Below, in pieces: positions 1-64,000 of a DNA stretch of 64,000 bases. The translations under genes were made by a program, and so were the position numbers. This DNA comes from a virus: positions 64,001 to 128,000 of IMG/VR virus record IMGVR_UViG_3300042923_000524; one strand, 5' to 3'. How positions within the stretch are numbered: the first letter of the stretch is position 1; every line of letters starts with the position of its first letter. Below the pieces are notes generated by a model. The model had not been told where the DNA came from. It saw nothing but the letters and a program-made list of their open reading frames with translations, and did not search any database.

Positions 1-2
1 CC

Positions 3-422
3 ATCTGTGTTTGCTGCTGATTTAACTAATTCACCCATAAAGAAATCTGTTAATCCAGAAAAACTAGCCAATTCTTTTTTTGCAATTTTTTCTATTTTCA
101 TAAATGTATCTTGACTTTGTGCAGATACATTACTAAGTATAAAACTATTATGTCCATTTACCAATATGCCTTTTGACATAATAAATGGTGCTGACAATGT
201 TGATTTGCCTCCATTTCTAGTAATACACCACAGATTAAATGGTTTTAACCATGAATTCATAAAGGCATATTTTTGTGCATCTAAGAATTCAATACCCAAA
301 AATCTCTCATTGAATTTTATAGGATTTTTCCTACCCCATTGTATTACCTCTGCCAACTTTGCATAGCCTTCTAGTTTTTTTTGAGAAATTGCAATTTCAG
401 AATTTCTAATAAAATAGTCCAA
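3..422 (-). CDS. Terminase large subunit, N-terminal part (runs off the window); SPbeta YonF-like
   Basis: Not in the ORF track. GGAGG RBS then TTG at 422. Reads MDYFIRNSEIAISQKKLEGY...WCITRNGGKSTL (Walker A-like RxxGKS)...SQDTFMKIEKIA, open to the window edge. Confidence 0.8.
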   Translation of the reverse strand, partial: MDYFIRNSEIAISQKKLEGYAKLAEVIQWGRKNPIKFNERFLGIEFLDAQKYAFMNSWLKPFNLWCITRNGGKSTLSAPFIMSKGILVNGHNSFILSNVSAQSQDTFMKIEKIAKKELASFSGLTDFFMGELVKSAANTD

Positions 423-436
423 AATTTTCAACCTCC

Positions 437-1519
437 CTAATCTTTATCATTGATTTCTGTAAGATGCATTTGAACTTTTAGCAATCTATAATCCTCTTTG
501 GATTTCATTAATTCTGCATCAAGTTTTTTTATCATAGTATTTTGTTGAGCAATCATATCCGTGTATTCATTCTCATCAAGCATTAAATTTTCTAAAATAC
601 TTTTATTACTAAAGTCTGCTATCTGTTTCATGGCATCACAAGTTTCTAAATCAAACAAATTTATTTCTGCCGAAGATAGACCAATTTCATTTAGCTTTTT
701 AACAATTCCATTTAATGTATTTCCACCCTTAGACCTGTTATTGTTATGATTAACCGAGATACCATTATCTTTAGCCAAAGCTAATACAGCTCCAAGCATT
801 TGTTTTTTTGCATCCATTAAAGACTTGATTCCACCCACATTATTTGTAACAGCTTTTATATCACTCGTTATTACCGCTAACGCACTATTAATTTTATCTA
901 TTTGATTAAATGTTTTTACAATTTCTATAACTGCTGGTAACTTAAATGAATCATCTAATGTTGACTCATCAAGAAAATCTATTAATCTATTATATAAATA
1001 AGATTTATCATTGGGGTTTTCACTTTCAAATGGGTCGTAACCTAAAATTCTTAAAACATCTTCTTCATTCTGTTTATGATTTAGATTTACATCCCTTTCA
1101 TCAATCACTTCTTCAGAAACTACAATTTTCTTCTCATAAAAATCATCACTTTCATCAAATGTATAACTTGAATATTGATTAAGAGAGTTTATATTTTTCA
1201 TATAAATTGAATATATATGAGTTCCTTTATTATTAGATTCATTCAAAGAAGCATTATAAACATTCTCTACATATACAACATCTAATTTTCTGCATAATAG
1301 ATAAATAGCAGTTCTGGAATCCCCATTATTTTTTTCTAAATAATAATCATAAATACTTAAAATACAGTCTTTACAAACACCCATTCTCCCATCGGGCAAT
1401 CCTTTATATTTTATTGAATTTGATTTATAGTAATTACGTTCAGCTATTTTTTCAGCACCACAGCAAGTACACTTAATTGTATATTTTGCTACACTTGCTT
1501 TTTTCTTAGTACCTGCCAT
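437..1519 (-). CDS. Putative terminase small subunit / YonG-like protein with N-terminal Cys cluster
   Basis: 360 aa, CTCCG...CKDC zinc-binding motif, directly upstream of the terminase large subunit. Function inferred from position. Confidence 0.5.
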   Translation of the reverse strand: MAGTKKKASVAKYTIKCTCCGAEKIAERNYYKSNSIKYKGLPDGRMGVCKDCILSIYDYYLEKNNGDSRTAIYLLCRKLDVVYVENVYNASLNESNNKGTHIYSIYMKNINSLNQYSSYTFDESDDFYEKKIVVSEEVIDERDVNLNHKQNEEDVLRILGYDPFESENPNDKSYLYNRLIDFLDESTLDDSFKLPAVIEIVKTFNQIDKINSALAVITSDIKAVTNNVGGIKSLMDAKKQMLGAVLALAKDNGISVNHNNNRSKGGNTLNGIVKKLNEIGLSSAEINLFDLETCDAMKQIADFSNKSILENLMLDENEYTDMIAQQNTMIKKLDAELMKSKEDYRLLKVQMHLTEINDKD

Positions 1520-1730
1520 TTAATCCATCTCCTTTAATCCTTTTTAATAATAAAAAATACACTGTTATTTCTGCCCTTATCTAAATAAGAGCAGTTAAAC
1601 ACTGTATTAAAATCACGACCAAATGTCCATTCAGAGGACAATATAATAAACCCTACAGTCAACTCCTTGCATTACGGACTAAGCCAGCTCTAAGGCGAAG
1701 GAAGGTAGGGTTATTAACTATAATTTTATA

Positions 1731-2051
1731 CTATTCTTCATCTATGTAATTTAAAACATCAGACATGAAAGTTCTTAATTTATCCTCTATACACCAAGGA
1801 CAGCCATCAGTATTACATATATCAACAACTGTATTATGAATCATATCTTCCAATTCATTTTCTTTACAATCACATCCACAACATTCAGCACAATTACGCT
1901 CATCTTCAAAATTAAAATCTTCAACATCTTTGAGGTCTGACTCTAAACCTATGAATTGTGTGGAAGTAATTTCTTGACCATTGTATAGAAATTTTTCTTC
2001 ATAAATTCCGTTCTTGTCAAAATTTATTTTATGAATTATATTAGCTTTCAT
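1731..2051 (-). CDS. Hypothetical acidic, Cys-rich protein
   Basis: 106 aa ORF with GGAG RBS; CAECCGCDC and CPWC motifs. Confidence 0.55.
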   Translation of the reverse strand: MKANIIHKINFDKNGIYEEKFLYNGQEITSTQFIGLESDLKDVEDFNFEDERNCAECCGCDCKENELEDMIHNTVVDICNTDGCPWCIEDKLRTFMSDVLNYIDEE

Positions 2052-2074
2052 TAATTTTATTTCTCCTTTTATTC

Positions 2075-2698
2075 CTATAATATTTCATCTAAGTCGCAAT
2101 CAACGCCAATTATTTTATCAACTATACCTAATTCTCTACCTTCTTCATCGGCATAAATATAAAATTCTTTTTCATATTTAGCATCATAGAATTCTGGTGT
2201 CATTTTAGTTCTACTCAAAACATATTTCTTAATTCTATCATCCATCTTGTCATAGAATTTAGCTATATCTTTAAACTTACTTCCACTTGAAGAAGCTCCA
2301 ACATTTCCATCATGTATTAATATTGTACTGTTAATAAACGCATATTTTCTATCACAAGCAAGATATATTAAACTACCCATTGAGTATCCATATCCTAATA
2401 AAACTCCATCTACAGGCGTTTTACTTGCTAGAATAGAGTCTATAATAGTGTAGCCACTTGCAACTTCGCCACCGCAACTATTGATGTAAAGTTTAATTCT
2501 TTTTCGGTTTTCGATTGGTAGATTTTTATCTTCTTTGTTAAACTTTAATATCTGTAAAACTACCATTTCAATAACATCTTGTGTTATTTCTGAATTTAAA
2601 ACAATCACTCTGTCCCTTAAACTTTCTTCAAATACTCTATCAAAGAAACTATTACCACTTGGAATTTCTAACATTACATCATTATTAACTCTATTCAT
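2075..2698 (-). CDS. clpP: ClpP-like protease (proteolytic subunit)
   Basis: DRVIVL, LYINSCGGEV, GYSMG (catalytic Ser), LIHDG (His), GIVDKI. The usual third Asp position appears to be Glu. Confidence 0.85.
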   Translation of the reverse strand: MNRVNNDVMLEIPSGNSFFDRVFEESLRDRVIVLNSEITQDVIEMVVLQILKFNKEDKNLPIENRKRIKLYINSCGGEVASGYTIIDSILASKTPVDGVLLGYGYSMGSLIYLACDRKYAFINSTILIHDGNVGASSSGSKFKDIAKFYDKMDDRIKKYVLSRTKMTPEFYDAKYEKEFYIYADEEGRELGIVDKIIGVDCDLDEIL

Positions 2699-2763
2699 AA
2701 CCTATCCTCGCTTTTATATTTATTGTTTAAAAATTGACCTTAAAAACGTTATTTGGTGGTCAT

Positions 2764-3975
2764 TTACTGTAATACCACATCTTTAATCATTTCAACCTTG
2801 CCATCTGTTAGTATAGAAATAGTCTGTGAAGCCACTGTTGTACAACCAAAAGTTACGCTGAAATCATTATAGCCTGAAAGACAACCTGTAGAAATAATGT
2901 ATCTACCATTATTTTCAGACACGATATTGAAATTATGTAAATGTCCTTTATAATATAAATCATATATTACATTATCCATGGAAATTTCATTCTTTATTTG
3001 TTGTTTACCGTCTTTTACTCCATTATTTCCATGTACAAATTTACATTTTAAACCTTTTATTTCTTTTACTATTTCTTTATCAGTATGTCTTCTTTCAATA
3101 ACTGTAAGTCTATTATTTTCACTCAACTCTTTGTATTTTCCAAGTTGCTCTCTAATAATAACCTCTGCATTATCTCCGTCAAGATTAGATTGATAATCAC
3201 CATTCATACGGTCATGGTTTCCATAAATTGAATCATATTCAACATTGCAATATTTACAAAGAGCAGTTAGAAATCTATAAATAAGTTCTATTGCCTTGTT
3301 TATTTGCTGTGATTGGTTGAATTCACAGAATTGAGATTGATTTTTTCTCATAGATAAATGCTCAATCACATCACCTGTGTTTACAACAAATATTTTTTTA
3401 ATCCCATACATTTCAATATATTTATAACACTCACTGATTAATTTATCTATTCTTTGATTTGCAATTTTCCAATTGTAATAATTACCCTTACAATCATCTA
3501 TAATATAACCTATATGCCAATCAGATATATGAACTATCATTTCATATTCACTATTAATATTAATCGGTTCTACGCAATATTCAGGAATTGTAATAGTACA
3601 ATTATCTTCTAAATATTGTTTCAATTCATCAGCAATACTAATTGATTTTACAAAATCTCTTTTTATTCTATTTAAATCAGTTTTTTCTTTTGATATTTGA
3701 AATTTTAAAGTGTCTAATTCTCCAACTTTTTCTCTAATAGATTGAAGTTGTGTTTTTGACTTAGTTTTATCTTGTTCACTTCTCAGTACAGGAATTATCT
3801 TTTGTAGTCCATAAATTCTCTTCCGTGCTTCGTCTGGACTTAATTTCTCATTGAATAATAATTCCCAAACTTCACTATTTTCCAAATCAAATATTCCACT
3901 TTTCTTATTAGTGATTAATCTATCACAATAATCAAGGAAACTTTCATTTTCTTTTCTTAGAAAATCGCTATTCAT
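2764..3975 (-). CDS. Calcineurin-like metallophosphoesterase (YonJ-like) with N-terminal HTH/coiled coil
   Basis: Motifs SDWHIG, GDVIE, GNHDR, FVHG, GHLH. Confidence 0.8.
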   Translation of the reverse strand: MNSDFLRKENESFLDYCDRLITNKKSGIFDLENSEVWELLFNEKLSPDEARKRIYGLQKIIPVLRSEQDKTKSKTQLQSIREKVGELDTLKFQISKEKTDLNRIKRDFVKSISIADELKQYLEDNCTITIPEYCVEPININSEYEMIVHISDWHIGYIIDDCKGNYYNWKIANQRIDKLISECYKYIEMYGIKKIFVVNTGDVIEHLSMRKNQSQFCEFNQSQQINKAIELIYRFLTALCKYCNVEYDSIYGNHDRMNGDYQSNLDGDNAEVIIREQLGKYKELSENNRLTVIERRHTDKEIVKEIKGLKCKFVHGNNGVKDGKQQIKNEISMDNVIYDLYYKGHLHNFNIVSENNGRYIISTGCLSGYNDFSVTFGCTTVASQTISILTDGKVEMIKDVVLQ

Positions 3976-3978
3976 GTA

Positions 3979-4131
3979 TTACTCCTTTTCTTCAATCTTA
4001 ATTTTCTTCTTTTTTCTATCTATCTTTTTATGCTTACTTTCTAATTCAAATTGTTTTATAACCCTAGAATCAACATCAAAACTTTCTAAAGCTTCATTTA
4101 ATTCATCTAAATAATCATCATAATTATTCAT
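3979..4131 (-). CDS. Small hypothetical protein (50 aa)
   Basis: Read manually: MNNYDDYLDELNEALESFDVDSRVIKQF...EEKE, with AGGA RBS; contiguous with its neighbours. Confidence 0.5.
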   Translation of the reverse strand: MNNYDDYLDELNEALESFDVDSRVIKQFELESKHKKIDRKKKKIKIEEKE

Positions 4132-4149
4132 TCTATTTTATTTATCATC

Positions 4150-4690
4150 CTTTTTAATCTATTTTTATATCTGGATAAATCAATACAGATGCTCACCCAT
4201 TAGCAAGTAAGCATCTGTATTTTAGAGGGAGTATTATGAAAAATATATGTATAAGGCAAACTGTTAAATCTTCCACTTATCGGGTAGGAACTCTCCCCTG
4301 TTAGGTTGGGTTTTGAGAGGGTGTCAAAAGCCTCCACACCCTCTCTTGGATTCTACATGTAGAAAAATTAGTGCTTTGTTGATTACATAGTAACCAAACT
4401 CTAAATTAGTCTAAAAAGCGTGGTTTCTAAAACTTTGGTAATTTCCACATATCCAAAGTAAAACTTAACCCCGATTTGCTATCTAAGTGGTTTTAGAATC
4501 GCAGTTTTGTATATCTTATCACTGCGACGAATGATAAGTGTTGACAGTATCACCGACAGCGAATTGTCCATAAATTAAATATTCTGTGGTAAATTGTAAC
4601 AGTCTTATTAATTGTCTCATATTTAAACTCTCCGACACGGAGAACTAGAGGACTGTAACCCTAGTATGTATTATCTATGATGCCCTTTGG
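4150..4690 (-). ncRNA. Candidate structured non-coding RNA / leader (series of hairpins)
   Basis: About 540 nt without an ORF, richer in GC than its flanks, with several inverted repeats (e.g. ATACAGATGCT..AGCATCTGTAT, GAGAGGGTGT..ACACCCTCTC, CTTATCA..TGATAAG). Confidence 0.3.
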
Positions 4691-4696
4691 CTAGTA

Positions 4697-4876
4697 TTAG
4701 TCTGTTATTTCTTCGCCATATGTAATGGCTATTTTAACATTCTTAGAATTAAAATCTTTTAGCAATTCTTTTAATTCCTTAGTTCCAATTTCTTCTACAT
4801 CCATTGTCATATCTTCTATATCCAAAATTCCCTCAATAGTCTTACTAAACTTTTCTTGTATTTTTGATTTTGCCAT
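4697..4876 (-). CDS. YonK-like small protein (59 aa)
   Basis: Read manually: MAKSKIQEKFSKTIEGILDIEDMTMDVEEIGTKELKELLKDFNSKNVKIAITYGEEITD. Resembles SPbeta YonK (GxxDxxxM...LxxFNxKNVxI) and lies next to the YonJ-like gene. Confidence 0.6.
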   Translation of the reverse strand: MAKSKIQEKFSKTIEGILDIEDMTMDVEEIGTKELKELLKDFNSKNVKIAITYGEEITD

Positions 4877-4910
4877 CCTTTTATTCCTCCATTAATTTTA
4901 TATTAATTAT

Positions 4911-6350
4911 TTATAAATAAACTACATCATCTTTACTTATCGCATATACTTTAGCACTACTACACTTCTGACTTAGTCGTTCCTCCAGTAATTCAGCAAA
5001 TTGCACTTTATTTGAGAACTCTCCATGAACTAAACATATTTGTTTTAATCCATTTATACTACTATAATACTCAAGCATTTCATTGTGCTGAATATGTGAA
5101 GAGTATGATTTTAATTCAACTATATTACATTTGTTTTTAACTTCATCCTTGCCAATAAATATAGTTTTATATTTTTTGCTCTTAATTTTACCTAAAATAC
5201 TATCATCAGGAGAATAACCTATTGTTACAATACAACTATTTTCATCTTGTAATATATATGGTAAATAATGCATTACTCTTCCTGCGCTACACATTCCACT
5301 AGCTGAAATTAAAATTGAACTCTCATTGCTTGATACATTCATTTTACTTTCATCAGATGAATTGATAATATTTAATTTATCCCAATACAATATCTCATTA
5401 AGATAACTCTTTTCATCACCTTCTAATTGATTTAAATATTCCTCTGTGATTTTTATTGCAAGAGGACTATCTAAGTATATGGGCAGATTAAAGCTGTTAT
5501 CATCTTTAAATATAGTATATAAATCACTTAATATTTCTTGTGTTCTGGCAAATGAAAAAGATGGAATAAGTATTCTACCTTTTTTCCTATCTATAATATC
5601 GCAAACTATTGTTTTTAATTTTTCTAAATCTTTAAGCCTTGTTTTAGAATTTACATTATTAATTTTCATAGCATAAGTTGATTCAACTATTGCCATATCT
5701 GCATATTCTACAGGCTTAAACTCTTCAACAAAATGCTTTTTACCAACAATTAGGTTGCCTATATCTCCTGTGTATAGTAATACCTTTTTAATATTATTGA
5801 TTGTAATAAAAAGTTCAACTTGATTTGCACCGAATAAATGCCCACTAGGAGTAAATCTGAAGCTTAAAATATCATCAATCTTATGTATTGTGTTTGTCTC
5901 ATATTCTGTTATATGGTTTAAGCATTTATCTGTATCACATTTTTCATAGAAAGGTTTGATATTTTTACCCTGTTTTGATAATATTTCAGATGTTCTATTA
6001 ATAATGTGGCAACTATCTTCTAAAAGTAGTTTCATTATTCCACCTGTATTTTTAGGAATTATTATATCTGCATTACAATTATTTTTTTCTTTATATAAAG
6101 CAGGAGTCAAACCAATGTGGTCAATATTATTATGGGTGAAAAATATATGAGTTATTTCGCTAGGTCTAAATTTAAATGCTCTTGAATTTATTTGCATGTC
6201 TTTTAATGTGGAATTGCTTTGGTAAAGACCACATTCGAGTAAAATTTTATGATTTTTAAATTCTACGAGAATCATTGAATTTGTTACATCATGTGCATTT
6301 TCTCCCACAAATGAGACTTTAATATCTTCGCTTTTCTTCTTACTCCCCAT
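4911..6350 (-). CDS. Metallo-beta-lactamase / beta-CASP family nuclease
   Basis: LLECG, THNNIDHIG (variant HxHxDH), SGHLFGA, YTGDIG, VESTY, IPSFSFARTQE, SASGMC..GR, SSH, LVHGE. Confidence 0.85.
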   Translation of the reverse strand: MGSKKKSEDIKVSFVGENAHDVTNSMILVEFKNHKILLECGLYQSNSTLKDMQINSRAFKFRPSEITHIFFTHNNIDHIGLTPALYKEKNNCNADIIIPKNTGGIMKLLLEDSCHIINRTSEILSKQGKNIKPFYEKCDTDKCLNHITEYETNTIHKIDDILSFRFTPSGHLFGANQVELFITINNIKKVLLYTGDIGNLIVGKKHFVEEFKPVEYADMAIVESTYAMKINNVNSKTRLKDLEKLKTIVCDIIDRKKGRILIPSFSFARTQEILSDLYTIFKDDNSFNLPIYLDSPLAIKITEEYLNQLEGDEKSYLNEILYWDKLNIINSSDESKMNVSSNESSILISASGMCSAGRVMHYLPYILQDENSCIVTIGYSPDDSILGKIKSKKYKTIFIGKDEVKNKCNIVELKSYSSHIQHNEMLEYYSSINGLKQICLVHGEFSNKVQFAELLEERLSQKCSSAKVYAISKDDVVYL

Positions 6351-6672
6351 AATATTTTCCCTTGCCTTCTAAAAAATCTATCCACTCAGAGTCAGATTCG
6401 TAAAGTCTTGCTTCTAAAATCATTCTGTATTTATAAAGCATACAAATCTTACCCTTTAGCATATCCCACATTAATTTAGAATCTAGTTGTTTACCAAATT
6501 TATTTTCTCTGCAAAGGCGTTTAATATTTACATTTTCTTCTCTAATGAGTGAAATGTATTCTGACATTGGTTTACCTAATCTATAGTTTTCACATTGTTC
6601 ATCATTGTTTTTATAATTTTTGCAATCATTAATGCAGATTTGACACCTTGCACATATGTTTTTATCAATCAT
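6340..6672 (-). CDS. Hypothetical protein with N-terminal Cys motif
   Basis: 110 aa, CARCQICINDC; overlaps the start of the downstream gene (translational coupling). Confidence 0.55.
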   Translation of the reverse strand: MIDKNICARCQICINDCKNYKNNDEQCENYRLGKPMSEYISLIREENVNIKRLCRENKFGKQLDSKLMWDMLKGKICMLYKYRMILEARLYESDSEWIDFLEGKGKYYGE

Positions 6673-6956
6673 ATATAAACATCCTTCGCAATTTATTTTA
6701 TTTTGTCTGTATTAAATATTATAGTTTTATATTAATTATTAAAAATAAAATTGAGGGTATAATTTCTTACACCCTCCTTGAAGGGGTAAATATATCTCTT
6801 ATATTTGTAAATTAGACCTTGTTGCCCTCAAACACGATTATAGAAAATAAGCTATAACCGTGTTATATCAATGGTTATAATCATATTTAATAAAATTTTA
6901 AATTTATTAATAACCTAGCAAACCCTTATGTATCAACACTTGTTAGGATTTGGTGC

Positions 6957-9581
6957 TTATACAGAATTTTTCTTTTTATTGTAATATTCTTTCTGTTTTT
7001 CTCTATTGTATTTTTTCCATTCTTCTTTGCTACAATCTGGACAGTATTTTTTATTTGATGTTGTTTGCTGAATTCTTTCACCGCATTTTTCGCAAGATAT
7101 AGAATCATTAGCAATATTATTTTTTATATTTTCAAGTATTGTATCTCCAAAACATTCCCATAAAGTAGTTTTATAGTTGCTTTGTTTGTGTTTATATAAA
7201 TATTCAACTAGAACATCTACTACATAATTTACATTATCATTTATTTCTAATATTTCTTTTTTTATATCTTGATAGATATATGGTATGTTATTTGTTTCAT
7301 CATCGTCTTCAGAGCAATTAATCATAAAGTGTTTTTTTAAATCCATCTCTTGATATTTATCAATAATGCTATTATCCAACTTAACTCTTTTGTTTTTCAT
7401 TAGTACTTTATAATCAAATTTTCCTAAACCTATAGAATTAAAATTAATTTTGGGATTAGGTATGATTTTCTCTAGTTTGTTTACAACACTATGATTAATC
7501 TTTTCCACTTCTTCTTTCTTCTTGTCTTTGGCATATATAAAGAAGTGTGGCACTTTTGATTTAGTATAATCCGTAATTAGTTTTTTCTTATTCTTTGGTC
7601 TTTCTGGTTTATATAATGTCTTAGCAAAATCTATCGTAAAGTTATTTTCCATACATAATAACTTAATTACATCAATGTCTATGTTCTCACTATTCCATAT
7701 TTTAGTTATGTCGTTGCTAATCATACCAATGTTTCCACCTGTATAAGCAGACTTTAATCCATTATAAATAGTTTGATTGTCAATCTTTTCTGCTGGTGCT
7801 TTTCTCATATTATAATATAAAGGCACTATATCTTTCATATTGCGTTCAGATGCCTCTATAATCGTTTTTTCTGCACACACTAGGCTCTTATCCCCATCGT
7901 TATCAAATTGTAGAATCTTGGAAATTAAATCATGACAACTGGTGTATATAGCATCTGTAGTAAACCATTCACTCTTTTGCTTATCAACTATATTTCTTCT
8001 TACTGCATGCTCACGGAACAAATGAGGTGAACGCAAACAGTCAAGTTTATCTATATTCTTATATATTTTACAGAATACTTCTCCGTCTTCTAATAGACCT
8101 TTTGGATTCTTATCACCTAAAAACAAATATTCACAGAAAGCATATAAATCAGGAGATAGGAATGTGTATACTCCATTTATATCTACTTTTCCAGCTCTGC
8201 CATCTCTAACAATACTCTTTTTTACTTGTTTTAATATTTCTTTACTATATGTGTCATTCAATAATTCTGGATATATCTCTAATGCTTGTTGAATGTAATT
8301 CTTATTTTTATTAGAAGGCACAACGCCTAACACTTTTAACATTGTCTTTTTATCCGAACCAATACTTTTAATATTATGGATAGTTGTTTTAGAAATAGTC
8401 GCTAATTCTTTATCTGTCATATCTGTGAGAGTCTGAAGCATCTGATAGTTAATTTTTGCATTGTTAAAAGTATCTTCTTCCTCATTACATTTACCTGCTT
8501 GACAATTATATTTAATAAATTTATCTATGTAATCTTGCCATGAAGAGTAATATTTGTACATCTTAAATTGACTCTTAGTAAATATTACTTCTATACCATC
8601 TTTTAAAATATCCCATTCTTTTCCGTATATATCAGTAACTTTACTATAATCTTTTCCTTCAGTGTTTTTATTAGCTTCATTAATAAATTTATCAAAAGGA
8701 AAAGACATTAGAAGTCCCTTAATCCAAGGTAATCTCACCATCATGTTTTTCTTTGATTTGCTAGTTAAATACATTCCACAGCCGTCTGTGTGCGTTACAG
8801 GTATATCCATTTGCTTTCTTGTAATCTCATATGTAGTATCATCAATAAAATCAACAACGCCATTAACCATTGTTTCCATATCATCAACTACAATAGACTT
8901 AGTTATATCAAAATCTTCCCATATGTCAGTTGCAGAATTACAAAGAGCTAGATATGCCAAGAATTTATTAATATTAACTCCACCATTATCATTTATATCT
9001 TCAATTGTTAATCCACACATTAAAGTATTTTTATATTTATTGAATATAGATTCTTTTATAAATACTGTTTTCTTTGTTCTTATTTGTCCTGCTGAAGCTG
9101 TAAGACAAATATATTTTTCTCCATTGTGCATATATCCATCTAGTATTATATCTTCAATTACATCAAAGAAATAAGTTTGAACAATCATTATATCTTCATA
9201 TAATTGGTTTTGCTCCATATTTGCAGTTCTAGTTAATACGGAATCAAATACAGATATAATTCTATGTTTATTTAGACAATCTTTATTAAGATTTCTAATT
9301 CCTTTGTGTTTTTCAAACTCAATATATAACTTTTCCTTAGTATGTTTAATTTCTTTATTGGTTTTTTCTAGTAGTAGTTTAATTTTATCATTATGATTTG
9401 ATGCAATCATTTCTCTAATATGCTCTGGTATTAGTTTAAATTTGAATTTATCTCTTTTCTTTACTAATTTCTTGCGATACATATATAAACTATTGAGTCT
9501 TTTATGTATTTTCATTTCATTATCATTATAGAAACATGACGTATCCACTGAATATATATGTATTTGTTTTTTTAAGCTAAT
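6957..9581 (-). CDS. yonO: YonO-like single-subunit (double-psi beta-barrel) phage RNA polymerase
   Basis: SAGQIRTKK, TDGCG, RLPWIKG, RSPHL and catalytic LQFDNDGDK (DxDGD). The ORF extends 11 codons upstream of the called GTG to an ATT at 9581 placed 7 nt after AGGAGG. Confidence 0.9.
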   Translation of the reverse strand: MSLKKQIHIYSVDTSCFYNDNEMKIHKRLNSLYMYRKKLVKKRDKFKFKLIPEHIREMIASNHNDKIKLLLEKTNKEIKHTKEKLYIEFEKHKGIRNLNKDCLNKHRIISVFDSVLTRTANMEQNQLYEDIMIVQTYFFDVIEDIILDGYMHNGEKYICLTASAGQIRTKKTVFIKESIFNKYKNTLMCGLTIEDINDNGGVNINKFLAYLALCNSATDIWEDFDITKSIVVDDMETMVNGVVDFIDDTTYEITRKQMDIPVTHTDGCGMYLTSKSKKNMMVRLPWIKGLLMSFPFDKFINEANKNTEGKDYSKVTDIYGKEWDILKDGIEVIFTKSQFKMYKYYSSWQDYIDKFIKYNCQAGKCNEEEDTFNNAKINYQMLQTLTDMTDKELATISKTTIHNIKSIGSDKKTMLKVLGVVPSNKNKNYIQQALEIYPELLNDTYSKEILKQVKKSIVRDGRAGKVDINGVYTFLSPDLYAFCEYLFLGDKNPKGLLEDGEVFCKIYKNIDKLDCLRSPHLFREHAVRRNIVDKQKSEWFTTDAIYTSCHDLISKILQFDNDGDKSLVCAEKTIIEASERNMKDIVPLYYNMRKAPAEKIDNQTIYNGLKSAYTGGNIGMISNDITKIWNSENIDIDVIKLLCMENNFTIDFAKTLYKPERPKNKKKLITDYTKSKVPHFFIYAKDKKKEEVEKINHSVVNKLEKIIPNPKINFNSIGLGKFDYKVLMKNKRVKLDNSIIDKYQEMDLKKHFMINCSEDDDETNNIPYIYQDIKKEILEINDNVNYVVDVLVEYLYKHKQSNYKTTLWECFGDTILENIKNNIANDSISCEKCGERIQQTTSNKKYCPDCSKEEWKKYNREKQKEYYNKKKNSV

Positions 9582-9624
9582 AACTACCCCTCCTGTCTTT
9601 AGTTATATTATATTAATCCTAACC

Positions 9625-9783
9625 CTACTCAACCTTCTCAAAACAAATTCCACCACACATCCTACATTGTTCTGGAATTTCTCTACCCAAAGTGCTATAA
9701 AACTTAGTATGACAATTTGAACACTCCCAAGTTTTAGAAGTATTTTTTCTAAATGTAAATATTTTATTTAAAAATCTATTCAT
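9625..9783 (-). CDS. Small zinc-ribbon protein (52 aa)
   Basis: Read manually: ...WECSNCHTKFY...EQCRMCGG..., with AGGAG RBS. Confidence 0.55.
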   Translation of the reverse strand: MNRFLNKIFTFRKNTSKTWECSNCHTKFYSTLGREIPEQCRMCGGICFEKVE

Positions 9784-9809
9784 TTATTTTATATTCTCCT
9801 TTTATTAAT

Positions 9810-10298
9810 TTAAATTGTCCAATCTTTTTTAGGTGTTATTATTTCAAGACTTTGCCAACCTTTAGGTATAATATATAATATTCCATTAGTTGTCTTTAAT
9901 CTATGATTACCTGAATCACTAACAAAGAATTCTGCTACATTCTTGATTGTTAATTTTCTATACCAAAATAAAAATGGAAAATAGTAAATTCTATCCTGAC
10001 ATCCAACATTTGTTGATTCCTTCATTTATATTCTCCTTTCCATCAAATTGAAATTCTATTGTAATTATAAATTTGAATTAAAACCTGTTTTTATATTATC
10101 TATAATGTAATCTATAAACAATTTACTTGGATTAAATGTTTCTTCAATAAAACCATTTAAATCATGATTGTTTAACAATGCAAATATTGCAAATACTGGT
10201 ATTATAATTATCATTATTATCAAACAGGGTATAGATAATATTGTACAAATTATATTTCTAATTCTTTTATACATATTCTCTCCTTTCAAAATCCCCAT
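9810..10298 (-). CDS. Two small hypothetical proteins (9810-10025; 10065-10298, one TM helix)
   Basis: ORF track, AAGGAG RBSs. Confidence 0.5.
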
Positions 10299-10321
10299 AA
10301 ATTTCGCATTCTAAAGTCATT

Positions 10322-10909
10322 TTAATCAATTTTAATAACTTTATCATCTTTAGTATTCATAATATAAAAAGGTCTTTTGACTCCACACCCATGCTTCTCA
10401 GATGCTTCTAATCCCTCTTTTATTCTATCTATAGTACTTTTATCCTTATTCTGTGATAAAACAGCCATAGCAAATTGTTTTCCAGAGCCACTAGTTACAT
10501 AATCATCTTCTGATTCTAAAACTTGACCATTGTTTTCTATTATGTATAATTGATTTTTATAGGCAAGAATTATATCACCATTTATACTTTCATATCCGTC
10601 TTTATATGTGGTACATCTATAATCCCTAGCCAAACTCATTATTTTAGTTGCTGTATGCTTAAAAATATGTTCAATATTAACTTCGTTCTTCAAATGTTTA
10701 ATTTCACTAATTAAACCATCTTCAGTAGAAAGTATATTTTGTAACTTATAATCTCCGCATATAGCCATTAAAACATTTGAATTATCTTTTGCTTTAAATA
10801 CTTTCTTGTTTTTAAATAGTTGCTGACAATATCCATTAGAACCTAATGAATCTGCACCTATGTATACACAATCTTGTTCTTTATCAAATACCCCTATAAT
10901 ACAAGTCAC
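10322..10909 (-). CDS. HslV/proteasome-beta-like Ntn hydrolase
   Basis: Starts MTCIIG (N-terminal Thr nucleophile), GADSLG, KKVF, GSGKQFA. Confidence 0.7.
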   Translation of the reverse strand: MTCIIGVFDKEQDCVYIGADSLGSNGYCQQLFKNKKVFKAKDNSNVLMAICGDYKLQNILSTEDGLISEIKHLKNEVNIEHIFKHTATKIMSLARDYRCTTYKDGYESINGDIILAYKNQLYIIENNGQVLESEDDYVTSGSGKQFAMAVLSQNKDKSTIDRIKEGLEASEKHGCGVKRPFYIMNTKDDKVIKID

Positions 10910-10921
10910 TTATTAATCCTC

Positions 10922-11594
10922 CTATATCTCCGCACATTTCACAGCATAAATATTATATTTTACTTTACAAACTTGGCAAATATATGTATCTTTCTCAATA
11001 TCTAAATAAATTCTATTTACATTACTCATATCTCTACCACATATACTGCAACTCTCCCAAACATCACTGTATACTTTGTTATTAACTCTGTTGTTCATCT
11101 CTTGACTCATCCTCTTGATTTCCTTTCTCATCTACGATTACTTCCTCTTTGTGAACTGTATTTATTTTTATATTAATTATTACATCTGTATTATAAAATA
11201 ATATTGTTTCTAAATCAGTATCTAGTGTACTAAATCCATTGCCGATTTTTTCAACTAAATAAAATTTCTCTATCTTATTCTCAAATCTTCTTATTAGCTT
11301 TCCTGTGCCTTCAAATATAATATTATTTAAATCTGATATACTAATATGTATTGGTTGCTTAGTTACGCTATACAGATGAATTCCAAGTGTCTCATTTATA
11401 TCAACACTTTCAGGTAGTTTACTATTATATAAGTGATATTCTATCTTATCTATTCTATTCTTCAGCATCAGTACCCCTGTCTTGTTTAATCCTTTAACTG
11501 GCTCATCTTCTGAATCTAGTGTTGGTATAACCATTTCATAAGATTTAGTATCTATATTCTTATTCATATATCTTTCTATGTATTGATTGTTCAT
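10922..11594 (-). CDS. Two hypothetical proteins (10922-11131 with CxxC..CxxC; 11082-11594)
   Basis: ORF track. Confidence 0.5.
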
Positions 11595-11830
11595 TCTTTA
11601 TGATACCTCCATATATTTTGTTGTTTTAGTTATATTTATTAATTTTATATTTGTCATTATATAACTTTTGTAAAAGAAATCCTTAAATTCACAACTTTGT
11701 CGTGCTGACCACCTCCTTATAAATTAATTATAGCACGATTGTAGTGGAAGTCAATATGTAATTTTATATTTGTTATTAGTTAATTTTTACTTGATTAATT
11801 TGGAAATAAATTACAGTCCACACCCCCATT

Positions 11831-11970
11831 TCCACCTCTGGATATCCACCGTATGGAAACCCACATATGGAACTCCATAGTATGGAACTCCACCTCTGGA
11901 AAATGGCGTACTACTAATAATAATATAAACTAAAAATAATTAGACTAACAATAATATAACTAACAATAAG
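11831..11970. repeat. Candidate replication origin: five CCA-N4/5-TGGA iterons plus an AT-rich CTAA(C/T)AAT repeat tract
   Basis: TCCACCTCTGGA (11831), TCCACCGTATGGAA (11845), CCACATATGGAA (11861), TCCATAGTATGGAA (11874), TCCACCTCTGGAAA (11889), then ACTAATAAT/ACTAACAAT repeats. Confidence 0.65.
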
Positions 11971-12038
11971 AAATTAAAAATAATGTTAATTTTCTGACCG
12001 CCAAAAGGCGTTTAGTATTGACTTTCTTTTTCACATTT

Positions 12039-12362
12039 TTATTCGTCATCCAAAATCTGTTCTTTCACTTTTCTAGTTTCGTAAATTTCATATGGATAAC
12101 TAAATCTACCATCTATTCTATTTTTGATTTTATCTCTTTCTACATATCCTGATTCAATTAACTCTTTCATTATCTTAGAAATACCCTTTACACCACAATT
12201 AAAGTGTTTTGCTATTTCTGTTTCATAAAATTGCCAATCATCAGGTTGAGATAATAAATACAACATTATTCCTTTTGCTTGAGGGGATAGTGTATGGTCG
12301 TTTATTAAGTCTTTATGTATTTGAACAAAATTGCCTTTTTCTTTTTCAGCTCTATATATCAT
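12039..12362 (-). CDS. Winged-HTH protein like the N-terminal domain of phage/plasmid replication initiators
   Basis: NFVQIHKDLINDHTLSPQAKGIMLYLLSQPDDWQF...EIAKHF...IMKELIESGYV. Confidence 0.7.
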   Translation of the reverse strand: MIYRAEKEKGNFVQIHKDLINDHTLSPQAKGIMLYLLSQPDDWQFYETEIAKHFNCGVKGISKIMKELIESGYVERDKIKNRIDGRFSYPYEIYETRKVKEQILDDE

Positions 12363-12456
12363 TTAAACTTTTTTCACCTCCTACATTAATTCTATCATGG
12401 TTATTTTGTTTGTCAACACCTAATTTTATATTTGTTTTTATAAACTTATATTTTGA

Positions 12457-12663
12457 TTAATCTCCTTCCTTAATAAACTCAACTATGTCCCCTATTTCAC
12501 ATCCTAAATAAACACATAACTTTTCTATAGTCTCCAATGTTAGGTTTTCATTATTATTTATCTTTGTTACTATCTTAAAACTTAATCCAGATTCTTTGCA
12601 AACCGTACTAAGTTTTAATCTTCTATCTACAAGCAAATGTAATAGTTTGTTATAACTTATCAT
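12457..12663 (-). CDS. Cro/C1-type HTH regulator (68 aa)
   Basis: MISYNKLLHLL...LTLETIEKLCVYLGCEIGDIVEF. Confidence 0.85.
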   Translation of the reverse strand: MISYNKLLHLLVDRRLKLSTVCKESGLSFKIVTKINNNENLTLETIEKLCVYLGCEIGDIVEFIKEGD

Positions 12664-12736
12664 TAATATTCACCTCTATACCATTATATGCTAAAGGTAG
12701 TGAAAAATAAATATAGGAAAAATATTATATTTATGG

Positions 12737-12855
12737 TTGCAATATTAACCGATAGGTAATATAATAAGAGCATAAGGTATTACTTTTGACATACAAAACA
12801 TTAAACTAAAACTCAAAACAAAAGAAAAACCATAAAAAGTGTTACAAATAACATA
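12737..12855 (+). promoter_or_regulatory. sigmaA promoter of the parM operon followed by AAAAC-type phased repeats (parC-like)
   Basis: TTGCAA(12737)-17-TATAAT(12760); AAAAC/AAAC tracts at about 12795-12835 before the RBS. Confidence 0.6.
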
Positions 12856-12875
12856 CTTAAAAGGAGAGTGAAACA

Positions 12876-13805
12876 ATGTATGCTAGTATTGATTTAGGTA
12901 CAACAAGAATAAAAGACCATCTAGGTAATTGTTATGCGTCTGGAATATCAGAGAGAGTTTACGACATGGCAAATTATGTTATGACACTAGAAGGTAAAAA
13001 ATATACAATGGAATTATTTCATGAGAAAGCAATATACGATGTAAATAGTAATAAAGCTTTAAATACTAATGCTAGATTAAACTACTTATATGCTTTACAC
13101 AAAATTACTAATGGTGATATGGGTATATATAAAGATGTTGTTGTACCCCTACCAGCAAAACAATATGAAAATGAAGAATCTGTAGCAATGTATAAGAAAC
13201 TTCTTACATTAGATAATTCAATAATGGTTGATGTAAATGGAAATACAAAAGAAATATATGTTGATAGTGTAGGAATTGTACCAGAGGATTTTCCAGCTTA
13301 CTATACAGAAGAAATAAATACTGAACGTTTTGGAAATGCAAAAACTCTATTAATTGGAATTGGTGGATTTAATTCAAATCAATACCTAATAAAGAATGGG
13401 GATATAATAAAATCTGACTCAGACGAACAGGGTTGTTTACAGTTATTTAGTGACATTGCAAGCATTATAAACAGTAAATATAATTCTAATATAAGTCTTG
13501 AAGAAGTGTATAGTACTTTAACTAAAGGATTATTTTACAAAGGTGAATATATTGATATTTTACCAATTGCTAAAGAACCTATAATGGAATATTGTAAGAA
13601 ATTTTATAATAAACTCAAACTTAAATTTTCTGTAGATACCGTGCCTTTTGTTCCTTGCGTGGGAGGCGGTAGCATATTTTTAACAGAATATTTACGTGAA
13701 TATATCCCCCACTTAGAGTTAATTAAAAATGCACAGAATGTTGCTGCTAAAGGTATGAGATATATGTTAGGTGTAGATGAATTACAGGATGTGGTTAATT
13801 TATGA
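12876..13805 (+). CDS. ParM/StbA actin-like partition ATPase
   Basis: SIDLGTTRIK phosphate-1 loop, VVVPLP, IGIGGFNS (phosphate-2), CVGGGS, NAQNVAAKG. Confidence 0.8.
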   Translation: MYASIDLGTTRIKDHLGNCYASGISERVYDMANYVMTLEGKKYTMELFHEKAIYDVNSNKALNTNARLNYLYALHKITNGDMGIYKDVVVPLPAKQYENEESVAMYKKLLTLDNSIMVDVNGNTKEIYVDSVGIVPEDFPAYYTEEINTERFGNAKTLLIGIGGFNSNQYLIKNGDIIKSDSDEQGCLQLFSDIASIINSKYNSNISLEEVYSTLTKGLFYKGEYIDILPIAKEPIMEYCKKFYNKLKLKFSVDTVPFVPCVGGGSIFLTEYLREYIPHLELIKNAQNVAAKGMRYMLGVDELQDVVNL

Positions 13806-14017
13806 GCTGGAGGAGAAGTTTATCATTTTCAACAGATGAAGAGGATTTAAAGAATCACTTTGATACAGGTGGGAGAAGTGATTTTGCTAAAGAAGCTATG
13901 AAATTCTTTATTAAGTTTAGAGATAAGGTTTTTATTGTTCCAGATGGAATGAGTTTTAATCATTCACCCAAAACAGCACAAATACCAAAGAATAATATTA
14001 AGAAATTTATCAAATAA
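13802..14017 (+). CDS. Putative ParR-like adaptor
   Basis: 71 aa, overlaps the parM stop (ATGA); RHH-like RSDFAKEAMKFFI. Confidence 0.5.
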   Translation: MSWRRSLSFSTDEEDLKNHFDTGGRSDFAKEAMKFFIKFRDKVFIVPDGMSFNHSPKTAQIPKNNIKKFIK

Positions 14018-14167
14018 TACTAATAATTAACATAATTACCTATATAAAATACTTCTGATGAAATAATTGATTACAAAAGACTTAAAGAACGCATTAAGAG
14101 TCTAATCAATAGTTTTATTAGGAGTATTTTTATTATAATCATTTGCTTAAAATAGGAGGGATATGAA

Positions 14168-14347
14168 TTGGAAGTGATAGGTGCATTTATATATACTTAT
14201 TTAGAATATGTTGTTGGTGGGGTTGGGGCAGTAGGATTTATAGGGTATATGTTGACTAGAAAAACACATGACCATTCAAATGATTTAACCCCTTATGTAG
14301 TAAAATTGGGTAGACAAAAAGATGCTATTACTAAACAAACAAAATAA
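14168..14347 (+). CDS. Small membrane-anchored protein upstream of FtsK
   Basis: AGGAGG, TTG start; hydrophobic YLEYVVGGVGAVGFIGYML. Confidence 0.5.
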   Translation: MEVIGAFIYTYLEYVVGGVGAVGFIGYMLTRKTHDHSNDLTPYVVKLGRQKDAITKQTK

Positions 14348-14363
14348 AGTGAGGTAGTGTATT

Positions 14364-15752
14364 ATGGCAAACCCATTAGCAAAAACAAATTTGAAATCTA
14401 AATTAACTAAAGAGGATATTCTAAATCAGAAAAAATATATAAAAGCAAAAAACGAATTCAAAGAAAAATTCTACAGATTAATGTTTGAGTTAGGTTTGTA
14501 CAATAAATTCAATAAAACTTATTTCTTACAGATAATGAATGAAACTAATTATGGATTTTATGCTCAGTTGTATCTTGTAGATGGTCTTTCGTTTAAACAA
14601 CTTCAACAAAAAATAGGTGAATTACAGGAGGGATTATGTTGTATTTGGATAATGCAGACTAAACAATTTGAGAATTATGCTTCAGTAAAGATAGTTACTC
14701 AACCTTTAGATGAAAACTTACCATTTGAAAATCCAAAGATTAAACCACATCAAATGTATCTAGGTATGAGTTTTTCAATGAAACCTATAATCATAGACGT
14801 TGTGTTAAACTGCATGATGCTCTGTGGAGGTGCTACAAACAAAGGAAAAACTAGATGGATATATTGTGTATTACTTAGTTGGATTTTAGGATGTAAACCT
14901 TCAGAAGTTGAATTATATATTTCAGATATTGCAAAGGATGAATACGTACTATTTAAGAATGTTAAACATGTTAAGTGTTATGCCAATGAATTGGAACAAT
15001 TATACAATATGGTACATGAATTAAAACGTAAGTTTGAAGAAAGAAAAGTATTAATTAGTAAATATAGAGAGACAGGTGAAGCGACTAATATATGGGAATA
15101 CAATCTAATTAGTAAAAACAAATTATCATATGTTTATTATGTTATAGATGAATTATCAGTGTTAATGCCTGATAAAACTGACAGTGAAGATGAAAAAGAC
15201 ATGAAAGGCGAAATACTAGCTATTTCAAAAATGCTAGAAAAGACCGCTAGAGCATTAGGTATATATGTATTATGTGCGACACAAAAAACTACTAAAGAAG
15301 AAATGCCAAGTATTATTAAAAATATGTCAGCCGTAAGAGTAAGTTTCGGAGCGAATGATGCAGTATCTTCAGAAGTTATTATGGGAGACTCCAGTGCAGT
15401 AGGGTTGCAACAGAGATATGCTGTCTACTCTTTAAATGGCGGTGAGAAGAAAGATTATTTGTTTAGTCCTTACCTAACCACAGATATGTTAAAAATGTTA
15501 CTAGAGCCGTATAAAACAAATAAAACAGAATTAAACAAACCTAATCCAATAAAAGAAATACCAACTATTGAAACTCTAGATTTACCGAAACAAATGATTC
15601 CTTATAATCAAAATTCAAATTATACACTTCAGCCTATTATATGGAAATTAGATGCAAAGTTTAGACCATATAAAAAGCAGGATGTGGAAATTGTAGAAAT
15701 GCCTAAACCACTATTTCATAATAATGGAGATGATGATTGCATTGATTACTGA
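14364..15752 (+). CDS. FtsK/SpoIIIE-family ATPase
   Basis: Walker A GGATNKGKT, Walker B YYVIDE, ARALGIYVLCATQ, VRVSFG. Confidence 0.85.
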   Translation: MANPLAKTNLKSKLTKEDILNQKKYIKAKNEFKEKFYRLMFELGLYNKFNKTYFLQIMNETNYGFYAQLYLVDGLSFKQLQQKIGELQEGLCCIWIMQTKQFENYASVKIVTQPLDENLPFENPKIKPHQMYLGMSFSMKPIIIDVVLNCMMLCGGATNKGKTRWIYCVLLSWILGCKPSEVELYISDIAKDEYVLFKNVKHVKCYANELEQLYNMVHELKRKFEERKVLISKYRETGEATNIWEYNLISKNKLSYVYYVIDELSVLMPDKTDSEDEKDMKGEILAISKMLEKTARALGIYVLCATQKTTKEEMPSIIKNMSAVRVSFGANDAVSSEVIMGDSSAVGLQQRYAVYSLNGGEKKDYLFSPYLTTDMLKMLLEPYKTNKTELNKPNPIKEIPTIETLDLPKQMIPYNQNSNYTLQPIIWKLDAKFRPYKKQDVEIVEMPKPLFHNNGDDDCIDY

Positions 15753-16362
15753 TAAAGATTATTTAATCATACGCTATTTAGAAAAGTATAAATTTTGTAC
15801 CATAGGACAATTAGAGAAAATTTTCTACAGAGAACAACAATACAGTTACAATATTGTGAGAAAAAGACTTGAAGAAATGATTAAGGCTAAATATATTAAA
15901 GAACCTGTTAAGAATCTTGAAACTAATAAGAATGTTTATATTTACAATGACAAAGATTTAAAACCACCTAATCACCATAGATTAATCCTTTTAGATTTAC
16001 TTGCAGAGATGATATATTCAGGATTTAATGTAGAACAATTTGAAATTGAAAAATCATGGGCAGATGGAAAATTTCGTTCAGATGCTTTTGCAGTATTTAC
16101 AATTCCTGATGGTTTTGGTTCTACAAAGAAAAGAAAATATCACTTTTTTATAGAAGTGCAATTATCAAACAACTATCACAACTTGAACAAATATGATGAA
16201 CTTTATAAAACCTATGCTGTTCAAAATTATTTAAACAAAGACTTTTATCCTAATAAGATATTATTAATCTCTGACAAAACTTATCCAAAGATAGAGTTAC
16301 AACATGCTCAAGTAATACAACTAGATACTAAGTTAAGTTTATTTCCAATCATACTTTTATAG
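15724..16362 (+). CDS. Replication-relaxation-like protein (wHTH plus PD-(D/E)xK-like domain)
   Basis: LITDKDYLIIRYLEKYKFCTIGQL..., HRLILLD, RSDAF, FFIEVQ; coupled to FtsK as in Firmicute phage/plasmid modules. Confidence 0.65.
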   Translation: MEMMIALITDKDYLIIRYLEKYKFCTIGQLEKIFYREQQYSYNIVRKRLEEMIKAKYIKEPVKNLETNKNVYIYNDKDLKPPNHHRLILLDLLAEMIYSGFNVEQFEIEKSWADGKFRSDAFAVFTIPDGFGSTKKRKYHFFIEVQLSNNYHNLNKYDELYKTYAVQNYLNKDFYPNKILLISDKTYPKIELQHAQVIQLDTKLSLFPIILL

Positions 16363-16471
16363 TAAATATTGTAGCAAATACTGTAGTTTTATATGGTTGT
16401 TAACTACTAGATAATAAGGTATGTGGACATTGGGAATATGAATAGGGACAATAAATCAATAGTAATAGCGA

Positions 16472-17134
16472 ATGAATATGAAGCTGTTACGTATGCATGA
16501 AGGAGTGATAGCGATGTCATGGAATTTCAAAATGGCAATTGACGAACTCCATAAGATATTCACTTTCTTAAACTTAGAAATATTCAATAATATACTACCA
16601 GAACCAGCAATTACCATTCAATCTAAAGGTAAGAGAAATGCTCTAGGATGGTGTAGTAAAAATCCAATATGGGTAGATAGTGAAAACAAAGAACAAAAGT
16701 ATGAAATTAACATTTGTGCAGAAAATGCAAATATGAAGACTACTGATATAGTTGAAGTTATGTTGCATGAAATGGTTCATCTTTACGGAGATATACATGA
16801 GATTAAAACTACTTCAAGAAATGGGAGTTTTCATAATAAAAATTATAGAGACTTGGCATTGCAGTTTGGATTAAATGTTGCTAAAACAAAACAATATGGA
16901 TATTCAGAAACAATGCTGTGTGAGGAAACTATAATATTAGTTAATAATGCTAATTTTAATCAAGACGCATTTATATTAGCTAGAATTAATGATGAAGGCA
17001 ATATAAGTAAGAAAAAAGGTAGTATTAAACATGTATGCCCTGATTGTGGAAATAAAGCCAGAACCACCAAAGAGATTCCACTTATATGTGGTAAATGCAT
17101 GGAACAAATGGATATGGAAGTTGATGAAAGTTGA
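16472..17134 (+). CDS. SprT-like zinc metalloprotease with C-terminal zinc ribbon
   Basis: MLHEMVH (HExxH), FHNK, CPDCG...CGKC. Likely start is the ATG at 16514 after GGAG. Confidence 0.8.
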   Translation: MNMKLLRMHEGVIAMSWNFKMAIDELHKIFTFLNLEIFNNILPEPAITIQSKGKRNALGWCSKNPIWVDSENKEQKYEINICAENANMKTTDIVEVMLHEMVHLYGDIHEIKTTSRNGSFHNKNYRDLALQFGLNVAKTKQYGYSETMLCEETIILVNNANFNQDAFILARINDEGNISKKKGSIKHVCPDCGNKARTTKEIPLICGKCMEQMDMEVDES

Positions 17135-17404
17135 ATATTAATTTTCAAATTATGCGGTAAAACTGAAAAGTTGAATCCGCAATACATATAAGAAAGCTAA
17201 CTACAAAAGATGAATGCAATTTCTTATATTAGTTTAAATGTAGGAATTGTAGTAATACTTATCCTGTGTCTCCTTATGTGTTGGTTTAAGTTATGAGTAA
17301 GATGAATGTTGAATCATTATTCTGCGGTAGTAACTTATCTTGACATGTCTGGTTATGTAGGGTCTGTATTGTTGCAGTTGTTATGTTTGGATTGATGTAG
17401 GAAG

Positions 17405-18547
17405 ATGTGTTGGTCTTATGTGGTTGGCTTTTTATTATATGAACAAAAGAAAGGTGGAATACAAATGTTAAAATTTATGGTTAACTTGTTTGAACTTTAC
17501 TTAATTACTATGGTGAGTTTTAAAGTATTGAGATTTGTAGTAAGAAGAAGTTTTGGATTAGGCAAGAAAAGTAAAGTTAAAAACGCAAAGAAAAGATTGA
17601 GCATTCTTGGAAAGATTAGATTGTTGATTAGTAGACAGTTGCATAGCAAATTAGACGGAATGTTGACTAAACAATCTGAGAGATTTAAAGCAAAAAAAGA
17701 AAGCCTTGCTAAGATTGACGCTCAACAAGACTCAAAGGAGAATATTAATAAAGTTGTAGACTTTAAGGGTTACAAAAGTAAAGTTGTTAAGTAGTTATGT
17801 GAGAGGTTAATTCCTCTCCTTACTACACTAACAATATTATGTGCTGATTGATTATGGTTTATGCGGAACAAAGGAGAGTGATTTTATGAATTTAATAAAT
17901 TTAATAAGACTTTGCGAATTACTTGAAGCACCAATTACAATAAATTTTCAAAACAAACATATTAAGATTACGATAGACTTTCAAAATTTTGAAGGAAATA
18001 ATTCAGAATTATTATTAGAAGAGATACTTAATGATGAATTGATAAACAAGATATACAAAGAAGAATTAAAAAAATTTGAAAATACAAAGGAGAATGAGTT
18101 ATGAGATATTTATTGATTAATAGCAAAACAAATGAAAAAGTAGGTGATTTTAGTACACGACAAAGAGCAAGTAGAAAGCAAGATAAACTAGACAATGAAT
18201 ATGGTGGTTATATACATCATATTAAAGAAGTTATATAGGGAGTGAAATATCTCCCTTCTCTTCACAAAAATAAGAATTTAAAATTATAAGAAATTAATTA
18301 AAAGTGAGGCTATTTTATGGAAAATTGTACAGAAAATAAGCAAAAACATATGAAAATTAATAGAAATTACAAGAGAAAATCTAATAGAAATTATAGATAT
18401 ATACTTATAGATTTAAGTGCTTATAATATACAGAGTATTGCTAATGTGTTGCTGGGATATGGGGTTTATTTATTGTTTAGTAGTATTAATTTGGGTTTTG
18501 AGAGTATGGCTACTGTTAATGCGTTTAAATATTTGAATAGAATGTAA
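17405..18547 (+). CDS. Three hypothetical proteins (17405-17794, TM plus basic; 17841-18104; 18317-18547, TM)
   Basis: ORF track, RBSs present. Confidence 0.5.
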
Positions 18548-18568
18548 AATAAGAAAGGGGATAGAATA

Positions 18569-18751
18569 ATGGGTACAATTATTACAATGGCTGGTATTGC
18601 TATAGGTGGAATGATGTTAGAAGGAGTTTTAGCAAAAGCAGGTAAAATGGAAGAGGCTAAATATGTAGGAATGACAACTATAGCAGGTTTGGCAATCACT
18701 GCTGTTACTAAGTTTGTGCAATTAGCAAAAACACTTAGTAGTTTAGGTTAG
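18569..18751 (+). CDS. SpoIIIAC-like two-TM small protein
   Basis: IITMAGIAIGGMMLEGVLAKAGKMEEAKYVGMTTIAGL resembles SpoIIIAC (IxxIAxxG...vLxxxGxxE.A....lAGL), from memory. Confidence 0.55.
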   Translation: MGTIITMAGIAIGGMMLEGVLAKAGKMEEAKYVGMTTIAGLAITAVTKFVQLAKTLSSLG

Positions 18752-18759
18752 GTGATATT

Positions 18760-19107
18760 ATGTTAGGATTAATAACTTTAGCAGGAGGAGCAATTGTTAT
18801 AGGAATTAGTTGTATGGTTGATGCCAGTGGAACTGTAAAGTTAGTTGTTAGTGCAATCACAATAAGAGGTATTACATGGGTAATTAAAAAAACTATAGGT
18901 AGTATAGATAAAGATAAAGCTGATTTGATAAACTTTACTGGATGGAGTATATGTGGTATTAGTTTGGTTGGAATATTAAAGAATTGTAAGAAAGGGATAG
19001 AACCAATTGTGAGGGATTTTGGTGAAGCTGCTGGAACTGTGAGTAAGATTAAAAGTGATTTAGATGGATTTGCTGAATGGGTAGAGAGAATTACATTTTG
19101 GGACTAA
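18760..19107 (+). CDS. Multi-TM hypothetical protein
   Basis: 115 aa with three hydrophobic segments; co-transcribed with the SpoIIIAC-like gene. Confidence 0.6.
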   Translation: MLGLITLAGGAIVIGISCMVDASGTVKLVVSAITIRGITWVIKKTIGSIDKDKADLINFTGWSICGISLVGILKNCKKGIEPIVRDFGEAAGTVSKIKSDLDGFAEWVERITFWD

Positions 19108-19152
19108 AAATATAAGGGTAGATTACTACCCTTATATTTTATTTTATATTTA

Positions 19153-19740
19153 TTATTGATTAATATATGTAAAAGTGAATCCATTATAATCTTTTCTATT
19201 ATTATTTAATACTTGCCATATTATTTTATAATCTAAATTTAATTCTTTTCCTGCTTCTATAAGTGAATTATATATTTTTTTTGTTTCATTACATACTATT
19301 TTTCGTTTTGTTAAAGATTCATTTCTTATTAAATCCTCACCAGTATATCCAGATTCCAATCTTCCCAATATTGTAAGTCTTTTAACTCCACTTTCTTTTG
19401 ACCATTCAGAAATACTTTTTGTAATTCCATTAATTGTTATTTCTTTTCTATTTGACCTATTTATTGCTTGTTTGTTTAATGGTATCCATTTACAATTTTC
19501 AGGACAATAATCTTTATCAACATCAATACGTTCTAAACTCAATCCTTCTTCATAACCATTATTTATTGCCCACTCTTTAAATGTTAAATAATCATTCCAC
19601 TCATCACATATCTTAATTCCTTTTCCACCATAATACTTATAATTTTCAAATGTAATACAATTACATCTTTTTCTCATACCATTCCATCTTTTATAAAGTG
19701 TGGTATAAGATTCTCCATGTGTCTTTTTACCCATTAACAT
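19153..19740 (-). CDS. HNH homing endonuclease with C-terminal NUMOD1-like DNA-binding domain
   Basis: YGGKGIKICDEW...SLERIDVDKDYCPENCKW; KIVCNETKKIYNSLIEAGKEL. Confidence 0.8.
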   Translation of the reverse strand: MLMGKKTHGESYTTLYKRWNGMRKRCNCITFENYKYYGGKGIKICDEWNDYLTFKEWAINNGYEEGLSLERIDVDKDYCPENCKWIPLNKQAINRSNRKEITINGITKSISEWSKESGVKRLTILGRLESGYTGEDLIRNESLTKRKIVCNETKKIYNSLIEAGKELNLDYKIIWQVLNNNRKDYNGFTFTYINQ

Positions 19741-19799
19741 ACCTCCTTGATTTTATAATTTTATATTAGTTATTTAATCATAACATGGATATACAGAAT

Positions 19800-21600
19800 G
19801 TCAATAACAAATATAAAAGTGTACTTAAAAAATATGGTTTTAAATATAGTGAATTTAAAGTGATTTTAAGACATTGAGATGATAAGGGGTGTTTTGGTAT
19901 TGGGAATGGGTAAAGTTTTGTTATAGATTAAATTGGAATTCGGAGAGGGGATTTGGAAGATATATCTTTGGTAGGATTTATTATTAGTTTTGATTATGTA
20001 AGAAATATATGCATAGTGGAGTGCATGATAGATACATATGCATTGTAGACTGCATAATTAAAGAAGGTATTAAGTCAATTATATTTAGTTTTAAGACATT
20101 ATTTATTTTAGTGGTGTATTTATATTATGTGAGTGGGAAGTTTTATTAGGGATTATTATATTAATTGGAGAAGGGATATCGTAATGGGAGAATTGGGTGG
20201 GAATTTGGTTATCGGTTTGTTGGGTGGTATGGTTTGGATTATTTGGGTTAAGTGTTGGAATTGCTCTGTTTGATGTTTTGGTATTGGGTTTGTTTACAGA
20301 ATGTAGTCGGATTTATTGTGTAATTTCAATGGGTATAGGGTATTGTGGGTATTTTTTAATATTATTATTGTAAATACATGCCCCATTATTGGTAGAGATT
20401 GTAAGTTGTAGACGATAGTTTTGTCGATGTGGGATGGGTGGATTTTTGATTTTGTTTTGTAAAATTATACATTCGATTTCGTATTTTAGGTTGGGTGTGT
20501 TTGTTGATGTACTCATGTCCCCATCTGCTAAATGATAATTATTATTAATGTAAACTATGCCCTACCTTATGAAGCTGCTTTATTGACCAATAGCAATAAA
20601 TACCTTTCAACCATTGATATTACTATGTTTAAAGGTATTTATTACATTGTAAAAACATATCCTATAATGATTATTATGTTGTATGTTATGCATTATGTAA
20701 GCTAATAAAGGGAATAATAGTACTATAGAAGGTTGTTTTACTCTGGTTTATTGGATGCTCTGAATGGTTACATATAATTGCAGAATATTGCATAGTTATA
20801 ATGTAAAGTTCGCTTTACATAACAGCGGTTGTTACGTTGAAGTATTAGGTTAGTTACTTAACTAATTAACCACTGTATTAATACAATAATACAATATCAA
20901 ATACATGCAAAATAATTTGCACTATAGCAAATATATTTGCACTATAATTATATCATTACAATTAATCATCTATTGTCAACTAACTAAAACTACAAGTTAA
21001 CAATTAAATCACTAACCTAATAATCTAATAGTATTGTTAACTACAATCAAACAAAAGGTTAACAATCAATCATACAATAACCAATACAACCATATACATT
21101 AACCATAACTATATTATACATTAATTAATACTACTACACATAGTAATCAATACTACATAATTGTATATAAATTACAAAACAATTCAAACTGCATCAAATA
21201 CAACCTAATACATTATATCACATATTAAACTAATACAATATCATACAGTACCTATAAACATACTATGCTACACACTAATATTACATATCCTTTATACATC
21301 CACTGCATAACCAATCATACAATAACTAATATAAAACTCCACTCCATCCAATACCCTTCAAACGCTCCAAAATGCCTTTAAACGAATTAAACCCTTTTAG
21401 CATACACTAACACTATTCTCCAAAAACAATAGCTTTCCTTATATTGCAATGCTTACAACATATACCATCATAAACCAGTAATAAGCTAATAAAATGCATA
21501 AAATAAATACATAAACTAATACCATTATTAAAACTCTATTATATAATATATAAAAAATATATTTACAAATACTAATATAAAACTATTGCAAATTAAAATA
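19800..21600. other. Long non-coding region with a G/T-rich to C/A-rich strand-skew switch (candidate origin or genome-end/packaging region)
   Basis: No credible ORF. The + strand is G/T-rich at 19.9-20.5 kb and C/A-rich at 20.9-21.6 kb, with hairpins at 20801-20950. Confidence 0.5.
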
Positions 21601-21640
21601 ATAACTATATAATAGTATATAGAATCAATTATATAAGGAG

Positions 21641-22132
21641 TTGTTAACCATGACATATGAAGTCACCAGAAAACAAACAAACAATAATAAAACCTTTACA
21701 AATATAATTAATCAAGACCAACTAAACAACATAATCAAATATCCTTCAAGCCTTTACACAATAGAATCAATATCACCAATAGAAGAGAACAAAACAACCG
21801 AACATGAAACAATAGAGCCTGAAGAAATAAAAAAGAATGATGCACGTTTAACTGAACAACAAAAAGCAGTTAAGCAACTAATAAAAGACTTGAATCTTAA
21901 ATATGATACCGTAATAAATACAACAACAAATATATACATCAATAAAAATAGAAAAATAAAAAACATACAAGACATACTATATTACGCTCTACAATATAAA
22001 ATAATCAGTATAGGCGAATATAGTAAAATAGGTGATTACATCTCAGTATTTAGAAACGGAATACAAGGATTAGAACATATAAAAAGTAATGGGAAAATAA
22101 AAATAGAAATGTATAGAGAAGATGCTAAATAG
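21641..22132 (+). CDS. Hypothetical protein, first gene of the + strand early region
   Basis: 163 aa; TTGCAA..TATAAT promoter upstream, terminator at its end. Confidence 0.6.
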   Translation: MLTMTYEVTRKQTNNNKTFTNIINQDQLNNIIKYPSSLYTIESISPIEENKTTEHETIEPEEIKKNDARLTEQQKAVKQLIKDLNLKYDTVINTTTNIYINKNRKIKNIQDILYYALQYKIISIGEYSKIGDYISVFRNGIQGLEHIKSNGKIKIEMYREDAK

Positions 22133-22767
22133 GCATCTTTTTCTCTTTGTATATCAAAATAGACATATTGACAATATACAAAACCATGATAATATTAATA
22201 TAAGACATAATAAAATCAATATAAAATTATAGAAGGGAGGAAATAATACTAATATGAAATACGAATATAAAATCGAGTTTGAATCTCATAATGATAATAT
22301 CATTGAAATAATACATAAAATTAATGATATATTATCATCCAAATTAATAAACCAAATTACAAATATAAAACAGACATTTACAATATTAGATGATATTAAG
22401 GAAAATAAATAATCAATAGTAGTCTGCCGACGGCTTGACATTGGTCTGCTAAAGCATCCCAAGTCAAAATAATATTATTATCCTTTTACTTTATTATTTT
22501 AAACCTAATTTAAACCTAACAAACCAAACTAATATAAGGAGTTGATTATTATATAAACCTTAACTAATAACATATATAAAATTGTACTAGAATGTAAGAT
22601 AAGAGTTTAAACATCCTAAAAACCGACTTTAAACCTACTCTAACAACTCATTTCAGCTTTTGAATAGGTATGCTGTATCATACCTTTAGGTTCGCTGTAG
22701 CATACCTATTGAGTAAAATTGACCTATAAAACACATAAAAACACTAATAATTAAGGAGGAAATAACA

Positions 22768-23358
22768 ATAAAAAACAAAGAAAGTAAAACTAATAATAAA
22801 CAATCTCCACTATATGAAATAGAAGATATAAAAGACGATGAGATTATCAAAGTATTAATAAATCCAGAGTCAGGAGAAATTGAAGGTTATATCCGTAATG
22901 GAGATAGAATAATAAGAAGTGGCTCAATTAATGCATTCAATAAACACAATGCTAATTATGAGGATAAAGATGACAGACATTTTACAAAGAATTATCATTC
23001 AGAGCTACAAAGAATTACTAAATTGAGACTCAATAAAAAACTATCAATGGCAGCAGAACTATTATTCAGAACTTTAGGAGATTATTTAGACTTCTCTGGA
23101 GATAATATAATAAAAAACAACTCTGAAGCAATGGGAACAAAGACAATAGGAGAAAATATTTTAGGTTATGGAAAAAGCCAGACAATAGCATTATTAAATG
23201 AACTAATAAATTTAAGTCTTATTGCAAAGGTTAAAAGAGGCAGAAACGTTATATACATAATGAATCCTATTTACTATCATAGAGGAAAAATATTAAAAAC
23301 AACTATTACAATATTCAAAATTAAGACAGATAATATTGATTGGGATATAATAGAGTAA
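22768..23358 (+). CDS. RepL-like / wHTH replication protein
   Basis: Open frame from an ATA 7 nt after AAGGAGGA: ...LINPESGEIEGYIRNGDRII...; C-terminal LIAKVKRGRNVIYIMNPIYYHRG. The ORF track starts 85 codons later. Confidence 0.55.
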   Translation: MKNKESKTNNKQSPLYEIEDIKDDEIIKVLINPESGEIEGYIRNGDRIIRSGSINAFNKHNANYEDKDDRHFTKNYHSELQRITKLRLNKKLSMAAELLFRTLGDYLDFSGDNIIKNNSEAMGTKTIGENILGYGKSQTIALLNELINLSLIAKVKRGRNVIYIMNPIYYHRGKILKTTITIFKIKTDNIDWDIIE

Positions 23359-23656
23359 ATACATAATTTAATATTTTCATCTAAAAGGCTCATAAAACAG
23401 CCTTTTTATTTTGCTTTAAACCGCCTAAAATCCATCCCTTAATAACCAAACTCCAAACACCACAAAACACGCTTAAAATCAATCCTAGTAGCTTACAAGG
23501 GCATATGTGATAAAAGATATAAAATTATAGTTAATAATCAGTATATAAACGACTACTAAAAATAAATATAAAATTATTGAACAAAACTATTGTAATTACA
23601 TATAATATAGTATAAAATAAGAGATAATAAATATAAAATTTGAGGAAGTGTTATAA

Positions 23657-26600
23657 ATGGAAGAAACAAAATTTGAAACCGCTTTAAAAATCTGGATGGT
23701 AGAAAATGGATATATAAACAAAGGCTGGAGATTTAGCATAGAAAGTAAATCAGCAATAGGAAATTCTGATTTAGCTGAAGTGATATGCAAAGCATATGAA
23801 CCAAGAAAAAGAAAACCTTTTTATATTACATTTAAATACAACTTTGTAAGGGAACAAATAAAAACAGATACGATTCAAGTTAATTAGAGGCAATATGCCT
23901 CTTTTTATTTCTCTTAATTCCTACTAAAACACTAAGATATAAATTATATCAATTAAATATATTACATATAAAAACTAAACAATTCAAACAATATACAAAA
24001 ACACCTACAATTCAAATAAATAAATAATCCTGCCAAAATAATCATAAACACCATAAAATAAAACCAGCCTATAAAATTGTATAATTTGTACCATAAAAAC
24101 ACTATGTATAAATCTGTATATTTATACACAGAAACAACCCAAATCCTGCATAAATATCCAGCCTTTTAAATGCGTTTTAAGACATTATTTTTATATTAGT
24201 CATACACTAATACCACCAACTTTTTATGCATCACAACCCATTGCAATTACTACATTATACATTGACTGCATACGATTATTTACATCAAAATTTCCACAAA
24301 ATCGTAAAAATATCCTAAATACTGTAAATTTTAGGGTATACCCTCATAGGGTAGTAGGGTAAAATGTGCATATCATATGCATATTAATTTTATATATGTT
24401 TTTATATAATAGCCATCTAAATTGTATAAATTGTGAAAAATGTTTTAAAAACTCACACAATTTGATCCCATTTGGTGAACTTGGGACTTAGTATTTTTAT
24501 TGATAGAAACATATAATAATAGATATAAAATTAATGTTTGACAATAAGAATATATCTATGTTAATATTAATATAATAAATCAAATATATTAATAAGGAGT
24601 TGTTACAATATGGTAAAGGAATTAATAAACTTTTTAAAAGAATCAAACTTTAACTACTTAGAAATAAAACTAAATGAAGATACCACGAGAACAATAGACA
24701 TAAAAACAAATTCAGAAACAACAATTAAAAAACACTTAAAAGAATATATAAATAAAAATTATAAGATAGAAAAGAAAACAATAAAAAGAGGTTTTTAACC
24801 TCTTTTTATTTTATCATAAATATATTGTTATATATTTAAATACACATATAAAATTAATTGTTGACATACATATAATAAAGGATTATACTATATAATATAA
24901 TAAGTAATAAATCATAAGGAGTTGAATACTGTGACTAAATCTAAAACACCTACATACACAAAGAATGCTTTAAAAATATCAGAGTTAGCAATAAATTTAA
25001 CTTCAATTGCTGAAGACGATAAAAAGCAAATTAATGAATATACTTTACAAGAAGTATTAAATGAAGCAAAATATATATTAAGTTGCTACAATGAATCAGG
25101 ACATATGTTAAATGAAGATTTAGATTCAGACGATATTGAAACAAGAAAACAGGCACAAAAACAAGTTAACCAGTTAAAAAAATATATCATCAAATATAAT
25201 AAATAGGAGATGTATTAAATGAAAAAAATAGAATATGAAGCGTTAGGATGGACTAAGAAAGGTATTGTTTATAGAAAAGGTAATATTAAAGTAAGGCATG
25301 CAGCAAAATTAAACGAAGCAAACGGAAAAAGAACCGATTATATAAAAGTAGAAATTGACGGAAAATTGATAGATAATAATTATAAAACATTAAACGAAGC
25401 ATTACAGAAATTATAAGAGCTTGAAAAATAGCTCTTTTTCTTTTCTCAATCTTTCAACCAATTCTGTAATTTGAGGACATTTAAAATTTTAGAAATATAT
25501 CATAATGAATATAAAATTATATATTGACATATAATTATAATGGGTTTATAATTAAAGAAAATACAAATTAATTGGAGGTTTTAAACATGACTAAAAAAGA
25601 ATTATATATGAATAGAATCAATCATGCAATAATTACAAAGTATGACATTGAATTAGTTATTTTTACTGAAGGTCAAAGACATCCAGACTGTTATTACAAA
25701 GATATAGAAACTAATAGATGTTATGAAGAAACAGGAACAAAGAATTTAAAAAGTCAATTTGAGATTGTAAAAAGAAGAATCAAAAATGCTGATTTTGAAA
25801 ATACAATGAAAACTTGTCAAATACCTGAAGCCGAATAAAAATAAAAGGAGAAAATAATGGATTGGATTTTATCAATAGTATCTATGGTAATGCTTTGGAT
25901 GATGGGCAATAAAAATAAGTATGCTCCATTTATAGGGATAATTGCACAAGTGCTATGGATATATTATGCAATATCATTAAAACAATATGGATTATTAGTT
26001 GGAACTATTGGATATTTAGTTATACATATTAGAAATGCTGTAAAATGGCAAAAGAATTAATTTGACCATAAAATAACAATTTCAAAGACTATTATAAAGC
26101 CTTTTGGATGCCCTCCAGAGGCTTTAATTTTATCTATGAATAAACATAATAGCATTATAGCAGTATTATATATTATAATATCTGGATGCCTTAAAAACGA
26201 TTTAAAAGCCTTGAAATTGTAGTAAAGTTATATTTATTGAGATGGCAGCAACGTATATTTTAATAATTTTAAATTAAATAATGAATATAAAATTTAGTTA
26301 TTGACTATAATAATATTGATATGATATAATTAAATTAATACATATTAAAAAGGAGTGATTACCATGACAAGTAAAGATATAAAAGAAATAGTAGAAGTAT
26401 GGAAGGCTCAACCAATAGAAAGATTTAGAGATAATGTAGAAAGTTATACAAGAGCAATAAAAAGACATGAAAACGAGATACAAGAAATATTATTAAAAAT
26501 GCAACAATTAGATGTTAATCATAAATATTATATTGATAAAATGAAGAATATGAATAGTGACATTAAAACAGCATTAGGATTTTTAAAAGAAGACAAAGCA

Positions 26601-29600
26601 CTTGTTGAAGCATCGCAACCAGAGCTTGAAAAAGCAGAAAATGAAATAAAAATACTTGAAGAGTCAAAGAAACCTCAATTTGAAGTATTAAAAAACTTTG
26701 TAGAGCAATGGAAAACTGAAGCTATAAATTATTATTTAGAACTTCTTAAAAATGGCTATGATGGCAAAGACGATTATATAATAGACTTATTACAAAGAGG
26801 AGAAAAATATATAATAAATCTTTACACAATAGAAGCTAAAGCAAGGCTAGTAAATATGATAACATTGATAAAAGAAAAGACTGGCGAAGTAATATCTTGT
26901 AATTTATACGGAAGTGGAAACAATCAAAAGTTTGGTTTTGAGGGAACAGTAACAGGAGAAAAGAAAACAGTAAGAGTCGAAGCAATTTTAGCAGGTGGAT
27001 GGAATATTCAAAAACTACATGTAAGACTATTAATAAATTAAAGAGTTAGAAATAACTCTTTTTTCTTTTAATAAGAATGAATATAAAAATTATATTTGAC
27101 AATACTATTGTTAGCGTGTTAAAATGAGTTATAATCTAAATTTAAGGAGTGAGTATTTTATGAGTATGTATATAATAGAAGTTAACGAAGACGGCGAAAA
27201 TATGCAATATGAGTATGGCAGCAAGGCACATGCTGAAGAGCATTATAATTTTGAAGCACATTGTACAATGTATGAATATATAGATGGTAAACATTATTAC
27301 ATGAAATCTAAGTAAATATGATTATAAAATAGGCTGAATAAAGCCTATTTTTTTTATGTATTGACTTCCTATAAACTCATGTTACAATTAAAGAGAATAC
27401 ATAACACATATAAAATTAATAAAGGAGGAAACGAATTATTGAATGTATTATCATTATTTGATGGAGGCTCATGCGGTCAAGTAGCATTACAGAGGGCAAA
27501 TATAAAAGTAGAAAAATATTATGCTAGTGAAATAAATCCAAATAGCGTAAAAGTAACACAAAAGAATTACCCTAATACAATACAGCTTGGAGATGTAACA
27601 CAACTAAACAAAGAAAAATTATTAAATTTAGGTAAAATTGATTTATTAATTGGTGGTAGTCCCTGCGAAGATTTAACAATAACCGCAATTGATAGAAAAG
27701 ATATTAACAAAGGTTTAGAAGGTAAAAAGTCAAAGTTGTTTTATAATTATGTGGATGCTCTTAATATTATTAAACCTAAATACTTTTTACTTGAAAATGT
27801 TGCAAGTATGACAAAAGAAAATATAGATATAATATCTAGTGAATTAGGAGTAAAACCAATATTAATAAATAGTAATTTAGTATCGGCTCAGGATAGGGAA
27901 AGACTTTACTGGACTAATATTACAGGTATTGCACAGCCAAAAAATAAAGAAATTTTATTAAAACACGTCTTGCAGCGAGATGTAGAAGAAAAATTTTACT
28001 ACAATAAACCCTTTGAATTTTATGGATTAGATAAAAAAGTATGTGCGAAATTGTTAGTAAATTCTCATGATTTAGTTAAAAGAGTTTATAATCCAGATTT
28101 TAAATGTGCAACATTAACAGCTGTACAAGGTGGATATCAAGAGAAAAAAGTTTATATAAATAGTAGAGTTAGAAAATTAACACCAATAGAATATGAAAGA
28201 CTTCAGACTTTACCAGATAATTATACATATGGAGTTAGCAATACAGCACGCTATAGTATTTGTGGAGATGGTTGGACAGTTGATATAATAGCACATATTT
28301 TTAAAAATATATAATGACTTATATAAAATTATCAATAGTTATTGACATATAAAACGTTGTAGTATAATATAATATATAAGATACTACATAAAAAAGGAGT
28401 GAAGTCATGAAGATATATTATACATTAAACTCCGAAGAACTTGGAGAAGAAGCAAAGAAAGAAACATTAATAAATATTTATAATGAATGGCTGAGATATA
28501 AGAAAGATGATAAAGAAACGGGAGACAAGAAGACATATTATTTTATTAAACATGAAATAGAAAACAATGTTGATAATACAACAGAAGGAAAAGTTTATAA
28601 AAGAGGTAATCAAATTTATTTTAAATCAATATAATATTAAGGAGTTGTTATAATTGGCTATTATGACAGATAAAGAATTACAAAATATAGCAAGTGATTT
28701 ATTTCGTAAATATTGGAATATGGATTTAACTATTTCTGTTTCGGTTAATCCTAAAATGTATAAATGGTCTGCAAGATGTTACCCTATGACAGTTGGGAAA
28801 CATTAATAAATAGAGGATATAAGAAAAGAATTTAGCAGTTTATTAATTGCAGCCGAAAGGCTGTTTTTAATTTCACGACAAAACACTTCTTTCATGGTCA
28901 TTACTGGAGCAGATTATTTTTAAAAATCATGTATCAACTTTAAACTAAAAGCATATAATAAATTAACCAAATACAAATATAAAACTTTTAAAATATTTGT
29001 TGACAGAAATTTCTAGCATATGTTATAATGAATTATCGAATAAATTATAGAAGGTGAAATCATGAAACAATATAGAACATCATATAAAAAAGTTAATGAC
29101 TTATGCAACTTATTAGAGTATAGACTTGTAAAACATGAATGGTTAGGGAAAACAGATTATTTTTATAATTACTCTCTTGTAAAAGATGAAAACGGACGTT
29201 ATAAAGAAACAATTCTAAAAACAACTAGCTTGAAAAATGTTTATGAATGGTTATTAGAAAATGGAATCAATTATAATAATGGCATAAAATATTAAATCTC
29301 GACTATGCGAGTATAAACAGACTTTAAGCATAGAGCGTTAACAGGTTTAACAGCCTGTTAGGTAGTAATAAATAATAAATTAATAGGAGTGATTTATCAA
29401 TGCCAAGTAAAACAGTAAGAGAAACGGAATATAATAAAACAATCCAATATAAAGACGGACAAATGACATATTGTATCAACTATAGAAAAGAATTTCATAA
29501 ATCATTTATAAATGGTTTTAGATGGGTAGAATGTTAATTCAATAAAATCCAAATTTGGTCATCATGTAAAAATTTAGGAGGTGCGTATAATGTGTAGAAT

Positions 29601-32600
29601 CTGTGGAGCAGAAACAAAAGAAACTATTTGTAAAGAGTGTCAAAAAGAATTAATCAAAGAAAACTATAACAAAACTTTTATTAAAATATCAAAATAAAAA
29701 TATAAAATTATAGGAGAGTGTAAAAATGAGCAATTACAATTTAAATAGCAAACAAGTAGCCTTAATTATACAATCCCTTTTAAATGATGCCTGTTTTTAT
29801 GAATGTGATAATAAAGAATATGAAAAGACAGTTAAAAAAGAAGGGCACGAACTAATTAACTTTTTATTAGAACAACACAATAAACAAGAATCAGAAACAT
29901 TAAAACACTATAATAATTATGTTGAAGGAGTGAATTAAAAATGAAAGATTTATTTGAAAAATTAGAATATGCAAAAAAGGCGGTATTAAGAACATTAGAA
30001 AAAGAAAGTTGTTCAGTTGATTTTCATGGTTTATCATATTGGGCAAATGAAGTAGAGCGTTTACGCAATGAAATTAAAAAGATATTATAATATTAAGAGA
30101 AGCCTGTAAAAAGGCTTTTTCTTTTATCTAATATCCAGACCAAATAGATGTTTTATTGTCATATAATGTCGATAAGTTTTATAATAATTAATATAAAATT
30201 GAGCAAAATAATGTTGACAGATTAAAAACACGTATGTTATAATTAGTTATACCAATTAATTAGAAATTCAATAATAACAAATAACAAATAACAAATATAA
30301 AATATAAGGAGTGGAAATTATGAAAAAAACATTATATTTTGAAGGTGCAGGATGGTCGGGAGCAGATATAAGCCAAAGAACAATAGGAAATTGCAGAATA
30401 AGAACAGGATTCACAAACAACGAAGGAAGAAAAATCTATTTAGAAATTACTGGTTATGAAAAATCAGCCAATGATAAAAAGATTGACAGATATTCAGAAT
30501 ATCAAGTTGGAGAAGCAATTGGATTTGTAGATTATTGTTTTTATATTGATACAGAATCAAAAGACCCTTGCAACGAATGCAGAATAAAAGACATAGAACA
30601 TAATGCAAAATTTGCTTATACAAAAGAAGGTATAACAGAGTTTATTAATAAAAATCTGAAGTGCAGCTTTGAAACTATCGAAGTATTGCCAGATTTAGGA
30701 GGTTACAGAGTACACGGAGATAACAAAACATATAGCATGATGGAAGACTACAATCATAATTCAGAACTAATTAAGACAAGAGAAGAAGTTTACAATCATT
30801 TTTACGGACTTGAAAAATCAGAAGGTAAACAATATCCAAACTTCTCTTTATGGGTAGATGATAAAGACATTCACTTATTACACTTGTTAAGACATTTTAA
30901 TGGTTATAATAAGCATTGGTCAATTCATACCGATATAGAAAACTGGAAAGAAACAATAACAGAAACCAAGTTGGGAAAATATGCCTGTTAGTTAATTATT
31001 TACTGTTAGAGTACACTATAACAAATATAAAACTATAGTGTACTCCATAGAGTAAATAAAACTCTAAAAAATATAATAACAGGAGCGTGTTTATATATGA
31101 TAAAAACATTTAAGAAAGAATTAAATAGCCACGATTACAATGAAATAAGAATAATTAATTTAGAATCTGGAGAATTTACACACTATTTTCAGGATAAAAA
31201 TATAGGCTTTATATTTTCAGATTATACAACAACAGTATTTGAAATGGGCTATAAATCAGTTAAAGAATGCATTAAAGAACTAAGAAGCCGAGGTTTATTA
31301 GGTCAAGAAGTTGATTACAAAGAACAAAAAGAATCTGAAAGAATCGGTTATATTAAATTAGGCGTAGAGCGCATTAAAAGAGCAGGAAGAGTAAATACAA
31401 ATGATTTTGAAGATGTAATAACAAAGCTATCAAAATATGGTATGGGATTCTGTGATGCTCAAAATGTAATAACAGAAACATATTTATATCAAGCATAGCA
31501 ACAGGTCACAGCCTGTATAAATAGTGCTTTAAGCTGTGAGCGTGTCAAGGTATAACAGCCTTGACGATAGCAAAATAAAGGTTTAGGAGGTCGTTAAACA
31601 TGAGTTATAATAAGGCTATGAAGCATTCAAACAATCATAGAAAAGATAAATACTATCAACCAGTTTTAGGTATGCCCTTTGAAGGTTTAAAAGAAGGAGA
31701 GCATATAGAAAGCTATCAAAGTATAGCAGAAAGAACAGCAGAATCATATCATGTTAAAGCTTTTAACGAAATAAATAATACATGGGAAAGAATGTCTAAG
31801 GATTTTTTAACAGAATCAGAAGCGATTGACGAAAGTTTTATATTTGACGAAAAGGGTTATAGAACTAGAATATATAGTGATAAAGATATGAGAGTTGCAG
31901 GATGGTAAAAACACTATAACAGCCGAGGTATTTTAAACCATGAAGTTTTAAAAAGTTACTATAACAGTCGACACAAAATAGTTGACGAAGTTTTCTTATA
32001 ACAGAAAGCACTTTTTACTTCATGGATTTTAACTATAACAGCAAGTTTAAAATGGTTGACCGACTTTTGTAAATAATATATAAAAGATTGGTATAAAAGT
32101 TACTAAGACTTGACACAATATAACTAAATACAAATATAAAATTTATTTTAAAAAAGCATTGACAAAACTTTTCTATGTATGGTAAAATAAGTATAACAGG
32201 TAAACGAAAAATAAATATATTGGAGGGTTTGAATATGGAATTAACTAAACAAGAAATACAATCAAGGATTGAGAAAATAAGCAAACTTAAAGAAACTGAA
32301 CAAGATATTCAAAAATTAAAAATCATCAATCAAGCAGTAAAAGATTTAAGTAGTTTATTATAAAAAGCCAATCAAAGACGTATTCAGTTGAAATTTAAAA
32401 TATGAAAGGTGGAAATAAAATGAATTATATTTTTGAAAGTATCAAAAGAGAATTAGGAGAAGATTCAATTGGTTGGAGAGAAATATCAAAATTATTAGAT
32501 GCTCAACCTAAAAAAGAAGAAGTTGGTTTTAAAACAGAATTTAAAGGTGAATGCTATATAATTCAAGATGCAACAGGAAACTTTGTTTATGGCGAATGTG

Positions 32601-35600
32601 AAGGTGAAGGAATGGATTTTGAACAGGCACAAAAGTTTAATGATTTTAATGGAGCTTTAAGATTTGTAAATCACAATGAAGAATACGACAGTGACCATTG
32701 GAAAATATTTAAAGTAAAGATTGATTATGAAATATTAGTATAACAGCATCCCTTCCCTGTCTGATGAGAGCTTGATAGTAACAAGCCGAATCCTGCTATA
32801 ACAGAGCAGGAAACAGGAAACTGAAATAAATATTTAGGAGTGAAATATAAATGGAAAAGAACATGATAGAAATTAATAAAACAACTCGTATATCAATTGA
32901 CGATGATGGTATAATATCAATTCATCAATTAGATTGGAAAGGTAAAGACTATACAACTATTCATCTTAGCAAAGAGGCATTAAAGCAAATTACAGAGATA
33001 GTTGAAAAGGTATAACAGTAAAATCCAGACAAAACAGTAGTTTTATCAAAATATAAATTGAAAGGATGGAATAAAATGAATGATACAAAATTAGAAAATA
33101 TGATATTAACAACTAAACTATGTTTAGTAGAGGCAGAAACAAAAAGCCAAGATTTTAAAGACGGTGCAATATATATGTCAAAAAGTATTTTTAGTTCGTT
33201 GGGTATACCAGATAATGTTATAGAAAAATTTATAAAAGCATAACAGACAACGAAAGATAGATTTGGTCAAAATAAATAGATGAAAGAAGGAAAGAAAAAT
33301 GAAATTTGCAAAGTATTATAATGTAACAAACAAAATGAACGAAATGATTGAAAAGGGTGATTTATTTTCTTATGAAAAAGGTTTTTACAAAGGATTATAT
33401 ATCTGTAAAGATACTCATGATTTCTGGATTAGTAGAGTATTAGAAGGGTATAACAGCGAGTTTGAGCAAGAAGATGGAAAATGGTTGGTAGAGCGTAATA
33501 AAATAGATAAATATGACTTCTGTGAATTTTTAAAAGAAAAGAAAAATGATGATTCTATAATAACAGATAGACGTACTAGAGATTATTATATAGATGAATG
33601 TTTCCAAGATGAAGTAATAATGGAAACACTAATACTTATGGATGATGATAAAGGTCTTGAAGGATGGGATAACTATGAATGTGATAGTTATGAAGAGGCA
33701 GTTGAAGCCATTGATGGAGGCTACGGAATATTAACGACGTAGATACAATTATATTGTGTTAGGGTGCATTATAACAGAGTGCATCCAATAGAATATAAAT
33801 ATAAAATTAAGGAGGATTTAAAATGAATATAGTAAAAGAATTAGAGCAAATTCTACAACAGCCAAACTTTATGGGCAATGACAAATTAGGTTGTAATCTA
33901 GCAGTAAATCAAATACTAGATAAAATTGAAGAGCTAGGACTTGAAATAGTAGAAAAGAAATAATATAAATATCCCAATAAAATCAACATTCTGAGCCAAT
34001 TTAACGCTCTATAACAGATTGTTATAACAGAAAGGAGTCAATAGACCATGAGAACATTAAAAGAGATTTATCCACCTACAAATGAATTTAATATTATATA
34101 TGCTGAGTTAATCAAAGAGGATAATAATGAAGATTATATAAAAGTTAACATACAGTATCAAGACGAATCCACAGAACAAATTAAACTTTTAATGCATGAT
34201 GATTTATTAGAAGATATCAACAGATTATCAGATTTTGAACTTTGTTATGATATAACAGAAAATGTCTATTGGGACTAGGGAGGTATAACAGCCATGCAAT
34301 CAGCGAACCAGAGACAAACTGATTTTGAAGTACTAAAGACAACTAATATAAAATTAAACTATAACAGAAACCCAAATGAATTCAGCAAAACTATGAATAT
34401 CACAATAACAGCAGCAACATTTATTATGATGGTTTTTCTAGCAATAAAGTTTCTATCATAAAATACATATAACAGTCACAAATACATATAACAGCGAACT
34501 AAGGAGGGGTCACAGTGAATGCAATTAGAATAATAGGTATAGATACATTTGAATACTCACAAAGTAAGATAACAGCCGACATAACAACATACTGGAAAGA
34601 GTTGTATTGGAAGAATAACAGCTATTTGACGAGATACAGAACAGTTTATGAAAACACATTATAAACACAAATATAAAACTATTGACACGGAGTAAACATA
34701 TGTTAAGATTAAATTAATCAGAATAATCCAATATATTTAAGGAGTGAAAGAAATGAAAAAATCAGAATTAAAAACTGGAATGTGGTTAGAAGTAGAACAA
34801 AAATTTACCAATGTTACACTTATAAATATGGGAATGGTTTTATTAGATACTGAAAATGGAGATATAATTGTAGGTGAAACATGGATGCCATTAGATAGTC
34901 TTAATGAAGATTTAGAATATGAAAATTGTCATGTAAAAATAACAAAAATATATCAACCATCAAACAATATAGATTACCTTAGAAAAGAAAGTCCATTTAA
35001 TTTTAAATTTAGAGAAAACGAGTTAGTTTGGGAAAGAAAATAGAATGACAATAAAACAAGAATTTGGCTTGGAAGGGAGAAATAAAAAATGAAACAAACT
35101 TTTGAAGTGATGATAAATGAAAAGAATGGTAAGGTTACTATTGAAAATTTAGGAGAAACAAATTATGCTAATCAATTTATTTATAGGTTTGATAATAACG
35201 ATAGATTTACAGGATTTTACTGTGACGAATCAAAAATACAATCTATGTTTACTAAAATAAAAGAAAGTGAAATTAAAAGTCGTGAAAAGCAAATAAAACA
35301 ACTCCAAAAAGAAATTAAGATATTTGAAAAAGCTAAAATACCAACAATTCAATGAAATAAGAGTTTCAACGAAATAACGAAAGGAGAAGACAAATGACCA
35401 TTCCAGAAAAAGAAATATTAAGAAGCATTAGCTACTATACAAAAGAAATTGCACCTAAATGTGGAACTGAAGATTTTGACGATGATTCTATATATTGTTT
35501 GGGTATACTTACTGGATTGTTTATATCTCTAGGCAAAGGAAAAGAATTCACTGATATGATAAGAGCAGGAGAAGAAAAGTGGGCAAATTATGTGATTAAT

Positions 35601-36445
35601 TTATTAAAGACAGAATTTAAATTAAATGAAACAACTTCAAAATTAAATTAATAAAGGAGAATACTAAAATGAATTTTACATTATACGATGTCACTTTAAC
35701 AAATGGAACAGTTCAAAATACATACAGAAAAAGAGCAATTTGCCAAAGAGAAGCAATAATATTAGCTCAAGCCGATGCAATATTATCTGCAAATGGTTAT
35801 GATTTTGTATCTATAACTGAAATTAAATATTAATAATAAGGAGGTAAATATAAAAATGACATATTGTATAGGAATTAAAATCAATCACTGTATATTTGGC
35901 AGAGGTAAAATCTTAGACCGTGGATTTGAAAAGGATACTTATAAAATTGAATTTGATAAACCAATGGACGGAATTAAAATAAGAAATATCAATAAAGATA
36001 GAATATATTTGTGTTAGAAAAAATAATAAATTATAAAGGAAGGTTAATTATGTGCAAAGCAAAACAATATTCTGAGCAACTATTAAATATATACAAAAGC
36101 ATTGAAGAGGATATAAATACATACGATATTGAATTAAGAAAAACTGAGGGATATTTGCAAGATATTATGCACATTATTGAAAATGAAAACTTCAATGCAT
36201 CTGAAGGATATAAATTATCTAAAATGATTAAAGATGCCAGAATTGAAAGAAGAGATTTAAAGAATGAAATAGAAACACTCAATATTCTAAAGAAAACCTA
36301 TATACAGATGAGTAAAAAGCAACTTAATAAAACAAGTGAAAGTATAAAAGAGAAAGATAAGCAATTGGGTGAGTTAAAGGAAAAGAAAATATATGTTCCA
36401 AGAACTTTGAAGACAACTAATTTAAAATTAGTTGTGTCGAGATAG
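23657..36445 (+). CDS. Array of about 35 small early/accessory hypothetical genes
   Basis: Densely packed 45-230 aa ORFs, each with an AGGAG RBS, all on +. Confidence 0.7.
25857..26060 (+). CDS. Small PnuC-like membrane protein
   Basis: 67 aa, three TM segments, W..G.K....F..G...QVLWI..A.....YGL pattern. Confidence 0.45.
   Translation: MDWILSIVSMVMLWMMGNKNKYAPFIGIIAQVLWIYYAISLKQYGLLVGTIGYLVIHIRNAVKWQKN
27439..28314 (+). CDS. Orphan C5-cytosine DNA methyltransferase
   Basis: LSLFDGGSCG (I), LIGGSPC (IV), LLENV (VI), QDRERLYW (VIII), RKLTPIEYERLQ, GDGW (X). TTG start after AAAGGAGG. Confidence 0.92.
   Translation: MNVLSLFDGGSCGQVALQRANIKVEKYYASEINPNSVKVTQKNYPNTIQLGDVTQLNKEKLLNLGKIDLLIGGSPCEDLTITAIDRKDINKGLEGKKSKLFYNYVDALNIIKPKYFLLENVASMTKENIDIISSELGVKPILINSNLVSAQDRERLYWTNITGIAQPKNKEILLKHVLQRDVEEKFYYNKPFEFYGLDKKVCAKLLVNSHDLVKRVYNPDFKCATLTAVQGGYQEKKVYINSRVRKLTPIEYERLQTLPDNYTYGVSNTARYSICGDGWTVDIIAHIFKNI
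28654..28806 (+). pseudogene. Possible truncated SprT-like N-terminal fragment
   Basis: 50 aa ...LQNIASDLFRKYWNMDLTISVSVNPKM..., stops early and is followed by non-coding DNA. Confidence 0.25.
29298..29366 (+). ncRNA. Pistol self-cleaving ribozyme
   Basis: P1 CTCG/CGAG, loop ACTATG pairing with GCATAGA, TATAAACAG linker, P2 ACT/AGT, TTAA, GCGT, P3 TAACAGG/CCTGTTA, GGT cleavage segment. Same element order as the pistol consensus. Confidence 0.8.
31501..31572 (+). ncRNA. Pistol self-cleaving ribozyme (second copy)
   Basis: P1 ACAGG/CCTGT, loop TCACAG pairing with GCTGTGA, ATAAATAG, P2 TGCT/AGCA, TTAA, GCGT, P3 GTCAAGG/CCTTGAC, GAT at the cleavage segment. Confidence 0.8.
32752..32820 (+). ncRNA. 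Hammerhead-like RNA with a non-canonical core
   Basis: Stem I CCTGT/ACAGG, CTGATGA, stem II G(A)GCTTG/CAAGCC, GAA, stem III TCCTGCT/AGCAGGA. The 15.1-16.1 pair is U-A rather than A-U. Confidence 0.5.
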
Positions 36446-36482
36446 GATAATATAAAACGAATATAAAAGAAAGGATGATTAA

Positions 36483-37268
36483 ATGCCATTAAGTGCTGAA
36501 GAAAAGAAAGTAAGAGCAGACAAACGTAAACAAGATAAATATAATAAAGAACATAAAATTATCAACGAAACTTTATATAAATGGTGTACTGAAGATGAAC
36601 ATTGGGTTATTTGTGATGAAAAACATTTTTATATAAATAAAAGTAATACCGTTGATAATTTTAGTAATAGATGTATAGAATGTGAAAAGAAACGTGCAAT
36701 GCAATGGAAGATAAATAATAGACCAAGAGTAAGAAAATCAGCTAGAAAATATAATGCTAAACCCCATATCAAATTAAAAATGAGAGAAGCATCTAAAAAG
36801 CAAAGAGAAGAAGGATATCAAGTAAAATACCAACAAGAAAATAAAGAGCAAATAAACCAATATAGTAAAAATAGACAGCAAAAGAATCATAGAATTACCA
36901 AAGAAGAATGGGAAAATTGTAAACATTACTTTGCCAATAGATGTGCGTACTGTGGTTTAGGTATTGAAAACCATTTAGTTATGAAGAAAGGTAAAATGGA
37001 ATACCATGATTTACATAAAGAACATGCTATACATGATGGTAAAGATAATTTATCAAATTGTATTCCATCGTGTCGAAGTTGTAATGATAAAAAATGGAAG
37101 TTTACATTAAACCAATGGTATAATTTAAGTAATCCAATTTATACATATGAAAGATACCACAAGATTTATCAATGGTTAAGATATGATTATAAAAAATATA
37201 TACATAAAAAGAAACAAAAAGGTAAATATGTTAAAAAGAATATGGAATATTGGGATAATAAAAAATAA
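36483..37268 (+). CDS. HNH endonuclease
   Basis: CAYCG...HKEHAIHDGKDNLSNCIPSCRSCNDKK; N-terminal Cys motif. Confidence 0.8.
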   Translation: MPLSAEEKKVRADKRKQDKYNKEHKIINETLYKWCTEDEHWVICDEKHFYINKSNTVDNFSNRCIECEKKRAMQWKINNRPRVRKSARKYNAKPHIKLKMREASKKQREEGYQVKYQQENKEQINQYSKNRQQKNHRITKEEWENCKHYFANRCAYCGLGIENHLVMKKGKMEYHDLHKEHAIHDGKDNLSNCIPSCRSCNDKKWKFTLNQWYNLSNPIYTYERYHKIYQWLRYDYKKYIHKKKQKGKYVKKNMEYWDNKK

Positions 37269-37359
37269 TGTTATATTTAGCACTTTACAACATTATCCAA
37301 CATATGATATATTAAATACAAATATAAAATTAATATAATAATAAAAGGGATGTGAAACT

Positions 37360-38235
37360 ATGAAATCTGAAAACAAATTACTCAACAATTTTCTTCTAGC
37401 TTTAAAATCAAAAGGAAGGTCACAGAACACAATAACATCATATGAGATAGATAACATCCAGTTACTTAATTACATACGAGAGAAAAGGCATATAGAAGCA
37501 TCTATAGATACATTTGATAAAGAGTTTTTTAATTCTGTAGGGTATCAGGATTTAGAATTCTATATGAATTATTTAACGCAAAAAAACAAAGCAGAATCAT
37601 CCAGAGCAAGGAAAGTGTCAAGTATTAAAGAGTTTTTTAAATATATAACAAAGATGAAAGTTATTACAATCAATCCTGCATTGGATTTAGAAGCTCCTTC
37701 AATACCAGAGAGAAATCCTAAATATAAAAACACAGAAGAATGCAAAACAATGCTTCAGAACATAAAAAGCAGAAATAAAGAAAGAGATTTGGCAATCATA
37801 ACATTATTTATCAATCTAGGTTTGCGTGTCTCTGAATTAGTTGGAATTGATTTAGATGATATAAAAGAGAATAAAGTTAGAGTTATCAGAAAAGGTAATG
37901 AAGAAAAGAACATGAGATTAAATGAATATTGTATAGATGCAATCAATAAGTATTTAGAAGTTAGAAAAACAACTGATGAAAAAGCATTATTTATTAGTGA
38001 ACGTGGTACTAGAATTAGCGTTAAAGAAATTAGATATCTAACTTATAAATATGGTAATATTAATCCTCATGCCTTGAGACATAGTTGTTTTACAAACTTA
38101 TTAAGTACAGGAAAGGTTAATATTCGTAAGATACAAGAGTTAGCAAACCATAAAAATATTCAAACTACAGTTCGATATACACATATTACGGAAGATGAAA
38201 TGCAAGAAACTGTTAATGCAAACCCATACTATTAA
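37360..38235 (+). CDS. XerC/D-like tyrosine recombinase
   Basis: SAM-like N-terminus; GLRVSEL (R), HALRH, LANHKNIQTTVRY. Catalytic set appears complete. Confidence 0.92.
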   Translation: MKSENKLLNNFLLALKSKGRSQNTITSYEIDNIQLLNYIREKRHIEASIDTFDKEFFNSVGYQDLEFYMNYLTQKNKAESSRARKVSSIKEFFKYITKMKVITINPALDLEAPSIPERNPKYKNTEECKTMLQNIKSRNKERDLAIITLFINLGLRVSELVGIDLDDIKENKVRVIRKGNEEKNMRLNEYCIDAINKYLEVRKTTDEKALFISERGTRISVKEIRYLTYKYGNINPHALRHSCFTNLLSTGKVNIRKIQELANHKNIQTTVRYTHITEDEMQETVNANPYY

Positions 38236-39747
38236 TTAATATAAAAATTAAAAGGAGAGTGTATTAAATGTCATTAGCAACATTTAAATCAGAACATGAT
38301 GATTGGCAACAATTTATGCAGGAAGAACACTCAATGGAAGAGTATATACAAAAATTTGACATAAAACTTACTAGAGAAGATATATTTGGGATTGCTAAAC
38401 AGGCTTTAATGATTGAGTATATAAAAGATTTAGCAATTATAATGAATTATAAAGTAATTGAGTAGGGGTGGGAGTATGAGTGAAAAAGTAGAAAAAGCAA
38501 TAGATATATCAAAGTATAAACTAGGGCAAGTAATTAAAGACTTAAAATGTCCTCGTTGTAAAAGCAAAGGAGGAATGCGACTTATGGGGTTATATCATAG
38601 AGAAACAAATTCACACGAATTAGAATGCAGTTGCTTTTACACCCAACGTGTATACCCAAAGAATGTTGAATTTACATATGAAGAACCTAAAGAACCAAAG
38701 AGAAAGAAAGGAGATAATAATTAATGAAAATTATAATGTTAAATATAAAATGGTTTTTAGTTTCAAGTATAACATTTTTCTTAATGAGTGCTATGATATA
38801 TCTATTTCAAGATGATATAGAGCGTTTTGCGACAAGAATTATAACGTCTTTGGTTATGGCTTTAGTATTTAGACTAATGGGTTTAAACGAAAAGGAATAA
38901 CAATAAAATTTATCATTTATTGAAAGGAGATAGTTTATGTTAAAATTAAAAGAATTAAAACAAACTTGTAGTTGTTGTCCTAGTCAATGGGAAGGAACAA
39001 CTAAAGAAGGCAAGTATGTTTATATTAGATGTGATAATAATGAACTTGAAGTCGAAACAGCAAAGAACGAAGAAGATTGGTATAAAGGTAAATTTAAAGT
39101 GGTATTTGTTGATTATAACAGTGATTATGGTGATGTAATGGATACTAATGAAATGTTGTCTCGTACAGGAATTCAACTCATATAGTCTCATCCAATTTCT
39201 CATTTGGTTAGCATTTTGAAAGGAGATTAATATGTTCGATTTTATAGCATGGTTATTTTTTCATATTTGTAAAATAGTATTTTTACCAGTGTTTATGCTA
39301 ATATTCTTTATAAAACATTTAGTATATGCACTAGGTAAAACTTTGGAAGATTGTAGTCATATATTATTGGCTAAGTTTCCAGAAAATAATTAAATACTAA
39401 TATAAAATTTATATAAAAAATATGTTGACAGGTTTAGAAATATTTGATAAGATTGGTTTAAGATATTAAATAATATTTTGGAGGTAATCGATATGGATAT
39501 GGATATTAAATCTATAAAGAGTAATGAATTAAAAACACAAGTTGATTTAGTATGTACTCACTGTGGAAAAGAGCATGATATCTTAAAGTCAAAAGAAGGA
39601 AAAGATTTTGTTTTTGAAACAGATTGCACTGAAGAATGGTGTATATGTGTTGATTGTCAAAATAAATGTAATCAATAGATTTCGTCCGAATATTAGATTT
39701 ATAGAAATATTAAAAAAATAATATAAAAATAAAAAGGAGAGAAAGAA

Positions 39748-41784
39748 ATGGAATTTAAAAATTTTAAGAGGTTGTTACAAGAAAACTTTAAACAAATGTC
39801 ACAAGATGTAACTCATTTATTTGAGGTCGAAGTTGACAAAGATGAGCTGTGGAATCTATATTTAGATAGTTTTCCAACAGGTACTAATGAAATCTATAGG
39901 GAAAGAAGGGAATACGATTGTAGTTGTTGTAGGCACTTTATAAAGAACGTTGGTAATGCAGTAGTAATTAAAGACAATCAAGTTAAAACTATTTGGGATT
40001 TTGAAACAAATAGCACAACATTTCAACCAGTAGTGAATGCTTTATCTAAATACATAAAATCTAAAATTGTCTCAGATGTTTGGATAAGCAAATTTAAGAC
40101 CATAGGCACTGATAAAAATTATGAGCAATTAGATGGAAAAGTAACTGAATGGACTCATTTATATTTAGAATTGCCAGATAAATTTGTAGATAAGAGTGGT
40201 AGGTCAGAAGGGGATATTAAAGGTCAATACAGAGACATTAGAAATGTTTTTAAACGTTCTTTGGATGAATTAACCGAAGATTCTATTCTAACAGTATTAG
40301 AGCTAATTTCATCAAATACACTATATAAAGGTGAAGAATGGAAACAGCAACTTACATTATTTCTACAACACAAGAAAGCATATATCAAACTAACTGATTT
40401 AGAAAAAGAAAATTATACATGGGAACAATCAGTTAAGGTTGGTGCGGTTATTGGTAAAATCAGAAATCATTCTATTGGAACATTGCTTATAAACATCAGT
40501 GAAGGAATGGATTTAGATACAGCAGTAAGAAAGTATGAAGTTATTGTTGCTCCAACTAATTATAAAAGACCTAAAGCAATCTTTACTCAAAAGATGCTAG
40601 ATGATGCCAAGAAAACAATAGAAGAGTTAGGATATATGGAATCTCTAAGCAGAAGATATGCTATGCTTGATGATATTACAGTAAATAATATTCTGTTTTC
40701 TAACAAAGATTCTGCCAAAAGAATAGCTAATGCAGATATATTTGCAGAAATGTCAGGAGAAGCTGCCGTTAATCCTAAGAAATTCTCAAAGGTTGAAGAA
40801 GTTTCAATAGACAATTTTATAAACAATATATTACCAACAACCAAAGAACTTGAAGTACTATTAGAGAATAAACACTCTAATAGCATGGTATCACTTATAG
40901 CACCAGAAAATAAAGATAGCAAAACAATGTTCAAATGGGATAATAATTTTAGTTGGGCATATTCAGGAAATATAACTGATAGCTTGATGAAAGAAAGAGT
41001 AAAATCTGCTGGTGGTAAAGTTGATGGAGATTTAAGGTTCTCAATCCAATGGAATGATATTTCAAGAGATATGTGTGATTTAGATGCTCATTGTATTGAA
41101 CCAAGTAGATATGAAATTTACTACGGAAATAGAAGGCAAACTTCACCATCAAAAGGCACTCTTGATGTAGATATTATTAGTCCACAAAATGGAGTTCCTG
41201 CGGTTGAAAATATCACATATGAAGATAGAAAGTTTATGAAGGATGGAGATTATAAATTCTTTGTATATTATTTCTCAGGTAGACCAAACAATGGATTTAG
41301 AGCTGAAATAGAATTTGATGGTCAAATATACTCTTTTGAAAGCAAAGAAAACAACCCATCTAGCAGGATAGTTGAAGTGGCAACTGTAACTTTAAAGAAT
41401 GGTCAATTTACAATAAAAGAACATTTACAATCTTCAATGTCTTCAAAAGAAGTTTGGAATTTAAAGACAAATAACTTTGTACCAGTTTCAGTTGTTATGT
41501 ATTCACCTAACTATTGGAATGAACAAGATGGTATAGGGCATAGACATTACTTCTTTATGTTAAAAGACTGTGTAAATCCAGAACAACCTAATGGCTTCTA
41601 TAATGAGTTTTTAAAAGAAGATTTAATGAAACATAAGCATGTATTTGAAGCTCTTGGTGGCAAGATGAGAGTTAAAGATGTTGATGACCAATTATCAGGA
41701 TTGGGATTTTCATCAACTAAAAGGAACGAACTATTAGTTAAAGTAAAAGGTCAAACAGAAAGAATAATTAAAATAAAAATATAA
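39748..41784 (+). CDS. Large phage protein of unknown function (678 aa)
   Basis: Long ORF with YDCSCCRHF near the N-terminus and [26 protein letters not shown] in the C-terminal half. Confidence 0.7.
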
Positions 41785-41799
41785 AATTAAAAAGGAGAA

Positions 41800-42195
41800 A
41801 TGAAAAATATGAATGAAAAAATGTTTGAAATGGCAGTAAGAACAAAAATGAGGTTTCCATTTAAGGGAATGGTATCAGTTGAGGATTTGTGGGATTTAAA
41901 TGTAAGAGACTTGGATTTGGTTTTTAAATCCTTGAATTCACAGTTAAAGCAGGTAAAAGAAGAAAGTTTGCTTAATGTTAGAACAAAACAAGATGAAGAA
42001 ATTGACTTGAAAATTGAAATTGTTAAGCATATAGTTAGTATTAAGTTAGAAGAAGAACAATTGAGAAATAAAGCCAAAGAAAACAGAGAAAAGAAGCAAA
42101 GAATATTGGAGATTTTATCAACGAAGCAAGATGCAGATTTACAAAACAAATCGCCTGAAGAACTTATGAAGATGCTTAATGAACTAGATAATTAA
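41800..42195 (+). CDS. Coiled-coil partner protein (131 aa)
   Basis: MRFPFKGMVSVEDLWDL N-terminus; 15 nt after the 678-aa gene. Confidence 0.65.
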   Translation: MKNMNEKMFEMAVRTKMRFPFKGMVSVEDLWDLNVRDLDLVFKSLNSQLKQVKEESLLNVRTKQDEEIDLKIEIVKHIVSIKLEEEQLRNKAKENREKKQRILEILSTKQDADLQNKSPEELMKMLNELDN

Positions 42196-42894
42196 AGATG
42201 GTATAATATATTAGTATACAGGGTTTTATTTCCTGTATACTAATATTAAAACCTAGTAATTGCAACAGGTATAGAAGTTAAATGTTTCGATGAAATGTCA
42301 ATTCTGTCTAGAAAGGAGTTTTGTATGTTAGAATATGAATATTGGGATGTTAAAAAAACAAATAAAACTAATGAAGGATTAATAACTGCTGTTGAGTTAA
42401 GAGATAAAGATTATAATGCATTACAACTTGATTTTAAATGGGACGGTTGTATTAATCTTTGGAAGTATTATAATGGCTATACTCCAGATGATGATTCTGA
42501 AGAAGCTAGAGAAAATATGGATTACATTCATATTTGTGATTTAGAAGAGTTTATAAATCAATTACAAGAAGTCTTAGTTATTGCAAAAGATATATTAGGT
42601 GAAGAAAAATATGAACGTGATTTTAGATAAAAAGAAGATTTTAAAGATATATAATAATTATTTAACAACATTAAAGGAGGAATGAAGATGGTTCAATATA
42701 TATGGGGCGTTATGGCAATTTGCAGTATTACATGGATATTATATTTAACTTTAAAATATAGAAAGTGTATACCTAATATAGTAGCATTGGCAATTAATTT
42801 ACAATCTTTATTATTGTTGGTCATAGTTATTGGCAATATCTATTCAAGATAATTAGTTACAATAAATTATAAAAATAAATATAAAATTTATTTG

Positions 42895-42932
42895 AAATGC
42901 ATATTGCATTTGTTTCCGACATATAATATAAT
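42895..42932 (+). promoter_or_regulatory. sigmaA promoter of the mazF-TPR-peptide locus with a palindromic operator over the -35
   Basis: TTGCAT(42904)-17-TATAAT(42927); AAATGCA-TAT-TGCATTT inverted repeat at 42895-42911. Confidence 0.7.
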
Positions 42933-42967
42933 AAGCATAATAACAAATATAAAAATTATATAAAGGA

Positions 42968-43636
42968 GTGGTAATTGAAATGACAACATGCATTCAAAAC
43001 ATTAATAGTCACACTACATACGATAAACCAATAAACACACTAATCAACGCAGCACAAAAATTATTAGAGGTACGGAAAGGTGATTTGATATTTGTAGACT
43101 TTGACCAACTAATAAAAAGTGGTAGAGACCATAGTATACAATCGAAACCTAGACCAGCGGTAGTTTTAAGCAATAACGTTGGAAACAAGTTTTCACCTAC
43201 TATTTGGGTGGCAACATTAACTTCTAATCTTAACAAAAATAAACTACCAACACATGTAAAAGTATCTGAAGAAACAGGACTTAGATTTGATTCGTTGGTT
43301 TTAGTAGAACAGGTATTCACAATTGACAAAAAACTTATATTATCAAAAGTGGGGAAATGTTCAGCACATATAATGGAGCAAATTGACACAGCAGTTAAAA
43401 TTCAAGCAGGTACAATTGATTTAGAGTATATAGAAGATACAGTTAATTGGATTAATAAAGTAGAGTGCGAAGCTCGAATAAATGGGTTTGACCCAGAGGA
43501 TGCAAGATTACACACTAGACTAGTTAAGGAATTGCAATCTTATTGTAATCAATATGGATATGATTATACTAAGGTATTAAAAGAAAAAACATTTATAAAA
43601 GTCTCCGTGGACAATAGAAAACAAAATGCAATGTAA
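42968..43636 (+). CDS. MazF/PemK endoribonuclease with a C-terminal extension of about 65 aa
   Basis: KGDLIFVDF...SKPRPAVVLSN...PTIWVATLTS...PTHV...DSLVLVEQVFTIDK. Catalytic Arg/Thr positions are kept and no upstream antitoxin gene is seen. Confidence 0.85.
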   Translation: MVIEMTTCIQNINSHTTYDKPINTLINAAQKLLEVRKGDLIFVDFDQLIKSGRDHSIQSKPRPAVVLSNNVGNKFSPTIWVATLTSNLNKNKLPTHVKVSEETGLRFDSLVLVEQVFTIDKKLILSKVGKCSAHIMEQIDTAVKIQAGTIDLEYIEDTVNWINKVECEARINGFDPEDARLHTRLVKELQSYCNQYGYDYTKVLKEKTFIKVSVDNRKQNAM

Positions 43637-43645
43637 AATATAAAA

Positions 43646-44305
43646 ATGGAGGACGGCATGATGAACAATAATTTTGTAGGGGAACAGAATGAGGTTAGAA
43701 CTTTTATAGATAAAAGTAAATTTAATGAAGCAATTTTTAAATGTAAAACAGTATTAGAAACATTAAACGATAATTATATCGAAGATAATCACAACAAATG
43801 GTTTTTTAATCTAAGAATTGCAATATGTTATAGAAAAAAAGGTCAATTTAAAAAAGCATTAAATTATGTATTTGAAAGTAAAAACTACACAAATGATTTA
43901 AAAGAGCATATGGAATGTAATTGGGTTTTAGGAAATTGTTATTACTCTATGAAGTTATATAAAAAAGCTACACTATTTTTTAGACAATGCAGTGACTACT
44001 TTACAAACAACAACATGGAAGATGAACGTATTCATATGGATTTCAACATTGCAAAAATTGAAAATGACGATGTAAAAATTAATAGACTTTTGATTGAAGC
44101 TTATAATATGGTAAATATCGATGCCGATTCTCTAAGTAATGCAGAGTGGTTTTTCAACAACGCTTATGAAACCCTCTGCGAAATATACATAGATAGAAAT
44201 CAATTAGAAATTTTTGAAGAAACTATTGTTAAAATTAAAGATAGAAATATTGTTGATGATTTACGAAATAGAATGCAAGTGGTGAATATCACTAACATTT
44301 TATAA
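43646..44305 (+). CDS. TPR protein, candidate RRNPP-type peptide receptor
   Basis: TPR-like repeats LRIAICYRKKGQFKKALNY and LGNCYYSMKLYKKATLFF; directly followed by a secreted-peptide gene. Confidence 0.7.
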   Translation: MEDGMMNNNFVGEQNEVRTFIDKSKFNEAIFKCKTVLETLNDNYIEDNHNKWFFNLRIAICYRKKGQFKKALNYVFESKNYTNDLKEHMECNWVLGNCYYSMKLYKKATLFFRQCSDYFTNNNMEDERIHMDFNIAKIENDDVKINRLLIEAYNMVNIDADSLSNAEWFFNNAYETLCEIYIDRNQLEIFEETIVKIKDRNIVDDLRNRMQVVNITNIL

Positions 44306-44327
44306 TATAAAACAAGGAGGAAAAAGA

Positions 44328-44474
44328 ATGAAAAAAATTGCATTGTTTCTCACAACAGTTGCGGTACTTGCGATGTTGGTTGGAGGTATGGTTTTTGCTT
44401 CTGACGTTACAGACCCAAAAGTAGCTAAACCAGTGGTAGTGAGTCCTAATTCTGACGTTACAGACCCAAGATAA
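44328..44474 (+). CDS. Secreted signalling pro-peptide (48 aa) with a duplicated SDVTDP(K/R)
   Basis: AAGGAGG RBS; MKKIALFLTTVAVLAMLVGGMVFA|SDVTDPKVAKPVVVSPNSDVTDPR. Sec signal peptide with a VFA cleavage site; 20-nt exact repeat at 44399 and 44450. Confidence 0.85.
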   Translation: MKKIALFLTTVAVLAMLVGGMVFASDVTDPKVAKPVVVSPNSDVTDPR

Positions 44475-44542
44475 TTAATAAAACAAGAGGGGTGAAATGC
44501 CCCTCAAACAAAAAACTACAATAAAAATGAGGTGACAACATT

Positions 44543-44893
44543 ATGATAGACCAAAACAAAGTAAAAAATCTATGTGAAAAATATAAAATCAACTACAAAA
44601 TACATCCTAATAATATCTATATGGAAACTCCATTAAATACTTGGATATGTGAAGATAAGGATACTCACTATCGCCTTAAACATAAAAATAAAGGTGTCTG
44701 TAAACATACGATGCATATGCACGATAGAAAATTTGAAAATGTAAATGAAGTATTAGAATATATACATACTCATGACACAAAGACAATATTTGACCGTAGA
44801 AGAAGTAATGAGAGAAGATTAGATAGGTTATTTGAATCTATATCAATACATAAAAAATCAAATAAGAAAATAAATAAATCAATTAGTATATAA
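44543..44893 (+). CDS. Hypothetical His-rich protein
   Basis: 116 aa ORF after the peptide hairpin, GAGG RBS. Confidence 0.6.
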   Translation: MIDQNKVKNLCEKYKINYKIHPNNIYMETPLNTWICEDKDTHYRLKHKNKGVCKHTMHMHDRKFENVNEVLEYIHTHDTKTIFDRRRSNERRLDRLFESISIHKKSNKKINKSISI

Positions 44894-45025
44894 ATAGATT
44901 AACATAAATAATGAATATAAATATTTTTCATGATTCACACATACATATCAGTATAATTACTTGACACCAAGGATATAATTATATTAAGATATAAATAAGA
45001 ATGAATATAAAAGGATGTGTGAGTT

Positions 45026-46336
45026 ATGAAAATAGGAAAAGATAGAGATTTACTAGAGAAAGAATTAGCAAAAATATTCGTAAAGTATAATTTAGATAAT
45101 AATGTAATCAATAAAATTAAAGAAGAATTTATATCAAGAGGGGTATCTTCAGGAGAATTCTTGTCTATTATAGATGGCAAAATTCAGATTGAAACAATCC
45201 CTCTTAATATGCTTTGTCTTTTAACAGAGTTGTTTTATAAAGAAACTACAGAGCAAAATATAAAACCAGAAACTTATTTTACTGAACAAGAAATTAACAC
45301 AGCTAAGAATTTTAGACGAGAGTCAGAAGAACAATCTAAATATCCATTAGTATTTGAAAATGTCATGAAGATTGGTGATGACCACTATGTAACATATAAA
45401 ACAGCTCAAGAAGTTGCTGGTTACTATGCAAAGAATTTAATTGTTTATAACAAACAAACTCAAAGAAATGCAAAGTACAGTGAGTATCAAGATAAAATTG
45501 TTGAAATGATAAGTATAAATAAATCTTCTATTTCTGATATTGCAAAAGATATTGTTGAGGGCAGACAAATTACAAACTTTATCACTTTTAATATTCTTCA
45601 AAATGGCGAAGAGAATTTTGAATATGATGCTAAAAATAAAACTTTAACTGTATTTGAAGGTGAGATTGATATACTTGACGGTTTTCATAGGTCAATGGGA
45701 ATTCTCTCAGCAGTACAGAAAGAGCCTAATGTAAAATATATCACTGGAATTAATATAGTGAATTGGGATATTGAAAAATCAAGAAGATTTATTGTACAGG
45801 AAGATAAGAGAAATAAGATTAATGCTTCTCATGTAAAATCACTTAATCCAGATAGATATGAAAACATGATTATTAAAAAACTAAATGAGAGTAGTTCAAG
45901 TGATTTAAAAGGCAAAATTACTACAGATAATTTATTTATAAGAAAACATAAAGCTTTAACAACATATGATGTTATTAATAATACTATTCAAAAAGAATAT
46001 AAAGACATTAAAACCAATAGAGATGCTTCTTTAATTGCTGAATGGTTAATTGAATTCTTTAATGAATTAATTGGTTTGTATCCAACTGAGTTTTTAACTG
46101 AAATTGAATCTACTAAGGAAACTTCATTTATTAACAATGAGAATATGTTCGCAGGTTATATTTCACTTTCAAAAGAATTACAGAATGTTAGCAATTGGAG
46201 ACAAAAACTACAGGAAGTGATGAGTAAAATTGATTTTAGCGTTAATAATTCTAAGTGGGAAAGTCTTAAATCTGCAACAGAATTAAACAAGAGATTATTA
46301 AAGAATATATCTAATTATTTTAGAGAGATTGTTTAG
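45026..46336 (+). CDS. DndB/DGQHR-domain protein, SPbeta YopQ (SroE)-like
   Basis: NKQTQR, NFITFNI, DILDGFHR motif, FIVQED; precedes an integrase-fold gene as yopQ precedes yopR. Confidence 0.65.
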   Translation: MKIGKDRDLLEKELAKIFVKYNLDNNVINKIKEEFISRGVSSGEFLSIIDGKIQIETIPLNMLCLLTELFYKETTEQNIKPETYFTEQEINTAKNFRRESEEQSKYPLVFENVMKIGDDHYVTYKTAQEVAGYYAKNLIVYNKQTQRNAKYSEYQDKIVEMISINKSSISDIAKDIVEGRQITNFITFNILQNGEENFEYDAKNKTLTVFEGEIDILDGFHRSMGILSAVQKEPNVKYITGINIVNWDIEKSRRFIVQEDKRNKINASHVKSLNPDRYENMIIKKLNESSSSDLKGKITTDNLFIRKHKALTTYDVINNTIQKEYKDIKTNRDASLIAEWLIEFFNELIGLYPTEFLTEIESTKETSFINNENMFAGYISLSKELQNVSNWRQKLQEVMSKIDFSVNNSKWESLKSATELNKRLLKNISNYFREIV

Positions 46337-46365
46337 TTAAAAAATTAAGAAAGGTGTGAATATAA

Positions 46366-47331
46366 TTGAAACATTTTATTATGTATAATCCAGAATTAAA
46401 AAATGTTTATCTTAATACTATTGACAACGAAGGAACTAGAGAAAATATTGGATATACTTTTCAAAAGGCTAGAATACTAGAAGATGAAAAAGGAAAAGAT
46501 ATATGTCATTTTAATTTTGATGAATTAGGTGAATTATGGAGTAGCTTCAGAGCAAAAAGTTTTGCTGCCATTACTACTAAAGTTAGTATTATAGTTAAGT
46601 ATATTGACTTTTGTATTGATAAAGGATTGGCTGATGTAAACTACAATTGGGCAAAGATGTACTTTAATGAAGATGGATTAAGACCATATGTAAGCAAAGT
46701 TGCTATAGGTAATAAAATAATTGACAAAGAAACTTTAGAAGATATAATTGATTTTTGTGCTAACGCTCAAGATGCTGTAATCTTTGCATTATTATTTGAA
46801 GGTGTAAAGGGTAGACCAATACAAGAAAATGCCTTTGAAGAAGTTAGGAATCTTAGAATGGTTGATTGTAATACTGATACTAATGATATTATACTAAGAC
46901 AAGATGATGGTAAAACAAGAGTTATTCAAATATCTGAAAGAACTATGAATTTAATAGTAGATGCTTATAATCAACAAACGTATTTAAGAAAAAATGGCGA
47001 ATCAACCGCAAAACTTAAAGAGATAGAAATGATTGATACAGGTTATGTTTTAAAATTAGGTGATATAGGCAAGAATTCCAATTCGAGTGAAGATAGAATA
47101 AGTCATCAAGTTTTATTTAGAAGACTAAAGAATATTGCAAAAGCATATGGAAATAGTTTTTTAACACCTACTAATATTTACATGAGTGGAATGGTTGACT
47201 ATGCTCAAAGACTGCAAACTGAAAAAGGTGTAGAATTAGACAATAATGATTATATTCATATATGTGAGAAATATGGAATAGACCCTAAAAGATGGTATAA
47301 GATAAAAGTGGAGATTAAGCAGTATCTATAA
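46366..47331 (+). CDS. Integrase-fold protein lacking catalytic motifs, SPbeta YopR/MrpR master-repressor-like
   Basis: DAVIFALLFEGVKG...EEVRNLRMVD; LTPTNIYMSG replaces HxLRH. Confidence 0.65.
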   Translation: MKHFIMYNPELKNVYLNTIDNEGTRENIGYTFQKARILEDEKGKDICHFNFDELGELWSSFRAKSFAAITTKVSIIVKYIDFCIDKGLADVNYNWAKMYFNEDGLRPYVSKVAIGNKIIDKETLEDIIDFCANAQDAVIFALLFEGVKGRPIQENAFEEVRNLRMVDCNTDTNDIILRQDDGKTRVIQISERTMNLIVDAYNQQTYLRKNGESTAKLKEIEMIDTGYVLKLGDIGKNSNSSEDRISHQVLFRRLKNIAKAYGNSFLTPTNIYMSGMVDYAQRLQTEKGVELDNNDYIHICEKYGIDPKRWYKIKVEIKQYL

Positions 47332-47608
47332 TTTAAAAATAAAGTAGTTTTATTACTACTTTAACAAATACAAATATAAAATTTATTTAATAAAAGTGTT
47401 GACAAAGGCAAAAAGTGGTAGTAGTATTATAGATAAGAGGTGAGTATATGAAACAATATGGATATATGATTCTTGTTTTAGGTATTATTGGAGTGGCTAT
47501 AGCAGTGGTAATAAGATTTATAAAATAAGCTAACCAAATTGAGATTTGGTCGTGATTTTAGAAAAACTAGCCGCTGCGAGAGTAGGGTTGTAGAAAAGGA
47601 GAATAAAT

Positions 47609-48090
47609 ATGAAAAGTGATAATGTAATTAAAGAAACAAGAGTTTTAGATAATGGAAAGAAATTTAATGTTATAGTAAGATATGTCGGAACAGGTACTAT
47701 AGAAGATATTCTCACAGATTTTGCAAACGAAATGGTTAAAAAGATAAATTTAGGAGTTGATAAATATGACAAATTATCAAAACAGATTAAATGATTTGAG
47801 AAAAGAATATATTAACAATCTTAAAGAGGAAGGTGACATATCATCTAATGAAGAATGGTTAATAAATAAACTTTTTGATTTTCTAATAGAGGGGGCTAAC
47901 AATGACAGCTCGAGATAATTCAAATGTAGTTTATAAAGAAGGTTATCCTAAAATCACTAAAACAGTGCATAGGTCAAGAGGTGGCTATGACATAAATGTG
48001 ACTTGGGTACACACAGGAGAAAAAACTATAAAAGAATTTATTTCAGATTATGCAGAGCAAATAATTAAAAAGATTAATGATAAAATTTAA
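47609..48090 (+). CDS. Two paralogous small proteins (47609-47794, 47902-48090)
   Basis: Shared NVxxxxxG...TIxxxxxDxAxxxxKKIN pattern. Confidence 0.55.
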
Positions 48091-48429
48091 AATCAAAAGA
48101 AGGGAGGGTAGTTATATGACTGGTGAATTATTAATAAAAGGAAATACTGGTTGTTATCACATATTGAATTCAAAGGATTGTATAAATCACAATGTATCAG
48201 AAATCTTAGATTTTAATTTAGATAAAGAAAAGACTATATGTATTACAACAAAGAGTGAAAATATTTTATTTAATGAATGTGGAATTGTTAATAAACACCA
48301 AGTACAAGAAAATATGTTTGATTATTTTGTAAATGATAAAAATCTCACACAGATATTATGGGATAACTTAAATAATAAAATTGTGTTTAAAGTATCTTAA
48401 ATAACATTTAAATTTATTGGCACTAAATA

Positions 48430-48657
48430 ATAAAGGCGGTCTTAGCAAAGGAGTAAAACCTTTAATTGTCTGCAAGGATAATTTCGCCTATAGTCGAGAT
48501 AGTGACAAGTAAATCTTATTAATAAGTTTTGTAATACACTCGATAAGGTAATAAGTGCGAAAGTGAAGCGAACGTGTTTCTACTGTAGTATTCGCACCTA
48601 TTGAAACTGCTAACACAAAGTCCGTTAGCACAACTTATAATTAAATACAATTGTAAC
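48430..48657 (+). ncRNA. Cas12f1 tracrRNA
   Basis: Anti-repeat CACAACTTATAATTAAATACAATTGTAAC (48629-48657) is complementary to the array repeat. Segments CTCGATAAGGTA and TGAAACTGCTAACACAAAGTCCGTTAGC resemble the AsCas12f1 tracrRNA as remembered. Confidence 0.75.
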
Positions 48658-48722
48658 AATTGAATAGTTTCGCATTATTATAACTTAAAAGTGTTGAAAA
48701 TGCTGTTTTGGATTTGTAAGCA

Positions 48723-49017
48723 GTTACAATTTGTATATTATATAGGTTGTAAGTTTTAGAGCATTGATTTCTGTTTCTATTGCGTTTAAAGTTACAATTT
48801 GTATATTATATGAGTTGTAAGTTACTTTGCAAATGTCGAAAATAGATGTATAATTATTACAATTTGTATATAAATATGGGTTGTAAGTTGACTACAGGTG
48901 TTAATATTTATTTATTCTTCATGTTGCAGTGTATTATATGAGCTGTAAGTTTAAAAGCCATTTATAAAATCATCTTTGTATTTGCTTTTGCAATCTGTAT
49001 ATTATATGAGTTCTAAG
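48723..49017 (+). CRISPR. CRISPR array, 5 repeats / 4 spacers
   Basis: Repeat GTTACAATTTGTATATTATATGAGTTGTAAG at 48723, 48791, 48856, 48923 (shortened) and 48987; spacers 37, 34, 35 and 37 nt; degeneration increases towards the cas gene. Confidence 0.9.
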
Positions 49018-49123
49018 ACATAATTAATTGGAAAAGTTAATATATAATAATAAATTGTAAATGATAGATGTTATGATGTGAATTTAATTTATATAAGAAA
49101 AAATATAAAATAGGAGAGATAAG

Positions 49124-50437
49124 ATGAATAAATGTATAAAAATAACAATAAAAAATTGTATAAATATAGATAAATATAGACAGGTATTAAGGGATTTAAG
49201 ATATCAAACTTGGTTAGCAAGTAATAAAGCTATGACTAATTATTATACTTTTGCATTAGAGAACATGGAATATAAAAACATAAATGGAATCAACATAAAT
49301 GAGAAAGAGAGATATGGTAAAAGTTATGATGCATGGATACAAAATAGAATGAATGAGATTATGACCATGCATCAAAGTGGGAATGTAGCTCAAACAGCAC
49401 AATTTGTCGCTAAGAGATTTAAAGACGATATAAAAAAAGGTATGTTTAAAGGCAAGATATCAATATCTAATTTTAAACAAGATATCCCACTTATTATACA
49501 TAATAAAAACTATAAAATCATACAGGGTGATAAGGGATATAAAATTGAATGTAGTTTATTTAATAGAGAATACCAAAAAGAAAATATTATTAAAAAAGCT
49601 GAATTTCAAATTGATAAGATTGATAATAATTGTAAAAGTGTATTAAATAGAATTATATCTGGTGAATATAAGCAGGGTTCTATGCAAATTACAGAAGATA
49701 AAAAAGGTAAATGGTATTTTATAATTAGTTATAGTTTTGAAGCATCCAAACAAACTTTTGACCAAAATAGAATATTAGGCATAGATTTAGGTATAACTAA
49801 AGTAGCTACAATGCAAATATTTGATAAAACCATTGAAGAGTGGGATAGATTATCTTGGAAAGAATGTATGATGGATGGTAGAGAGTTAATACATTATAGA
49901 CAAAAGATAGAAGCGAGAAAAAAACAATTACAAATAGCTAGTAAGTGGTGTGGAGAAGGTAGAGTTGGTCATGGTACTAAAACAAGAATGAAACCTTTAG
50001 ATAAAATAGGAAGTGTGGTAAGTAATTTTAAAGATACATATAATCATAAAATAAGCAGATATATAATAGATTTTGCTATTAAACATAATTGCGGAATAAT
50101 TCAAATGGAAGATTTAAGTGGATTTAGTGAACAACAAACAGAAAGTTTATTAAAGAATTGGAGTTATTTTGATTTACAAACTAAGATAAAATATAAAGCC
50201 GAAGAAAAGGGAGTAGAGGTTATATTTATTAATCCTCAATATACAAGTAAAAGATGTAGTAGGTGTGGTTGTATAGACACACGAAATAGAGATTGTGAAA
50301 ATAATCAATCCAAGTTTGAATGTGTAACTTGTGGTCATAAAGAAAATGCAGATATAAATGCAGCGAAAAATATTAGTATGCCTGATATTGAAGAAATTAT
50401 TGGTGAATACATAAAATATGGTTTAAAAGTAAGTTAA
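49124..50437 (+). CDS. cas12f1: Cas12f1 (type V-F) miniature RNA-guided nuclease
   Basis: 437 aa; RuvC I ILGIDLG, RuvC II QMEDL, CSRCG/CVTCG zinc finger, RuvC III NADINAAKNI. Colinear with AsCas12f1 (SGNVAQT, RIISGEY, GHG.K.R.KP, NWSYFDLQ); array and anti-repeat adjacent. Confidence 0.88.
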   Translation: MNKCIKITIKNCINIDKYRQVLRDLRYQTWLASNKAMTNYYTFALENMEYKNINGININEKERYGKSYDAWIQNRMNEIMTMHQSGNVAQTAQFVAKRFKDDIKKGMFKGKISISNFKQDIPLIIHNKNYKIIQGDKGYKIECSLFNREYQKENIIKKAEFQIDKIDNNCKSVLNRIISGEYKQGSMQITEDKKGKWYFIISYSFEASKQTFDQNRILGIDLGITKVATMQIFDKTIEEWDRLSWKECMMDGRELIHYRQKIEARKKQLQIASKWCGEGRVGHGTKTRMKPLDKIGSVVSNFKDTYNHKISRYIIDFAIKHNCGIIQMEDLSGFSEQQTESLLKNWSYFDLQTKIKYKAEEKGVEVIFINPQYTSKRCSRCGCIDTRNRDCENNQSKFECVTCGHKENADINAAKNISMPDIEEIIGEYIKYGLKVS

Positions 50438-50580
50438 TTAATAATAAATATAAAATTAAATATATAAACCACTTGTAATTTTTTATTCTTAGTAGTATAC
50501 TAATATTAGGAAATATACAAAAACAAAAATATAGCGTTTCCAATGGTTGTAGCAATCGCAAATGACCATAAAATCGGGAT

Positions 50581-53350
50581 TTGGTCAGAAGTATAAATTT
50601 AGGAGGTATAACGATGATAGAATTATTTTGTTTAGAACATGACTGTGACTTTAACATTAATGGTAAATGTGAAAGAGTAGATTTACAAGCTAGGTATGAT
50701 GCTTCTATTGGTTCTGTTGTATTAGAAACAGAAAATTATGAGTTATGTTATAAAAGAGAGAAATAGAAAATAATTCATGGAGGGCAAACAAGATGCAATT
50801 AAAATGTATTTTTAGTATGAAAGGTATAGATATTACTCTTAATAAAATCTATGAATTATTAGACGAAGATAATTTGAATTATTACATTTATGATGATATG
50901 AACGGATATAGGGCATTTAGTAAATTTATGTTTGAAAAGATTCAATGAAAACGATATTCTATCTAAATATGAAAGGAGATTAAATAATGGAACAAAATTA
51001 TTTAGCAACATATAGAAATGGTGATAATTTTGAATATGCATGGTTTGGAACAGAAGAAGAGGCATTAGAATGGATAGATATAGAATCTCAAAAATATACA
51101 AATGTAGAAGTAGTGGAATTAAAAGTTGTAAATGTTCTATTTGAAAGAGACTAGCAAATGGTTATTCTAATGAAATTTAGAAAGGAATGTTTAATAATGA
51201 ATAAATTTCAAAAATTTGTAAGTAGGAAAGCAAAGCAAATGATTCGTAATGAAAAAAATTCTCGTAGTTTTAGATACTATAGAAAAGAATGGAGATTTAT
51301 AAAATCAGAAGTTCTTGATAGTCAAATTGATTTTGAAAAAACAAATAATTTTAAAGAAAAACAATACTCTTATTTATCTGGTGAAACTGACCCACATTGA
51401 TAAAATAACGACAAAATGCGAGATTGATAGGGAGTTGATAAATTGAAGGTAATTATAAAAACAGCATATAATGTAGACTTAAAATATATTTACTCTCATG
51501 TAAAACCATTGGTAGATAAAAATGTATTTATTAAACGTATTAGAGATGAAGTAAGTCAATATGTAAAAGCCTGTTTAGACACTTCCACAAATGAAAATGG
51601 GAATGGATTAGAAGATAACATTATCTACTATCTAATTCAAGATGGATATGCTGAAGCTAAATCAGAACATGCTAAGTATTTAATTACTGAATGAATATTT
51701 TAGGAGGCGGTTTATATGAACAAATATATAGTAAGAATTACTCCATTATATAAAGATACTTTAAATCAATTTGGAAATATAGTTTTTGAGTCAAAATTAA
51801 TTAATAGTTTGGTGGGATTGGAATCTGAATTATCAATAAATGATATATGGAATATTCCACATGTATTTAAAGTAGAAGAAGATGTTGAAGGAAAATTCGA
51901 TTAAAATGTTAATAGTATATGTGTTTTGAGGTGATTTAATGAATGAAAAAGAAGAATGGATTATAGATTATTTAAAAAATAAGACCGCATTTAAATTTAT
52001 AGATATGCTGGATGAAGATTTTGTTGAAGCATATATAGATGAATTTGAAGTTAAAAGCCAAAACATGACGTTAGGAGCTTCTAAGTGTAAGGAATTATCA
52101 AAGCTGCTTGGTAGTATGTATAAAAAAGGCTTATTGAATAGATTTCCTCATGGTGTGAGAAGTGGTTATAATCAAGATTATGCGAATTTTAAAGCACCTA
52201 AGTGGGTATATTCATATGAATTAATAAATTAAGACAAAATGTGGATTTGGAGAAAATATTGAAAGGAGTTATATATTATGGGTTCAGCACAACAAGACTT
52301 TAATAAGTTTATAGAATATAAAAGAAAGTTTAGAAATAAAGTAATAATTAAATCTGTTATCGGTATTATTTTTGTGACATTTATTATATATAAAGTATTA
52401 TTAATATAATTCCAATAAAAGGTGAAATTGATTGGGAGTTGGTAATAAAATGAAAAATAAATTAATTGGTAAAAAAGTAGATATAATCGACAAAGAATCA
52501 ATATATTATAAACATTGGGGTTTTATAAGAGGTTTTGATGGAGATGTTTATCATATAAATGGTGGTTCTATATCTTTAAATAATGGTGACTTAACTCCCA
52601 TATTTGATAGAAATCAATTTTCAGTTAGAAGAAGGCAAGAAGGAGACAATAATGAAGTGTAATAACTGTACATGTAAGAAATGTAAAAATTACGAATGTG
52701 AATATCATTGTAAGGATATGACTGATTTAGAGAAACAAATATGTGATATGGATGTATCTGGAGAATGTGATTGTTTTAAAGGAGAAAAAGATGTTAGAAA
52801 AAGTTAATCAAAACAAAGAATTAAACAAATATGTAACTATAGTTTGTCAAGATAAGATTGGTGATAATTTCTTAGAAGCCACTGTCAAAGTTAATGCCAC
52901 AATAATAATTGATAATGATGACATTAAAGATTTCTCTAAAGAGATAAGAAGATTAATACTTGGATATAAAGTTTAAATAAAACGAATATTTGATTAGGAG
53001 TTGAGAATATGGGATTAAAAGCAATACCAAATGTTTATAGTTATAGATGTGATGAGTGTAATACAGGTTCAGACCCAGTTCAAGAATATGAATCAATTAA
53101 AGAATGCCTAGAAGATTTAAAAAGTGCAGGATGGAAGGGAAATTATAAAAAACTCCTGTGTCCTGAGTGTGCAAATAAATCTAAATAAAATGAATGTTTG
53201 GAGGTAATAAGAATGTCATATTATGATTATTTAGATGATTATAGATTTATGCATCCAGAAGAATTTGATGATGCAGAAGAAAATGAAAAGAGAGCATTAA
53301 AAGAAGCTGAAGTGATAGCCAAGATTTTAAACAATATGTCCTCAAAATCA
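50581..53350 (+). CDS. Array of small hypothetical genes, several Cys-rich
   Basis: About 12 ORFs of 45-100 aa with RBSs, many separated by the 18-bp palindromic motif. Confidence 0.6.
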
Positions 53351-53453
53351 TAGTTTGCTTTAAATATTTAATAAAAAATATAAAACTAAACACAAACTAA
53401 TTTTCAGAATACACCAACAAAAGAAAAACATTACCTTAGTTTCCATAAATAAC

Positions 53454-53504
53454 TTGCGAAAATATATAATAGCACTTATAATAAAATATACGAACATGCG
53501 TTCG
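53454..53504 (+). promoter_or_regulatory. sigmaA promoter with a perfect Firmicute LexA (SOS/Cheo) box at the start site
   Basis: TTGCGA(53454)-17-TATAAT(53477); CGAACATGCGTTCG at 53491-53504. Confidence 0.8.
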
Positions 53505-53534
53505 ATAAACAACCAAATAGTAATTATCTGAATA

Positions 53535-53621
53535 TTCGACAAAATAGGAAAAACTAACCAATAATATGTCGAAACATGTAGTAATTATCCACTGTAAACC
53601 TTTACATAATAATGTTATTAT
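53535..53621 (+). promoter_or_regulatory. Two perfect Spo0A boxes upstream of an extended -10 promoter
   Basis: TTCGACA (53535-53541) and TGTCGAA (53567-53573); TGTTATTAT with the -10 at 53616 and a weak -35. Confidence 0.65.
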
Positions 53622-53658
53622 TAATGTAATAGATAATTAAATATCAAGGGGTGATATA

Positions 53659-54507
53659 GTGGATACAATGAGTGTTAGAGATATTTGGTTAGTAGCAATA
53701 CCAGAGATTAGTTTATCCATATTATTTGGTCTTTTACTTATAAATAAGCAAATATTCAAAAAGAAAAATAGGTCTTTAGTCGGGGTATTGAGATTTATAG
53801 TATCTGTTATAATGGTATTAGTAATAAATTATTACTCAAGAGCAACGGTAAATAATGTTGTTTTAATTATATATTGCACTACAGTTGCATATTCTTTAAC
53901 TTTTAGTTTGGTTTGGAGAAATAATTTAAGGCAGAGTTTATTAGTTGGATTATTAATAACTTATTTAATTATGGGAGCAGAGTTTATAACATTACCACTT
54001 ATGAGTTTATTAATTAACAAATTTCAAGCATTATCAATTTTTAGCATTAGATTTTTATTATCAATACCCTCAAGAGTTATAGATGCGGTGGCTATTAGTG
54101 GACTTATGATATATGATATGTCAATACAAAGTAAATTGTTTGATAAGAATTGGAGCTTATTAAAAGTTCAAGAGAAAATAACGACAACAGCTATATTAAT
54201 ACTTTTTACAATGATTGTAACAATAGCTGCAAATAATTCAGACATGTTTGTAAAATTAAATCAAAATGGAATTGATACTTCATTTATTAATAATAATTTA
54301 CAGAGTTCTTTCTATGGCGTAATCTTCTTTATGATAGTTTCTGTAGTATTCTTTTATACAATAATTAAGTATTGTGAATATAGAGATATAGCACTAAAAA
54401 CACCAAGGGAACTATTTACGGATATTGCAGAAATTTCATCTCCTGAAAAAATAAATGATTATATAGATATTTTACAAAAGCATTTATCAGAAAAGGAGGT
54501 GAAATAA
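53659..54507 (+). CDS. AgrC/VirS-like multi-pass membrane sensor lacking the kinase domain
   Basis: About 7 hydrophobic segments followed by a cytoplasmic tail of only about 45 aa (..PEKINDYIDIL..) with no H-box and no HATPase N/G boxes. Confidence 0.6.
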   Translation: MDTMSVRDIWLVAIPEISLSILFGLLLINKQIFKKKNRSLVGVLRFIVSVIMVLVINYYSRATVNNVVLIIYCTTVAYSLTFSLVWRNNLRQSLLVGLLITYLIMGAEFITLPLMSLLINKFQALSIFSIRFLLSIPSRVIDAVAISGLMIYDMSIQSKLFDKNWSLLKVQEKITTTAILILFTMIVTIAANNSDMFVKLNQNGIDTSFINNNLQSSFYGVIFFMIVSVVFFYTIIKYCEYRDIALKTPRELFTDIAEISSPEKINDYIDILQKHLSEKEVK

Positions 54508-54627
54508 ATGAAGAAAATTTTATCTATATTAACTATGGGTATTATAATAGTTGGAAGTTTAGTAACTCAAACATTTGCTTGTGGAGCAATATTAGGAGAA
54601 GATTCAATTCCAGATTCACTAAAGTAG
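54508..54627 (+). CDS. agrD: AgrD-like cyclic thiolactone autoinducer precursor (39 aa)
   Basis: AGGAGG RBS; MKKILSILTMGIIIVGSLVTQTFA-CGAIL-GEDSIPDSLK: amphipathic leader, Cys ring and acidic tail with Pro at +6. Confidence 0.85.
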   Translation: MKKILSILTMGIIIVGSLVTQTFACGAILGEDSIPDSLK

Positions 54628-54664
54628 AAAGAAGGGGTGTATCCCCTTCTAAAATCCAAATGAG

Positions 54665-54982
54665 GTGGTTTCTATTGATGATACGAGAAGGTTAAAAACA
54701 AATGAATTACTTAACACATTGGATTGTACTATAAAAGATAAAATTAAACTCAAAGAGATTTTGAGGTCTCTTGATAATGAAGATGTTGAAACTGGTAGTA
54801 TATATGAATTAATAAGTCAAAAAACACATAAAGACCAATCAACCATAAAGAAATTTATGGCAAAGATTACAGGTCGATTAGATAATAAATTATTAAGGAA
54901 ATTAGGTATTAAAAATAAACCAAAAGGAAAAGAGTTTTTAATACATCTGTACAGGACAATAAATGAAAATGAGGATACATAA
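54665..54982 (+). CDS. Stand-alone Spo0A C-terminal (DNA-binding) domain-like protein, no receiver domain
   Basis: [23 protein letters not shown] aligns with [37 protein letters not shown] aligns with KAKPTNSEFIAMV (from memory). Confidence 0.6.
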   Translation: [105 protein letters not shown]

Positions 54983-54984
54983 AA

Positions 54985-55545
54985 TTGATTGATAAAATAG
55001 CAACATGGATAGGCAAAATACTTTCTGATTATACAGGATTAAATGAAGTTAAGCAGATAGAATTGATATATTTTCTGAAGAGAATAATTAAAAATTTGAT
55101 ATTCTATATAATCACATTTAATATAGCAATTTTACTAAATATATTTAACCCTGTATTAATACTATTACTAAGTTATCATTGTGTAAGATTGAGGTTTGGA
55201 GGAATACATTTAAAGAATCAGACATTATGTTTAATAATAAGTATAATTGCTCCTTTGGGATTAGGATACATAGCATCTAATTATAAATTCAATTTACTTT
55301 TTATGGTAATATTATATGCCGTAATGATTTTATACGCAAATTACATAGACGTGATAGATAATATTAATAGACCCCTGACAGTTGATAAGAAGCTTAAATT
55401 TAAAAAACAAGGCTTAATAACTATGACAATATTATTTGTACTAAATATTATAATATATATACTTGATTTCGTATTAATAAGCAATAGTATCCTAATGGGA
55501 GTCTTACTAGGAGTGATATTACTTATAAGGTTTCCAATAAAATAA
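54985..55545 (+). CDS. agrB: AgrB peptide maturase
   Basis: LRFGGIHLKNQTLCLIIS (RxxxGGxH...C motif), DNINRPL, multi-TM. Confidence 0.9.
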   Translation: MIDKIATWIGKILSDYTGLNEVKQIELIYFLKRIIKNLIFYIITFNIAILLNIFNPVLILLLSYHCVRLRFGGIHLKNQTLCLIISIIAPLGLGYIASNYKFNLLFMVILYAVMILYANYIDVIDNINRPLTVDKKLKFKKQGLITMTILFVLNIIIYILDFVLISNSILMGVLLGVILLIRFPIK

Positions 55546-55708
55546 AAGAATGAGAAAAACAAAAGCCAGAGTTTCCTCTGACTTCCGTAGCAATAAGTGT
55601 GTCTTTTGCCGAGTTCACGACTTATGCCTATAGATAAGTATAATGTTTTTCTCTTCTAAATACAACATAAATTTTTACAAATAATTTAAATGTAAAGGAG
55701 AGAAAGGA

Positions 55709-56296
55709 ATGAAAAGAAATGCTAATTTAGTTTACAAGGAAATGATGTTAGAGGTTAATAAGTTTATTAACGAAATGGGATTGGATTGCGAAATATTAGG
55801 TCTTAAAACTAACCAAGATAAGATGTTATACTACTGGAATTACATAGACCAAAAAAATGTTTTTAAAGGCATCCTAGAGCTTCCAAATATATATTTTATT
55901 AAACTAGCAAACTTATTGTGTAATACCACTGAAAGAATGATAGAATTTCAAGAGAAGTTTTATAATCCTGATGGAAATGTTGCTAATCAACTTAGAGAAT
56001 ATAGAAGGTATTTACTAGATATTAGAGATGATAATGCTATGTCATTGTATAAAGTGTTAAAAATAGTTATAGATAATAGATGTTGGAGCAATTTAGATAC
56101 AGTATTAATGGAATTATATCTTGAGCCGATAGACAAATGGATATGTGATGAGATAATAGATTTGATACATAATGAGAATCTTACGGCAGAAGATATATAC
56201 TTGTGGTATAAGAGAGGAAAGAATGTTAAGAGTTTAATCAGTTTCGATATTGATTATATAAAGTTGTCAAATAAACAGTTTGTAGAAGAAATATAA
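55709..56296 (+). CDS. Hypothetical protein (195 aa)
   Basis: ORF track, AAGGAG RBS. Confidence 0.6.
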   Translation: MKRNANLVYKEMMLEVNKFINEMGLDCEILGLKTNQDKMLYYWNYIDQKNVFKGILELPNIYFIKLANLLCNTTERMIEFQEKFYNPDGNVANQLREYRRYLLDIRDDNAMSLYKVLKIVIDNRCWSNLDTVLMELYLEPIDKWICDEIIDLIHNENLTAEDIYLWYKRGKNVKSLISFDIDYIKLSNKQFVEEI

Positions 56297-56503
56297 AAGT
56301 TTATCATTATTGGATTAATGCTATGCGGAGATTTAGCAATCCTTACAATTTATCTAAACAAGTGGAGAAGTCTGCTTGTTTAAAACTTTATTAAAAACAA
56401 ATATAAAATTACTATTGACAAATGAATTAGTGGTAGTATAATAAATTATAGGAGATGAAATAAATGGCAGTTCCACCACAGTACTAAAATAAATTGACGG
56501 AGG

Positions 56504-57220
56504 TTGTTGCAGATGAAGAATTATAAGATGGTAGATAGGTATAAATTATACGAGAATTTACTTGGAATTATAATGATAGGTGTTATATTGTTTGCTCATG
56601 TTAATAATTTAAATAATATTAATAAAAATGAATATAAAACTAAAACAAACATATACATATTATCAGAAGAACAAGAAGTATTTATTAAAGAATGGAGTGG
56701 TATTCCTAGGGAATTGAGAGAGTGGATGGATGGGTATGAGGAAGAAAAGTTTCAACCAATGGAAATTCCTTTAAGTTTGGAACTTCAGGAATATACATAT
56801 GAGATGTGTAAGAAGTACAATGTTGATTATATATTCGCAATGAGTATTATGAGGACTGAAAGCAGTTTTAATATTAAAGCTAAATGTAAAAACAATACAG
56901 ATAATTATTACAGTAGGGGACTTATGCAACTAAACGAAAGATATATATCTGAATTCGTAGAACTTACAGGAATAAAGGATTTTAATATAAATAATCCACT
57001 ACATAATATTGAAGGTGGCGTTGCAAAATTAGCTAATTTAAATAGATTTTGGGATAAATATGAATTAGCAGAAGAAGATAATTGGTATGCTGTCACCAAT
57101 AGCTATAATTTAGGGCTTAATAAATATAAAAAACAAGTAATAAGTAGGGGTAATTTCTTCAGTAGGGAGTATGACAGAAAGGTAATGAAAAATAAAGAAA
57201 AATTAGAAGGAGGAATATAA
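56504..57220 (+). CDS. Lytic transglycosylase (SLT domain) with N-terminal membrane anchor
   Basis: SIMRTESSFN (catalytic Glu), GLMQLN, NIEGG, YNLG. Confidence 0.85.
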   Translation: MLQMKNYKMVDRYKLYENLLGIIMIGVILFAHVNNLNNINKNEYKTKTNIYILSEEQEVFIKEWSGIPRELREWMDGYEEEKFQPMEIPLSLELQEYTYEMCKKYNVDYIFAMSIMRTESSFNIKAKCKNNTDNYYSRGLMQLNERYISEFVELTGIKDFNINNPLHNIEGGVAKLANLNRFWDKYELAEEDNWYAVTNSYNLGLNKYKKQVISRGNFFSREYDRKVMKNKEKLEGGI

Positions 57221-57796
57221 TTGAAACAAATTTATTTAATCTCAGGGCATGCTCAAAACGGCAAAGATGAAACAGCAGACATTATAATTAAACATCTTGA
57301 AGGTAAATGTACAAAAGTATCATTAGCAAGAGATTTAAAAGCTATATGTCAAGAGTATCTTGGATGGGATGGAAGTAAAAATGAATTAGGTAGAGAAATC
57401 TTACAAAAAACAGGCACAGAAAAAATAAGACAAAAACTTGGATGGGAAGTATTTCATGCGCATCGAGTTTATGAAACAATTAAGATTATAGAAGATGCTT
57501 ATGATTACATATTTGTACCTGATACGAGATTTAAAAATGAAGTATTTTATTTACAAGCAATGTTCCCTAGTAAGGTTACAACAATAAGGGCAGAGAGATT
57601 GAATTTTAAGAGTCCTTTAACTAAAGAGCAACAATTACATGTAAGTGAAACGGATTTAGATAACTTTAAGTTCGACTACATAATTAGAAGCAAAAGTGGA
57701 TTAGATAATCTTGAAAAAGAAGTGTTAAAAACTATTTTTGGCATAAACGATAAAGCGTCTGATATGGAAGAATGGTTTAAGCAATATAGTTCGTAA
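57221..57796 (+). CDS. Deoxynucleoside monophosphate kinase
   Basis: ISGHAQNGKD P-loop, SLARDLK, REILQKTGTE, PDTRFKNE, HVSET. Confidence 0.85.
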   Translation: MKQIYLISGHAQNGKDETADIIIKHLEGKCTKVSLARDLKAICQEYLGWDGSKNELGREILQKTGTEKIRQKLGWEVFHAHRVYETIKIIEDAYDYIFVPDTRFKNEVFYLQAMFPSKVTTIRAERLNFKSPLTKEQQLHVSETDLDNFKFDYIIRSKSGLDNLEKEVLKTIFGINDKASDMEEWFKQYSS

Positions 57797-57810
57797 AGGA
57801 GGAATAAATA

Positions 57811-60800
57811 TGGAAAGGTTTTTAATTAAGTTAACAGATTTATTAAATAATGATTTTACAAAATTACCTTGTAGTGATAGTTGTAAAGATTGTAAATTAA
57901 ATATAAAACTTGATGATGAAAACTATAATGGTTATACAATTTGTGATATACTTACTGATTTACAAGATGTATTAAGTAAAATATAACTGACCACAAAAGA
58001 ACAATTTGGTCGGGAAATAATATAAAAATAAGGAGATAATTTAATGCAAAAATATTTTTTAGCAACAAAAGATAGTGAATTTGCAAAAGAAATGACTAAA
58101 TACATAGAAATGTATGAACAACAAAGGGTGTTTGTAAAACAATTTTTTAAAGATAATGAAATAGAAGGAACTCAATATATTGTATCTGGAGATGGTTGGG
58201 TTAATAAACCTTTTGAGGAATGGAATAAGAATAAAATTACACTTAATATCAACCCCACAGAAAAAGATAATCAAAAATTCGGAAGTATGTTGACTAAACC
58301 TAAACATCATGGATTGTGTGCATTTAAAAAAGGTTCAAAAATTGCAAAAGAATTTTCAGATTTATGCTTCAAAGAAAAGATTGTGGTGAATCTATATCAG
58401 CCTAGTTTAAGAGATTATTTTCAATCAATTGGATACTCAGCATATACATCACATTTACTTGATAATGAAGACAATAGTTTTTATTTAAAAGTAGAGAGTA
58501 AGAATCTAAAAGAAGATGATATACCTGAATATATGACAGAAATAAAAGCAAGTGATTTTTATAAAATATTAGAAGAAAGAAAAGAAATATAAGACAATAA
58601 AACGATGATTTGGTTGAAAGAGAGGTTTGGGTATGTATGTAATATATAAAGTTTCCGTAGATAAAACTTATTATATTGACGATATTGATACAAAGATTGA
58701 AGTTAAACTCATTGAAAGTTATGATAATCAATCTGAAGCTGCAAGATTGTGTAGCATATTAAGTAAAGAAAATAAGGATGAAAGAGTAAAATATAAATAT
58801 GGATATTTAAAAGATAAAAATTAAAACTACTCAAAATGCTTATTTAGAGGTAACTTAAAAATAGAAAGGAGAATTAAATGATAGCGTTAATAAATTTTAC
58901 AAAAGACCTGTTTATTCCAAGACAGGATGCAACAAACTTAAATTTACAGTACGAAGAAGTAGGAAAGATTGGAGTAAATTATCAAAGTAATATTGAAAGA
59001 ATGACAACTAGTTATTACTATTATAAAGATGAATTAATCAAAAATGAAGAGGACGGAAGATATTACAAAGATGATAAAAAGATTGACAATTATTATGTGT
59101 ATGACAGAGTAAAAGATGGTATAGATTATGTGTATGTTAAAAGTGAAAATCATATTGTAGATTTACTGGAGTTTGCTCCTAAATGTAATTATTCATATTC
59201 AATACAAAAGTGTATAAAATCTAAAGAGCCTACAGTACAAAATATACAATCATTATTAAGCATTATAGAAGAAAAAACAGAAGCAATAAATAAAACTATT
59301 GATATAATGAGCAATCAAACATTTAATCAGAAATGTAATGTTCATGTAGGTGGAGGGTTAATTGCTACTTATAATGATTTAATGCTAAAAGAAGATTCTT
59401 GTACCGATGCATTACAATCTGAACTAAATAATGGTTGGAGAATAATTGCAGTATGTGTGCAACCAGACCAAAGAAGACCTGATTATGTGTTAGGTAGATA
59501 TAACCCTGAGTTAGATACATATAGAAAAAATAGTGCGGAGAGATAAGATGTCGATAGAAAGATAATACCATTGAAATATTTTAGTCATAAATTAGAAACT
59601 AATACATAGCATATATTAATTAATATAAAATTATAAATAAGGAGGTTGAATAAAATGATAGAAATTTTAGGTGCAGAATTAGACATAGCATTTGAAGAAC
59701 TTAAAATGAATGTACTAAAGACATATGAAATAATAAACAAACCTTGGGATTACTGTGAAACATATCAAGTATGGGAACTTTCTGAAGAAGATTTTGAAAA
59801 GATTTGTAGCATACCAGACAACGAATGGAAAGACAATTGGGGTTGGTGGAGATATGCAAAAGGTTCAAATCTAGGAAGTGTAGGTCATAGGTATAATATA
59901 AATGGTCATTACATTTCTGCGTGGGATGGTTATAAAAGAGAAAATACAAAAGATTATCCTTGGAATAGGGAATATAAAACCCTCCTACAATATTTCTGCA
60001 ATGAAATTGGTGTATCAACTGAAAAGAATGTTTGTGCTGTAGCTGTTGATTTAGCAGAGCAGAATGGAATTACAATGGCTGAATTGTTTAAGAAATATCA
60101 AGGCTAGTGGGGAGCAATCCCCTGATACATAGTTTCAACATAATAGGTATTTTATAGGAATTTTAAAAAAGGAGATAAATATGGAAAGAAAAATTAAACT
60201 ATCAAAGGGTGAAATAGAATCATTTTTTATAAAAGGTCAAAGAAATCCTTGTAATTGTGGCTCAAATTGTTTTCATAAGGAGAATGATGAATTAATAACA
60301 CTTGGAGTTTGTAATGCTTGCGGTGAAGATATATATGAATATGAAGAGCGAGAAGAATTTGACGAGTGGAAATATAAAAAGTAAACTGTCTTCAAAAGGC
60401 AGATTTGGAGGAAAAATATGAATGGTTTTAATTTAGTAAAAAAGATAATAGATGAATTAAAAGAAGAGGATATGCCAAGATTCATGAATGAGTTAGGATG
60501 CCCGAATTATTTCAGGTTAGAACAAGTTTCTGATGATGAATGCAATAATTCACCTTGTATAGAATGTTGGAAACAGGCATTAAACAAAGAGTATGAAGTT
60601 TAAATAAAAGACAGGTTTTAAAGACAAATTGAAAGGAGGATTTTTTATGAATAATACTATCACAATTACACAAAAGGAATACAATGAATTACTAGAATCA
60701 CAACGGTCTTTAGAAGCATTACAATGTGCAGGTGTAGACAATTGGTCAGGATATTGCGAGGCACAAGAGATTTTTAATAGTGAAGATTAAATCACATCAT

Positions 60801-63800
60801 AACAATTAATTGGAGGTAATAAAAAGATGGAAAATAAAGAAATAGCAAAAAGAATAAGTGAAATGGTATGGAAAAATTATGAAGATAATGACATATTTGC
60901 AGTACAATTATTTGTAGAAAAAATTTGTTTACCTGAAGGAGTTCAAAGTTATACTCAAGAAGACCTAGAGGAATATATATTAAAAATAGCAAATAATAAT
61001 TTTATTACAGAAATTTAAATTAAAATAAAAAAGGAGATATATAAAAATGAAAAAAGCAATAACAATAATCCTAGTAATAACCATTATCCTAACATCATTA
61101 ATCCTAACATCATGTTCGCAACAATCTCTTAACGATGAATATCAAGCAACGATACAATCAATAGACGGCAATAAGGTAACTGCTTCAGTAGGCAATATAA
61201 CTAAAACAATATACATAAACGAAGATAATATGACTTTAGGAGCAATCGGCAAATATGAGTTTCTTAAAATCAAAGCTGGAGATATAGTAAGTATTAAGGT
61301 TTCTGAAGGTAGAATTGTAGATGTTAATTTAGTAAAACAGAAGTAAATAATAAATATTTAATAACTAATATAAAATTTATGGAGGTAAACATACATATGG
61401 CTAGACAACCAAAAGCAGAAATAAATAAGGGTAGTAAAAAGAATACAACAACTAAAGTAGTTACAACTGAAACTAAAAAATCAAGAGGCAGGGAGAAAGG
61501 ATTTACTGTTGAGCCTACTGTGGCTATTATAAATATTACCGACACACCATATAGAATTGATGAGTCAGATGGTCGCAATAAAATTATTCAGAAGTTGATT
61601 ACTAAAGTAAGAACAAAAGAAGAAAAAGATGATGAATTCAATAAAGGTGTTAAAGTAGGGGAAGAGTACACAAGATATGTGAACGTATTAAAATGTTACC
61701 GTTCAGACTATAAATCGGCTTTCTATAGACTTCACGAAGTAATGGTTGAAGATGAAATAGAAAAGAGAAAAATAGTTTCATTAGAAGAATTCTTAAAAAT
61801 TTATAGAGAAATGAATGTCTTGTTGGATAAAACATTTCCTGTGAAGGCTGAATAGGAGGTAGGTTTTATGACATATGAATACTACTGTCCTTATTGTAAA
61901 ACTTACTCCGAAGTTACTTGTAAGGTAAGTGAATATGAAGAAGAAATTCAATGTGGTTGCGGAGGTTCTGCTAAAAGAAATTACTCTCCTACAAGAACAA
62001 TTTATAAAACCACAGGATTTTTTACTACAGATAGGGATGATAAATAATTATGAAAGAATGGTGTTTTGAGCATCCAATATTAACTTTCTTTATAATCTGT
62101 TTAATATTATTAGAGTTAGATTGTTATATTACATATTTAAACAATAGACTAAAGTTAAAACTTTTTATTTTAGAGAATAAGAAAGAAGAAAATAAAAATA
62201 AGTACACTATATATAGTGGTGATGGTAAAATAAAACACAATATATAGTAACAAAATGACCATAAAATGAGTATTTGGATGTAAGTTGGAGAGGAATAGTA
62301 AATGATAAAGAATTGTAGTAACTGTGGAAATAAAGGTGCGTTGTGTTGCTCTTATTGTGGTGACTATGAAGGTTGGAAACCAATAAAAGAGGAAAATACC
62401 AAAGTAAGAAAAGATGGATTGACCGAACAAGAAGGAAAAGTAATGGATTCACTAGTTGATGCGTGGAATGAATATGTTAAATTAGAAAAACAACACCCAA
62501 CGGATATTGATGAGTTTTGTGATGGAATACATAGATGTCAACATGCTTTGACTATAAGAATTTTAAGAAGAGATTATTCTGAAGGTTATCCTATAAAATA
62601 ATAAATATAAAAAGGAGTTTAGTAAATGAAAAAATTAGTTATAAATTCAGGCAAGGCTTATGTGATGGAAAATAAAGAGGATTATAATTTAACTGATAGT
62701 TATGAACATGCAAAAGATTTTAGATGGTGTTGGTTATGGTTTTCTAAGAAAACATTTTTAAAAGGTATTAATAAAAGATTTGGTAGTGGATGGGAATTTA
62801 AATGGATGTAGTCAGAATAAGGATTCTGAGGACATATAATAAGGAGGATATATGAAAACTACAATAATGCAATGTAACTGTGATAATTGTAACGAAATAA
62901 TGACTGAATTTGAATATGAGCAAGCTATTAAAATTACAATATCAGCAGATTTACCTAATCCACAAGGTAAATGTGGTCAGTTTGGTGGTATAACGATGAA
63001 ATTATGTAAAAAGTGTTCTGAAGAATTAGGGATAATCAATTCGGAAGAATACCATAACTATACGTATTCTCATAGTAGATTTATTAGCAAAATTAAAGAA
63101 TGTAAAACAAAGATTTTAAAATTGTGCTTTAAGAAATAAGGAGATTACAATGAGTAAATATGTATATGAAGACCCTATTAAATTAGGATATATTCAATTT
63201 AAATTAACCAAGAAACAGCACAATAGTCTATTCAAATATAGACAAATTAAATGGACAGATAAATACGAGTATTATTATAATGAACATGAAATAATAATAC
63301 ATAAATTCTATAATTGGAAAGCTGTTTTATTACAAACAATTTTCTTTCCAGTAGAAATATTGATGAATGGAATAGTAAATGCAAAAGAAATTTATAAAGA
63401 AATCTTGGAATTATATAATCAAAAGGAATCTGGAAGTTTTTCTGGTGATGATGTGTCTAGTGGAACAGATAAATATAATGAGATTATGGATATTATAAAA
63501 TAATAATAAATATGATAAGAAAGGAGAAAAATATGAAAGTTGCAAATTTATGTGATTATTGCAAACATGAAGTGCCTGAATGTGAAAACTCAAAAGTAGT
63601 GTTTGGCGTAGATTGTAAGGATATTTTAGCCTATTATAATCAAGGTATAGTTGATAAAAAATATCTTGATGCTACTGTTGCATGTGATGGATTTTCTGAA
63701 AAAGAATAGTTATACATATTAATAATAGCAAGTTTCAACAGAAGCACGATTTGATTAGGAAAGGAGATATAAAAGTTGTTTAATTTAAAAGAAGAAGAAA

Positions 63801-64000
63801 AATACATATTTGATGCTATAGTAGGAGCAAGAACAATACAAGAGTTTCTATGGGGTGAATATAATAATCAATGGGATTTAGAAGAATGGAAACGTATGTT
63901 TAAAAAGAGAATTGTTAAAATAGATGACATTGATACTGATAATCCCCATGCAAAGATTGAGTTAAAGAAGAGAGTATTACAAAATGCTTGTTTATGTATT
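57811..64000 (+). CDS. Array of about 25 small hypothetical genes (last one partial, TTG at 63776)
   Basis: Tightly packed + strand ORFs with RBSs; the 18-bp motif sits at many junctions. Confidence 0.65.
61868..62047 (+). CDS. FmdB-family zinc-ribbon protein
   Basis: Read manually: MTYEYYCPYC...CGCGG...R.YS....YKTTGFFTTD. Confidence 0.65.
   Translation: MTYEYYCPYCKTYSEVTCKVSEYEEEIQCGCGGSAKRNYSPTRTIYKTTGFFTTDRDDK

Follow-up and report, generated by a model that had tools for sequence, protein, structure and literature searches.

The gene junctions of this phage carry many copies of a 25-28-nt dyad, motif A (T-G/T-A-C-M-A-Y-AAAA, five free bases, ATTTGGT-Y-G-R-A-A), which, judged from its sequence, is a local variant (AYAAAA-N5-ATTTGGT in a 28-bp frame) of a junction palindrome of SPbeta-like phages (ATAAAA-N5-ATTTTA in SPbeta, phi3T and c-st). 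The element looks like a DNA-level, dyad-symmetric putative protein-binding site that fences accessory genes.

Motif A was searched for in the whole phage genome (137,947 bp, or 138 kb), of which the window, the 64,000-nt stretch analysed here, is a part. The exact pattern AHAAAA-N5-ATTTGRT occurs six times against 0.33 expected, a number reached in none of 100 shuffles, and 21 times against 9.65 expected if up to one mismatch is allowed. A position matrix built from 19 training sites, with a 15-bit threshold and first-order Markov shuffles as the null, gave 35 genomic hits of at least 15 bits versus 0.33 in the shuffles, the training sites numbering only 19; excluding overlaps leaves 34 sites, of which the window contains 20. 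The preliminary description, which had proposed enrichment over shuffled sequence as a check, was thus correct in reporting a repeated palindromic site, and all of the copies that it named (29542, 33250, 35051, 52234, 52977, 57993, 58597, 60392 and, on the minus strand, 10042) were recovered. The length of 18 bp given there is too short: the conserved frame extends over 25-28 nt and comprises two conserved blocks about one helical turn apart around a free centre. All 22 of the 22 sites aligned share T at position 0 and A at position 27. The outer GACC...GGTC arms are present in a subset of copies only. Two one-mismatch matches were rejected as members, namely 27083, which is a motif B copy (see below) plus a -35 hexamer, and 32510, a low scorer missed by the matrix that lies within the reading frame 32402-32743. 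The copies in the window are as follows.

1616..1640, minus strand: motif A, 17.9 bits, intergenic, in the minus-strand late cluster
2735..2759, plus strand: motif A, 25.0 bits, orientation opposite to that of the minus-strand genes on either side; a motif B copy (2701) adjoins
10040..10064, minus strand: motif A, 22.0 bits, junction in the operon leading to the YonO-like RNA polymerase gene
25455..25479, minus strand: motif A, 16.1 bits, anti-oriented, intergenic; same centre as the syntenic site of the relative G001
28876..28900, minus strand: motif A, 16.1 bits, anti-oriented, intergenic
29537..29561, plus strand: motif A, 23.3 bits, directly past a stop codon; next start 28 nt on
30137..30161, minus strand: motif A, 25.7 bits, anti-oriented; terminator-like hairpin on one side, motif B promoter on the other
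33245..33269, plus strand: motif A, 24.6 bits, stop codon 1 nt before
35046..35070, plus strand: motif A, 23.4 bits, stop codon 2 nt before
39189..39213, minus strand: motif A, 16.5 bits, anti-oriented, in a tight stop-to-RBS junction
47528..47552, plus strand: motif A, perfect palindrome ACCAAAT-TGAG-ATTTGGT, 200 nt past the MrpR-like gene, downstream of a motif B promoter
50563..50587, plus strand: motif A, 32.1 bits (top score), immediately following the TnpB gene's conserved 3' flank; centre TCGGG the same in G001
52229..52253, plus strand: motif A, 21.9 bits
52410..52434, plus strand: motif A, 21.3 bits
52972..52996, plus strand: motif A, 16.8 bits, overlapping the upstream stop codon
57988..58012, plus strand: motif A, 31.4 bits; centre GAACA the same at the syntenic G001 site, both flanking ORFs different
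58592..58616, plus strand: motif A, 27.4 bits
60387..60411, plus strand: motif A, 25.1 bits, right arm extending into the RBS
62256..62280, plus strand: motif A, 28.5 bits, where a block shared with G001 ends
63733..63757, plus strand: motif A, 23.1 bits

Hits of at least 12 bits are intergenic in 36 of 41 cases. In the 22 co-oriented sites the previous stop codon mostly lies within about 9 nt of the first base of the 25-nt matrix site, except in three sites where it is further off (up to 196 nt), and the next start follows 6-56 nt, mostly 6-31 nt, after the last base. These distance-to-stop statistics agree with the location first described, at the boundaries of small accessory genes, just past a stop codon and before the next RBS. 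The orientation with transcription described at the same time is a real bias (21 copies with and nine against, p = 0.04), although a modest one; the inverted copies, nine of the 30 at junctions, still occupy the stop-to-RBS position, which favours a DNA-level over an RNA-level reading. No conserved -35 or -10 element was found at a fixed distance from the aligned sites, and promoter-like sites are not enriched (132 versus 135.6). Motif A is not a selected hairpin: pairing covariation is absent in any register, the pairing fractions in four registers equal the column-shuffled values, and the mean MFE of -2.7 kcal/mol, versus -1.7 kcal/mol in shuffles (z = -0.6), indicates no stable stem.

In SPbeta-like phages, the pattern TAAAA-N6-TTTTA occurs 29 times in 89 kb of SPbeta (1.57 expected), 20 times in 50 kb of phi3T (0.9 expected) and 13 times in 50 kb of Clostridium phage c-st (2.6 expected). 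The column counts of 22 motif A and 27 SPbeta sites agree at positions 0, 5, 6-10, 16, 17-19 and 27, a shared frame that includes T0, A5, A16 and the near-invariant A27, and differ only at positions 20-22, which read GGT here and TA in SPbeta. In both phages the element occurs within arrays of small early genes, at or directly past the upstream stop codon and some tens of nucleotides ahead of the following start; the TAA of the SPbeta palindrome serves as the stop codon in 10 of 27 copies. Motif A shares with this class not only frame and placement, but also its occurrence in many copies that keep their own centres at syntenic places.

A second element, the AT box here called motif B (AATAAYAAATATAAAATTA), is commoner than motif A in the window (77 copies versus 0.7 expected) and occurs in two contexts, immediately ahead of an RBS or of a -35 hexamer. 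In our reading of both motifs, motif B matches the core of the phi3T SroF box at 14 of 16 positions and its first 11 nt match SPBRE, while motif A has no likeness to the experimentally defined SroF/MrpR boxes beyond an A-tract. Several junctions have a palindrome and an AT box next to each other, in phi3T, SPbeta and c-st as well as in this phage. Two examples of motif B and the genes of the regulators and recombinase considered below are located as follows.

47360..47392, plus strand: motif B, directly upstream of a TTGACA-17-TAGTAT promoter
61354..61386, plus strand: motif B, directly before an RBS
45026..46336, plus strand: YopQ/SroE homologue of the DndB family with a ParB-like N-domain, proposed motif A binder
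46366..47331, plus strand: MrpR/SroF homologue whose integrase fold is catalytically dead; proposed to bind motif B rather than motif A
37360..38235, plus strand: Xer-like tyrosine recombinase with a complete catalytic set, alternative putative binder or catalyst

The protein encoded at 46366-47331 contains both MrpR Pfam domains and lacks the HxxR box, in agreement with its original description as a dead integrase-fold protein. SroF binds an asymmetric box as a monomer (PMC10516654; bioRxiv 10.1101/2025.11.27.690993). The SPBRE and Phi3TRE sites described in the same sources resemble motif A as dispersed multi-copy sites of the same phage family, found at promoters or just before ribosome-binding sites and oriented with the genes. 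However, they are asymmetric AT boxes for a monomer, and their counterpart here is motif B; motif A is separate and dyad-symmetric, lies beside or apart from such boxes, and has SPbeta homologues that are mostly away from SPBRE promoters.

By elimination and analogy, motif A is tentatively assigned to the YopQ/SroE homologue, a ParB/DndB-fold protein encoded next to the MrpR/SroF homologue, whose operators the copies may be; we regard this as possible rather than probable. Homologues of yopQ and yopR are adjacent in SPbeta, phi3T, c-st, G001 and this phage, and these two adjacent lysogeny regulators are conserved in every relative examined. The YopQ homologue matches PF14072 at 36 bits, and in its AF2 model (pLDDT 88) residues ~115-264 resemble the N-domains of ParB, Noc and KorB (Z 7.1-8.0, rmsd ~3 A over ~97 residues). 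This fold similarity is moderate (Z up to 8.0) and confined to the N-domain, and no DNA-reading domain was identified in the protein, which weakens the assignment. ParB-family operator sets, such as the KorB OB sites on RK2 and the Noc sites, likewise consist of many palindromes on one replicon with a ParB-fold reader, which here is putative, and this phage encodes a ParB-fold regulator on the same replicon. However, the sites of ParB, Noc and KorB are contiguous palindromes with no free centre, motif A is located at cistron boundaries rather than promoters, and its binding by a ParB-fold protein is proposed by analogy. DndB, described as a ParB-like transcriptional repressor (bioRxiv 10.1101/2025.10.10.680097), binds the footprinted split palindrome TACG-N10-CGTA (PMC4507180); there, too, two half-sites lie across a free spacer, and here a DndB-family gene adjoins that of the master repressor. 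SroE is reportedly a further repressor on which lysogeny depends, with a possible role in stabilising DNA-bound SroF (bioRxiv 10.1101/2025.11.27.690993). The MrpR/SroF homologue would accordingly read the AT-rich motif B, while the YopQ/SroE homologue would read motif A as a dimer, with one half-site per subunit and the free centre between them. Copies bound at cistron boundaries might then contribute to silencing or insulating the small early genes in their long arrays, and because the same short conserved sequence occurs at many gene boundaries of related phages, these would also be the places where homology blocks end and accessory genes are replaced. Against assignment to YopQ, the SPbeta and phi3T palindromes are the same although the two YopQ proteins are only 38% identical, the interior of a tightly packed operon is an unusual place for a repressor and its road-block effect is putative, and the 11-6-11 geometry of motif A fits proteins of the tyrosine-recombinase fold at least as well. 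SroE was reportedly defined by Brady et al. 2023.

The 11-6-11 geometry also underlies a second, rather unlikely explanation, in which the copies are core sites (11-bp arms, 6-bp centre) for the Xer-like recombinases of the phage or those of the host, with the centre serving as an address: unique centres would limit exchange to the same slot of two co-infecting or resident relatives, so that genes are swapped slot by slot and their order is not scrambled. Tyrosine-recombinase core sites consist of two ~11-bp inverted arms around a 6-8-bp centre, as does motif A, with arms at positions 0-10 and 17-27, centre at 11-16 and T0 and A27 as dyad partners; in the best copy (53009-53036 of the genome) the arms match at 10 of 11 positions. 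Two intact Xer-like recombinases are encoded. The first, at 37360-38235, shows every residue of the R-K-HxxR-H-Y set in an alignment with XerA, which bears out its earlier description as catalytically complete, and the second (51544-52572 of the genome) has a near-perfect motif A copy ~440 nt upstream. Differing centres block ordinary tyrosine-recombinase exchange between copies. Within the genome no centres are identical among 741 pairs, which would preclude such exchange, yet among pairs syntenic between this phage and G001 the centre is identical in 6 of 31 (null 0.64, P < 0.0002). Same-centre partners, which core sites require, are therefore found only as allelic copies in different genomes, and the syntenic G001 copies retain their own centre although the ORFs on both sides are unrelated. 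In sequence comparison, the claim that homology blocks between related phages often end at junction palindromes survives: between SPbeta and phi3T, a palindrome is found no more than 30 nt from 7 of 34 block ends versus 1.0 at random, the junction-level count is 11 of 28 versus 20% expected (p = 0.013), and the crossover of the yoqH-yoqI indel falls within the left arm of a palindrome.

However, the same block ends are equally enriched at AT boxes (6 of 34 versus 0.44), suggesting that any conserved junction sequence behaves likewise, and the junction test is confounded by the concentration of both palindromes and gene replacements in the accessory arrays. The backbone DNA of this phage and G001 is 70-80% identical, which would leave 5-nt centres unchanged in about a quarter of true orthologues without selection. 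Gene-content boundaries between these two phages are not enriched at motif junctions (5/6 versus 47/65, p = 1). The one clean indel joins two copies whose centres differ. Among the enzymes, the 37360 recombinase is generic Xer-like, with XerA and XerD as its best solved relatives (E ~1e-23) and ordinary Xer-like recombinases of unrelated phages as its closest ones; it has no tie to this phage family and does not co-occur with the palindrome across the phages compared. The 342-aa recombinase has no homologue in G001, and in SPbeta YopP the fold is kept with Lys in place of the second catalytic Arg. Acinetobacter plasmid pdif sites and dif modules (PMC6449649) are similar in that accessory genes in the variable region of a replicon are bordered by several 11-6-11 Xer-type sites, but pdif sites are similar to the host dif and have been ascribed to host XerC/XerD, whereas the centres of motif A are all different and the role of a recombinase is putative. 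If such addressing were true, it would provide a phage-wide built-in system for modular exchange, allowing an ordered slot-by-slot swap of accessory genes, including anti-defence genes, with gene order kept.

It is unlikely that the palindromes are operators of a recombinase-fold regulator, either the protein in the SroD/YopP position or the Xer-like 37360 protein, binding as a dimer without recombination as an auxiliary repressor. The core-site geometry of motif A would suit such a protein, and the Lys of SPbeta YopP is as expected of a binder that no longer cuts. SroD is reportedly an auxiliary repressor. The text of the 2025 preprint (bioRxiv 10.1101/2025.11.27.690993) makes no mention of SroD. 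This reading is weakened by the identity of only 22% between the 37360 protein and SPbeta YopP, by the relationship of the former to ordinary recombinases of unrelated phages, and by the absence of a YopP-like gene beside yopQ-yopR in the 50 kb of c-st examined.

A junction signal acting on the polycistronic mRNA, as a target of a processing nuclease or of a per-cistron translational regulator, is improbable. The position of the element between stop codon and RBS, its sense bias (21 to 9), the two pistol ribozymes at equivalent junctions of the same phage, and the MazF-like and beta-CASP nucleases that the phage encodes are consistent with it. However, nine inverted copies at typical junction positions and the lack of structure and covariation argue otherwise, and the sense bias is explicable by strand composition because the C-bearing arm is the degenerate one and lies on a strand with a strong skew of G over C.

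The preliminary description also considered motif A as road-block operators of the MrpR-like master repressor, which is very unlikely, even though the phage encodes an MrpR homologue, the MrpR family reads long (~24 bp), genome-dispersed sites, and the YonO-like operon is preceded by a motif A copy, just as its SPbeta counterpart is by an SPBRE. Both in sequence and in its two contexts, motif B rather than motif A matches the SPBRE and the phi3T SroF box. The ten ChAP-seq peaks of SPbeta MrpR are reported only at SPBRE-bearing promoters (PMC10516654) and 24 of 29 SPbeta palindromes are more than 300 nt from any SPBRE, which speaks against this role. The SroF proteins of SPbeta and phi3T are 29% identical and their boxes differ, yet the palindromes are the same, and the monomeric binding of SroF to an asymmetric box does not suit a dyad.

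The integron-like system first envisaged, with gene-plus-site units excised or inserted within the array by the phage recombinase, is the most improbable of all, even though small genes carry the sites at their 3' ends and the phage has an intact tyrosine recombinase: an attC-like fold is absent, all centres differ, there are no duplicated cassettes or paralogous small genes in the genome, and the recombinase matches Xer proteins far better than IntI (45 C-terminal residues matched to IntI4, 2.5e-6). Sites of attC type are likewise imperfect palindromes at the 3' ends of small arrayed genes near a tyrosine recombinase gene, but they span 57-141 nt, function as single strands folded by the pairing of R and L boxes, and move together with their gene; motif A, at 25-28 nt, has none of these properties, and the retention of its centre in G001 between unrelated ORFs is the opposite of a site travelling with its gene. 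What stands of the original recombination-site idea is the placement at boundaries of small accessory genes, the two-arm geometry with a free centre, and the SPbeta/phi3T block ends.

Two other phage systems resemble motif A in arrangement. In T4-type phages, small non-essential early genes are separated by short conserved elements, the PeSL cassettes (Arbiol et al. 2010, PMC2839356), at which insertions, deletions and replacements distinguish related phages. PeSLs combine a strong promoter with a terminator stem-loop, whereas motif A has neither a promoter at a fixed distance nor a selected stem-loop. The stoperators of mycobacteriophage L5, some 30 13-bp asymmetric sites for the repressor gp71 that are thought to block elongation, resemble motif A in number, in their location in short intergenic spaces inside operons and in being mostly oriented with transcription. 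The L5 sites are asymmetric and bound by the immunity repressor, whereas motif A copies are dyads common to phages whose SroF repressors recognise different boxes.

The 18-bp pattern AHAAAAN-N4-ATTTGRT of the preliminary description (motif A) is a real repeat, with six exact matches against 0.33 expected. Alignment of its sites extends it to a longer element, T-G/T-A-C-M-A-Y-A-A-A-A, five free bases and A-T-T-T-G-G-T-Y-G-R-A-A, in which position 27 is A in all 22 aligned sites. Scanning the complete genome with a position matrix yielded 35 matches of at least 15 bits, compared with 0.33 in shuffles; without overlaps there are 34 sites genome-wide, 20 of them in the window. Its placement between genes and along transcription was also borne out. 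Intergenic positions account for 36 of the 41 matches of at least 12 bits, and co-oriented copies mostly start at most ~9 nt from the upstream stop codon, with 6-31 nt usually separating their end from the next start; junctions with motif A alone have a median length of 45 nt. Of the 30 junction copies, 21 are oriented with transcription (p = 0.04), and the nine inverted copies occupy junctions of the same kind.

When enriched inverted words were sought blindly, the palindrome that came first in each of three phages was TAAAA-N6-TTTTA, with 29 copies in SPbeta (45-134 kb; 1.57 expected), 20 in 50 kb of phi3T (0.9 expected) and 13 in 50 kb of Clostridium phage c-st (2.6 expected). The SPbeta copies lie at gene ends, where 10 of 27 supply the stop codon with their own TAA, and the next start, where callable, is typically ~20-30 nt and at most ~125 nt further on. 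Their flanks agree with those of motif A in the T six bases ahead of TAAAA (position 0), the A immediately ahead of it (position 5), the A ahead of the T-run (position 16) and the near-invariant A at position 27 (26/27 in SPbeta). The sole difference is in the right arm, TTTTA in SPbeta versus TTTGGT in the window phage, whose version is also carried by its distant relative, G001 (8 copies scoring 14 bits or more). Judged by these sequence comparisons, motif A is a junction palindrome common to SPbeta-like phages. A scan of viral contigs with the motif returned one contig, which is unrelated.

The virus record (137,947 bp, 27% G+C), of which the window covers positions 64001-128000, has direct terminal repeats, and the layout of the window is SPbeta-like, with a YonO-like gene of 863 aa and a block of MazF-like, TPR, YopQ-like (DndB family) and MrpR-like genes, the order of which is the same in phage c-st. 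The features concerned are the following.

42968-47331: module of a MazF-like toxin-domain protein, a TPR protein, a small ORF, and the YopQ-like and MrpR-like proteins; order matches CST027-CST030 of c-st
2075-2698, minus strand: ClpP-like protease, in the cluster near the YonO-like gene
4911-6350, minus strand: beta-CASP metallo-beta-lactamase nuclease (RNase J/CPSF-like), same cluster
10322-10909, minus strand: proteasome/HslV-like subunit, same cluster
54985-55545: AgrB-like peptide-processing protein (PF04647, 75 bits)

The module at 42968-47331 occupies the position of aimR-aimP in SPbeta. No close relatives were found by DNA search of the phage collection, or among viral contigs with a single-protein MrpR query. 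A profile search found nothing in genome contigs and, in viral contigs, G001 alone (130 kb; MrpR 37% identical; backbone identity to the phage under study, G000, 70-80%). Among the matches listed in a metagenome search there were only relatives of 30-34% identity; proteins 85% identical to the MrpR homologue and 89% to the YopQ homologue exist (P0002-P0004, P0009-P0011). The stretch is present in two soil-metagenome DNA runs, both possibly its source, and no RNA run was among those listed. Contig joints from these runs, with sides of just 20-29 letters, were not trusted. In a variant soil-metagenome contig, 537 nt at 61401-61939 are swapped for 556 unrelated letters, neither end being at a motif A copy.

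Self-comparison of the genome exposed a second repeat, motif B (AATAAYAAATATAAAATTA, with invariant ATATAAAA), of which the whole genome contains 77 copies scoring 15 bits or more, compared with 0.7 in shuffles. Its orientation is nearly always that of the genes, and it occurs either immediately ahead of the RBS or immediately upstream of the -35 element in a strong TTGACA/TATAAT promoter (e.g. 47360, 56387, 61354, 32120 and 39386); promoter modules of ~80 nt containing it are repeated at 11710, 12373, 56381 and 64110. The MrpR/SroF operator of SPbeta (SPBRE) and the SroF box of phi3T occupy the same two contexts in their own genomes and, as we read these sequences, motif B agrees with the phi3T box core at 14 of 16 positions and with SPBRE over the first 11 nt. 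Thus, it is likely that motif B, rather than motif A, is the operator of the MrpR homologue (46366-47331, plus strand), as predicted from sequence. This protein has above-threshold matches to both MrpR Pfam domains, and the solved structures most closely related to it are those of the phi3T and SPbeta repressors; the DNA-reading residues of phi3T SroF are mostly unconserved in it. SroF is a monomer when bound to its box of 26 bp (bioRxiv 10.1101/2025.11.27.690993). The phi3T-type AT box (AGAATAAAAATAAAATTA) also occurs in about ten copies in SPbeta itself, one of them just upstream of the -35 element of the yosX promoter, the spacer of which holds an SPBRE.

SPbeta and phi3T are models of the lysis-lysogeny decision, and much work has been done on their master repressor and the operators it binds; no mention of a second, equally abundant family of junction sites was found in the accessible literature on these phages. 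The genes common to every palindrome-carrying phage are the adjoining yopQ and yopR homologues, corresponding to SroE and SroF; SroD-F were reportedly defined by Brady et al. in 2023. The YopQ homologue (45026-46336, plus strand) has both QR and DGxHR, motifs that are invariant in the DndB family, and in its confident predicted model (pLDDT 88) residues ~115-264 resemble the N-domains of ParB, Noc and KorB (Z 7-8). DndB has been described as a ParB-like repressor (bioRxiv 10.1101/2025.10.10.680097) with a split-palindrome footprint, TACG-N10-CGTA (PMC4507180), and SroE is reported to be a second repressor required for lysogeny, possibly stabilising SroF on DNA (bioRxiv 10.1101/2025.11.27.690993). 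The palindrome and the AT box adjoin in several junctions of phi3T, SPbeta, c-st and the window phage. In the simplest model, which we put forward tentatively, two adjoining regulators would serve two dispersed site families. If the ParB/DndB-fold partner reads motif A, this would account for the need of two repressors and for the silencing of long small-gene arrays. This model ranks first, followed by crossover sites, a recombinase-fold regulator and an RNA-level signal. Further candidate binders of dispersed sites are encoded as follows.

12039-12663, minus strand: two small helix-turn-helix regulators (HTH_36; Cro/C1-type HTH_26), in the divergent control region between late and early clusters

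Address-coded crossover sites, an unlikely reading of motif A but the first of the alternatives, would account for the slot-wise mosaicism of accessory genes across a large phage family. In the closer pair, SPbeta and phi3T, 7 of 34 homology-block ends lie at most 30 nt from a palindrome against 1.0 at random, 11 of the 28 block ends within junctions are at palindrome junctions (20% expected, p = 0.013), and the crossover of the yoqH-yoqI indel, between two copies whose centres differ, falls within the left arm. However, AT boxes are enriched to the same degree (6 of 34 block ends vs 0.44), and accessory arrays are where both palindromes and gene replacements cluster. What these results establish, therefore, is that conserved junction sequences mark the edges of blocks, and not that a dedicated recombinase acts at the palindromes. 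Between G000 and G001, motif junctions showed no enrichment of gene-content boundaries (5/6 vs 47/65, p = 1; six informative motif junctions only); 27 of the 33 motif junctions are flanked by genes that lack a homologue in G001. Identical 5-nt centres were found in 6 of 31 syntenic G000/G001 pairs in an unbiased comparison (null 0.64, P < 0.0002), which, given the backbone identity, is not by itself proof of selection; within the genome no centre is shared among 39 sites.

That motif A is the operator of a recombinase-fold regulator is a still weaker candidate. The recombinase at 37360-38235 (plus strand) is catalytically complete, as had been described; its relatives are ordinary Xer-like enzymes from many unrelated phages, and it shares only 22% identity with SPbeta YopP, in which the second catalytic Arg is replaced by Lys. 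Outside the window, a third recombinase is accompanied by the best 11-6-11 copy of the site (L028 being a stretch of the same genome), and no homologue of this enzyme was found in G001.

Genome 51544-52572 (L028 1544-2572), minus strand: tyrosine recombinase, 342 aa, PF00589 and PF13495
Genome 53009-53036 (L028 3009-3036): near-perfect 11-6-11 palindrome TTTAAACCAAA-CCAAAA-TTTGGTTGAAA, ~440 nt upstream of the recombinase

An RNA-level signal is improbable. The mean folding energy of motif A is -2.7 vs -1.7 kcal/mol in shuffled sequence; a selected hairpin was rejected, and with it an attC-like fold and a terminator, the paired-site fraction equalling the column-shuffled value in four pairing registers.

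The option that motif A is an operator of the MrpR-like repressor, raised in the preliminary description, is now very doubtful, since motif B fits the MrpR boxes instead. The ten MrpR ChAP-seq peaks in SPbeta were reported at SPBRE-bearing promoters (PMC10516654), 24 of 29 SPbeta palindromes have no SPBRE within 300 nt, and SPbeta and phi3T have their palindromes in common even though the two SroF proteins share 29% identity and use different boxes. Least probable of all is the integron-type cassette site that had also been suggested: at the conserved-centre sites examined the ORFs on both sides are unrelated (BLASTP never better than E ~1), and a site that persists while both neighbours change is not part of a gene-plus-site cassette.

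Other readings were rejected at the level of the element. As regards promoters, -35/-10 elements are never at a fixed distance from motif A, promoter-like sites are not enriched, the TGACMA part lacks a partner -10-like hexamer at 16-18 nt, and position 23 is never A. A YonO promoter was rejected since YonO initiates one late operon in SPbeta (PMC5467207); an HU-like binder was looked for beside the YonO gene and none was found. The spacing of the Spo0A, CodY and ComK boxes does not match that of motif A.

Pistol self-cleaving ribozymes (Rfam RF02679; gathering score 34.5) are present at two junctions within early operons, a type of location like that of motif A, and the best-scoring motif A copy follows a TnpB-like gene.

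29297-29367, plus strand: pistol ribozyme, 64.1 bits
31501-31572, plus strand: pistol ribozyme, 59.9 bits
49124-50587: TnpB-like gene (437 aa), its 3' block and the motif A copy at 50563

The block of ~60 nt 3' of the TnpB-like gene is kept in G001 and runs directly into the motif A copy at 50563, which may mark the point at which any TnpB guide RNA would start.

Follow-up and report, generated by a model that had tools for sequence, protein, structure and literature searches.

A same-strand (T/A)ATAACAG array upstream of the lysis-lysogeny genes of SPbeta-like phages that most likely marks mRNAs for a sequence-specific RNase

Background

SPbeta-family phages decide between lysis and lysogeny by peptide signalling. 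In one SPbeta-like phage of 138 kb, we analyze a locus just upstream of the lysis-lysogeny genes at which an octamer, TATAACAG, recurs on a single strand. An earlier note, made from the letters of the sequence, had read this cluster as a centromere/parS-like or loading zone for a phage DNA-binding protein, or as an RNA box for an antitermination or localisation factor. Is the cluster a by-product of coding or a selected signal, and, if a signal, is it read in DNA or in RNA, and by what? Coordinates below refer to the window, the 64,000-nucleotide stretch analyzed (positions 64,001 to 128,000 of IMG/VR record IMGVR_UViG_3300042923_000524). We find that this phage and at least 8 related contigs share a same-strand (T/A)ATAACAG array, which most likely marks mRNAs for a sequence-specific RNase.

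Results

A strict word on one strand

All 19 plus-strand copies of TATAACAG that the earlier note had listed within 30631-34494 are present, against 0.30 predicted for the 4.4-kb unit by a first-order Markov model (P ~7e-28), in line with the note's estimate of well under one. They start at 30631, 31551, 31915, 31960, 31997, 32034, 32192, 32739, 32797, 33011, 33449, 33770, 34010, 34023, 34251, 34284, 34360, 34468 and 34487. The impression that there were none elsewhere has to be corrected, as the window holds three more (39114 +, 5906 - and 53804 -); shuffling the whole window gives 5.1 +/- 2.4 copies on both strands. Tight localisation is borne out by a k-mer scan of the full phage genome (137,947 bp), in which the word is the most spatially clustered k-mer and occurs 20 times on the plus and 4 times on the minus strand, with one plus copy outside the cluster.

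Allowing the first letter to vary extends the array:

30631..34622, + strand: full array, 27 copies of (T/A/G/C)ATAACAG (19 exact and 8 variants)
30955, 31075, 31468, 33239, 33559, 34404, 34568, 34614, + strand: starts of the variant copies

This span contains NATAACAG 27 times, against 2 occurrences in 88.7 kb of other same-sense, non-late DNA. The apparent functional word is (T>A)ATAACAG, whose remaining positions tolerate no change. Copies are irregularly spaced (13-920 nt) over 3.9 kb at 5-6 copies/kb, and no flanking or distal partner motif was found around them. Within the array, ATAACAG occurs 27 times on the plus strand and never on the minus strand, so that it shows both the single orientation and the over-representation by which Chi is recognised. 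Outside the array, the sense strand of non-late regions holds 2 copies where 9.5-15 are expected, which places ATAACAG among the most depleted 1% of 7-mers; this depletion can equally be described as one of the plus DNA strand. ATAACAG is not depleted in late genes (9 versus 7-8 expected) or on antisense strands.

The operon that carries the array

The array occupies two host-type transcription units with 12 small genes, and each cistron carries the word one or more times in its coding sequence or 5' UTR. The units are delimited by the following features:

30097..30243, + strand: boundary of the array on its upstream side, formed by a terminator-like hairpin (30097-30120) and then two consensus sigma-A-type promoters
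30156-30185; 30214-30243 (12/12 match, with TG), + strand: these sigma-A-type promoters
30320..30991, + strand: g1, first gene of the unit, encoding a conserved 223-aa protein
31915..32041, + strand: intergenic sub-array, 4 copies spaced 45/37/37 nt
32159..32188, + strand: internal sigma-A-type promoter, TTGACA-18-TAAAAT with TG; the closest relative conserves it
34682..34709, + strand: next sigma-A-type promoter, with the array ending 60 nt upstream

Copies favour intergenic DNA; coding sequence is also hit, in all three frames, in agreement with the earlier report of copies inside ORFs. Ten of the 27 lie in coding sequence and 3 on stop codons, one sits 2 nt 5' of an AUG, some fall between a ribosome-binding site and its AUG, and the copy at 32192 is just 3' of the internal promoter. 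The distance from a copy to the next start codon ranges from -1 to >1000 nt with no mode. This spread over UTRs, gaps between ribosome-binding site and AUG, stop codons and all frames points to selection for site density rather than for a fixed regulatory position.

Hairpin loops and ribozymes

The note had proposed that the motif is often displayed in hairpin loops. Three copies are clear cases:

31501..31572, + strand: pistol ribozyme (59.9 bits, cmscan), with the motif as P3 loop (copy 31551)
32756..32818, + strand: hammerhead-shaped three-way junction, CUGAUGAG ... CGAA, with AUAACAG as stem III loop (copy 32797; z -2.1)
33762..33786, + strand: hairpin with the motif in its loop (copy 33770; z -3.2)

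The hammerhead shape stands as a fold, with no match to the Rfam hammerhead models at E<=1. The other pistol ribozyme carries TTTAACAG instead of the exact motif, as the note had stated. As a general property, loop display fails: only 3-5 of the 19 copies lie in loops, the mean predicted unpaired probability is 0.17 both for the motif and for matched control 8-mers, and no conserved flanking stems were found around the copies. A hairpin-displayed antitermination box of the boxB/nut type is therefore not supported; 27 copies in 4.4 kb are also far above the number that such systems use.

The array co-occurs with pistol, twister and hammerhead ribozymes.

Conservation in related phages

Relatives were found with g1 as the search anchor. 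At least 8 independent related contigs show a 5-30 fold excess of the core TAACAG, mostly as ATAACAG, on their sense strands. Sense and antisense counts of ATAACAG at the 11 loci examined, where 0.7-2.9 are expected per locus, are as follows:

Window phage: 27 sense, 0 antisense
L136/L152: 13 sense, 0 antisense
L141: 11 sense, 0 antisense
L142: 15 sense, 0 antisense
L148: 25 sense, 0 antisense
L154-156: 9 sense, 2 antisense
G001: 26 sense, 1 antisense
G002: 23 sense, 1 antisense
G005: 14 sense, 0 antisense
L219: 11 sense, 1 antisense
L216: 8 sense, 1 antisense

The word is on the coding strand at 11/11 loci, and more than half of all copies in the relatives lie inside coding sequence. Compared with G001, the closest relative (~70% nucleotide identity), 6 of 13 copies are in place and the others have been gained or lost while density is maintained; identity is 83% in motif columns versus 67% elsewhere. 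The sub-array at 31915-32041, for which the note had described both the 45/37/37 spacing and a CCATGAAGT/ACTTCATGG inverted repeat, does contain both; in G001, three of its four copies are conserved in position with a spacing of 45/45, and the inverted repeat is not conserved. Two of its copies, at 31997 and 32034, have a weak terminator-like hairpin on one side and the next promoters on the other, and may therefore yield little transcript; the spacer that holds them is nevertheless the best conserved segment. The array is thus a selected polar nucleic-acid signal and not a coding by-product, as the earlier note had supposed: copies fall in every frame, in spacers and on stop codons, and the word persists in relatives.

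The downstream neighbourhood

Beyond the array lie three features that recur in related phages:

37360..38235, + strand: Xer-like tyrosine recombinase, R-K-H-R-H-Y catalytic residues kept
42968..43636, + strand: long MazF, PemK_toxin match (8.9e-25) plus a conserved C-terminal extension
45026..47331, + strand: yopQ-like and mrpR-like (repressor) genes, a lysis-lysogeny module downstream of the array

In four lineages, the array stops upstream of the recombinase gene (ATAACAG upstream/downstream 27/1, 25/1, 8/1 and 7/2) and the recombinase precedes the yopQ/mrpR module, with a long MazF between them in three. The module order in clostridial SPbeta-like phages is recombinase, MazF, secreted peptide, yopQ, mrpR, which puts the MazF gene in an arbitrium-like locus downstream of the array. 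Homologues of this MazF lie downstream of the array in G001 (88% identical) and L219 (36%), and the subfamily with the conserved C-terminal extension does so in 3 of 5 long array-bearing records. PemK/MazF was not found in the incomplete G002 record, which includes the recombinase and a yopQ-like gene, or in G005 (a 36% fragment); in L154, the recombinase is followed by an mrpR-like gene with no MazF between.

Discussion

A proposed RNA-level target array

We tentatively favour the reading that the array serves as a target at the RNA level; a sequence-specific endoribonuclease would act on it, and the best candidate is the phage MazF. The RNA-level class as such, which includes the RNA box of the earlier note once boxB-like antitermination is set aside, is favoured by sense-strand polarity in every lineage and by limits that match transcription units. 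Beyond this, three steps are inferred: the molecule read would be RNA and not DNA, its reader a nuclease, and this nuclease MazF. In RNA, the sense-strand word would be (U/A)AUAACAG with the core UAACAG, and it would saturate the transcripts of an accessory-gene operon. The word UAUAACAG would be both recognition and cleavage site. The candidate reader, judged from sequence, is the phage's own long MazF (42968-43636), and a host MazF-type enzyme could serve in phages without one. Once the enzyme is released, all cistrons of the array operon would be cut together and the remaining early and lysogeny transcripts of the phage, in which the word is avoided, would stay intact; a single gene set would thereby be silenced selectively at the lysis-lysogeny switch.

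As would be expected of MazF targets, a PemK-family enzyme is encoded in the same system, and the sites lie on the sense strand of the targets and are avoided elsewhere. Some observations count against this reading. MazF needs single-stranded RNA, yet copies are not predicted to be more accessible than controls; no MazF was detected in the G002 and G005 records or between the recombinase and the mrpR-like gene of L154; and the copies at 31997 and 32034, in the best conserved spacer, may be poorly transcribed. In its full form, the proposal is more doubtful: clostridial SPbeta-like phages would encode a MazF with an unusually long 7-8-nt specificity, (U/A)AUAACAG, with ~27 sites in one early operon and the word purged from its other early and lysogeny transcripts, so that a peptide-signal-gated RNase erases a defined gene set at the lysis-lysogeny decision.

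A possible DNA-level polar signal

Somewhat unlikely, in our judgement, is a polar DNA signal for a DNA motor. In a Chi-like version, the octamer would tame a host AddAB/RecBCD nuclease entering from a DNA end; in a KOPS/SRS/TRS-like version, it would load or orient an FtsK/SpoIIIE-type translocase and drive it toward a site of the adjacent Xer-like recombinase. A strict 7-8-mer that is dense, independent of coding and of one orientation, and whose positions turn over while density is kept, has the properties of Chi and KOPS. Clustered Chi of one orientation has phage precedents: 20 of 23 sites have the active orientation and gather toward one end in the lambdoid phage LLS, and the Pseudomonas phage MD8 has 32 and 0 by orientation (PMC12315714). 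In four lineages, the word read 5' to 3' points at the recombinase gene, where the array comes to an end. The phage also encodes an FtsK/SpoIIIE-family ATPase (14364-15752, FtsK_SpoIIIE domain), and in L197/L212 an FtsK-like gene lies 1.5 kb 3' of the recombinase. In G005 (L172), copies run on along the same DNA strand into oppositely oriented genes, with 5 TAACAG antisense to a primase-helicase gene block adjoining the array (0.59 expected, P 4e-4); unless there is convergent read-through, these fit a DNA-strand signal better.

Against a DNA motor signal, the array follows the sense strand in all lineages and is bounded by promoters here, and neither feature is required of such a signal. Convergent KOPS would need an opposed array beyond the recombinase, where ATAACAG occurs 1, 1, 1 and 2 times. 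A search near the recombinase gene found no dif-like 11-6-11 inverted repeat, no gamma domain was detected in the FtsK-like protein of the window, and G001 (78% complete), G002 and G005, all incomplete records, gave no FtsK-family match. In 400 kb of one complete Clostridia genome (G135), which may not be the host, TATAACAG occurs 17 times on the plus and 19 times on the minus strand, with no excess; across 251 Clostridia genomes, the ratio of TATAACAG to a control word is 0.2 to 3.9. The array is also ~3-5x denser than known Chi clusters. In SPbeta, pac adjoins yonO-yonR (bioRxiv 10.1101/2021.11.22.469490), and by this analogy pac would lie ~18 kb from the array.

Less likely readings: other binders, promoters and centromeres

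We consider it unlikely that the copies are sites for a non-nucleolytic sequence-specific protein acting on operon RNA or DNA, such as a T4 RegA-type translational repressor, a processive antiterminator, a lysogeny silencer or repressor, or a titrating "sponge", with g1 or another small operon protein as the possible binder. This explanation shares the evidence from polarity, limits and conservation with the RNase reading. Copies at 31075, 34023, 34284 and 34487 lie on or beside ribosome-binding sites and start codons, and the best conserved segment is an intergenic run of 3-4 copies at even spacing that immediately precedes tandem promoters, the usual position of a regulator. The g1 protein is the one common to most array-bearing contigs; however, this co-occurrence is circular because g1 was the search anchor. 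The gene is also present in the array-less L122, L123 and L130 and absent from G001, G002 and G005 (all incomplete). No fold match was found for g1, nor any known nucleic-acid-binding fold in it or the other operon proteins, and the preponderance of coding-sequence copies in relatives is unusual for operators.

It is very improbable that the word is a minimal promoter, akin to TATAAATA of T4 late genes, recognised by the YonO RNA polymerase or by a transcription factor specific to the phage. The word is an AT-rich 8-mer that resembles a -10 element with no -35 partner, its copies are co-oriented with genes, and the phage encodes a YonO polymerase (6957-9548 -, 52% identical to that of SPbeta) of a kind whose promoter is still undefined (PMC5467207). 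Yet there are 27 copies for only 12 genes, some in coding sequence, on stop codons or 2 nt before a start, at no fixed distance from start codons, and consensus host promoters already serve these units; the late operon driven by YonO is on the opposite strand, and the SPbeta yonN-yonK spacer, which contains the YonO start site, shows no TAACAG. The centromere of the earlier note, a parS/parC-like site for a ParM-type partition system, is scarcely credible despite direct repeats of a short word and a ParM-like gene (12876-13805): that gene is 18 kb away, the copies form no tandem iterons and are scattered through 3.9 kb of coding and non-coding DNA, and the array in relatives tracks the recombinase/lysogeny module rather than a partition gene.

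Significance

If the full MazF proposal is true, it would supply the missing step of arbitrium-type control, that is, which transcripts MazF cuts. A family-wide, operon-sized array of a strict word next to a phage-borne MazF makes it concrete and cheaply testable. Should the RNA reading fail, no phage would so far have shown a denser cluster of a polar DNA word, and the array would offer a way into a clostridial system of Chi- or KOPS-like type. On both readings, the signal is a selected one that standard annotation misses.

Comparison with known systems

Like the Chi clusters of LLS and MD8, the array is a regional, coding-independent cluster of an octamer far above expectation and nearly confined to one strand. 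Chi is a word dictated by the host's RecBCD/AddAB, and the host chromosome shows a skew for it, whereas the sampled Clostridia genome has no such skew; Chi clusters sit toward the packaging end, whereas the array is probably ~18 kb from pac; and, unlike Chi, the array always follows gene sense. The 8-bp polar words of FtsK (KOPS), SpoIIIE (SRS) and Streptomyces TraB (TRS-clt) load or orient FtsK-family motors, and in chromosomes KOPS-type words point at the dif site of Xer recombinases. The word here likewise points at an Xer-like gene in a phage with its own FtsK-family ATPase; unlike those systems, it has no convergent second arm, no dif-like site or gamma domain was detected, and no FtsK-like gene was found in the related, incomplete records G001, G002 and G005.

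T4 RegB, a phage-encoded sequence-specific RNase, inactivates a class of early messages via GGAG, a short word frequent in their intergenic regions. By this comparison, the proposed system would also pair a phage RNase with a short word in early messages. The RegB word has 4 nt, doubles as the Shine-Dalgarno sequence and requires ribosomal protein S1, whereas the word here has 7-8 nt, is distinct from the ribosome-binding site and occurs just as often inside genes.

The closest parallel to the favoured RNase reading would be B. subtilis MazF, which has a strict, exact-match 6-nt specificity for UACAUA (bioRxiv 10.64898/2026.08.06.743204) and pushes phi3T toward lysogeny through targets that are unknown (PMC10769878). 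That enzyme cuts U^ACAUA, whereas the core here is UAACAG; the phage itself encodes the enzyme here, which has a conserved C-terminal extension and is predicted to cleave the word, and a 4-kb array of ~6 sites/kb confined to one operon is not known for any MazF. In both cases, the word is a strict, exact-match one of 6-7 nt that is, or here would be, read on single-stranded sense RNA, and transcripts that must survive avoid it, as B. subtilis rRNA avoids UACAUA. As in other SPbeta-family phages, MazF would be wired into the lysis-lysogeny switch.

A polar word concentrated in one operon

We recover all 19 plus-strand copies of the 8-nt word TATAACAG that the earlier note had placed between 30631 and 34494, and its estimate that well under one would be expected holds: a first-order Markov model predicts 0.30 copies in the 4.4-kb operon region (P about 7e-28). 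The window is positions 64001-128000 of a single contig of 137,947 bp (27.8% G+C), and 19 of the 20 genome-wide plus-strand copies fall within 3.9 kb. The cluster is thus as tight as described, but the remark that none was noticed elsewhere needs correcting for one further plus-strand and four minus-strand copies. In a k-mer scan of the genome, the word and its sub-words were the most spatially clustered among all 6- to 9-mers.

The relevant word is (T>A)ATAACAG. In the operon region, the base 5' of ATAACAG is T in 19 cases, A in 6, C in 1 and G in 1, and single-base variants at other positions are essentially absent. The flanks of the copies hold no further information, no partner motif was found within +/-45 nt, and a literature search for the word itself returned primer noise only.

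Outside the array, the non-late DNA of the same sense (88.7 kb) contains NATAACAG twice. ATAACAG is depleted from the sense strand of non-late regions, with 2 copies observed versus 9.5 expected under an order-3 model (14.8 under order-2), ranking 29-50 in depletion among about 4,500 7-mers. It is at expectation in the late-gene block (9 vs 7-8) and near expectation on antisense strands. All non-late genes lie on the plus strand, so an alternative reading is depletion from the plus DNA strand. Separately, GATC is absent from the analysed regions of the whole phage genome (G000), with AGATCA, GATCAA and AAGATC each at 0 where about 37-40 would be expected; there is no CTTAAG or TCTAGA either, and the pattern looks like restriction-site avoidance.

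Placement of the copies

The array occupies two adjoining host-type transcription units with 12 small genes (g1-g12), for which no family matches were found.

Features of the array region and of the lysogeny-type genes downstream
30097-30120: terminator-like hairpin, before the first unit
30156-30185 and 30214-30243: consensus promoters
31501-31572: pistol ribozyme
32159-32188: internal promoter
34682: next promoter, 60 nt after the last copy
45026-47331: yopQ-like and mrpR-like genes

Thirteen of the 19 copies are intergenic, though spacers make up only 25% of the operon region (P 9.5e-5), and two supply a TAA stop codon. Occurrence inside ORFs, also claimed earlier, applies to four copies, in differing frames. 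No cistron lacks ATAACAG: each carries one or more copies in the leader or the body. As for the suggestion that the word is often displayed in hairpin loops, three copies do lie in loops, but across the full set the predicted accessibility is the same as in matched controls. We therefore reject display as a general rule; loops are simply positions that tolerate the word.

A hammerhead-shaped three-way junction with CUGAUGAG and CGAA cores spans 32756-32818. It has no Rfam hammerhead match even at E<=1 and is a hammerhead that is either divergent or inactive; in the related phage G001, its 3' portion and the ribosome-binding site after it are 88% conserved. Elsewhere in the window, ACAAATATAAAA(C/T) recurs, by eye, beside promoters or gene junctions (28970, 30290, 31020, 32130, 34668), and positions 36413-36435, at the end of the gene preceding the HNH endonuclease, form a perfect 11-1-11 palindrome (ACAACTAATTT A AAATTAGTTGT). 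We also looked for a tRNA link; the phage's complement is tRNA-Val only.

The array in related phages

Judged from its sequence, the phage is SPbeta-like; its minus-strand ORF at 6957-9548 shares 52% identity with the YonO RNA polymerase of SPbeta and 62% with the counterpart in Clostridium phage D-1873. The nearest homologues of g1, our search anchor, in IMG/VR and GTDB (57-59% amino-acid identity) lack nearly all of the small genes, and neither the array nor any other polar word was found in these closest relatives (L121-L134). Excesses of TAAACAG in L121 and AGAACAG in L130 were rejected as alternative words, being mostly coding. In several of these relatives (L130 5584-5636, L133 3129-3304, L121 5064-5076), perfect DnaA boxes (TTATCCACA) are clustered, with 2-5 of them on one strand, at 5-7 kb upstream from the homologue of g1; such a cluster may act as an origin or titrate DnaA. 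The window has none.

The array is present in other metagenome contigs with g1 homologues (L136/L152, L141, L142, L148, L154-156), among which L148 has 37 plus-strand and 0 minus-strand TAACAG in 11 kb. Scanning viral contigs for three nearby copies yielded G001, G002 and G005; most other such matches come from giant-virus bins and are tandem or coding repeats. G001 (130 kb) holds 26 gene-strand ATAACAG within 9.6 kb, and sense versus antisense counts are 23 vs 1 in G002 and 14 vs 0 in G005. Across eleven loci they range from 8/1 to 27/0, with 0.7-2.9 expected. Since yopQ-like genes are present in G001, G002 and L219/G261, we regard these too as SPbeta-like.

The TAACAG core is invariant, and the two preceding bases vary by lineage (TA/AA in the window and G001, AT/GT in L154-156). 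Of the copies in the relatives, 57% are coding, with xTA ACA Gxx as the predominant frame, and 43% fall in spacers or on stop codons. G001 and the window phage have in common the spacer array, g4, g11-g12, the Xer-like recombinase (72% at the nucleotide level) and a long MazF (88% at the amino-acid level). Six of 13 copies occupy the same place in both, one more keeps TAACAG, and the others are lost or in gaps; identity is 83% in motif columns and 67% in other aligned columns. What selection preserves is thus density and, in part, position. G001 also encodes a full-length flagellin (L170 15133-15999, minus strand; Flagellin_N 4e-49, Flagellin_C 8e-33), at a distance of about 1.5 kb from the array's upstream end.

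The recombinase boundary and the long MazF

In four lineages, the array is co-oriented with and upstream of an Xer-like tyrosine recombinase whose catalytic residues are intact, and density falls sharply at this gene: ATAACAG counts in the 8 kb upstream/downstream are 27/1 (window), 25/1 (G001), 8/1 (L219) and 7/2 (L154). In two related contigs, an FtsK-like gene (L197 5355-8311, L212 10043-12957), 24% identical to window 14364-15752, lies about 1.5 kb after the Xer-like recombinase, which hints at a recombinase-translocase pair.

Downstream of the recombinase, the window, G001 and L219 carry the long MazF, followed by yopQ-like and mrpR-like genes. In G002 the yopQ-like gene follows the recombinase with no MazF between, and the available parts of G002 and G005 gave no PemK match. 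The phage MazF has 222 aa (database homologues P0003, 76%; P0006, 64%; P0007, 62%). Its subfamily (window 42968-43636, L275 10001-10654, L219 10973-11494) shares a C-terminal extension of about 70 aa, of the form ID..Y...DT..I.K....YC..Y..DY.K.L, and is represented by only 8 database clusters. No antitoxin was recognised beside it.

What may read the word

We rank first, tentatively, a target array for a sequence-specific endoribonuclease, for which the phage's own MazF would be the best candidate. This ranking follows from three elements: a candidate reader encoded in an arbitrium-like locus, one operon saturated with a strict 7-8-base word, and avoidance of that word in the rest of the early transcripts. 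Sense-strand placement in every independent lineage counts for an RNA or transcription-coupled reading. We count for the same reading the array limits (promoters in the window, the operon end in relatives), the copies on or around ribosome-binding sites, the scarcity of the word in the remaining early and lysogeny transcripts, and the synteny of MazF with the array.

A Chi- or KOPS-like DNA signal is the next possibility, and a rather doubtful one. It would suit the five TAACAG that lie antisense to the primase-helicase gene block adjoining the array in G005 (0.59 expected, P 4e-4), the lack of any accessibility bias among the copies, and the fact that the best conserved segment is a spacer between a weak terminator-like hairpin and promoters. 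However, in one complete Clostridia genome, which may not be the host's, a direct count gives 17/19, with neither skew nor excess; an apparent 15/15 strand skew in Clostridia genomes was due to listing order. Neither an opposed array nor a dif-like site was found by the recombinase, no FtsK-family gene was found in the related records examined, and the pac site, by analogy with SPbeta, would be about 18 kb from the array. These tests lend the DNA models no support.

We consider it unlikely that the word is a binding site for a non-nucleolytic factor. The g1 product was tried as a nucleic-acid binder and set aside (AlphaFold model pLDDT 84, no Foldseek match at E<=0.001, best VIA-align Z 5.7). 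A minimal promoter is very improbable. The word is not a sigma-A -10 element because the -35 spacing is inconsistent. A YonO promoter link was also dropped, as the SPbeta spacer shows no TAACAG and that promoter is undefined in the literature. The centromere suggested by the earlier note is scarcely credible.

Comparison with known systems

For the endoribonuclease reading, the closest precedent is the MazF of B. subtilis, which has a strict six-base cleavage word, UACAUA, avoided by rRNA (bioRxiv 10.64898/2026.08.06.743204). SPbeta itself lacks a TAACAG array (18 plus, 17 minus). We observe in its 60-110 kb segment (L274) 89 TACATA versus 34.7 +/- 5.2 in dinucleotide shuffles, a count that no shuffle attained. 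The sense strand carries most of these copies, 10 in yonO-yonP among them, so SPbeta may be enriched in its host's MazF sites. TACATA is near expectation in the clostridial window phage (113 vs 93.7 +/- 9.4). The same SPbeta segment has the B. subtilis Chi word AGCGG 27 times on the plus and 2 times on the minus strand, above a rough composition estimate (about 20 and 8). At window 3976-4910 (minus strand), a 935-nt gene-poor stretch separates a beta-CASP RNase gene from a yonJ-like exonuclease gene; the equivalent place in SPbeta is a 1.7-kb spacer that contains an unannotated RNA as well as the YonO start site. The Chi- or KOPS-like alternative also draws on a known likeness, since the Chi clusters of phages LLS and MD8 (PMC12315714) have one orientation, as does the array in the window.

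What the first reader, a model, noticed from the sequence alone, without database searches (positions are those of the whole stretch)
42895..47331. Arbitrium-like locus with its own MazF: mazF - TPR receptor - secreted peptide - ORF - yopQ-like - mrpR-like
Seen: a promoter with a palindromic operator drives an orphan MazF (catalytic motifs intact, about 65-aa C-terminal extension), a 219-aa TPR protein with no evident HTH, and a Sec-signal peptide gene; DGxHR and dead-integrase genes follow. Established: in SPbeta/phi3T the aimR-aimP locus lies upstream of the yopM-yopR (sro) operon, and the lysis-lysogeny decision works through the host MazEF. Inference: this clostridial phage carries the toxin itself, and the HTH-less TPR protein may be a peptide-gated antitoxin or regulator of MazF rather than a transcription factor.
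Basis: partly seen in the sequence, partly recalled or inferred. Interest (0 to 1): 0.87.

Follow-up and report, generated by a model that had tools for sequence, protein, structure and literature searches.

The report
Phage MazF, TPR sensor, secreted peptide
A 138-kb soil phage of Clostridium-type bacteria carries its own RNA-cutting MazF toxin, a small repeat protein and a secreted mini-peptide directly in front of its SPbeta-type dormancy genes; this looks like an undescribed phage peptide-signalling switch, but no binding or signalling step has been shown.

Summary
They are an extended MazF/PemK RNase, a 214/215-aa all-TPR protein, a 48-aa Sec-type pro-peptide carrying SDVTDP(K/R) twice, a 116-aa ORF, a YopQ/DndB-like gene and an MrpR/YopR-like gene.

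Comparison splits the locus into two layers:
- **Backbone.** MazF directly upstream of yopQ-mrpR recurs in six distinct elements, including Clostridium phage c-st (CST027-CST030).
- **Cassette.** TPR, with or without the peptide gene, sits right behind mazF in only four of them.

A Tissierellia MAG (likely a prophage; TPR 36% identical) has the same mazF-TPR-peptide-hairpin-yopQ-mrpR order. Its peptide also carries its motif twice (CSEPEDP). The closest relative phage keeps MazF and TPR but has lost the peptide gene.

The TPR protein has no HTH and no detectable AimR homology. It fails the RRNPP length criterion, so it is not arbitrium proper.

The palindromic "operator" is no better than chance and is not conserved.

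Three elements carry MazF without TPR, so TPR cannot be the obligatory antitoxin. Whether TPR acts on MazF at all is untested.

Earlier notes of this scan describe the same cassette in at least seven other genomes. I found no publication describing it.

The parts
42895..42911 (.).
   Evidence: The palindrome is present. Repeats of this kind occur once per 865 nt in the window. It is not repeated elsewhere and not conserved in L001 or L085. No consensus promoter is listed here.
42980..43636 (+). Extended MazF/PemK-family endoribonuclease, 218 aa. The core is residues 31-148, with a 30-aa N-terminal and a roughly 70-aa helical C-terminal extension.
   Evidence: - PF02452 E 9e-25 and phrog_1936 E 2e-27.
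- Aligns with Bacillus MazF structures 4hke and 4mdx.
- The subfamily with a conserved tail is 59-89% identical in the closer set and 43-45% in L085 and L006.
- dN/dS 0.08 against L001.
- It is the only PemK gene in the phage.
- No MazE/AbrB domain in the phage.
43658..44305 (+). All-TPR protein of 215 aa (214 aa from the ATG at 43661, the start conserved in L001), with no DNA-binding domain: the candidate peptide receptor
   Evidence: - TPR_1/TPR_2 and no HTH.
- AF2 model pLDDT 94.8, 11 helices.
- Best structural matches are peptide-binding TPR domains: NprR-NprX Z 19.5, LGN, KLC1, RapI 17.5, PlcR-PapR 16.6.
- Belongs to a family of roughly 200-220-aa proteins.
- W89 and N130 are kept in 19 and 17 of 21 rows.
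- dN/dS 0.22.
44328..44474 (+). 48-aa Sec-type pre-pro-peptide, MKK-hydrophobic core-VFA|SDVTDPK...SDVTDPR. The motif is encoded twice by an exact 20-nt repeat (44399-44418 and 44450-44469).
   Evidence: The counterpart in L085 (49 aa) carries CSEPEDP twice, encoded by an exact 21-nt repeat. The gene is absent from the whole G001 record.
44487..44505 (+). GC-rich hairpin (GAGGGG-N7-CCCCTC) directly after the peptide gene, with no U-run on the + strand
   Evidence: dG is -13 kcal/mol and z is -4.4. A hairpin sits at the same position in L001 (-14.4, z -3.7) and L085 (-12.5, z -2.8). The terminator scan lists it only for the minus strand.
44543..44893 (+). 116-aa His/Cys-rich protein of unknown function. 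It starts 37 nt after the hairpin with no promoter of its own, the positional analogue of aimX.
   Evidence: - No Pfam, PHROG, NCBIfam or PADLOC family.
- 66% identical in L001, with dN/dS 0.20.
- Weak match to the C-terminal half of c-st CST028 (E 0.002).
- Absent from L085 and L118.
44950..44990 (+). Promoter TTGACA(44961)-18-TAAGAT, embraced by the inverted repeat AGTATAATTA / TAATTATATT, in front of yopQ-like
   Evidence: Listed by the promoter scan. The sequence is conserved in L001 and largely in L085. It is unique in the window.
45026..46336 (+). YopQ/SroE-like DndB-family protein (436 aa, motif DGFHR)
   Evidence: PF14072 E 5e-9, phrog_5732 E 1e-88. tblastn gives 29.6% identity over 81% of the query to SPbeta yopQ, and also matches phi3T and c-st CST029.
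46366..47331 (+). MrpR/YopR/SroF-like recombinase-fold repressor (321 aa from TTG 46366; the Pfam match starts at residue 6, near ATG 46381)
   Evidence: PF22822 E 1e-20, PF22823 E 5e-14, phrog_5830. The gene always follows yopQ in relatives.

Best explanation
This is the lysis-lysogeny control region of a 138-kb SPbeta-like phage of Clostridia.

**Backbone.** A phage-borne MazF RNase is followed by the YopQ/SroE-like protein and the MrpR/YopR/SroF-like repressor.

**Cassette.** Directly behind mazF, and in one operon with it, sits a minimal RRNPP-type sensing cassette:
- a 215-aa protein that is only a TPR superhelix;
- a Sec-exported pro-peptide that yields two copies of an SDVTDP(K/R) peptide.

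**Proposed mechanism (inferred, not shown).**
1. The peptide is secreted, processed and re-imported.
2. It binds the concave groove of the TPR protein.
3. The TPR protein has no DNA-binding domain, so it acts through protein contact, as Rap proteins do.
4. Its most likely target is the MazF encoded 21 nt upstream, possibly through the MazF helical tail.
5. By analogy with phi3T, where active MazF favours lysogeny, apo-TPR would hold MazF in check early in infection. Accumulated peptide would then release it and push the phage towards lysogeny.

In this reading the cassette does in one protein what AimR plus AimX do in arbitrium, and the phage brings its own MazF instead of using the host's.
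For: **Shown**
- Gene identities.
- MazF core with the catalytic Arg and Thr motifs invariant, under strong purifying selection (dN/dS 0.08).
- MazF directly upstream of yopQ-mrpR in six distinct elements: the window, G001, the Tissierellia MAG, L118, L028 and phage c-st. Seventy-nine other MazF loci show none of these neighbours.
- mazF-TPR spacing of 18-29 nt in all four loci that have TPR.
- L085 repeats the whole design at 36% TPR and 43% MazF identity: a signal-peptide gene 28 nt after TPR, the motif twice on an exact 21-nt repeat, a GC hairpin, then yopQ-mrpR.
- The TPR protein is entirely a TPR superhelix. Its best structural matches are peptide-bound TPR domains, including NprR-NprX, RapI and PlcR-PapR. 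A Trp and an Asn on alternate helices are conserved across the family.
- Four of the five published RRNPP signature criteria are met (criteria in PMC10075063).
- The position equals that of aimR-aimP-stem loop in SPbeta.
- No MazE-type domain in the phage.

**Indirect**
- MazF-tail proteins P0008 and P0009 sit on contigs of the same lengths (10935 and 5870 nt) as TPR proteins P0013 and P0028.

**Published**
- Host MazF activity promotes phi3T lysogeny, and AimX and YosL bind MazF (PMC10769878).
Against: - No interaction has been shown: not TPR with peptide, and not TPR with MazF.
- Phage c-st has an extended MazF with a homologous tail but a non-TPR gene after it. L118 and L028 have MazF next to yopQ-mrpR with nothing in between. 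MazF is therefore tolerated and functional without TPR, and the tail does not require TPR.
- The nearest relative (G001) has lost the peptide gene yet keeps TPR.
- Only two receptor-peptide pairs could be read, so covariation cannot be tested.
- The TPR fold match is equally good to eukaryotic TPR domains, so it is generic.
- TPR is net acidic (-5) and so is the peptide.
- No MazF-TPR fusion was found.
- The signal peptide was judged by simple heuristics only.
Confidence: 0.4

Rival explanations
1. TPR plus peptide is a true sensing pair, but its target is not MazF. As with phage Rap-Phr, the TPR protein would bind another protein: the MrpR-like repressor, the YopQ-like protein, the 116-aa protein, or a host regulator such as a sporulation factor. 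MazF would be a separate, constitutive part of the repressor module.
For: - The cassette is modular. The backbone MazF-yopQ-mrpR exists without it in c-st, L118 and L028.
- The c-st MazF has the tail but no TPR.
- Rap receptors of SPbeta-like phages lack DNA-binding domains and act on host proteins. Rap structures are among the fold matches.
Against: In all four loci TPR follows mazF within 18-29 nt and is never found elsewhere. No other conserved partner is common to all four: the 116-aa ORF is missing in L085.
Confidence: 0.25
2. TPR is a constitutive partner of the extended MazF (an unconventional antitoxin, chaperone or adaptor), with the gene order toxin then antitoxin. The small secreted peptide is unrelated to it, for example a surface or lysogenic-conversion peptide.
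For: - G001 keeps mazF and TPR tightly linked and under purifying selection without any peptide gene.
- No MazE-like gene in the phage.
- Spacing consistent with co-transcription and tight linkage.
Against: - MazF occurs without TPR in three related elements.
- The peptide gene recurs at the same place, with the same two-copy design and hairpin, in a very distant locus. That is hard to explain for an unrelated passenger.
Confidence: 0.15
3. There is no functional link. The TPR gene and the small ORF are accessory 'moron' genes that happened to insert between mazF and yopQ, and the small ORF may not make a signal at all.
For: - The TPR family is rare: one genome among 185,579 species scanned with two motifs, and none in GenBank phages.
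- The region between mazF and yopQ is variable in content.
Against: - Conserved order and spacing across 36-67% TPR identity.
- Purifying selection on TPR.
- Strong ribosome-binding sites and exact internal repeats in both peptide genes.
Confidence: 0.1

Closest known systems
Arbitrium of SPbeta/phi3T (AimR-AimP-AimX, acting through host MazE-MazF, upstream of the sro/yopM-yopR operon)
   Same: - Receptor gene, then a short Sec-type pro-peptide gene, then a stem-loop, then a small ORF, then yopQ-yopR, all on one strand.
- A MazF-family RNase is part of the decision circuit (PMC10769878).
- The recombinase-fold repressor MrpR/SroF follows (PMC10516654; 10.1101/2025.11.27.690993).
   Different: - The receptor is 215 aa rather than 386 aa.
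- It has no HTH and no detectable AimR homology.
- MazF is encoded by the phage itself and carries extra N- and C-terminal parts.
- There are no yopM/N/O/P homologues between the cassette and yopQ.
- The peptide motif is present twice.
- The host is Clostridia, not Bacillus.
Rap-Phr systems, including phage-borne Rap of phi3T, phi105 and plasmid pLS20
   Same: - TPR receptor without a DNA-binding domain that acts by binding proteins.
- Pro-peptide gene directly downstream.
- Profile matches to RapJ (E 2e-9) and RapF (1.6e-6), and fold matches at Z 15.8-17.5.
   Different: - Rap proteins are about 375 aa and have an N-terminal three-helix bundle that contacts the target. Here the whole protein is the TPR part only.
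- The matches are no better than to eukaryotic LGN or KLC TPR domains, so they are generic.
- The receptor fails the 250-500-aa RRNPP criterion.
MazEF type II toxin-antitoxin (B. subtilis EndoA/MazF-MazE)
   Same: The MazF core is alignable end to end at about 40-45% identity. The catalytic Arg and Thr motifs and the KLPTHV motif are kept.
   Different: - No MazE/AbrB-type gene upstream or anywhere in the phage.
- The extensions have no known family.
- The downstream neighbour is a TPR protein.
Clostridium phage c-st genes CST027-CST030 (annotated PemK family regulator, hypothetical protein, YopQ homologue, YopR homologue)
   Same: Extended MazF of 220 aa with a homologous tail (E 2e-20 over residues 22-200), then yopQ and yopR. 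This shows that the backbone exists in a sequenced, named phage.
   Different: - The gene between mazF and yopQ (CST028) is not a TPR protein (hhalign probability 0.1%).
- There is no secreted-peptide gene.
- No function has been assigned to these genes in the record.
Extracellular death factor (EDF) peptides reported to act on E. coli and B. subtilis MazF (own knowledge; contested in the literature)
   Same: A small extracellular peptide is proposed to tune MazF activity.
   Different: - EDF is said to bind MazF directly.
- EDF is not encoded next to mazF.
- No TPR receptor is involved.

Membership tests
Arbitrium (AimR-AimP-AimX) | Receptor with an N-terminal HTH DNA-binding domain | tested here: not met
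   Pfam finds only TPR families. In the model (pLDDT 94.8) the TPR superhelix runs from residue 7 to the end, and residues 1-215 align to TPR domains.
Arbitrium (AimR-AimP-AimX) | Receptor homologous to the AimR family | tested here: inconclusive
   hhalign of the 21-sequence TPR profile against SPbeta AimR gives probability 0.6%. No AimR appears among the PDB profile hits. Very remote kinship between TPR-like repeats cannot be excluded.
Arbitrium (AimR-AimP-AimX) | Short secreted pro-peptide gene directly downstream of the receptor, with the mature peptide at its C-terminus | tested here: met
   A 48-aa ORF starts 22 nt after TPR and has a Sec-type N-terminus. SDVTDPR is the C-terminus. Secretion was judged by heuristics only.
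Arbitrium (AimR-AimP-AimX) | Lies upstream of the yopQ-yopR (sro) repressor genes of an SPbeta-like phage | tested here: met
   
Arbitrium (AimR-AimP-AimX) | Receptor controls read-through or transcription of a downstream aimX-type output | not testable with these tools
   A hairpin and a promoter-less 116-aa ORF sit at the right place, but regulation cannot be computed.
RRNPP quorum sensing (signature of PMC10075063) | Pro-peptide of 10-100 aa adjacent to the receptor gene | tested here: met
   48 aa, with a 22-nt gap, on the same strand. The same holds in L085.
RRNPP quorum sensing (signature of PMC10075063) | Pro-peptide exported by Sec | tested here: inconclusive
   The n-region MKK, a 15-residue hydrophobic core and VFA|S fit. 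No SignalP run was available.
RRNPP quorum sensing (signature of PMC10075063) | Receptor carries TPRs | tested here: met
   
RRNPP quorum sensing (signature of PMC10075063) | Receptor 250-500 aa long | tested here: not met
   The protein is 214/215 aa, and the whole family is about 200-225 aa. This is why the default survey settings would miss it.
RRNPP quorum sensing (signature of PMC10075063) | Mature peptide binds the receptor's TPR groove | not testable with these tools
   No tool for peptide docking was left. Only two receptor-peptide pairs are known (window and L085).
Rap (Rap-Phr) | N-terminal three-helix bundle plus seven TPRs, about 375 aa | tested here: not met
   The protein is 215 aa with 11 helices. 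It aligns to residues 101-352 of RapI, the TPR part only.
MazF/PemK toxin of type II TA systems | PemK/MazF fold domain with the catalytic Arg and Thr | tested here: met
   PF02452 E 9e-25. Alignment to 4hke and 4mdx keeps RP and SPT, and both are invariant in nine subfamily members. T48 is named as catalytic in PMC10769878; R25 is from my own knowledge.
MazF/PemK toxin of type II TA systems | Adjacent MazE-type antitoxin gene | tested here: not met
   No PF04014 match in the whole 138-kb phage. The upstream ORF is a 56-aa hydrophobic protein.
MrpR/YopR/SroF repressor with YopQ/SroE | MrpR N-terminal core-binding and C-terminal recombinase-like domains, preceded by a DndB-like YopQ gene | tested here: met
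   PF22822 and PF22823, PF14072, and tblastn to SPbeta yopQ. The loss of the recombinase catalytic residues was not checked residue by residue.

The most novel reading that the evidence does not exclude
The 215-aa TPR protein is a ligand-gated inhibitor of the phage's own MazF. It would be a quorum-peptide-controlled toxin switch that sets lysis versus lysogeny in Clostridia phages without any DNA-binding receptor. That would make it a second, mechanistically distinct phage communication system besides arbitrium.
Probability: 0.25. Interest if true: 0.9.

Novelty: new variant of a known kind. Interest (0 to 1): 0.7.

Why it matters
Peptide communication between phages is established only for arbitrium phages of Bacillus. 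A 2026 review still lists no system outside the Bacillales (PMC13389391).

If this cassette signals, three things follow:
- Phage-phage communication would extend to large temperate phages of Clostridia.
- A receptor half the size of any RRNPP member would be shown to suffice.
- A quorum signal would be linked directly to an RNase toxin that the phage carries itself.

It would also explain why the standard RRNPP search (receptor 250-500 aa) has not reported it.

Independently of the cassette, the finding that MazF is a recurrent neighbour of the YopQ-MrpR repressor pair matters on its own. This includes a sequenced, named Clostridium phage. It suggests that the MazF dependence of SPbeta-type lysogeny is ancient, and that Bacillus phages may have outsourced to the host what their clostridial relatives encode themselves.

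Tried and rejected
**Structure and complex prediction**
- Complex prediction with MazF (two copies) plus TPR gave no verdict (score 0.01, controls not run). It is neither for nor against binding.
- The AF2 model of the extended MazF was too poor to use (pLDDT 60.8 from 7 sequences). It says only that the tail is helical.

The Logan and JGI contigs of most MazF-tail and TPR family members could therefore not be read.

**Searches that found nothing**
- DNA searches against phages and plasmids.
- tblastn of three TPR family members against GenBank phages.
- IMG/VR scans returned only G001 for the TPR and MazF-tail families.
- 400 Clostridia genomes held only generic long TPR proteins, apart from G002.
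- A search for MazF-TPR fusions, prompted by an earlier scan note, found none. This is weak evidence.
- PADLOC and NCBIfam gave nothing specific.
- The MazF tail alone has no Pfam family and no phage match.
- The ESM Atlas returned generic TPR clusters, and BFVD returned generic viral TPR proteins.

**Ideas tested and dropped**
- The tail of the L001 TPR protein (NSKVTP) resembles the peptide motif NSDVTDP, but not significantly: 7% of shuffles and 4% of natural 17-mers score as well.
- The palindrome as an operator is rejected on frequency and lack of conservation.
- 'The MazF tail exists only where TPR exists' is rejected by phage c-st.

Full report
**What is there.** The window is bases 64001-128000 of a 137,947-bp virus record with direct terminal repeats. 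It has 27% G+C. On the + strand between 42980 and 47331 lie six genes.

1. *MazF-like gene.* It encodes 218 aa from ATG 42980.
   - Residues 31-148 align end to end with solved Bacillus MazF/EndoA structures (E 3e-21).
   - The RP and SPT motifs carrying the catalytic Arg and Thr are invariant in nine subfamily members.
   - It has a 30-aa N-terminal and a roughly 70-aa C-terminal extension that belong to no known family.
2. *TPR protein.* It has 215 aa from ATG 43658, or 214 aa from ATG 43661, which is the start conserved in L001.
   - Pfam sees TPR repeats and no HTH.
   - The AF2 model (pLDDT 94.8) is 11 helices forming one TPR superhelix.
3. *Peptide gene.* This 48-codon gene has a strong ribosome-binding site and encodes MKK, a hydrophobic core and VFA|SDVTDPK...SDVTDPR. 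The motif is encoded by an exact 20-nt repeat.
4. *Hairpin.* A GC-rich hairpin (dG -13 kcal/mol, z -4.4) follows.
5. *116-aa ORF.* This His/Cys-rich ORF starts 37 nt after the hairpin and has no promoter of its own.
6. *Repressor genes.* Behind a good promoter (TTGACA-18-TAAGAT) come a YopQ/DndB-like gene and an MrpR/YopR-like gene.

The promoter with 'palindromic operator' upstream of mazF is the one part of the observation that does not hold:
- The 7-3-7 palindrome exists, but such repeats occur once per 865 nt here.
- It is unique in the window.
- It is not conserved in relatives.
- No consensus promoter is listed there.

**Relatives and synteny.** The TPR protein has a single close homologue among 5.8 billion proteins (68% identity). 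That homologue lies in a 130-kb IMG/VR phage (G001/L001).

| Element | Arrangement |
|---|---|
| Window | MazF-tail, TPR, peptide, hairpin, ORF116, yopQ, mrpR |
| G001/L001 (130-kb phage) | MazF-tail (89% id), TPR (67%), ORF122 (66%), yopQ (46%), mrpR (40%); peptide gene missing |
| L085 (Tissierellia MAG) | MazF-tail (214 aa), TPR (202 aa, 36% id), 49-aa peptide gene, hairpin, yopQ, mrpR |
| L006 (metagenome fragment) | MazF-tail (45% id in A5), then start of a TPR gene 18 nt later, cut by the contig end |
| Phage c-st | CST027 (220-aa MazF, homologous tail, E 2e-20), CST028 (not TPR, probability 0.1%), yopQ and yopR homologues |
| L118 (140-kb IMG/VR phage) | Shorter MazF immediately before yopQ-mrpR |
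| L028 (fermentation-metagenome contig) | Shorter MazF immediately before yopQ-mrpR |

Further points on these loci:
- In G001 the peptide gene is absent from the whole record. The TPR reading frame runs on into the retained hairpin.
- In L085 the peptide gene lies 28 nt after TPR. Its product is MKLFTK-hydrophobic core-GFC|SEPEDPGTITSSIICSEPEDPIPSK, so it again carries a short acidic ...DP motif twice, on an exact 21-nt repeat.
- A full HMMER search of 1.8 billion representatives found a family of about 20 clusters of 200-225-aa TPR proteins.
- Two TPR proteins (P0013, P0028) sit on contigs of exactly the lengths (10935 and 5870 nt) that hold the MazF-tail proteins P0008 and P0009. This is indirect co-occurrence.
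- Seventy-nine other MazF loci fetched from metagenomes have none of these neighbours.
- SPbeta itself has aimR-aimP-stem loop-yopMNOPQR and no MazF.

The locus therefore has two layers. MazF-yopQ-mrpR is a backbone shared by clostridial SPbeta-like phages. TPR, with or without the peptide gene, is a cassette found directly behind mazF in a subset of them.

**What the parts are likely to do.**
- MazF is under strong purifying selection (dN/dS 0.08 between the window and G001). It keeps its catalytic motifs and is the only PemK gene of the phage. The phage has no MazE/AbrB domain.
- In phi3T, active host MazF favours lysogeny. AimX and YosL bind and block MazF, and the first gene of the sro operon frees MazF by binding MazE (PMC10769878; PMC10516654). 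A phage-borne MazF at the head of the repressor genes fits this logic directly.
- The TPR protein matches peptide-binding TPR domains best in structure. These are NprR with NprX (Z 19.5), LGN, KLC1, RapI (17.5), PlcR-PapR (16.6) and phage Raps (15.8-15.9).
- These rows are close together, and eukaryotic TPRs score as well. The fold therefore says 'peptide-binding type TPR' and no more.
- W89 and N130, on alternate helices, are kept in 19 and 17 of 21 family members.
- Of the five published RRNPP criteria, the locus meets three: a small pro-peptide, TPRs and adjacency. Sec export fits by heuristics only, since no SignalP run was available. The receptor is too short. It shows no AimR homology and lacks the Rap N-terminal bundle.

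**Best explanation and its weak points.** I commit to this reading: the cassette is a minimal, non-DNA-binding RRNPP-type sensor whose output is protein binding, most likely to the MazF encoded just upstream. The reading rests on three lines of evidence:
- the invariable position and tight spacing behind mazF;
- the recurrence of the whole design in a distant lineage;
- the arbitrium-like position.

No binding step is shown. Three elements with MazF but without TPR prove that TPR is not the obligatory antitoxin. Host MazE is one candidate for that role, since 324 of 399 sampled Clostridia genomes carry a MazF homologue, but this is inference. The loss of the peptide gene in G001, with TPR retained, fits either a listener that no longer speaks or a peptide-independent role.

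The rival explanations are:
- a sensor with another target (0.25);
- a constitutive MazF partner with an unrelated peptide (0.15);
- no functional link (0.10).

**Novelty.** I found no paper on a MazF-TPR-peptide cassette or on MazF in clostridial SPbeta-like phages. Earlier notes of this scan describe the same cassette in at least seven other genomes, with other peptides. I treated them as leads.
- One lead, a MazF-TPR fusion, could not be reproduced with my searches.
- Another, an orphan MazF in front of yopQ-mrpR, I confirmed independently on L118, L028 and c-st.

The system works like arbitrium or Rap-Phr but is a member of neither. I class it as a new variant of a known kind.

Noticed in passing
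L001:8580-8760 (IMGVR_UViG_3300031578_000004): In the closest relative the peptide gene is deleted, and the TPR reading frame runs on into the retained GC hairpin, with its stop codon in the loop. The added tail ...CSNSKVTPIKLEGF resembles the peptide motif NSDVTDP. This could be a remnant of the peptide gene fused to its receptor, but the similarity is not significant (7% of shuffles score as well).
   Followed up: partly
window 44950-44990; L001 about 9150-9200; L085 about 5895-5945: The promoter in front of yopQ-like (TTGACA-18-TAAGAT) is embraced by an inverted repeat (AGTATAATTA / TAATTATATT). It is conserved in three phages whose repressor proteins are only about 40% identical. It is unique in the window, so it is not an SPBRE-like dispersed element.
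   Followed up: partly
L122 (Clostridium phage c-st, AP008983.1 22935-27129): The sequenced phage c-st has the same backbone: CST027 (220-aa MazF with a homologous tail), CST028, CST029 (YopQ) and CST030 (YopR). The C-terminal half of CST028 weakly resembles the window's 116-aa ORF (E 0.002).
   Followed up: partly
window 42980-47331 versus L001 7319-11537: Divergence along the locus is very uneven between the two phages: MazF 89% identical, TPR 67%, ORF116 66%, YopQ 46%, MrpR 40%, with dN/dS rising from 0.08 to 0.58. This fits a swapped or fast-evolving repressor (immunity) module next to a conserved toxin.
   Followed up: partly
window 44399-44418 and 44450-44469; L085 5704-5724 and 5749-5769: In both peptide genes the two motif copies are identical at the DNA level (20 and 21 nt), although the genes share no other sequence. 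This points to recent duplication or gene conversion in each lineage.
   Followed up: partly
window 44487-44505: The hairpin after the peptide gene has no U-run on the coding strand, but it reads as a good intrinsic terminator on the opposite strand (followed by TTGTTTTATT), where no gene ends nearby. Hairpins sit at the same place in L001 and L085.
   Followed up: partly
L001 about 2328-2432 (G001:C1:62415-62519): The relative phage G001 has an AbrB/MazE-type domain (PF04014, E 2e-10) about 5 kb upstream of its mazF. The window's phage has none anywhere.
   Followed up: no
window 42682-42852: A 56-aa very hydrophobic ORF (two predicted membrane helices) ends 127 nt upstream of mazF. It has no counterpart at this place in L001.
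   Followed up: no
L118:3836-4617 and L028:328-1140: In the two elements with a short MazF and no TPR, an XRE-type HTH gene and an uncharacterised 131-137-aa gene lie just upstream of mazF. They are candidates for regulators or antitoxins there.
   Followed up: no

Follow-up and report, generated by a model that had tools for sequence, protein, structure and literature searches.

The cassette at positions 48430 to 50437 of the window (the whole stretch of 64,000 nucleotides analyzed here) is most probably a self-contained type V-F1 (formerly V-U3) CRISPR-Cas12f1 system of about 2 kb, which resides as an accessory module on a 138-kb SPbeta-like temperate soil phage. The window spans bases 64001-128000 of an IMG/VR virus record that is 137,947 bp long and has direct terminal repeats. 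A sequence-only reading of the DNA had proposed a phage-encoded minimal type V-F system. This proposal is supported because the effector matches the Cas12u3 and Cas12f profiles, the tracrRNA is conserved, and the record is a genuine phage without adaptation genes or TnpA. The effector profiles, the tracrRNA, the array and the missing adaptation genes allow the assignment to be sharpened to V-F1. The tracrRNA, the array and the cas12f gene are all read on the plus strand, and the following features were annotated (evidence in brackets):

48430-48668, plus strand: predicted tracrRNA gene (nine-locus alignment, nhmmer, covariation, minimum-free-energy fold)
48434-48439/48484-48489, 48493-48498/48539-48544 and 48515-48519/48522-48526, plus strand: predicted tracrRNA helices
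48549-48553/48599-48603, 48556-48561/48591-48596 and 48608-48614/48624-48630, plus strand: predicted tracrRNA helices, continued
48629-48658, plus strand: anti-repeat of the tracrRNA, predicted to pair with the repeat at 48722-48751 (RNAduplex, -21.6 kcal/mol)
48659-48721, plus strand: junction or leader between the anti-repeat and R1 (conservation in relatives)
48722-49019, plus strand: array of five repeats (31-35 nt) and four spacers (repeat identity, anti-repeat pairing)
48722-48755, 48790-48823, 48855-48889, 48921-48951 and 48986-49019, plus strand: repeats R1 to R5
48756-48789, 48824-48854, 48890-48920 and 48952-48985, plus strand: spacers 1 to 4 (34, 31, 31 and 34 nt)
49020-49053, plus strand: sequence 3' of the degenerate R5 (R5 pairs weakly with the anti-repeat)
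49112-49116, plus strand: Shine-Dalgarno sequence AGGAG, 7 nt 5' of the cas12f ATG (sequence read directly)
49124-50437, plus strand: cas12f1 gene, 437 aa (open reading frame, profile and structure matches, alignment)

The identity of the effector follows from profile, structure and alignment comparisons. Two PADLOC profiles were matched over their full length, Cas12u3 with 432 bits (residues 1-427 of the protein align to positions 3-393 of the 398 in the profile) and Cas12f with 429 bits, and the Cas12f1-like TNB domain of Pfam (PF07282) was detected at 3e-22. When the protein was compared with solved structures, AsCas12f was the best match (E = 2.6e-81), with the entries 8j12, 7wju and 8dzj all at about 1e-81 over residues 17-431. 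The next match was the 433-aa Cas12f chain 9nzq (1e-71), followed by other Cas12f1 proteins, while the classic Un1Cas12f1/Cas14a entries 7l48 and 7c7l reached about 1e-24 only. No canonical TnpB among the solved structures scored near the values of AsCas12f and 9nzq. The sequence-only reading had noted all three acidic residues of the RuvC site, and these can be assigned to D221, E329 and D410, which are invariant in an alignment of 38 homologues with 52-70% identity. In the same alignment, the four cysteines of the zinc ribbon (CxxC...CxxC; C378, C381, C400 and C403) are likewise invariant, and both sets of motifs align with those of AsCas12f.

The predicted tracrRNA gene was identified by comparison with related loci. 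In eight related loci from IMG/VR and Firmicute genomes, a stretch with the same ATAAAGG start is conserved ahead of the array, and the 5' end of the tracrRNA presumably lies where this conservation begins; the position of the 3' end is uncertain and could reach to about 48690. These eight loci and the window form the alignment of nine loci used here, and with an HMM derived from it (nhmmer) the element was found beside cas12f in about 25 loci, either upstream or downstream of the gene. The six-helix structure is 91.6% paired across the nine loci, compared to 31-38% in controls with slid pairing partners. Ten of its pairs are changed on both sides, a number that none of 500 shuffles reached. 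RNAalifold and the minimum-free-energy fold of the window itself yielded largely the same helices. Helix 2 is a TCGAG/CTCGA stem, and stem 1 of the window carries an insertion of about 40 nt relative to its relatives. A search of Rfam over positions 47000-51500 returned no known family.

The anti-repeat provides a second line of comparison. Across the nine loci, cognate anti-repeat:repeat duplexes have a mean predicted energy of -29.9 kcal/mol versus -19.6 kcal/mol for non-cognate ones, and for every anti-repeat the repeat of its own locus is the best-fitting partner or close to it. As judged from these predicted energies, the cognate fit amounts to covariation between two separate genes. The duplex of the window is among the weakest of the nine and moderately better than shuffled sequences, 12 of 500 of which reach it, and the single-sequence fold of the tracrRNA is unexceptional (z = -1.46). 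It is thus the comparison with relatives, and not the statistics of the window by itself, that carries the case for the predicted tracrRNA. Compensatory pairs, a conserved structure and cognate anti-repeat matching together bear out the earlier description of this RNA as an anti-repeat-bearing tracrRNA.

Between the anti-repeat and R1, the leader contains a conserved TTCGCA motif (48671-48676) as well as a block that reads like an extended -10 element in the relatives (TGGTATGAT). The leader probably holds the promoter of the array. Promoter scanning is uninformative in such AT-rich DNA (22 sites versus 20.1 expected), and the scan of the region for promoters and terminators gave nothing better than chance.

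The array has a period of 65-68 nt, and the 3' end of the repeat, GGTTGTAAG(TT), stands directly before each spacer; the last few repeat bases (AAGTT) are left unpaired by the anti-repeat. The sequence-only reading had described five repeats that decay towards the cas gene. We regard this decay as real because the repeats grow less similar to R1 along the array and their predicted pairing with the anti-repeat weakens. From R1 to R5, the identities are 34/34, 32/34, 30/35, 25/35 and 25/34, and the predicted energies are -21.6, -22.0, -20.4, -17.9 and -14.0 kcal/mol. The intact end, where R1-R3 are 86-100% identical (30-34 of 34-35 aligned positions), lies on the tracrRNA side and the eroded end on the side of cas12f. 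The sequence at 49020-49053 would be a fifth guide only if R5 were still used, which is doubtful. Tandem Repeats Finder missed the array, as it should when repeats are separated by spacers.

The record that carries the cassette is a genuine tailed phage, with terminal repeats and genes for replication, integration, lysis and tail, so that the description of the system as phage-encoded holds. In the whole record we found genes for a DnaB-like helicase, a large DNA polymerase, an exonuclease V/helicase, a ribonucleotide reductase, a 586-aa serine integrase, an endolysin and a minor tail protein. Within the window there are further genes for tyrosine-integrase-like proteins, a MazF-like protein and a DNA methyltransferase. 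Lysogeny and signaling genes surround the cassette, and the GC content around the locus is 25-30%. The phage contains a single copy of cas12f. Across the complete 137,947-bp record, no Pfam profile match was obtained for Cas1, Cas2 or Cas4 or for the Y1 transposase TnpA (PF01797), in agreement with the earlier claim that cas1, cas2, cas4 and tnpA are all missing; the controls for these profile searches gave the expected results. Transposon terminal structures were not seen around the cassette. The locus is present, in identical form, in two soil-metagenome DNA runs, which are possibly its source; no RNA run was listed as containing it. The host of the phage is probably a low-GC spore-forming Firmicute. 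A host search with a conserved 678-aa phage protein led to distant Bacillus phages only, and the CRISPR repeat was not found (at up to 3 mismatches) in 401 sampled Clostridiaceae genomes.

The sequence-only reading had suggested that the spacers be compared with clostridial phages, plasmids and chromosomes. We searched the phage itself, reference phages and plasmids, IMG/VR, a set of 185,579 species genomes and JGI metagenomes, and none of them yielded a protospacer that is credible. In the phage itself there was no match with up to 8 mismatches, and the matches to reference phages and plasmids (blastn, E <=10) were at chance level. When 20-mers of spacers 1-4 were searched in IMG/VR, the only hit was a partial match of 21 nt to spacer 4 (L155), which lacks a T-rich flank. 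In the 185,579 species genomes, 20-mers of spacers 1-3 gave only a partial match, in which 20 nt of spacer 3 recur in two Peptoniphilaceae MAGs; chance alone would produce about one hit of this kind in 596 Gb. All partial matches (L155, L156 and L157) are 20-21 nt long and at chance level. No 24-26-mers of spacers 1 and 2 were found in the JGI metagenomes. In the reverse direction, the arrays of 91 relatives matched this phage over 22 nt at most, and two spacers of the related locus L006 were found in IMG/VR only in their own array.

If the cassette works like AsCas12f1 and SpCas12f1, the tracrRNA would base-pair with the repeat-derived portion of the transcribed array, and one such tracrRNA:crRNA pair would be bound by a dimer of Cas12f1. 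The complex would then recognize a 5' PAM and unwind the target, and the single RuvC site would cut both strands about 22-24 bp from the PAM. Good loading is likely only for the guides that follow R1-R3. The system may serve to attack other mobile elements that share a cell with the phage, with spacers that would have been acquired in the past through adaptation proteins supplied in trans. By analogy, such anti-competitor use combined with host adaptation, as inferred in the sequence-only reading, is the most plausible reading; the spacer searches and the search for the repeat in the 401 Clostridiaceae genomes gave it no direct support. The activity of the cassette could be reduced, because its duplex is among the weakest of the nine and two of its five repeats are degenerate. 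AsCas12f1 and SpCas12f1 work best at 45-55 C; the origin from an AT-rich soil phage might point to a lower temperature optimum for the enzyme described here.

Relatives of the effector are publicly annotated as "transposase" or "TnpB", and its best NCBIfam match is the generic guided_TnpB subfamily (171 bits). Both observations could be taken to mean that the gene is an IS200/IS605-type TnpB with an omega RNA, i.e. a transposon passenger mislabelled as CRISPR. The two kinds of protein do share a common ancestry with a RuvC and zinc-ribbon core, and both are RNA-guided DNA nucleases of about 400 aa. However, the protein falls far below the cut-offs of the specific TnpB profiles, with 65 bits versus 425 for IS200_TnpB (NF038281) and 39 bits versus 350 for IS607_TnpB (NF038280), so that the HMM comparison with Cas12f1 and TnpB that had been proposed came out in favor of the full-length Cas12u3 and Cas12f matches. 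In addition, the cassette is a single copy in the phage without a Y1 TnpA or transposon ends. Its guide is split into an upstream tracrRNA and array-derived crRNAs, whereas an omega RNA overlaps the 3' end of its gene. Most relatives have arrays, and the nearest solved structures are Cas12f1. With profile scores, the lack of TnpA, the split guide and the Cas12f1 structures all contradicting it, an IS200/IS605 TnpB element was rejected, and we give it hardly any probability.

It is unlikely, if less so, that the cassette is a decaying relic, in which the ancestor was functional, the array erodes without adaptation, the guides are matchless and the phage draws little or no benefit. The degenerate R4 and R5, the deletions in the anti-repeat relative to the repeat together with the weak duplex, the lack of protospacers in the databases searched and the identity of the locus in both soil runs that hold it would fit such a relic. 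Still, the 437-aa reading frame is intact and has all family-invariant residues and a good ribosome-binding site, six of six tracrRNA helices are kept, R1-R3 have retained their high identity, and missing protospacers are normal for environmental spacers. We also considered a host-directed or regulatory use, with guides that bind or cut control regions of the host or of prophages, an example being the promoter-like spacer 2 with its Spo0A-box-like motif. This spacer agrees with a sigma-70-type consensus in 10 of its 12 positions (48826-48854), and the cassette does lie among lysogeny and signaling genes. However, promoter-like sites occur at chance frequency in this AT-rich region, no counterpart of spacer 2 was found in the phage (with up to 8 mismatches allowed), IMG/VR, the species genomes or the metagenomes, and the intact RuvC site argues for cutting over mere binding. 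Such a host-directed or regulatory use is thus very improbable.

As a phage-borne V-F1 system, the cassette is not new in kind, since V-U3 systems without adaptation genes and compact type V systems on phages are already known. V-U3 systems lack adaptation proteins and are found mainly in Clostridia and Bacilli; their effectors of 422-497 aa are 5' PAM-dependent, and two of them block plasmids in E. coli (PMC7229846). Their tracrRNAs of 153-169 nt contain an anti-repeat, their crRNAs are 40-50 nt long, and Cas12f1 is a dimer acting on one guide (PMC8548392). At the level of sequence, the cassette has every defining feature of V-F1/V-U3. With AsCas12f1 (Acidibacillus sulfuroxidans) and SpCas12f1 it shares full-length homology (E of about 1e-81), a similar effector size (437 aa compared to 422 aa), the residues of the RuvC site and of the zinc ribbon, a long tracrRNA whose anti-repeat directly precedes the array, the lack of adaptation genes and a Firmicute origin. 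The differences from the known V-U3 systems are minor. The order is tracrRNA-array-cas12f instead of cas12f-tracrRNA-array, the tracrRNA is about 230 nt long versus 153-169 nt because of the insertion in stem 1, and the cassette is phage-borne, AT-rich and from soil.

The cassette also resembles the compact type V systems of viruses (Cas12j/CasPhi, Cas12l/Cas-lambda and V-U/V-F1-like systems), which are phage-borne, have a single effector, a small array and no spacer-acquisition genes, and are presumed to be used against competing elements. Its effector differs in that it belongs to the tracrRNA-dependent, dimeric Cas12f1 family and not to the phage-encoded Cas12j/CasPhi or Cas12L/Cas-lambda (PMC12607003). 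In a landfill virome, viral type V effectors near V-F1/V-U3 were described, none of them with adaptation genes, as was a Cas12f1-like protein on a jumbo phage, also without adaptation genes (PMC12607003). In the tree of that study no viral sequences group with Cas12f1, though matches similar to V-F1/V-U3 are mentioned (PMC12607003). According to the same paper, a 2022 survey had found hypercompact type V systems to be enriched on phages (PMC12607003).

Relatives of the effector are encoded at 71 IMG/VR loci (28-67% identity), in two cultured phages (Bacillus phage Mgbh1 and Alicyclobacillus phage MMB025) and on 128 plasmids, including 54-kb phage-plasmids of Clostridium perfringens. In most of about 90 related loci an array adjoins the gene. 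The AsCas12f-type clade is thus commonly found in Clostridia and Bacilli on phages, on phage-plasmids and on plasmids, and databases label it "transposase" (all of these relatives bear the annotation transposase or TnpB). The comparison is relevant to annotation and to the study of conflict between mobile elements, without adding a new class of system. The window adds one more natural and readable Cas12f1 guide architecture, with tracrRNA helices, anti-repeat, repeat and gene within 2 kb.

No synteny of the flanking genes with any of the relatives was found, and a megablast search of the cassette against reference phages gave no match. Because the flanking genes are common to no relative, the 2-kb unit appears to behave as a movable module. 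It is conceivable, but on balance we doubt it, that the unit of tracrRNA, array and cas12f is an autonomous module that spreads among unrelated Firmicute phages, phage-plasmids and plasmids without a transposase, and that the clade keeps living intermediates between an omega-type single guide and a split tracrRNA plus crRNA. If this were true, natural variants would allow study of the step at which the guide RNA was split as type V CRISPR systems arose, and the window would represent a split-type member of the series.

Guide layouts vary among the relatives. The related locus L075 has a two-tracrRNA layout, whereas the window has one tracrRNA and one array. In another locus, L015, the anti-repeat is fused in cis to a truncated first repeat and a spacer, which makes it a candidate for a natural single-guide RNA; the strong cis hairpin between anti-repeat and junction that is present in L015 is absent from the window. 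A C. perfringens phage-plasmid was observed to carry a single repeat.

Immediately 3' of the anti-repeat, the junction between tracrRNA and array in the window (48659-48721) contains a second conserved TTCGCA motif. In the relatives, the same junction carries a conserved TTGGTATGAT-like block, which reads like an extended -10 element. A long-range helix between window positions 48499-48505 and the TTCGCA region was proposed by RNAalifold (79% paired). The TTCGCA/TTGGTATGAT junction may represent either the 3' end of the tracrRNA or the leader of the array.

In the relative L015 (IMGVR_UViG_3300024999_000356), the order of elements is tracrRNA anti-repeat, short loop, 3' part of a repeat and 32-nt spacer (L015:2072-2170). 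This stretch is computed to fold in cis into a hairpin of very high stability (-31.2 kcal/mol, z -5.6), and the fused unit, which lies ahead of a normal array, looks like a natural single-guide RNA. A comparable hairpin was sought in the window, but was absent; of the two loci, only L015 has a strong cis hairpin. Another arrangement was seen in the Bacillota MAG JAEWOE010000007.1 (L075), where a single cas12f has a tracrRNA-like copy on either side:

L075:1918-2187, tracrRNA-like copy with a small array adjoining it
L075:3878-4096, tracrRNA-like copy with a small array adjoining it

Cas12f genes are also found in a phage-plasmid and in a cultured phage:

L163:5941-7540, Cas12f locus of the C. 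perfringens plasmid NZ_CP148608.1
L164:2640-2900, short tracrRNA-like stem and two-repeat mini-array preceding gp53 of Bacillus phage Mgbh1 (KU665491.1)

The L163 protein is 56% identical and publicly labeled "transposase"; its gene is located within the capsid-tail gene block of the 54-kb phage-plasmid and is followed downstream by a tracrRNA-like RNA and a terminator. There is one repeat on this plasmid, whereas a near-identical IMG/VR contig (L024:3790-4150) carries a second repeat together with one additional spacer, and the arrays thus differ by one unit. Mgbh1 gp53 is a 38%-identical Cas12f and is annotated as "transposase-like protein".

The array that adjoins Cas12f in IMGVR_UViG_3300045988_160394 (L007:4085-4240) consists of 30-nt repeats ending in ATGTATTTAAAT, which we take to resemble clostridial type I-B repeats. 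If this resemblance is real, it would hint that host adaptation machinery is being borrowed.

Two of the window spacers gave partial matches: the repeat-proximal end of spacer 4 matches a viral contig of 5.9 kb (L155:110-129, IMGVR_UViG_3300031227_011974), and part of spacer 3 matches two Peptoniphilaceae MAGs (L156:1088-1107; L157:860-879). Because matching stops after 21 nt and 20 nt, respectively, and a T-rich 5' flank is absent at all three sites, these candidate targets are probably chance hits. Spacer 2 (48824-48854) had no match in IMG/VR, species genomes or JGI metagenomes. It contains TTGCAA-16-TATAAT, which was recovered by a promoter scan of the region; promoter-like sites around this spacer occur at chance frequency.

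Two small paralogous ORFs are located just upstream of the cassette:

47609-47794, ORF of 61 aa
47902-48090, ORF of 62 aa

A PHROG search with both ORFs returned no match. Over 54 nt of the sequence that encodes their C-termini, the two share 76% identity.

Follow-up and report, generated by a model that had tools for sequence, protein, structure and literature searches.

To our knowledge, every Agr system characterised so far signals by His-Asp phosphotransfer to a LytTR regulator. The characterised phage peptide systems that we know of, arbitrium and Rap-Phr, all use cytoplasmic RRNPP receptors. In canonical agrBDCA loci (Staphylococcus aureus; clostridial and Paraclostridium plasmid loci L007 and L008), the AgrB peptidase and the AgrD precursor, which has a Cys-plus-four ring and a Pro-containing tail downstream, are accompanied by an HPK10 kinase and a LytTR regulator.

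Several described loci depart from this plan. The Clostridium phage phiCDHM1 carries an agr3 locus in the order agrC-agrB-agrD (record HG531805), and its authors proposed that the signal is relayed via a host regulator (PMC3901668). The agr1 locus of C. difficile consists of agrBD only, with the receptor encoded elsewhere (PMC8534292). The receptor is likewise elsewhere in the C. perfringens CPE1563-CPE1562-agrB-agrD operon, whose two co-transcribed upstream ORFs are uncharacterised (PMC2706048). Gut phages, for their part, carry spo0A homologues without a receiver, which are believed to be independent of host signals; the paper on them describes no connection with an agr cassette (Schwartz et al., bioRxiv 10.1101/2023.01.19.524802, PMC10294663).

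Here we analyse a phage locus in which Agr-type peptide genes and a receiver-less Spo0A-fold gene stand side by side. An earlier note on this DNA had stated that phage agrBDC cassettes and receiver-less phage Spo0A homologues are each known separately. The literature that we searched agrees, and the combination is not described there. The locus lies in a stretch of 64,000 nucleotides (the window), positions 64,001 to 128,000 of IMG/VR virus record IMGVR_UViG_3300042923_000524; all coordinates below are those of the window. The features are as follows.

53518..53528, + strand: first copy of the 11-mer TAGTAATTATC, a candidate operator, 6 nt before the first 0A box
53535..53541, - strand: first perfect 0A box, TGTCGAA; the + strand reads TTCGACA and overlaps a -35-like TCGACA
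53567..53573, + strand: second perfect 0A box (TGTCGAA), in the opposite orientation to the first and 32 bp away
53579..53589, + strand: second copy of TAGTAATTATC, 5 nt after the second 0A box
53659..54507, + strand: p282, an orphan membrane protein of 282 aa with seven hydrophobic segments
54508..54627, + strand: AgrD-like precursor, 39 aa, with a hydrophobic leader, a predicted CGAIL ring and an acidic, Pro-containing tail
54630..54650, no strand assigned: GC-rich hairpin between agrD and the p105 gene, without a T-run 3' of it on the + strand
54665..54982, + strand: p105, a putative DNA-binding protein of 105 aa with a stand-alone Spo0A_C fold and no receiver, assigned from relatives, profile and fold
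54985..55545, + strand: AgrB peptidase, 186 aa (PF04647)

RESULTS

A tightly packed four-gene operon

The source phage is large, temperate and SPbeta-like, and its host is probably a Clostridium. The record spans 137,947 bp with a GC content of 28% and is rich in stop codons. A gene for an MrpR-type repressor lies about 6 kb from the cassette.

The earlier note had described an operon of a multi-TM protein, agrD with a CGAIL ring, a 105-aa protein and agrB, and a check of the open reading frames finds all four on the + strand at the coordinates above. They follow one another in the order p282-agrD-p105-agrB with gaps of 0, 37 and 2 nt, each with an intact reading frame and a Shine-Dalgarno-like site ahead of it. 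The agrD ATG directly abuts the p282 stop codon, and the 3' end of p282 contains the agrD ribosome-binding site. Judged from the sequence, this is the tight anatomy of a four-gene operon with translational coupling. The hairpin between agrD and the p105 gene may act as an attenuator or as an RNA-stabilising element; a search of Rfam with positions 52800-56600 gave no match.

Candidate genes for peptide production

The AgrB protein matches Pfam PF04647 over a span of 3-180 with an E-value of 4.8e-21 (75 bits, against a cut-off of 23). In an alignment with three annotated AgrBs, R68, G72, G73, H75, C82 and P130 are invariant; H75 and C82 are the catalytic His and Cys expected of this membrane peptidase. 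A word-indexed search for homologues returned only the protein itself. The AgrB of phiCDHM1 shares 30% identity with it, over 106 residues only.

The peptide region of the precursor reads FA-CGAIL-GEDSIPDSLK. The match of AgrD to TIGR04223 is full-length and scores 12.6 bits, under the cut-off of 19 (E 0.12). Its Cys26 and Pro35 align with those of annotated AgrDs, and both its size and its position beside agrB fit. An AgrD precursor is expected to have an amphipathic leader, a Cys or Ser plus four residues, and an acidic recognition tail that contains Pro. The predicted Cys-plus-four ring with a Pro-containing tail downstream would be shared with canonical agr loci, as is the AgrB peptidase. 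Because AgrB keeps its His/Cys pair and adjoins an AgrD-type precursor, the two should yield a small cyclic thiolactone peptide with a CGAIL ring.

A membrane protein in place of the kinase

What might read such a peptide? p282 sits upstream of the peptide and peptidase genes, where other agr loci have agrC. It has seven hydrophobic segments over residues 8-240, followed by a tail of about 45 aa. The predicted topology is N-out and C-in, which would make the tail cytoplasmic; the first cytoplasmic loop has a charge of +5. Seven AgrC-like kinases that we compared show five or six merged segments ending at about residues 174-219, so that the span of p282 is similar to their 6-7-TM sensor part. 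If an AgrC-type sensor is defined as a polytopic N-terminal domain of 6-7 TM segments and about 210-240 aa with a cytoplasmic C-terminus, a definition that is not family-specific, then p282 has the topology of one.

The likeness ends there. p282 stops about 45 aa past its last TM segment and has no H-box, in keeping with the earlier description of a sensor without a kinase; its sole His, at position 275, lies in the tail. The AgrC of phiCDHM1, by contrast, is a kinase of 453 aa that has both an H-box and a HATPase domain; p282 has neither, and a BLASTP comparison of the two gives E 1.3, which is not significant. Nor does p282 match anything significantly in Pfam, NCBIfam, PHROGs, PADLOC or a PDB sequence search, and a word-indexed search returned only p282 itself. 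A single-sequence AlphaFold model has a pLDDT of 46 and is unusable. The ESM Atlas gives unnamed clusters and one lead, 'putative sensory transduction protein kinase', at 0.89, under the Atlas's own reliability bar.

Two assignments for p282 were considered and set aside. Comparison with AgrC and DHp profiles by hhalign gives E 0.14, in the tail only and not significant; the tail's score against the DHp profile is equalled by 142 of 5000 shuffled sequences (2.8%). Given these values, and a spacing of 10 aa from the last TM segment against about 38 in AgrC, we do not take the tail as a DHp remnant with a His-to-Thr change (RELFTD against LYHDMKNH). CPBP/MroQ-type proteases carry a His-requiring motif that a His confined to the tail cannot supply. 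We reject this class for p282 because its single His sits in the cytoplasmic tail.

Is the missing kinase domain encoded nearby? The earlier note had named a kinase elsewhere in the phage, or a frameshift in a broken agrC, as findings that would speak against its reading. A local frameshift is ruled out, since agrD begins at the p282 stop codon and leaves no space for a kinase. A six-frame search of the whole record for HATPase_c, HATPase_c_5, LytTR and Response_reg found none at E<=10, which upholds the claim that the phage has no kinase, no AgrA/LytTR regulator and no receiver domain. Of the components that define an Agr-type system, the phage record thus lacks both the AgrC (HPK10) receptor histidine kinase and the AgrA (REC plus LytTR) response regulator. 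The absence of a response regulator is shared with phiCDHM1, as are AgrB, AgrD and a membrane-protein gene upstream of them in the same orientation.

A Spo0A effector fold without a receiver

The start of p105 is uncertain by about three codons, the GTG falling within a ribosome-binding-like GAGGTGG. Its structural model (pLDDT 78) has the six-helix Spo0A effector fold: it superimposes on 1FC3_A with Z 9.4 and an rmsd of 3.0 over 102 of 105 residues, the next match reaching only 5.2 (VIA-align). Foldseek ranks 1-6 are all Spo0A (1LQ1 or 1FC3), at a TM of about 0.6. The p105 profile aligns colinearly with 1LQ1, KP.N.EF motif included, at E 0.017, and the family profile matches a genuine Spo0A with a probability of 97%. 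Identity to the Spo0A C-domain is 11-17%. The protein itself has no PF08769 match and nothing significant in Pfam, NCBIfam, PHROGs, PADLOC or a PDB sequence search; of the ten family members, six have sub-threshold PF08769 matches, and even the highest score, 24.5 bits, stays under the gathering score of 25.

The alignment to Spo0A covers the effector domain only, with agrD and the 37-nt spacer immediately 5' of the gene. According to the model, p105 is a complete Spo0A-type effector domain that ends cleanly. It is no Spo0A orthologue: the N-terminal receiver is absent and, in the profile alignment to 1LQ1, the conserved helix that reads the 0A box is replaced by a different one. The whole-domain fold is nonetheless that of the Spo0A C-terminal domain (1FC3, 1LQ1; PF08769).

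Relatives of p105 are few. The receiver-less form recurs, since six of the ten family members are stand-alone proteins of 99-113 aa, one of them 69% identical to p105; a word-indexed search returns only p105 itself and this relative. The relatives also include REC-fused response regulators with intact receiver residues. Lacking a receiver, p105 would by analogy be able to bind DNA without being phosphorylated, as holds for the isolated DNA-binding domain of Spo0A (PMC3485338). Gut-phage spo0A homologues likewise consist of the effector domain alone and are expected to be independent of the phosphorelay. They were found by sequence similarity to spo0A, however, whereas p105 has no PF08769 match and a different recognition helix.

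These results sort the earlier note's overall interpretation. Its proposal that the 105-aa protein is Spo0A_C-like is borne out by the match to 1FC3, the six best Foldseek matches and the REC-fused relatives with sub-threshold PF08769 similarity, and it was right that kinase, AgrA and receiver are missing from the record and that p282 is no local frameshift product. One part that does not follow is the hijacking of the host 0A regulon. The fold does not imply it, because the recognition helix of p105 differs from that of Spo0A.

Paired 0A boxes upstream of the operon

Five perfect 0A boxes occur in the whole genome, and two of them lie in the promoter region of this operon. For five uniformly placed sites, the chance of a pair within 32 bp is 0.005. 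The 11-mer TAGTAATTATC, for which 0.5 copies are expected in the 138-kb genome, occurs three times, and again two of the three are here, 61 bp apart. All four elements fit within 72 bp upstream of the operon. The paired 0A boxes, a point absent from the earlier note, would tie the cassette to Spo0A-type regulation. They may serve host Spo0A only.

Searches for relatives of the cassette

No relatives of the cassette were found among 50,697 phage records by tblastn and blastn, or in IMG/VR and the GTDB species genomes by pattern scans. The sole return of a pattern scan of metagenomes was an ordinary stand-alone Spo0A_C gene (L002), not a cassette relative. A REC-fused relative of p105 (P0010) had no match in the plasmid collection, and in the phage collection it matched only a genuine Spo0A, which lay on a bacterial contig that had been mis-binned.

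DISCUSSION

We tentatively favour, at somewhat less than even confidence, the view that this temperate SPbeta-like phage carries a pared-down Agr-type operon for peptide signalling, one that works without phosphorylation. How might such an operon work? Transcription would start from a promoter region under the control of the paired 0A boxes and 11-mers, with host Spo0A~P binding the 0A boxes. p105 could bind the 0A boxes or the 11-mers as well, giving positive feedback. The cyclic peptide made by AgrB and AgrD would be received by p282 at the AgrC position, and the tail and loops of p282 would hold p105 at the membrane, or release it, by direct contact. Phage or lysogen density would then set the amount of free p105, with phage genes, and perhaps genes of the host's sporulation-entry network, as the output. 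For this view speak the tight operon, the Spo0A_C fold of p105 and its recurring receiver-less form, the absence of HATPase, LytTR and REC domains from the record, the paired motifs upstream, the sensor-like span of p282 and the MrpR-type gene nearby. Against it count the lack of any detectable relative of p282 and of significant similarity to AgrC sensors, the DHp score and spacing of its tail, and the differing recognition helix of p105.

The full circuit is a more demanding claim, and we regard it as rather doubtful in its entirety. It would be quorum sensing without phosphotransfer: the phage's own cyclic peptide would bind a 7-TM receptor that has no kinase, and this receptor would itself retain or free a Spo0A-fold transcription factor lacking a receiver. 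Phage or lysogen density would in this way feed straight into Spo0A-type control of promoters, in the 0A-box region upstream of the cassette and perhaps at host genes for entry into sporulation.

A different arrangement is entirely possible, although we incline against it: the operon may join signal production to an independent regulator. The peptide would activate or jam an AgrC-type kinase of the host, as in cross-group Agr interference, and p105 would be constitutive, with no peptide input, possibly a mimic or competitor of Spo0A. p282 would help to mature or export the peptide, soak it up, or serve as a decoy for the host receptor. Several described systems would fit this arrangement. Clostridial agrBD-only operons make an Agr peptide with no kinase or regulator adjacent, as the cassette should, and have their receptors elsewhere (PMC8534292, PMC2706048); the phiCDHM1 signal was proposed to pass via a host regulator (PMC3901668); and phage Spo0A homologues without a receiver are believed to need no host signals (bioRxiv 10.1101/2023.01.19.524802). 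p282, moreover, shows no significant similarity to AgrC. Those agrBD-only operons are chromosomal, and no Spo0A-fold gene is reported in them. Several points count against this arrangement: there is no host kinase that could be put forward as the cognate one, translational packing joins the four genes into a single operon, p282 lies ahead of the peptide and peptidase genes as agrC does in phiCDHM1, and its single tail His excludes a CPBP/MroQ-type protease.

It is unlikely that p282 is a coincidental neighbour, a phage membrane protein with no connection to the system (one that serves superinfection exclusion or modifies the envelope, for example) that merely shares a transcript with agrD, p105 and agrB. 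In favour of this, p282 has no family, homologue or reliable model and is absent from the PADLOC library. Yet it runs right up to the agrD start codon, its 3' end includes the agrD ribosome-binding site, and its size and topology fit Agr-type sensor modules.

Very unlikely is a decaying passenger, captured from a bacterial [AgrC-like]-agrD-[REC-Spo0A_C-like]-agrB operon and stripped of kinase and receiver by truncation, with no signalling left or only residual peptide production: REC-fused p105 relatives with intact receiver residues do exist, and all cassette proteins are extremely divergent from database sequences, but four frames are intact in a stop-rich genome of 28% GC, AgrB keeps its catalytic residues and AgrD its Cys and Pro, p105 is a complete domain with a clean end and six stand-alone relatives of 99-113 aa (one 69% identical), and the regulatory region has its paired motifs.

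Under the phosphorylation-free signalling reading that we favour, the cassette keeps the Agr peptide factory, whereas a membrane protein that lacks a kinase and a Spo0A-fold domain on its own replace the two usual signalling proteins, with 0A boxes in the promoter region. Set against canonical agrBDCA, it has no HPK10 kinase and no LytTR regulator, and its output protein would be a receiver-less Spo0A_C-fold domain. Even on a modest reading it is a second kind of phage-borne agr cassette, very unlike that of phiCDHM1, which has no Spo0A-like gene and the order C-B-D in place of sensor-D-regulator-B. The analysis also defines a rare Spo0A_C-like family that occurs both fused to receivers and alone. 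As a compact four-gene system, the cassette could be used to test direct gating of a transcription factor by a membrane peptide receptor. It could also serve to ask whether a temperate phage that infects spore-formers links its own density to the Spo0A decision of its host.

Results

Organization of the cassette

An earlier note on this DNA described a four-gene operon in which an Agr-type peptide pair accompanies a membrane sensor and a small protein resembling Spo0A's DNA-binding domain. All four ORFs were found on the + strand at the positions it named. The gaps between them are, in order, 0, 37 and 2 nt, and the ribosome-binding site of the 39-aa gene falls within the 3' end of the gene for p282, the 282-aa membrane protein. 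The four genes form one operon with a 305-bp intergenic region in front.

The cassette and the 0A boxes (TGTCGAA) upstream
53535-53541 and 53567-53573, inverted pair of 0A boxes, 32 bp apart
53659-54507, + strand, p282, ORF of 282 aa
54508-54627, + strand, agrD-like ORF, 39 aa
54665-54982, + strand, p105, ORF of 105 aa
54985-55545, + strand, agrB, ORF of 186 aa

A strong hairpin (GAAGGGG-TGTAT-CCCCTTC, 54630-54650; + strand, without a T-run) lies between agrD and the p105 gene and could set unequal expression of the two halves of the operon. After agrB, the intergenic region 55546-55660 is GC-rich, unusual in this genome, and holds two hairpins enclosed by an inverted repeat, GAGAAAAACA ... 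TGTTTTTCTC. Its folding z is -3.9 (- strand) and -2.2 (+ strand), a terminator-like site lies within it on the - strand (55588-55559), and no Rfam family matched it. It may encode a small RNA, antisense or divergent, or be a DNA element of a cassette boundary.

Which parts of an Agr circuit are missing? A six-frame HMM search of the whole record, which is 79% complete by CheckV yet has terminal repeats, found no HATPase_c, HATPase_c_5, LytTR or Response_reg domain at E<=10; the same searches matched in control genomes. The claimed lack of a kinase and of a receiver or LytTR partner thus holds across the whole record. Nor is p282 an agrC broken by a local frameshift, an outcome that would have undone the earlier proposal: it stops at the agrD start codon, so that there is no space for a frameshifted kinase domain. 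There is likewise no room for a receiver hidden upstream of p105.

The Agr peptide pair

The 186-aa protein is identified by its sequence as AgrB (PF04647, 4.8e-21, residues 3-180). R68, G72, G73, H75, C82 and P130 do not vary when it is aligned with AgrB from phiCDHM1 and from two Paraclostridium plasmids; His75 and Cys82 are spaced seven residues apart, like the catalytic pair of Staphylococcus aureus AgrB. Over its full length the 39-aa ORF fits the AgrD model TIGR04223, at 12.6 bits, under the cut-off of 19. Cys26 and Pro35 fall opposite the ring Cys/Ser and the invariant Pro of annotated AgrDs, and the peptide predicted from this has a CGAIL thiolactone ring with GEDSIPDSL after it. We accept it as AgrD on moderate evidence from sequence and strong evidence from position.

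The membrane protein p282

Hydropathy analysis of p282 gives seven segments (8-33, 37-62, 64-85, 90-120, 140-156, 173-194 and 214-240), with E16, R45, E107, R138 and D141 as charged residues within them. From the KKKNR-rich first loop, the N-terminus would lie outside and the C-terminus inside, leaving a tail of ~45 aa in the cytoplasm. Neither a family nor a homologue was found in any collection searched, leads in the ESM Atlas lay under the reliability level, and a single-sequence model gave no usable structure. For comparison we aligned AgrC-type kinases, seven in all, that phiCDHM1 and clostridial plasmids encode; the membrane part of p282 matched none of them by BLASTP or hhalign. The tail (247-278) matches the H-box region weakly (E 0.14), its score against a DHp profile was equalled by 142 of 5000 shuffles, and the distance from the last transmembrane segment is 10 aa in p282 against about 38 in real AgrCs. 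Size, topology and place in the operon make descent from AgrC plausible, though unproven.

p105 is a Spo0A-type effector domain by predicted fold

p105 has no direct match in Pfam, PHROG, NCBIfam or PDB sequences. In a complete HMMER search of 1.84 billion cluster representatives, nine relatives scored below E 1e-3: one low-complexity artefact, four stand-alone proteins of 99-113 aa and four proteins of 211-266 aa that have the p105-like part at the C-terminus. Another search added a fifth stand-alone relative (69% identity). A receiver domain is present in three of the longer relatives (Response_reg 2e-14 and 2.3e-13); P0008 and P0010, where it is clearest, retain the acidic pair, phospho-Asp, Thr/Ser and Lys. 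The family is rare, and its members are all metagenome singletons.

Sub-threshold matches to Spo0A_C occur in six of ten family members (best 2.7e-5, 24.5 bits against a cut-off of 25). The family profile and Spo0A 1LQ1 align colinearly throughout the domain (E 0.017), the family motifs Y-x-x-I/L-S-x-K, S-T-I-K/R-K/R and K-P-K-N-K-E-F pairing with YPDIAKK, SRVER and KPTNSEF. Against a genuine full-length Spo0A (L012:1267-2067, MT836727.1), hhalign gave 97% probability and E 2e-11 over receiver and effector. That record was deposited as 'Bacteriophage sp.'; its canonical Spo0A gene is flanked by genes for an ABC transporter and a glycogen synthase, and most likely a bacterial contig was mis-binned. 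When the profile is limited to the four closest stand-alone sequences, that C-domain alignment recurs but is weak (E 0.077); the sequence link to Spo0A therefore depends on the receiver-fused relatives.

The structural comparison settles which fold p105 has. An AlphaFold model built from a ten-sequence alignment has six helices and a pLDDT of 78. In a VIA-align comparison with 48,161 chains, 1FC3_A ranked top with Z 9.4 (102 of 105 residues aligned at rmsd 3.0 A), ahead of a second-best chain at 5.2; in Foldseek, ranks 1-6 were all Spo0A chains, with TM about 0.6. The resemblance to Spo0A_C first proposed from sequence is borne out by both comparisons. Judged by this model, p105 is a complete Spo0A-type effector domain without a receiver. 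It is not a Spo0A orthologue. In the profile alignment to 1LQ1, its helix differs from the one with which Spo0A reads the 0A box, and the DNA specificity of p105 therefore cannot be assumed.

On a bacterial metagenome contig (L002:7627-7992), the neighbour of a TetR-like gene encodes a Spo0A_C protein of 121 aa that stands alone and has a nearly canonical recognition helix, so receiver-less Spo0A domains occur in bacteria too.

0A boxes upstream of the cassette

The 0A box pair is a regulatory feature absent from the earlier account. Only five perfect boxes occur in the whole 138-kb genome, and two of them lie 92-124 bp ahead of the p282 start codon; five uniformly placed sites would include two so near each other in 0.5% of cases, for a pair noticed post hoc. 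This chance is for a pair anywhere in the genome and leaves its falling in this one intergenic region out of account. The first box overlaps the -35-like TCGACA of a promoter-like site. Each has a copy of the 11-mer TAGTAATTATC 5-6 nt away, a word that occurs three times in the genome where 0.5 copies would be expected. A hairpin (CGAAC-ATGC-GTTCG, 53491-53504) lies 30 bp upstream of the first box, and hairpin and boxes together place four CGAA/TTCG words within 85 bp of a CG-poor genome.

In Bacillus and Clostridium difficile TGTCGAA is the core Spo0A site, to which the DNA-binding domain on its own binds unphosphorylated (PMC3485338). The simplest reading of the sites is that host Spo0A~P would control the cassette; p105 may itself act at the 0A boxes or the 11-mers.

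The phage and its surroundings

The parent record is 137,947 bp long with direct terminal repeats (the window is bases 64001-128000), and its GC content is 28%. Three results in the window, a YonO homologue, an MrpR-type gene and a MazF gene, point to a temperate, SPbeta-like phage.

Other genes of the window
6957-9548, - strand, YonO-type single-subunit RNA polymerase homologue, 862 aa, by homology to SPbeta YonO
42968-43636, MazF/PemK toxin gene (8.9e-25)
46366-47331, MrpR-type repressor/recombinase gene
49124-50437, 437-aa protein with a Cas12f1-like TNB domain (3.1e-22)

The YonO homologue is the best clue to the host within the window: among deposited records Clostridium phage D-1873 is closest (62% identity), then phi3T and SPbeta (52%). 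MazF/PemK, DndB-like and MrpR-type genes occupy 42968-47331, a few kb upstream of the cassette; the cassette follows the MrpR-type gene at a distance of about 6 kb. The TNB domain indicates a TnpB-type IS element within the phage; one of the genome's five perfect 0A words, at 48834, sits just upstream of its gene. Small + strand genes flank the cassette, with genes for an SLT transglycosylase and a dNMP kinase downstream. The 678-aa protein at 39748-41784 shares 65-67% identity with Bacillus cereus-group myovirus proteins (BCP78, Bcp1 and others) and by this likeness is a mosaic gene, unlike the otherwise SPbeta-like phage. At 12876-15752 a ParM/ALP-like actin gene adjoins an FtsK/SpoIIIE-like ATPase gene; the pair may be a phage segregation or DNA-translocation module.

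Discussion

Phage phiCDHM1 carries agrC-agrB-agrD with a complete 453-aa kinase and no regulator (PMC3901668), gut phages carry spo0A homologues without a receiver (bioRxiv 10.1101/2023.01.19.524802), and phage RRNPP systems, with cytoplasmic peptide receptors, that adjoin spo0E or abrB are proposed sporulation hijackers. Our literature search found no paper joining an agr cassette to a Spo0A-type domain, and none on a kinase-less Agr receptor.

How might such a cassette work? The best account, which we hold tentatively, is an Agr-like loop free of phosphorylation. The operon would be turned on by Spo0A-type control, AgrB and AgrD would release a cyclic peptide, and p282 would sense it, gating an always-competent p105 through direct contact. 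The main rival, a real if doubtful possibility, is that the peptide signals to, or jams, an AgrC-type kinase of the host, with p105 independent and p282 an accessory or decoy. It agrees with the clostridial loci that have agrBD only (PMC8534292, PMC2706048) and with what was proposed for phiCDHM1 (PMC3901668). Chance association of the genes is improbable and decay of the cassette more so, because the frames are intact, the catalytic residues kept and the genes translationally coupled, and stand-alone relatives of p105 recur.

The interpretation of the cassette is thus partly supported: the fold and the absences hold, and the receptor role, the binding and a target in the 0A regulon are proposals. 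The host, from GC content and best hit, is probably a low-GC Clostridium, in which case it would form spores.
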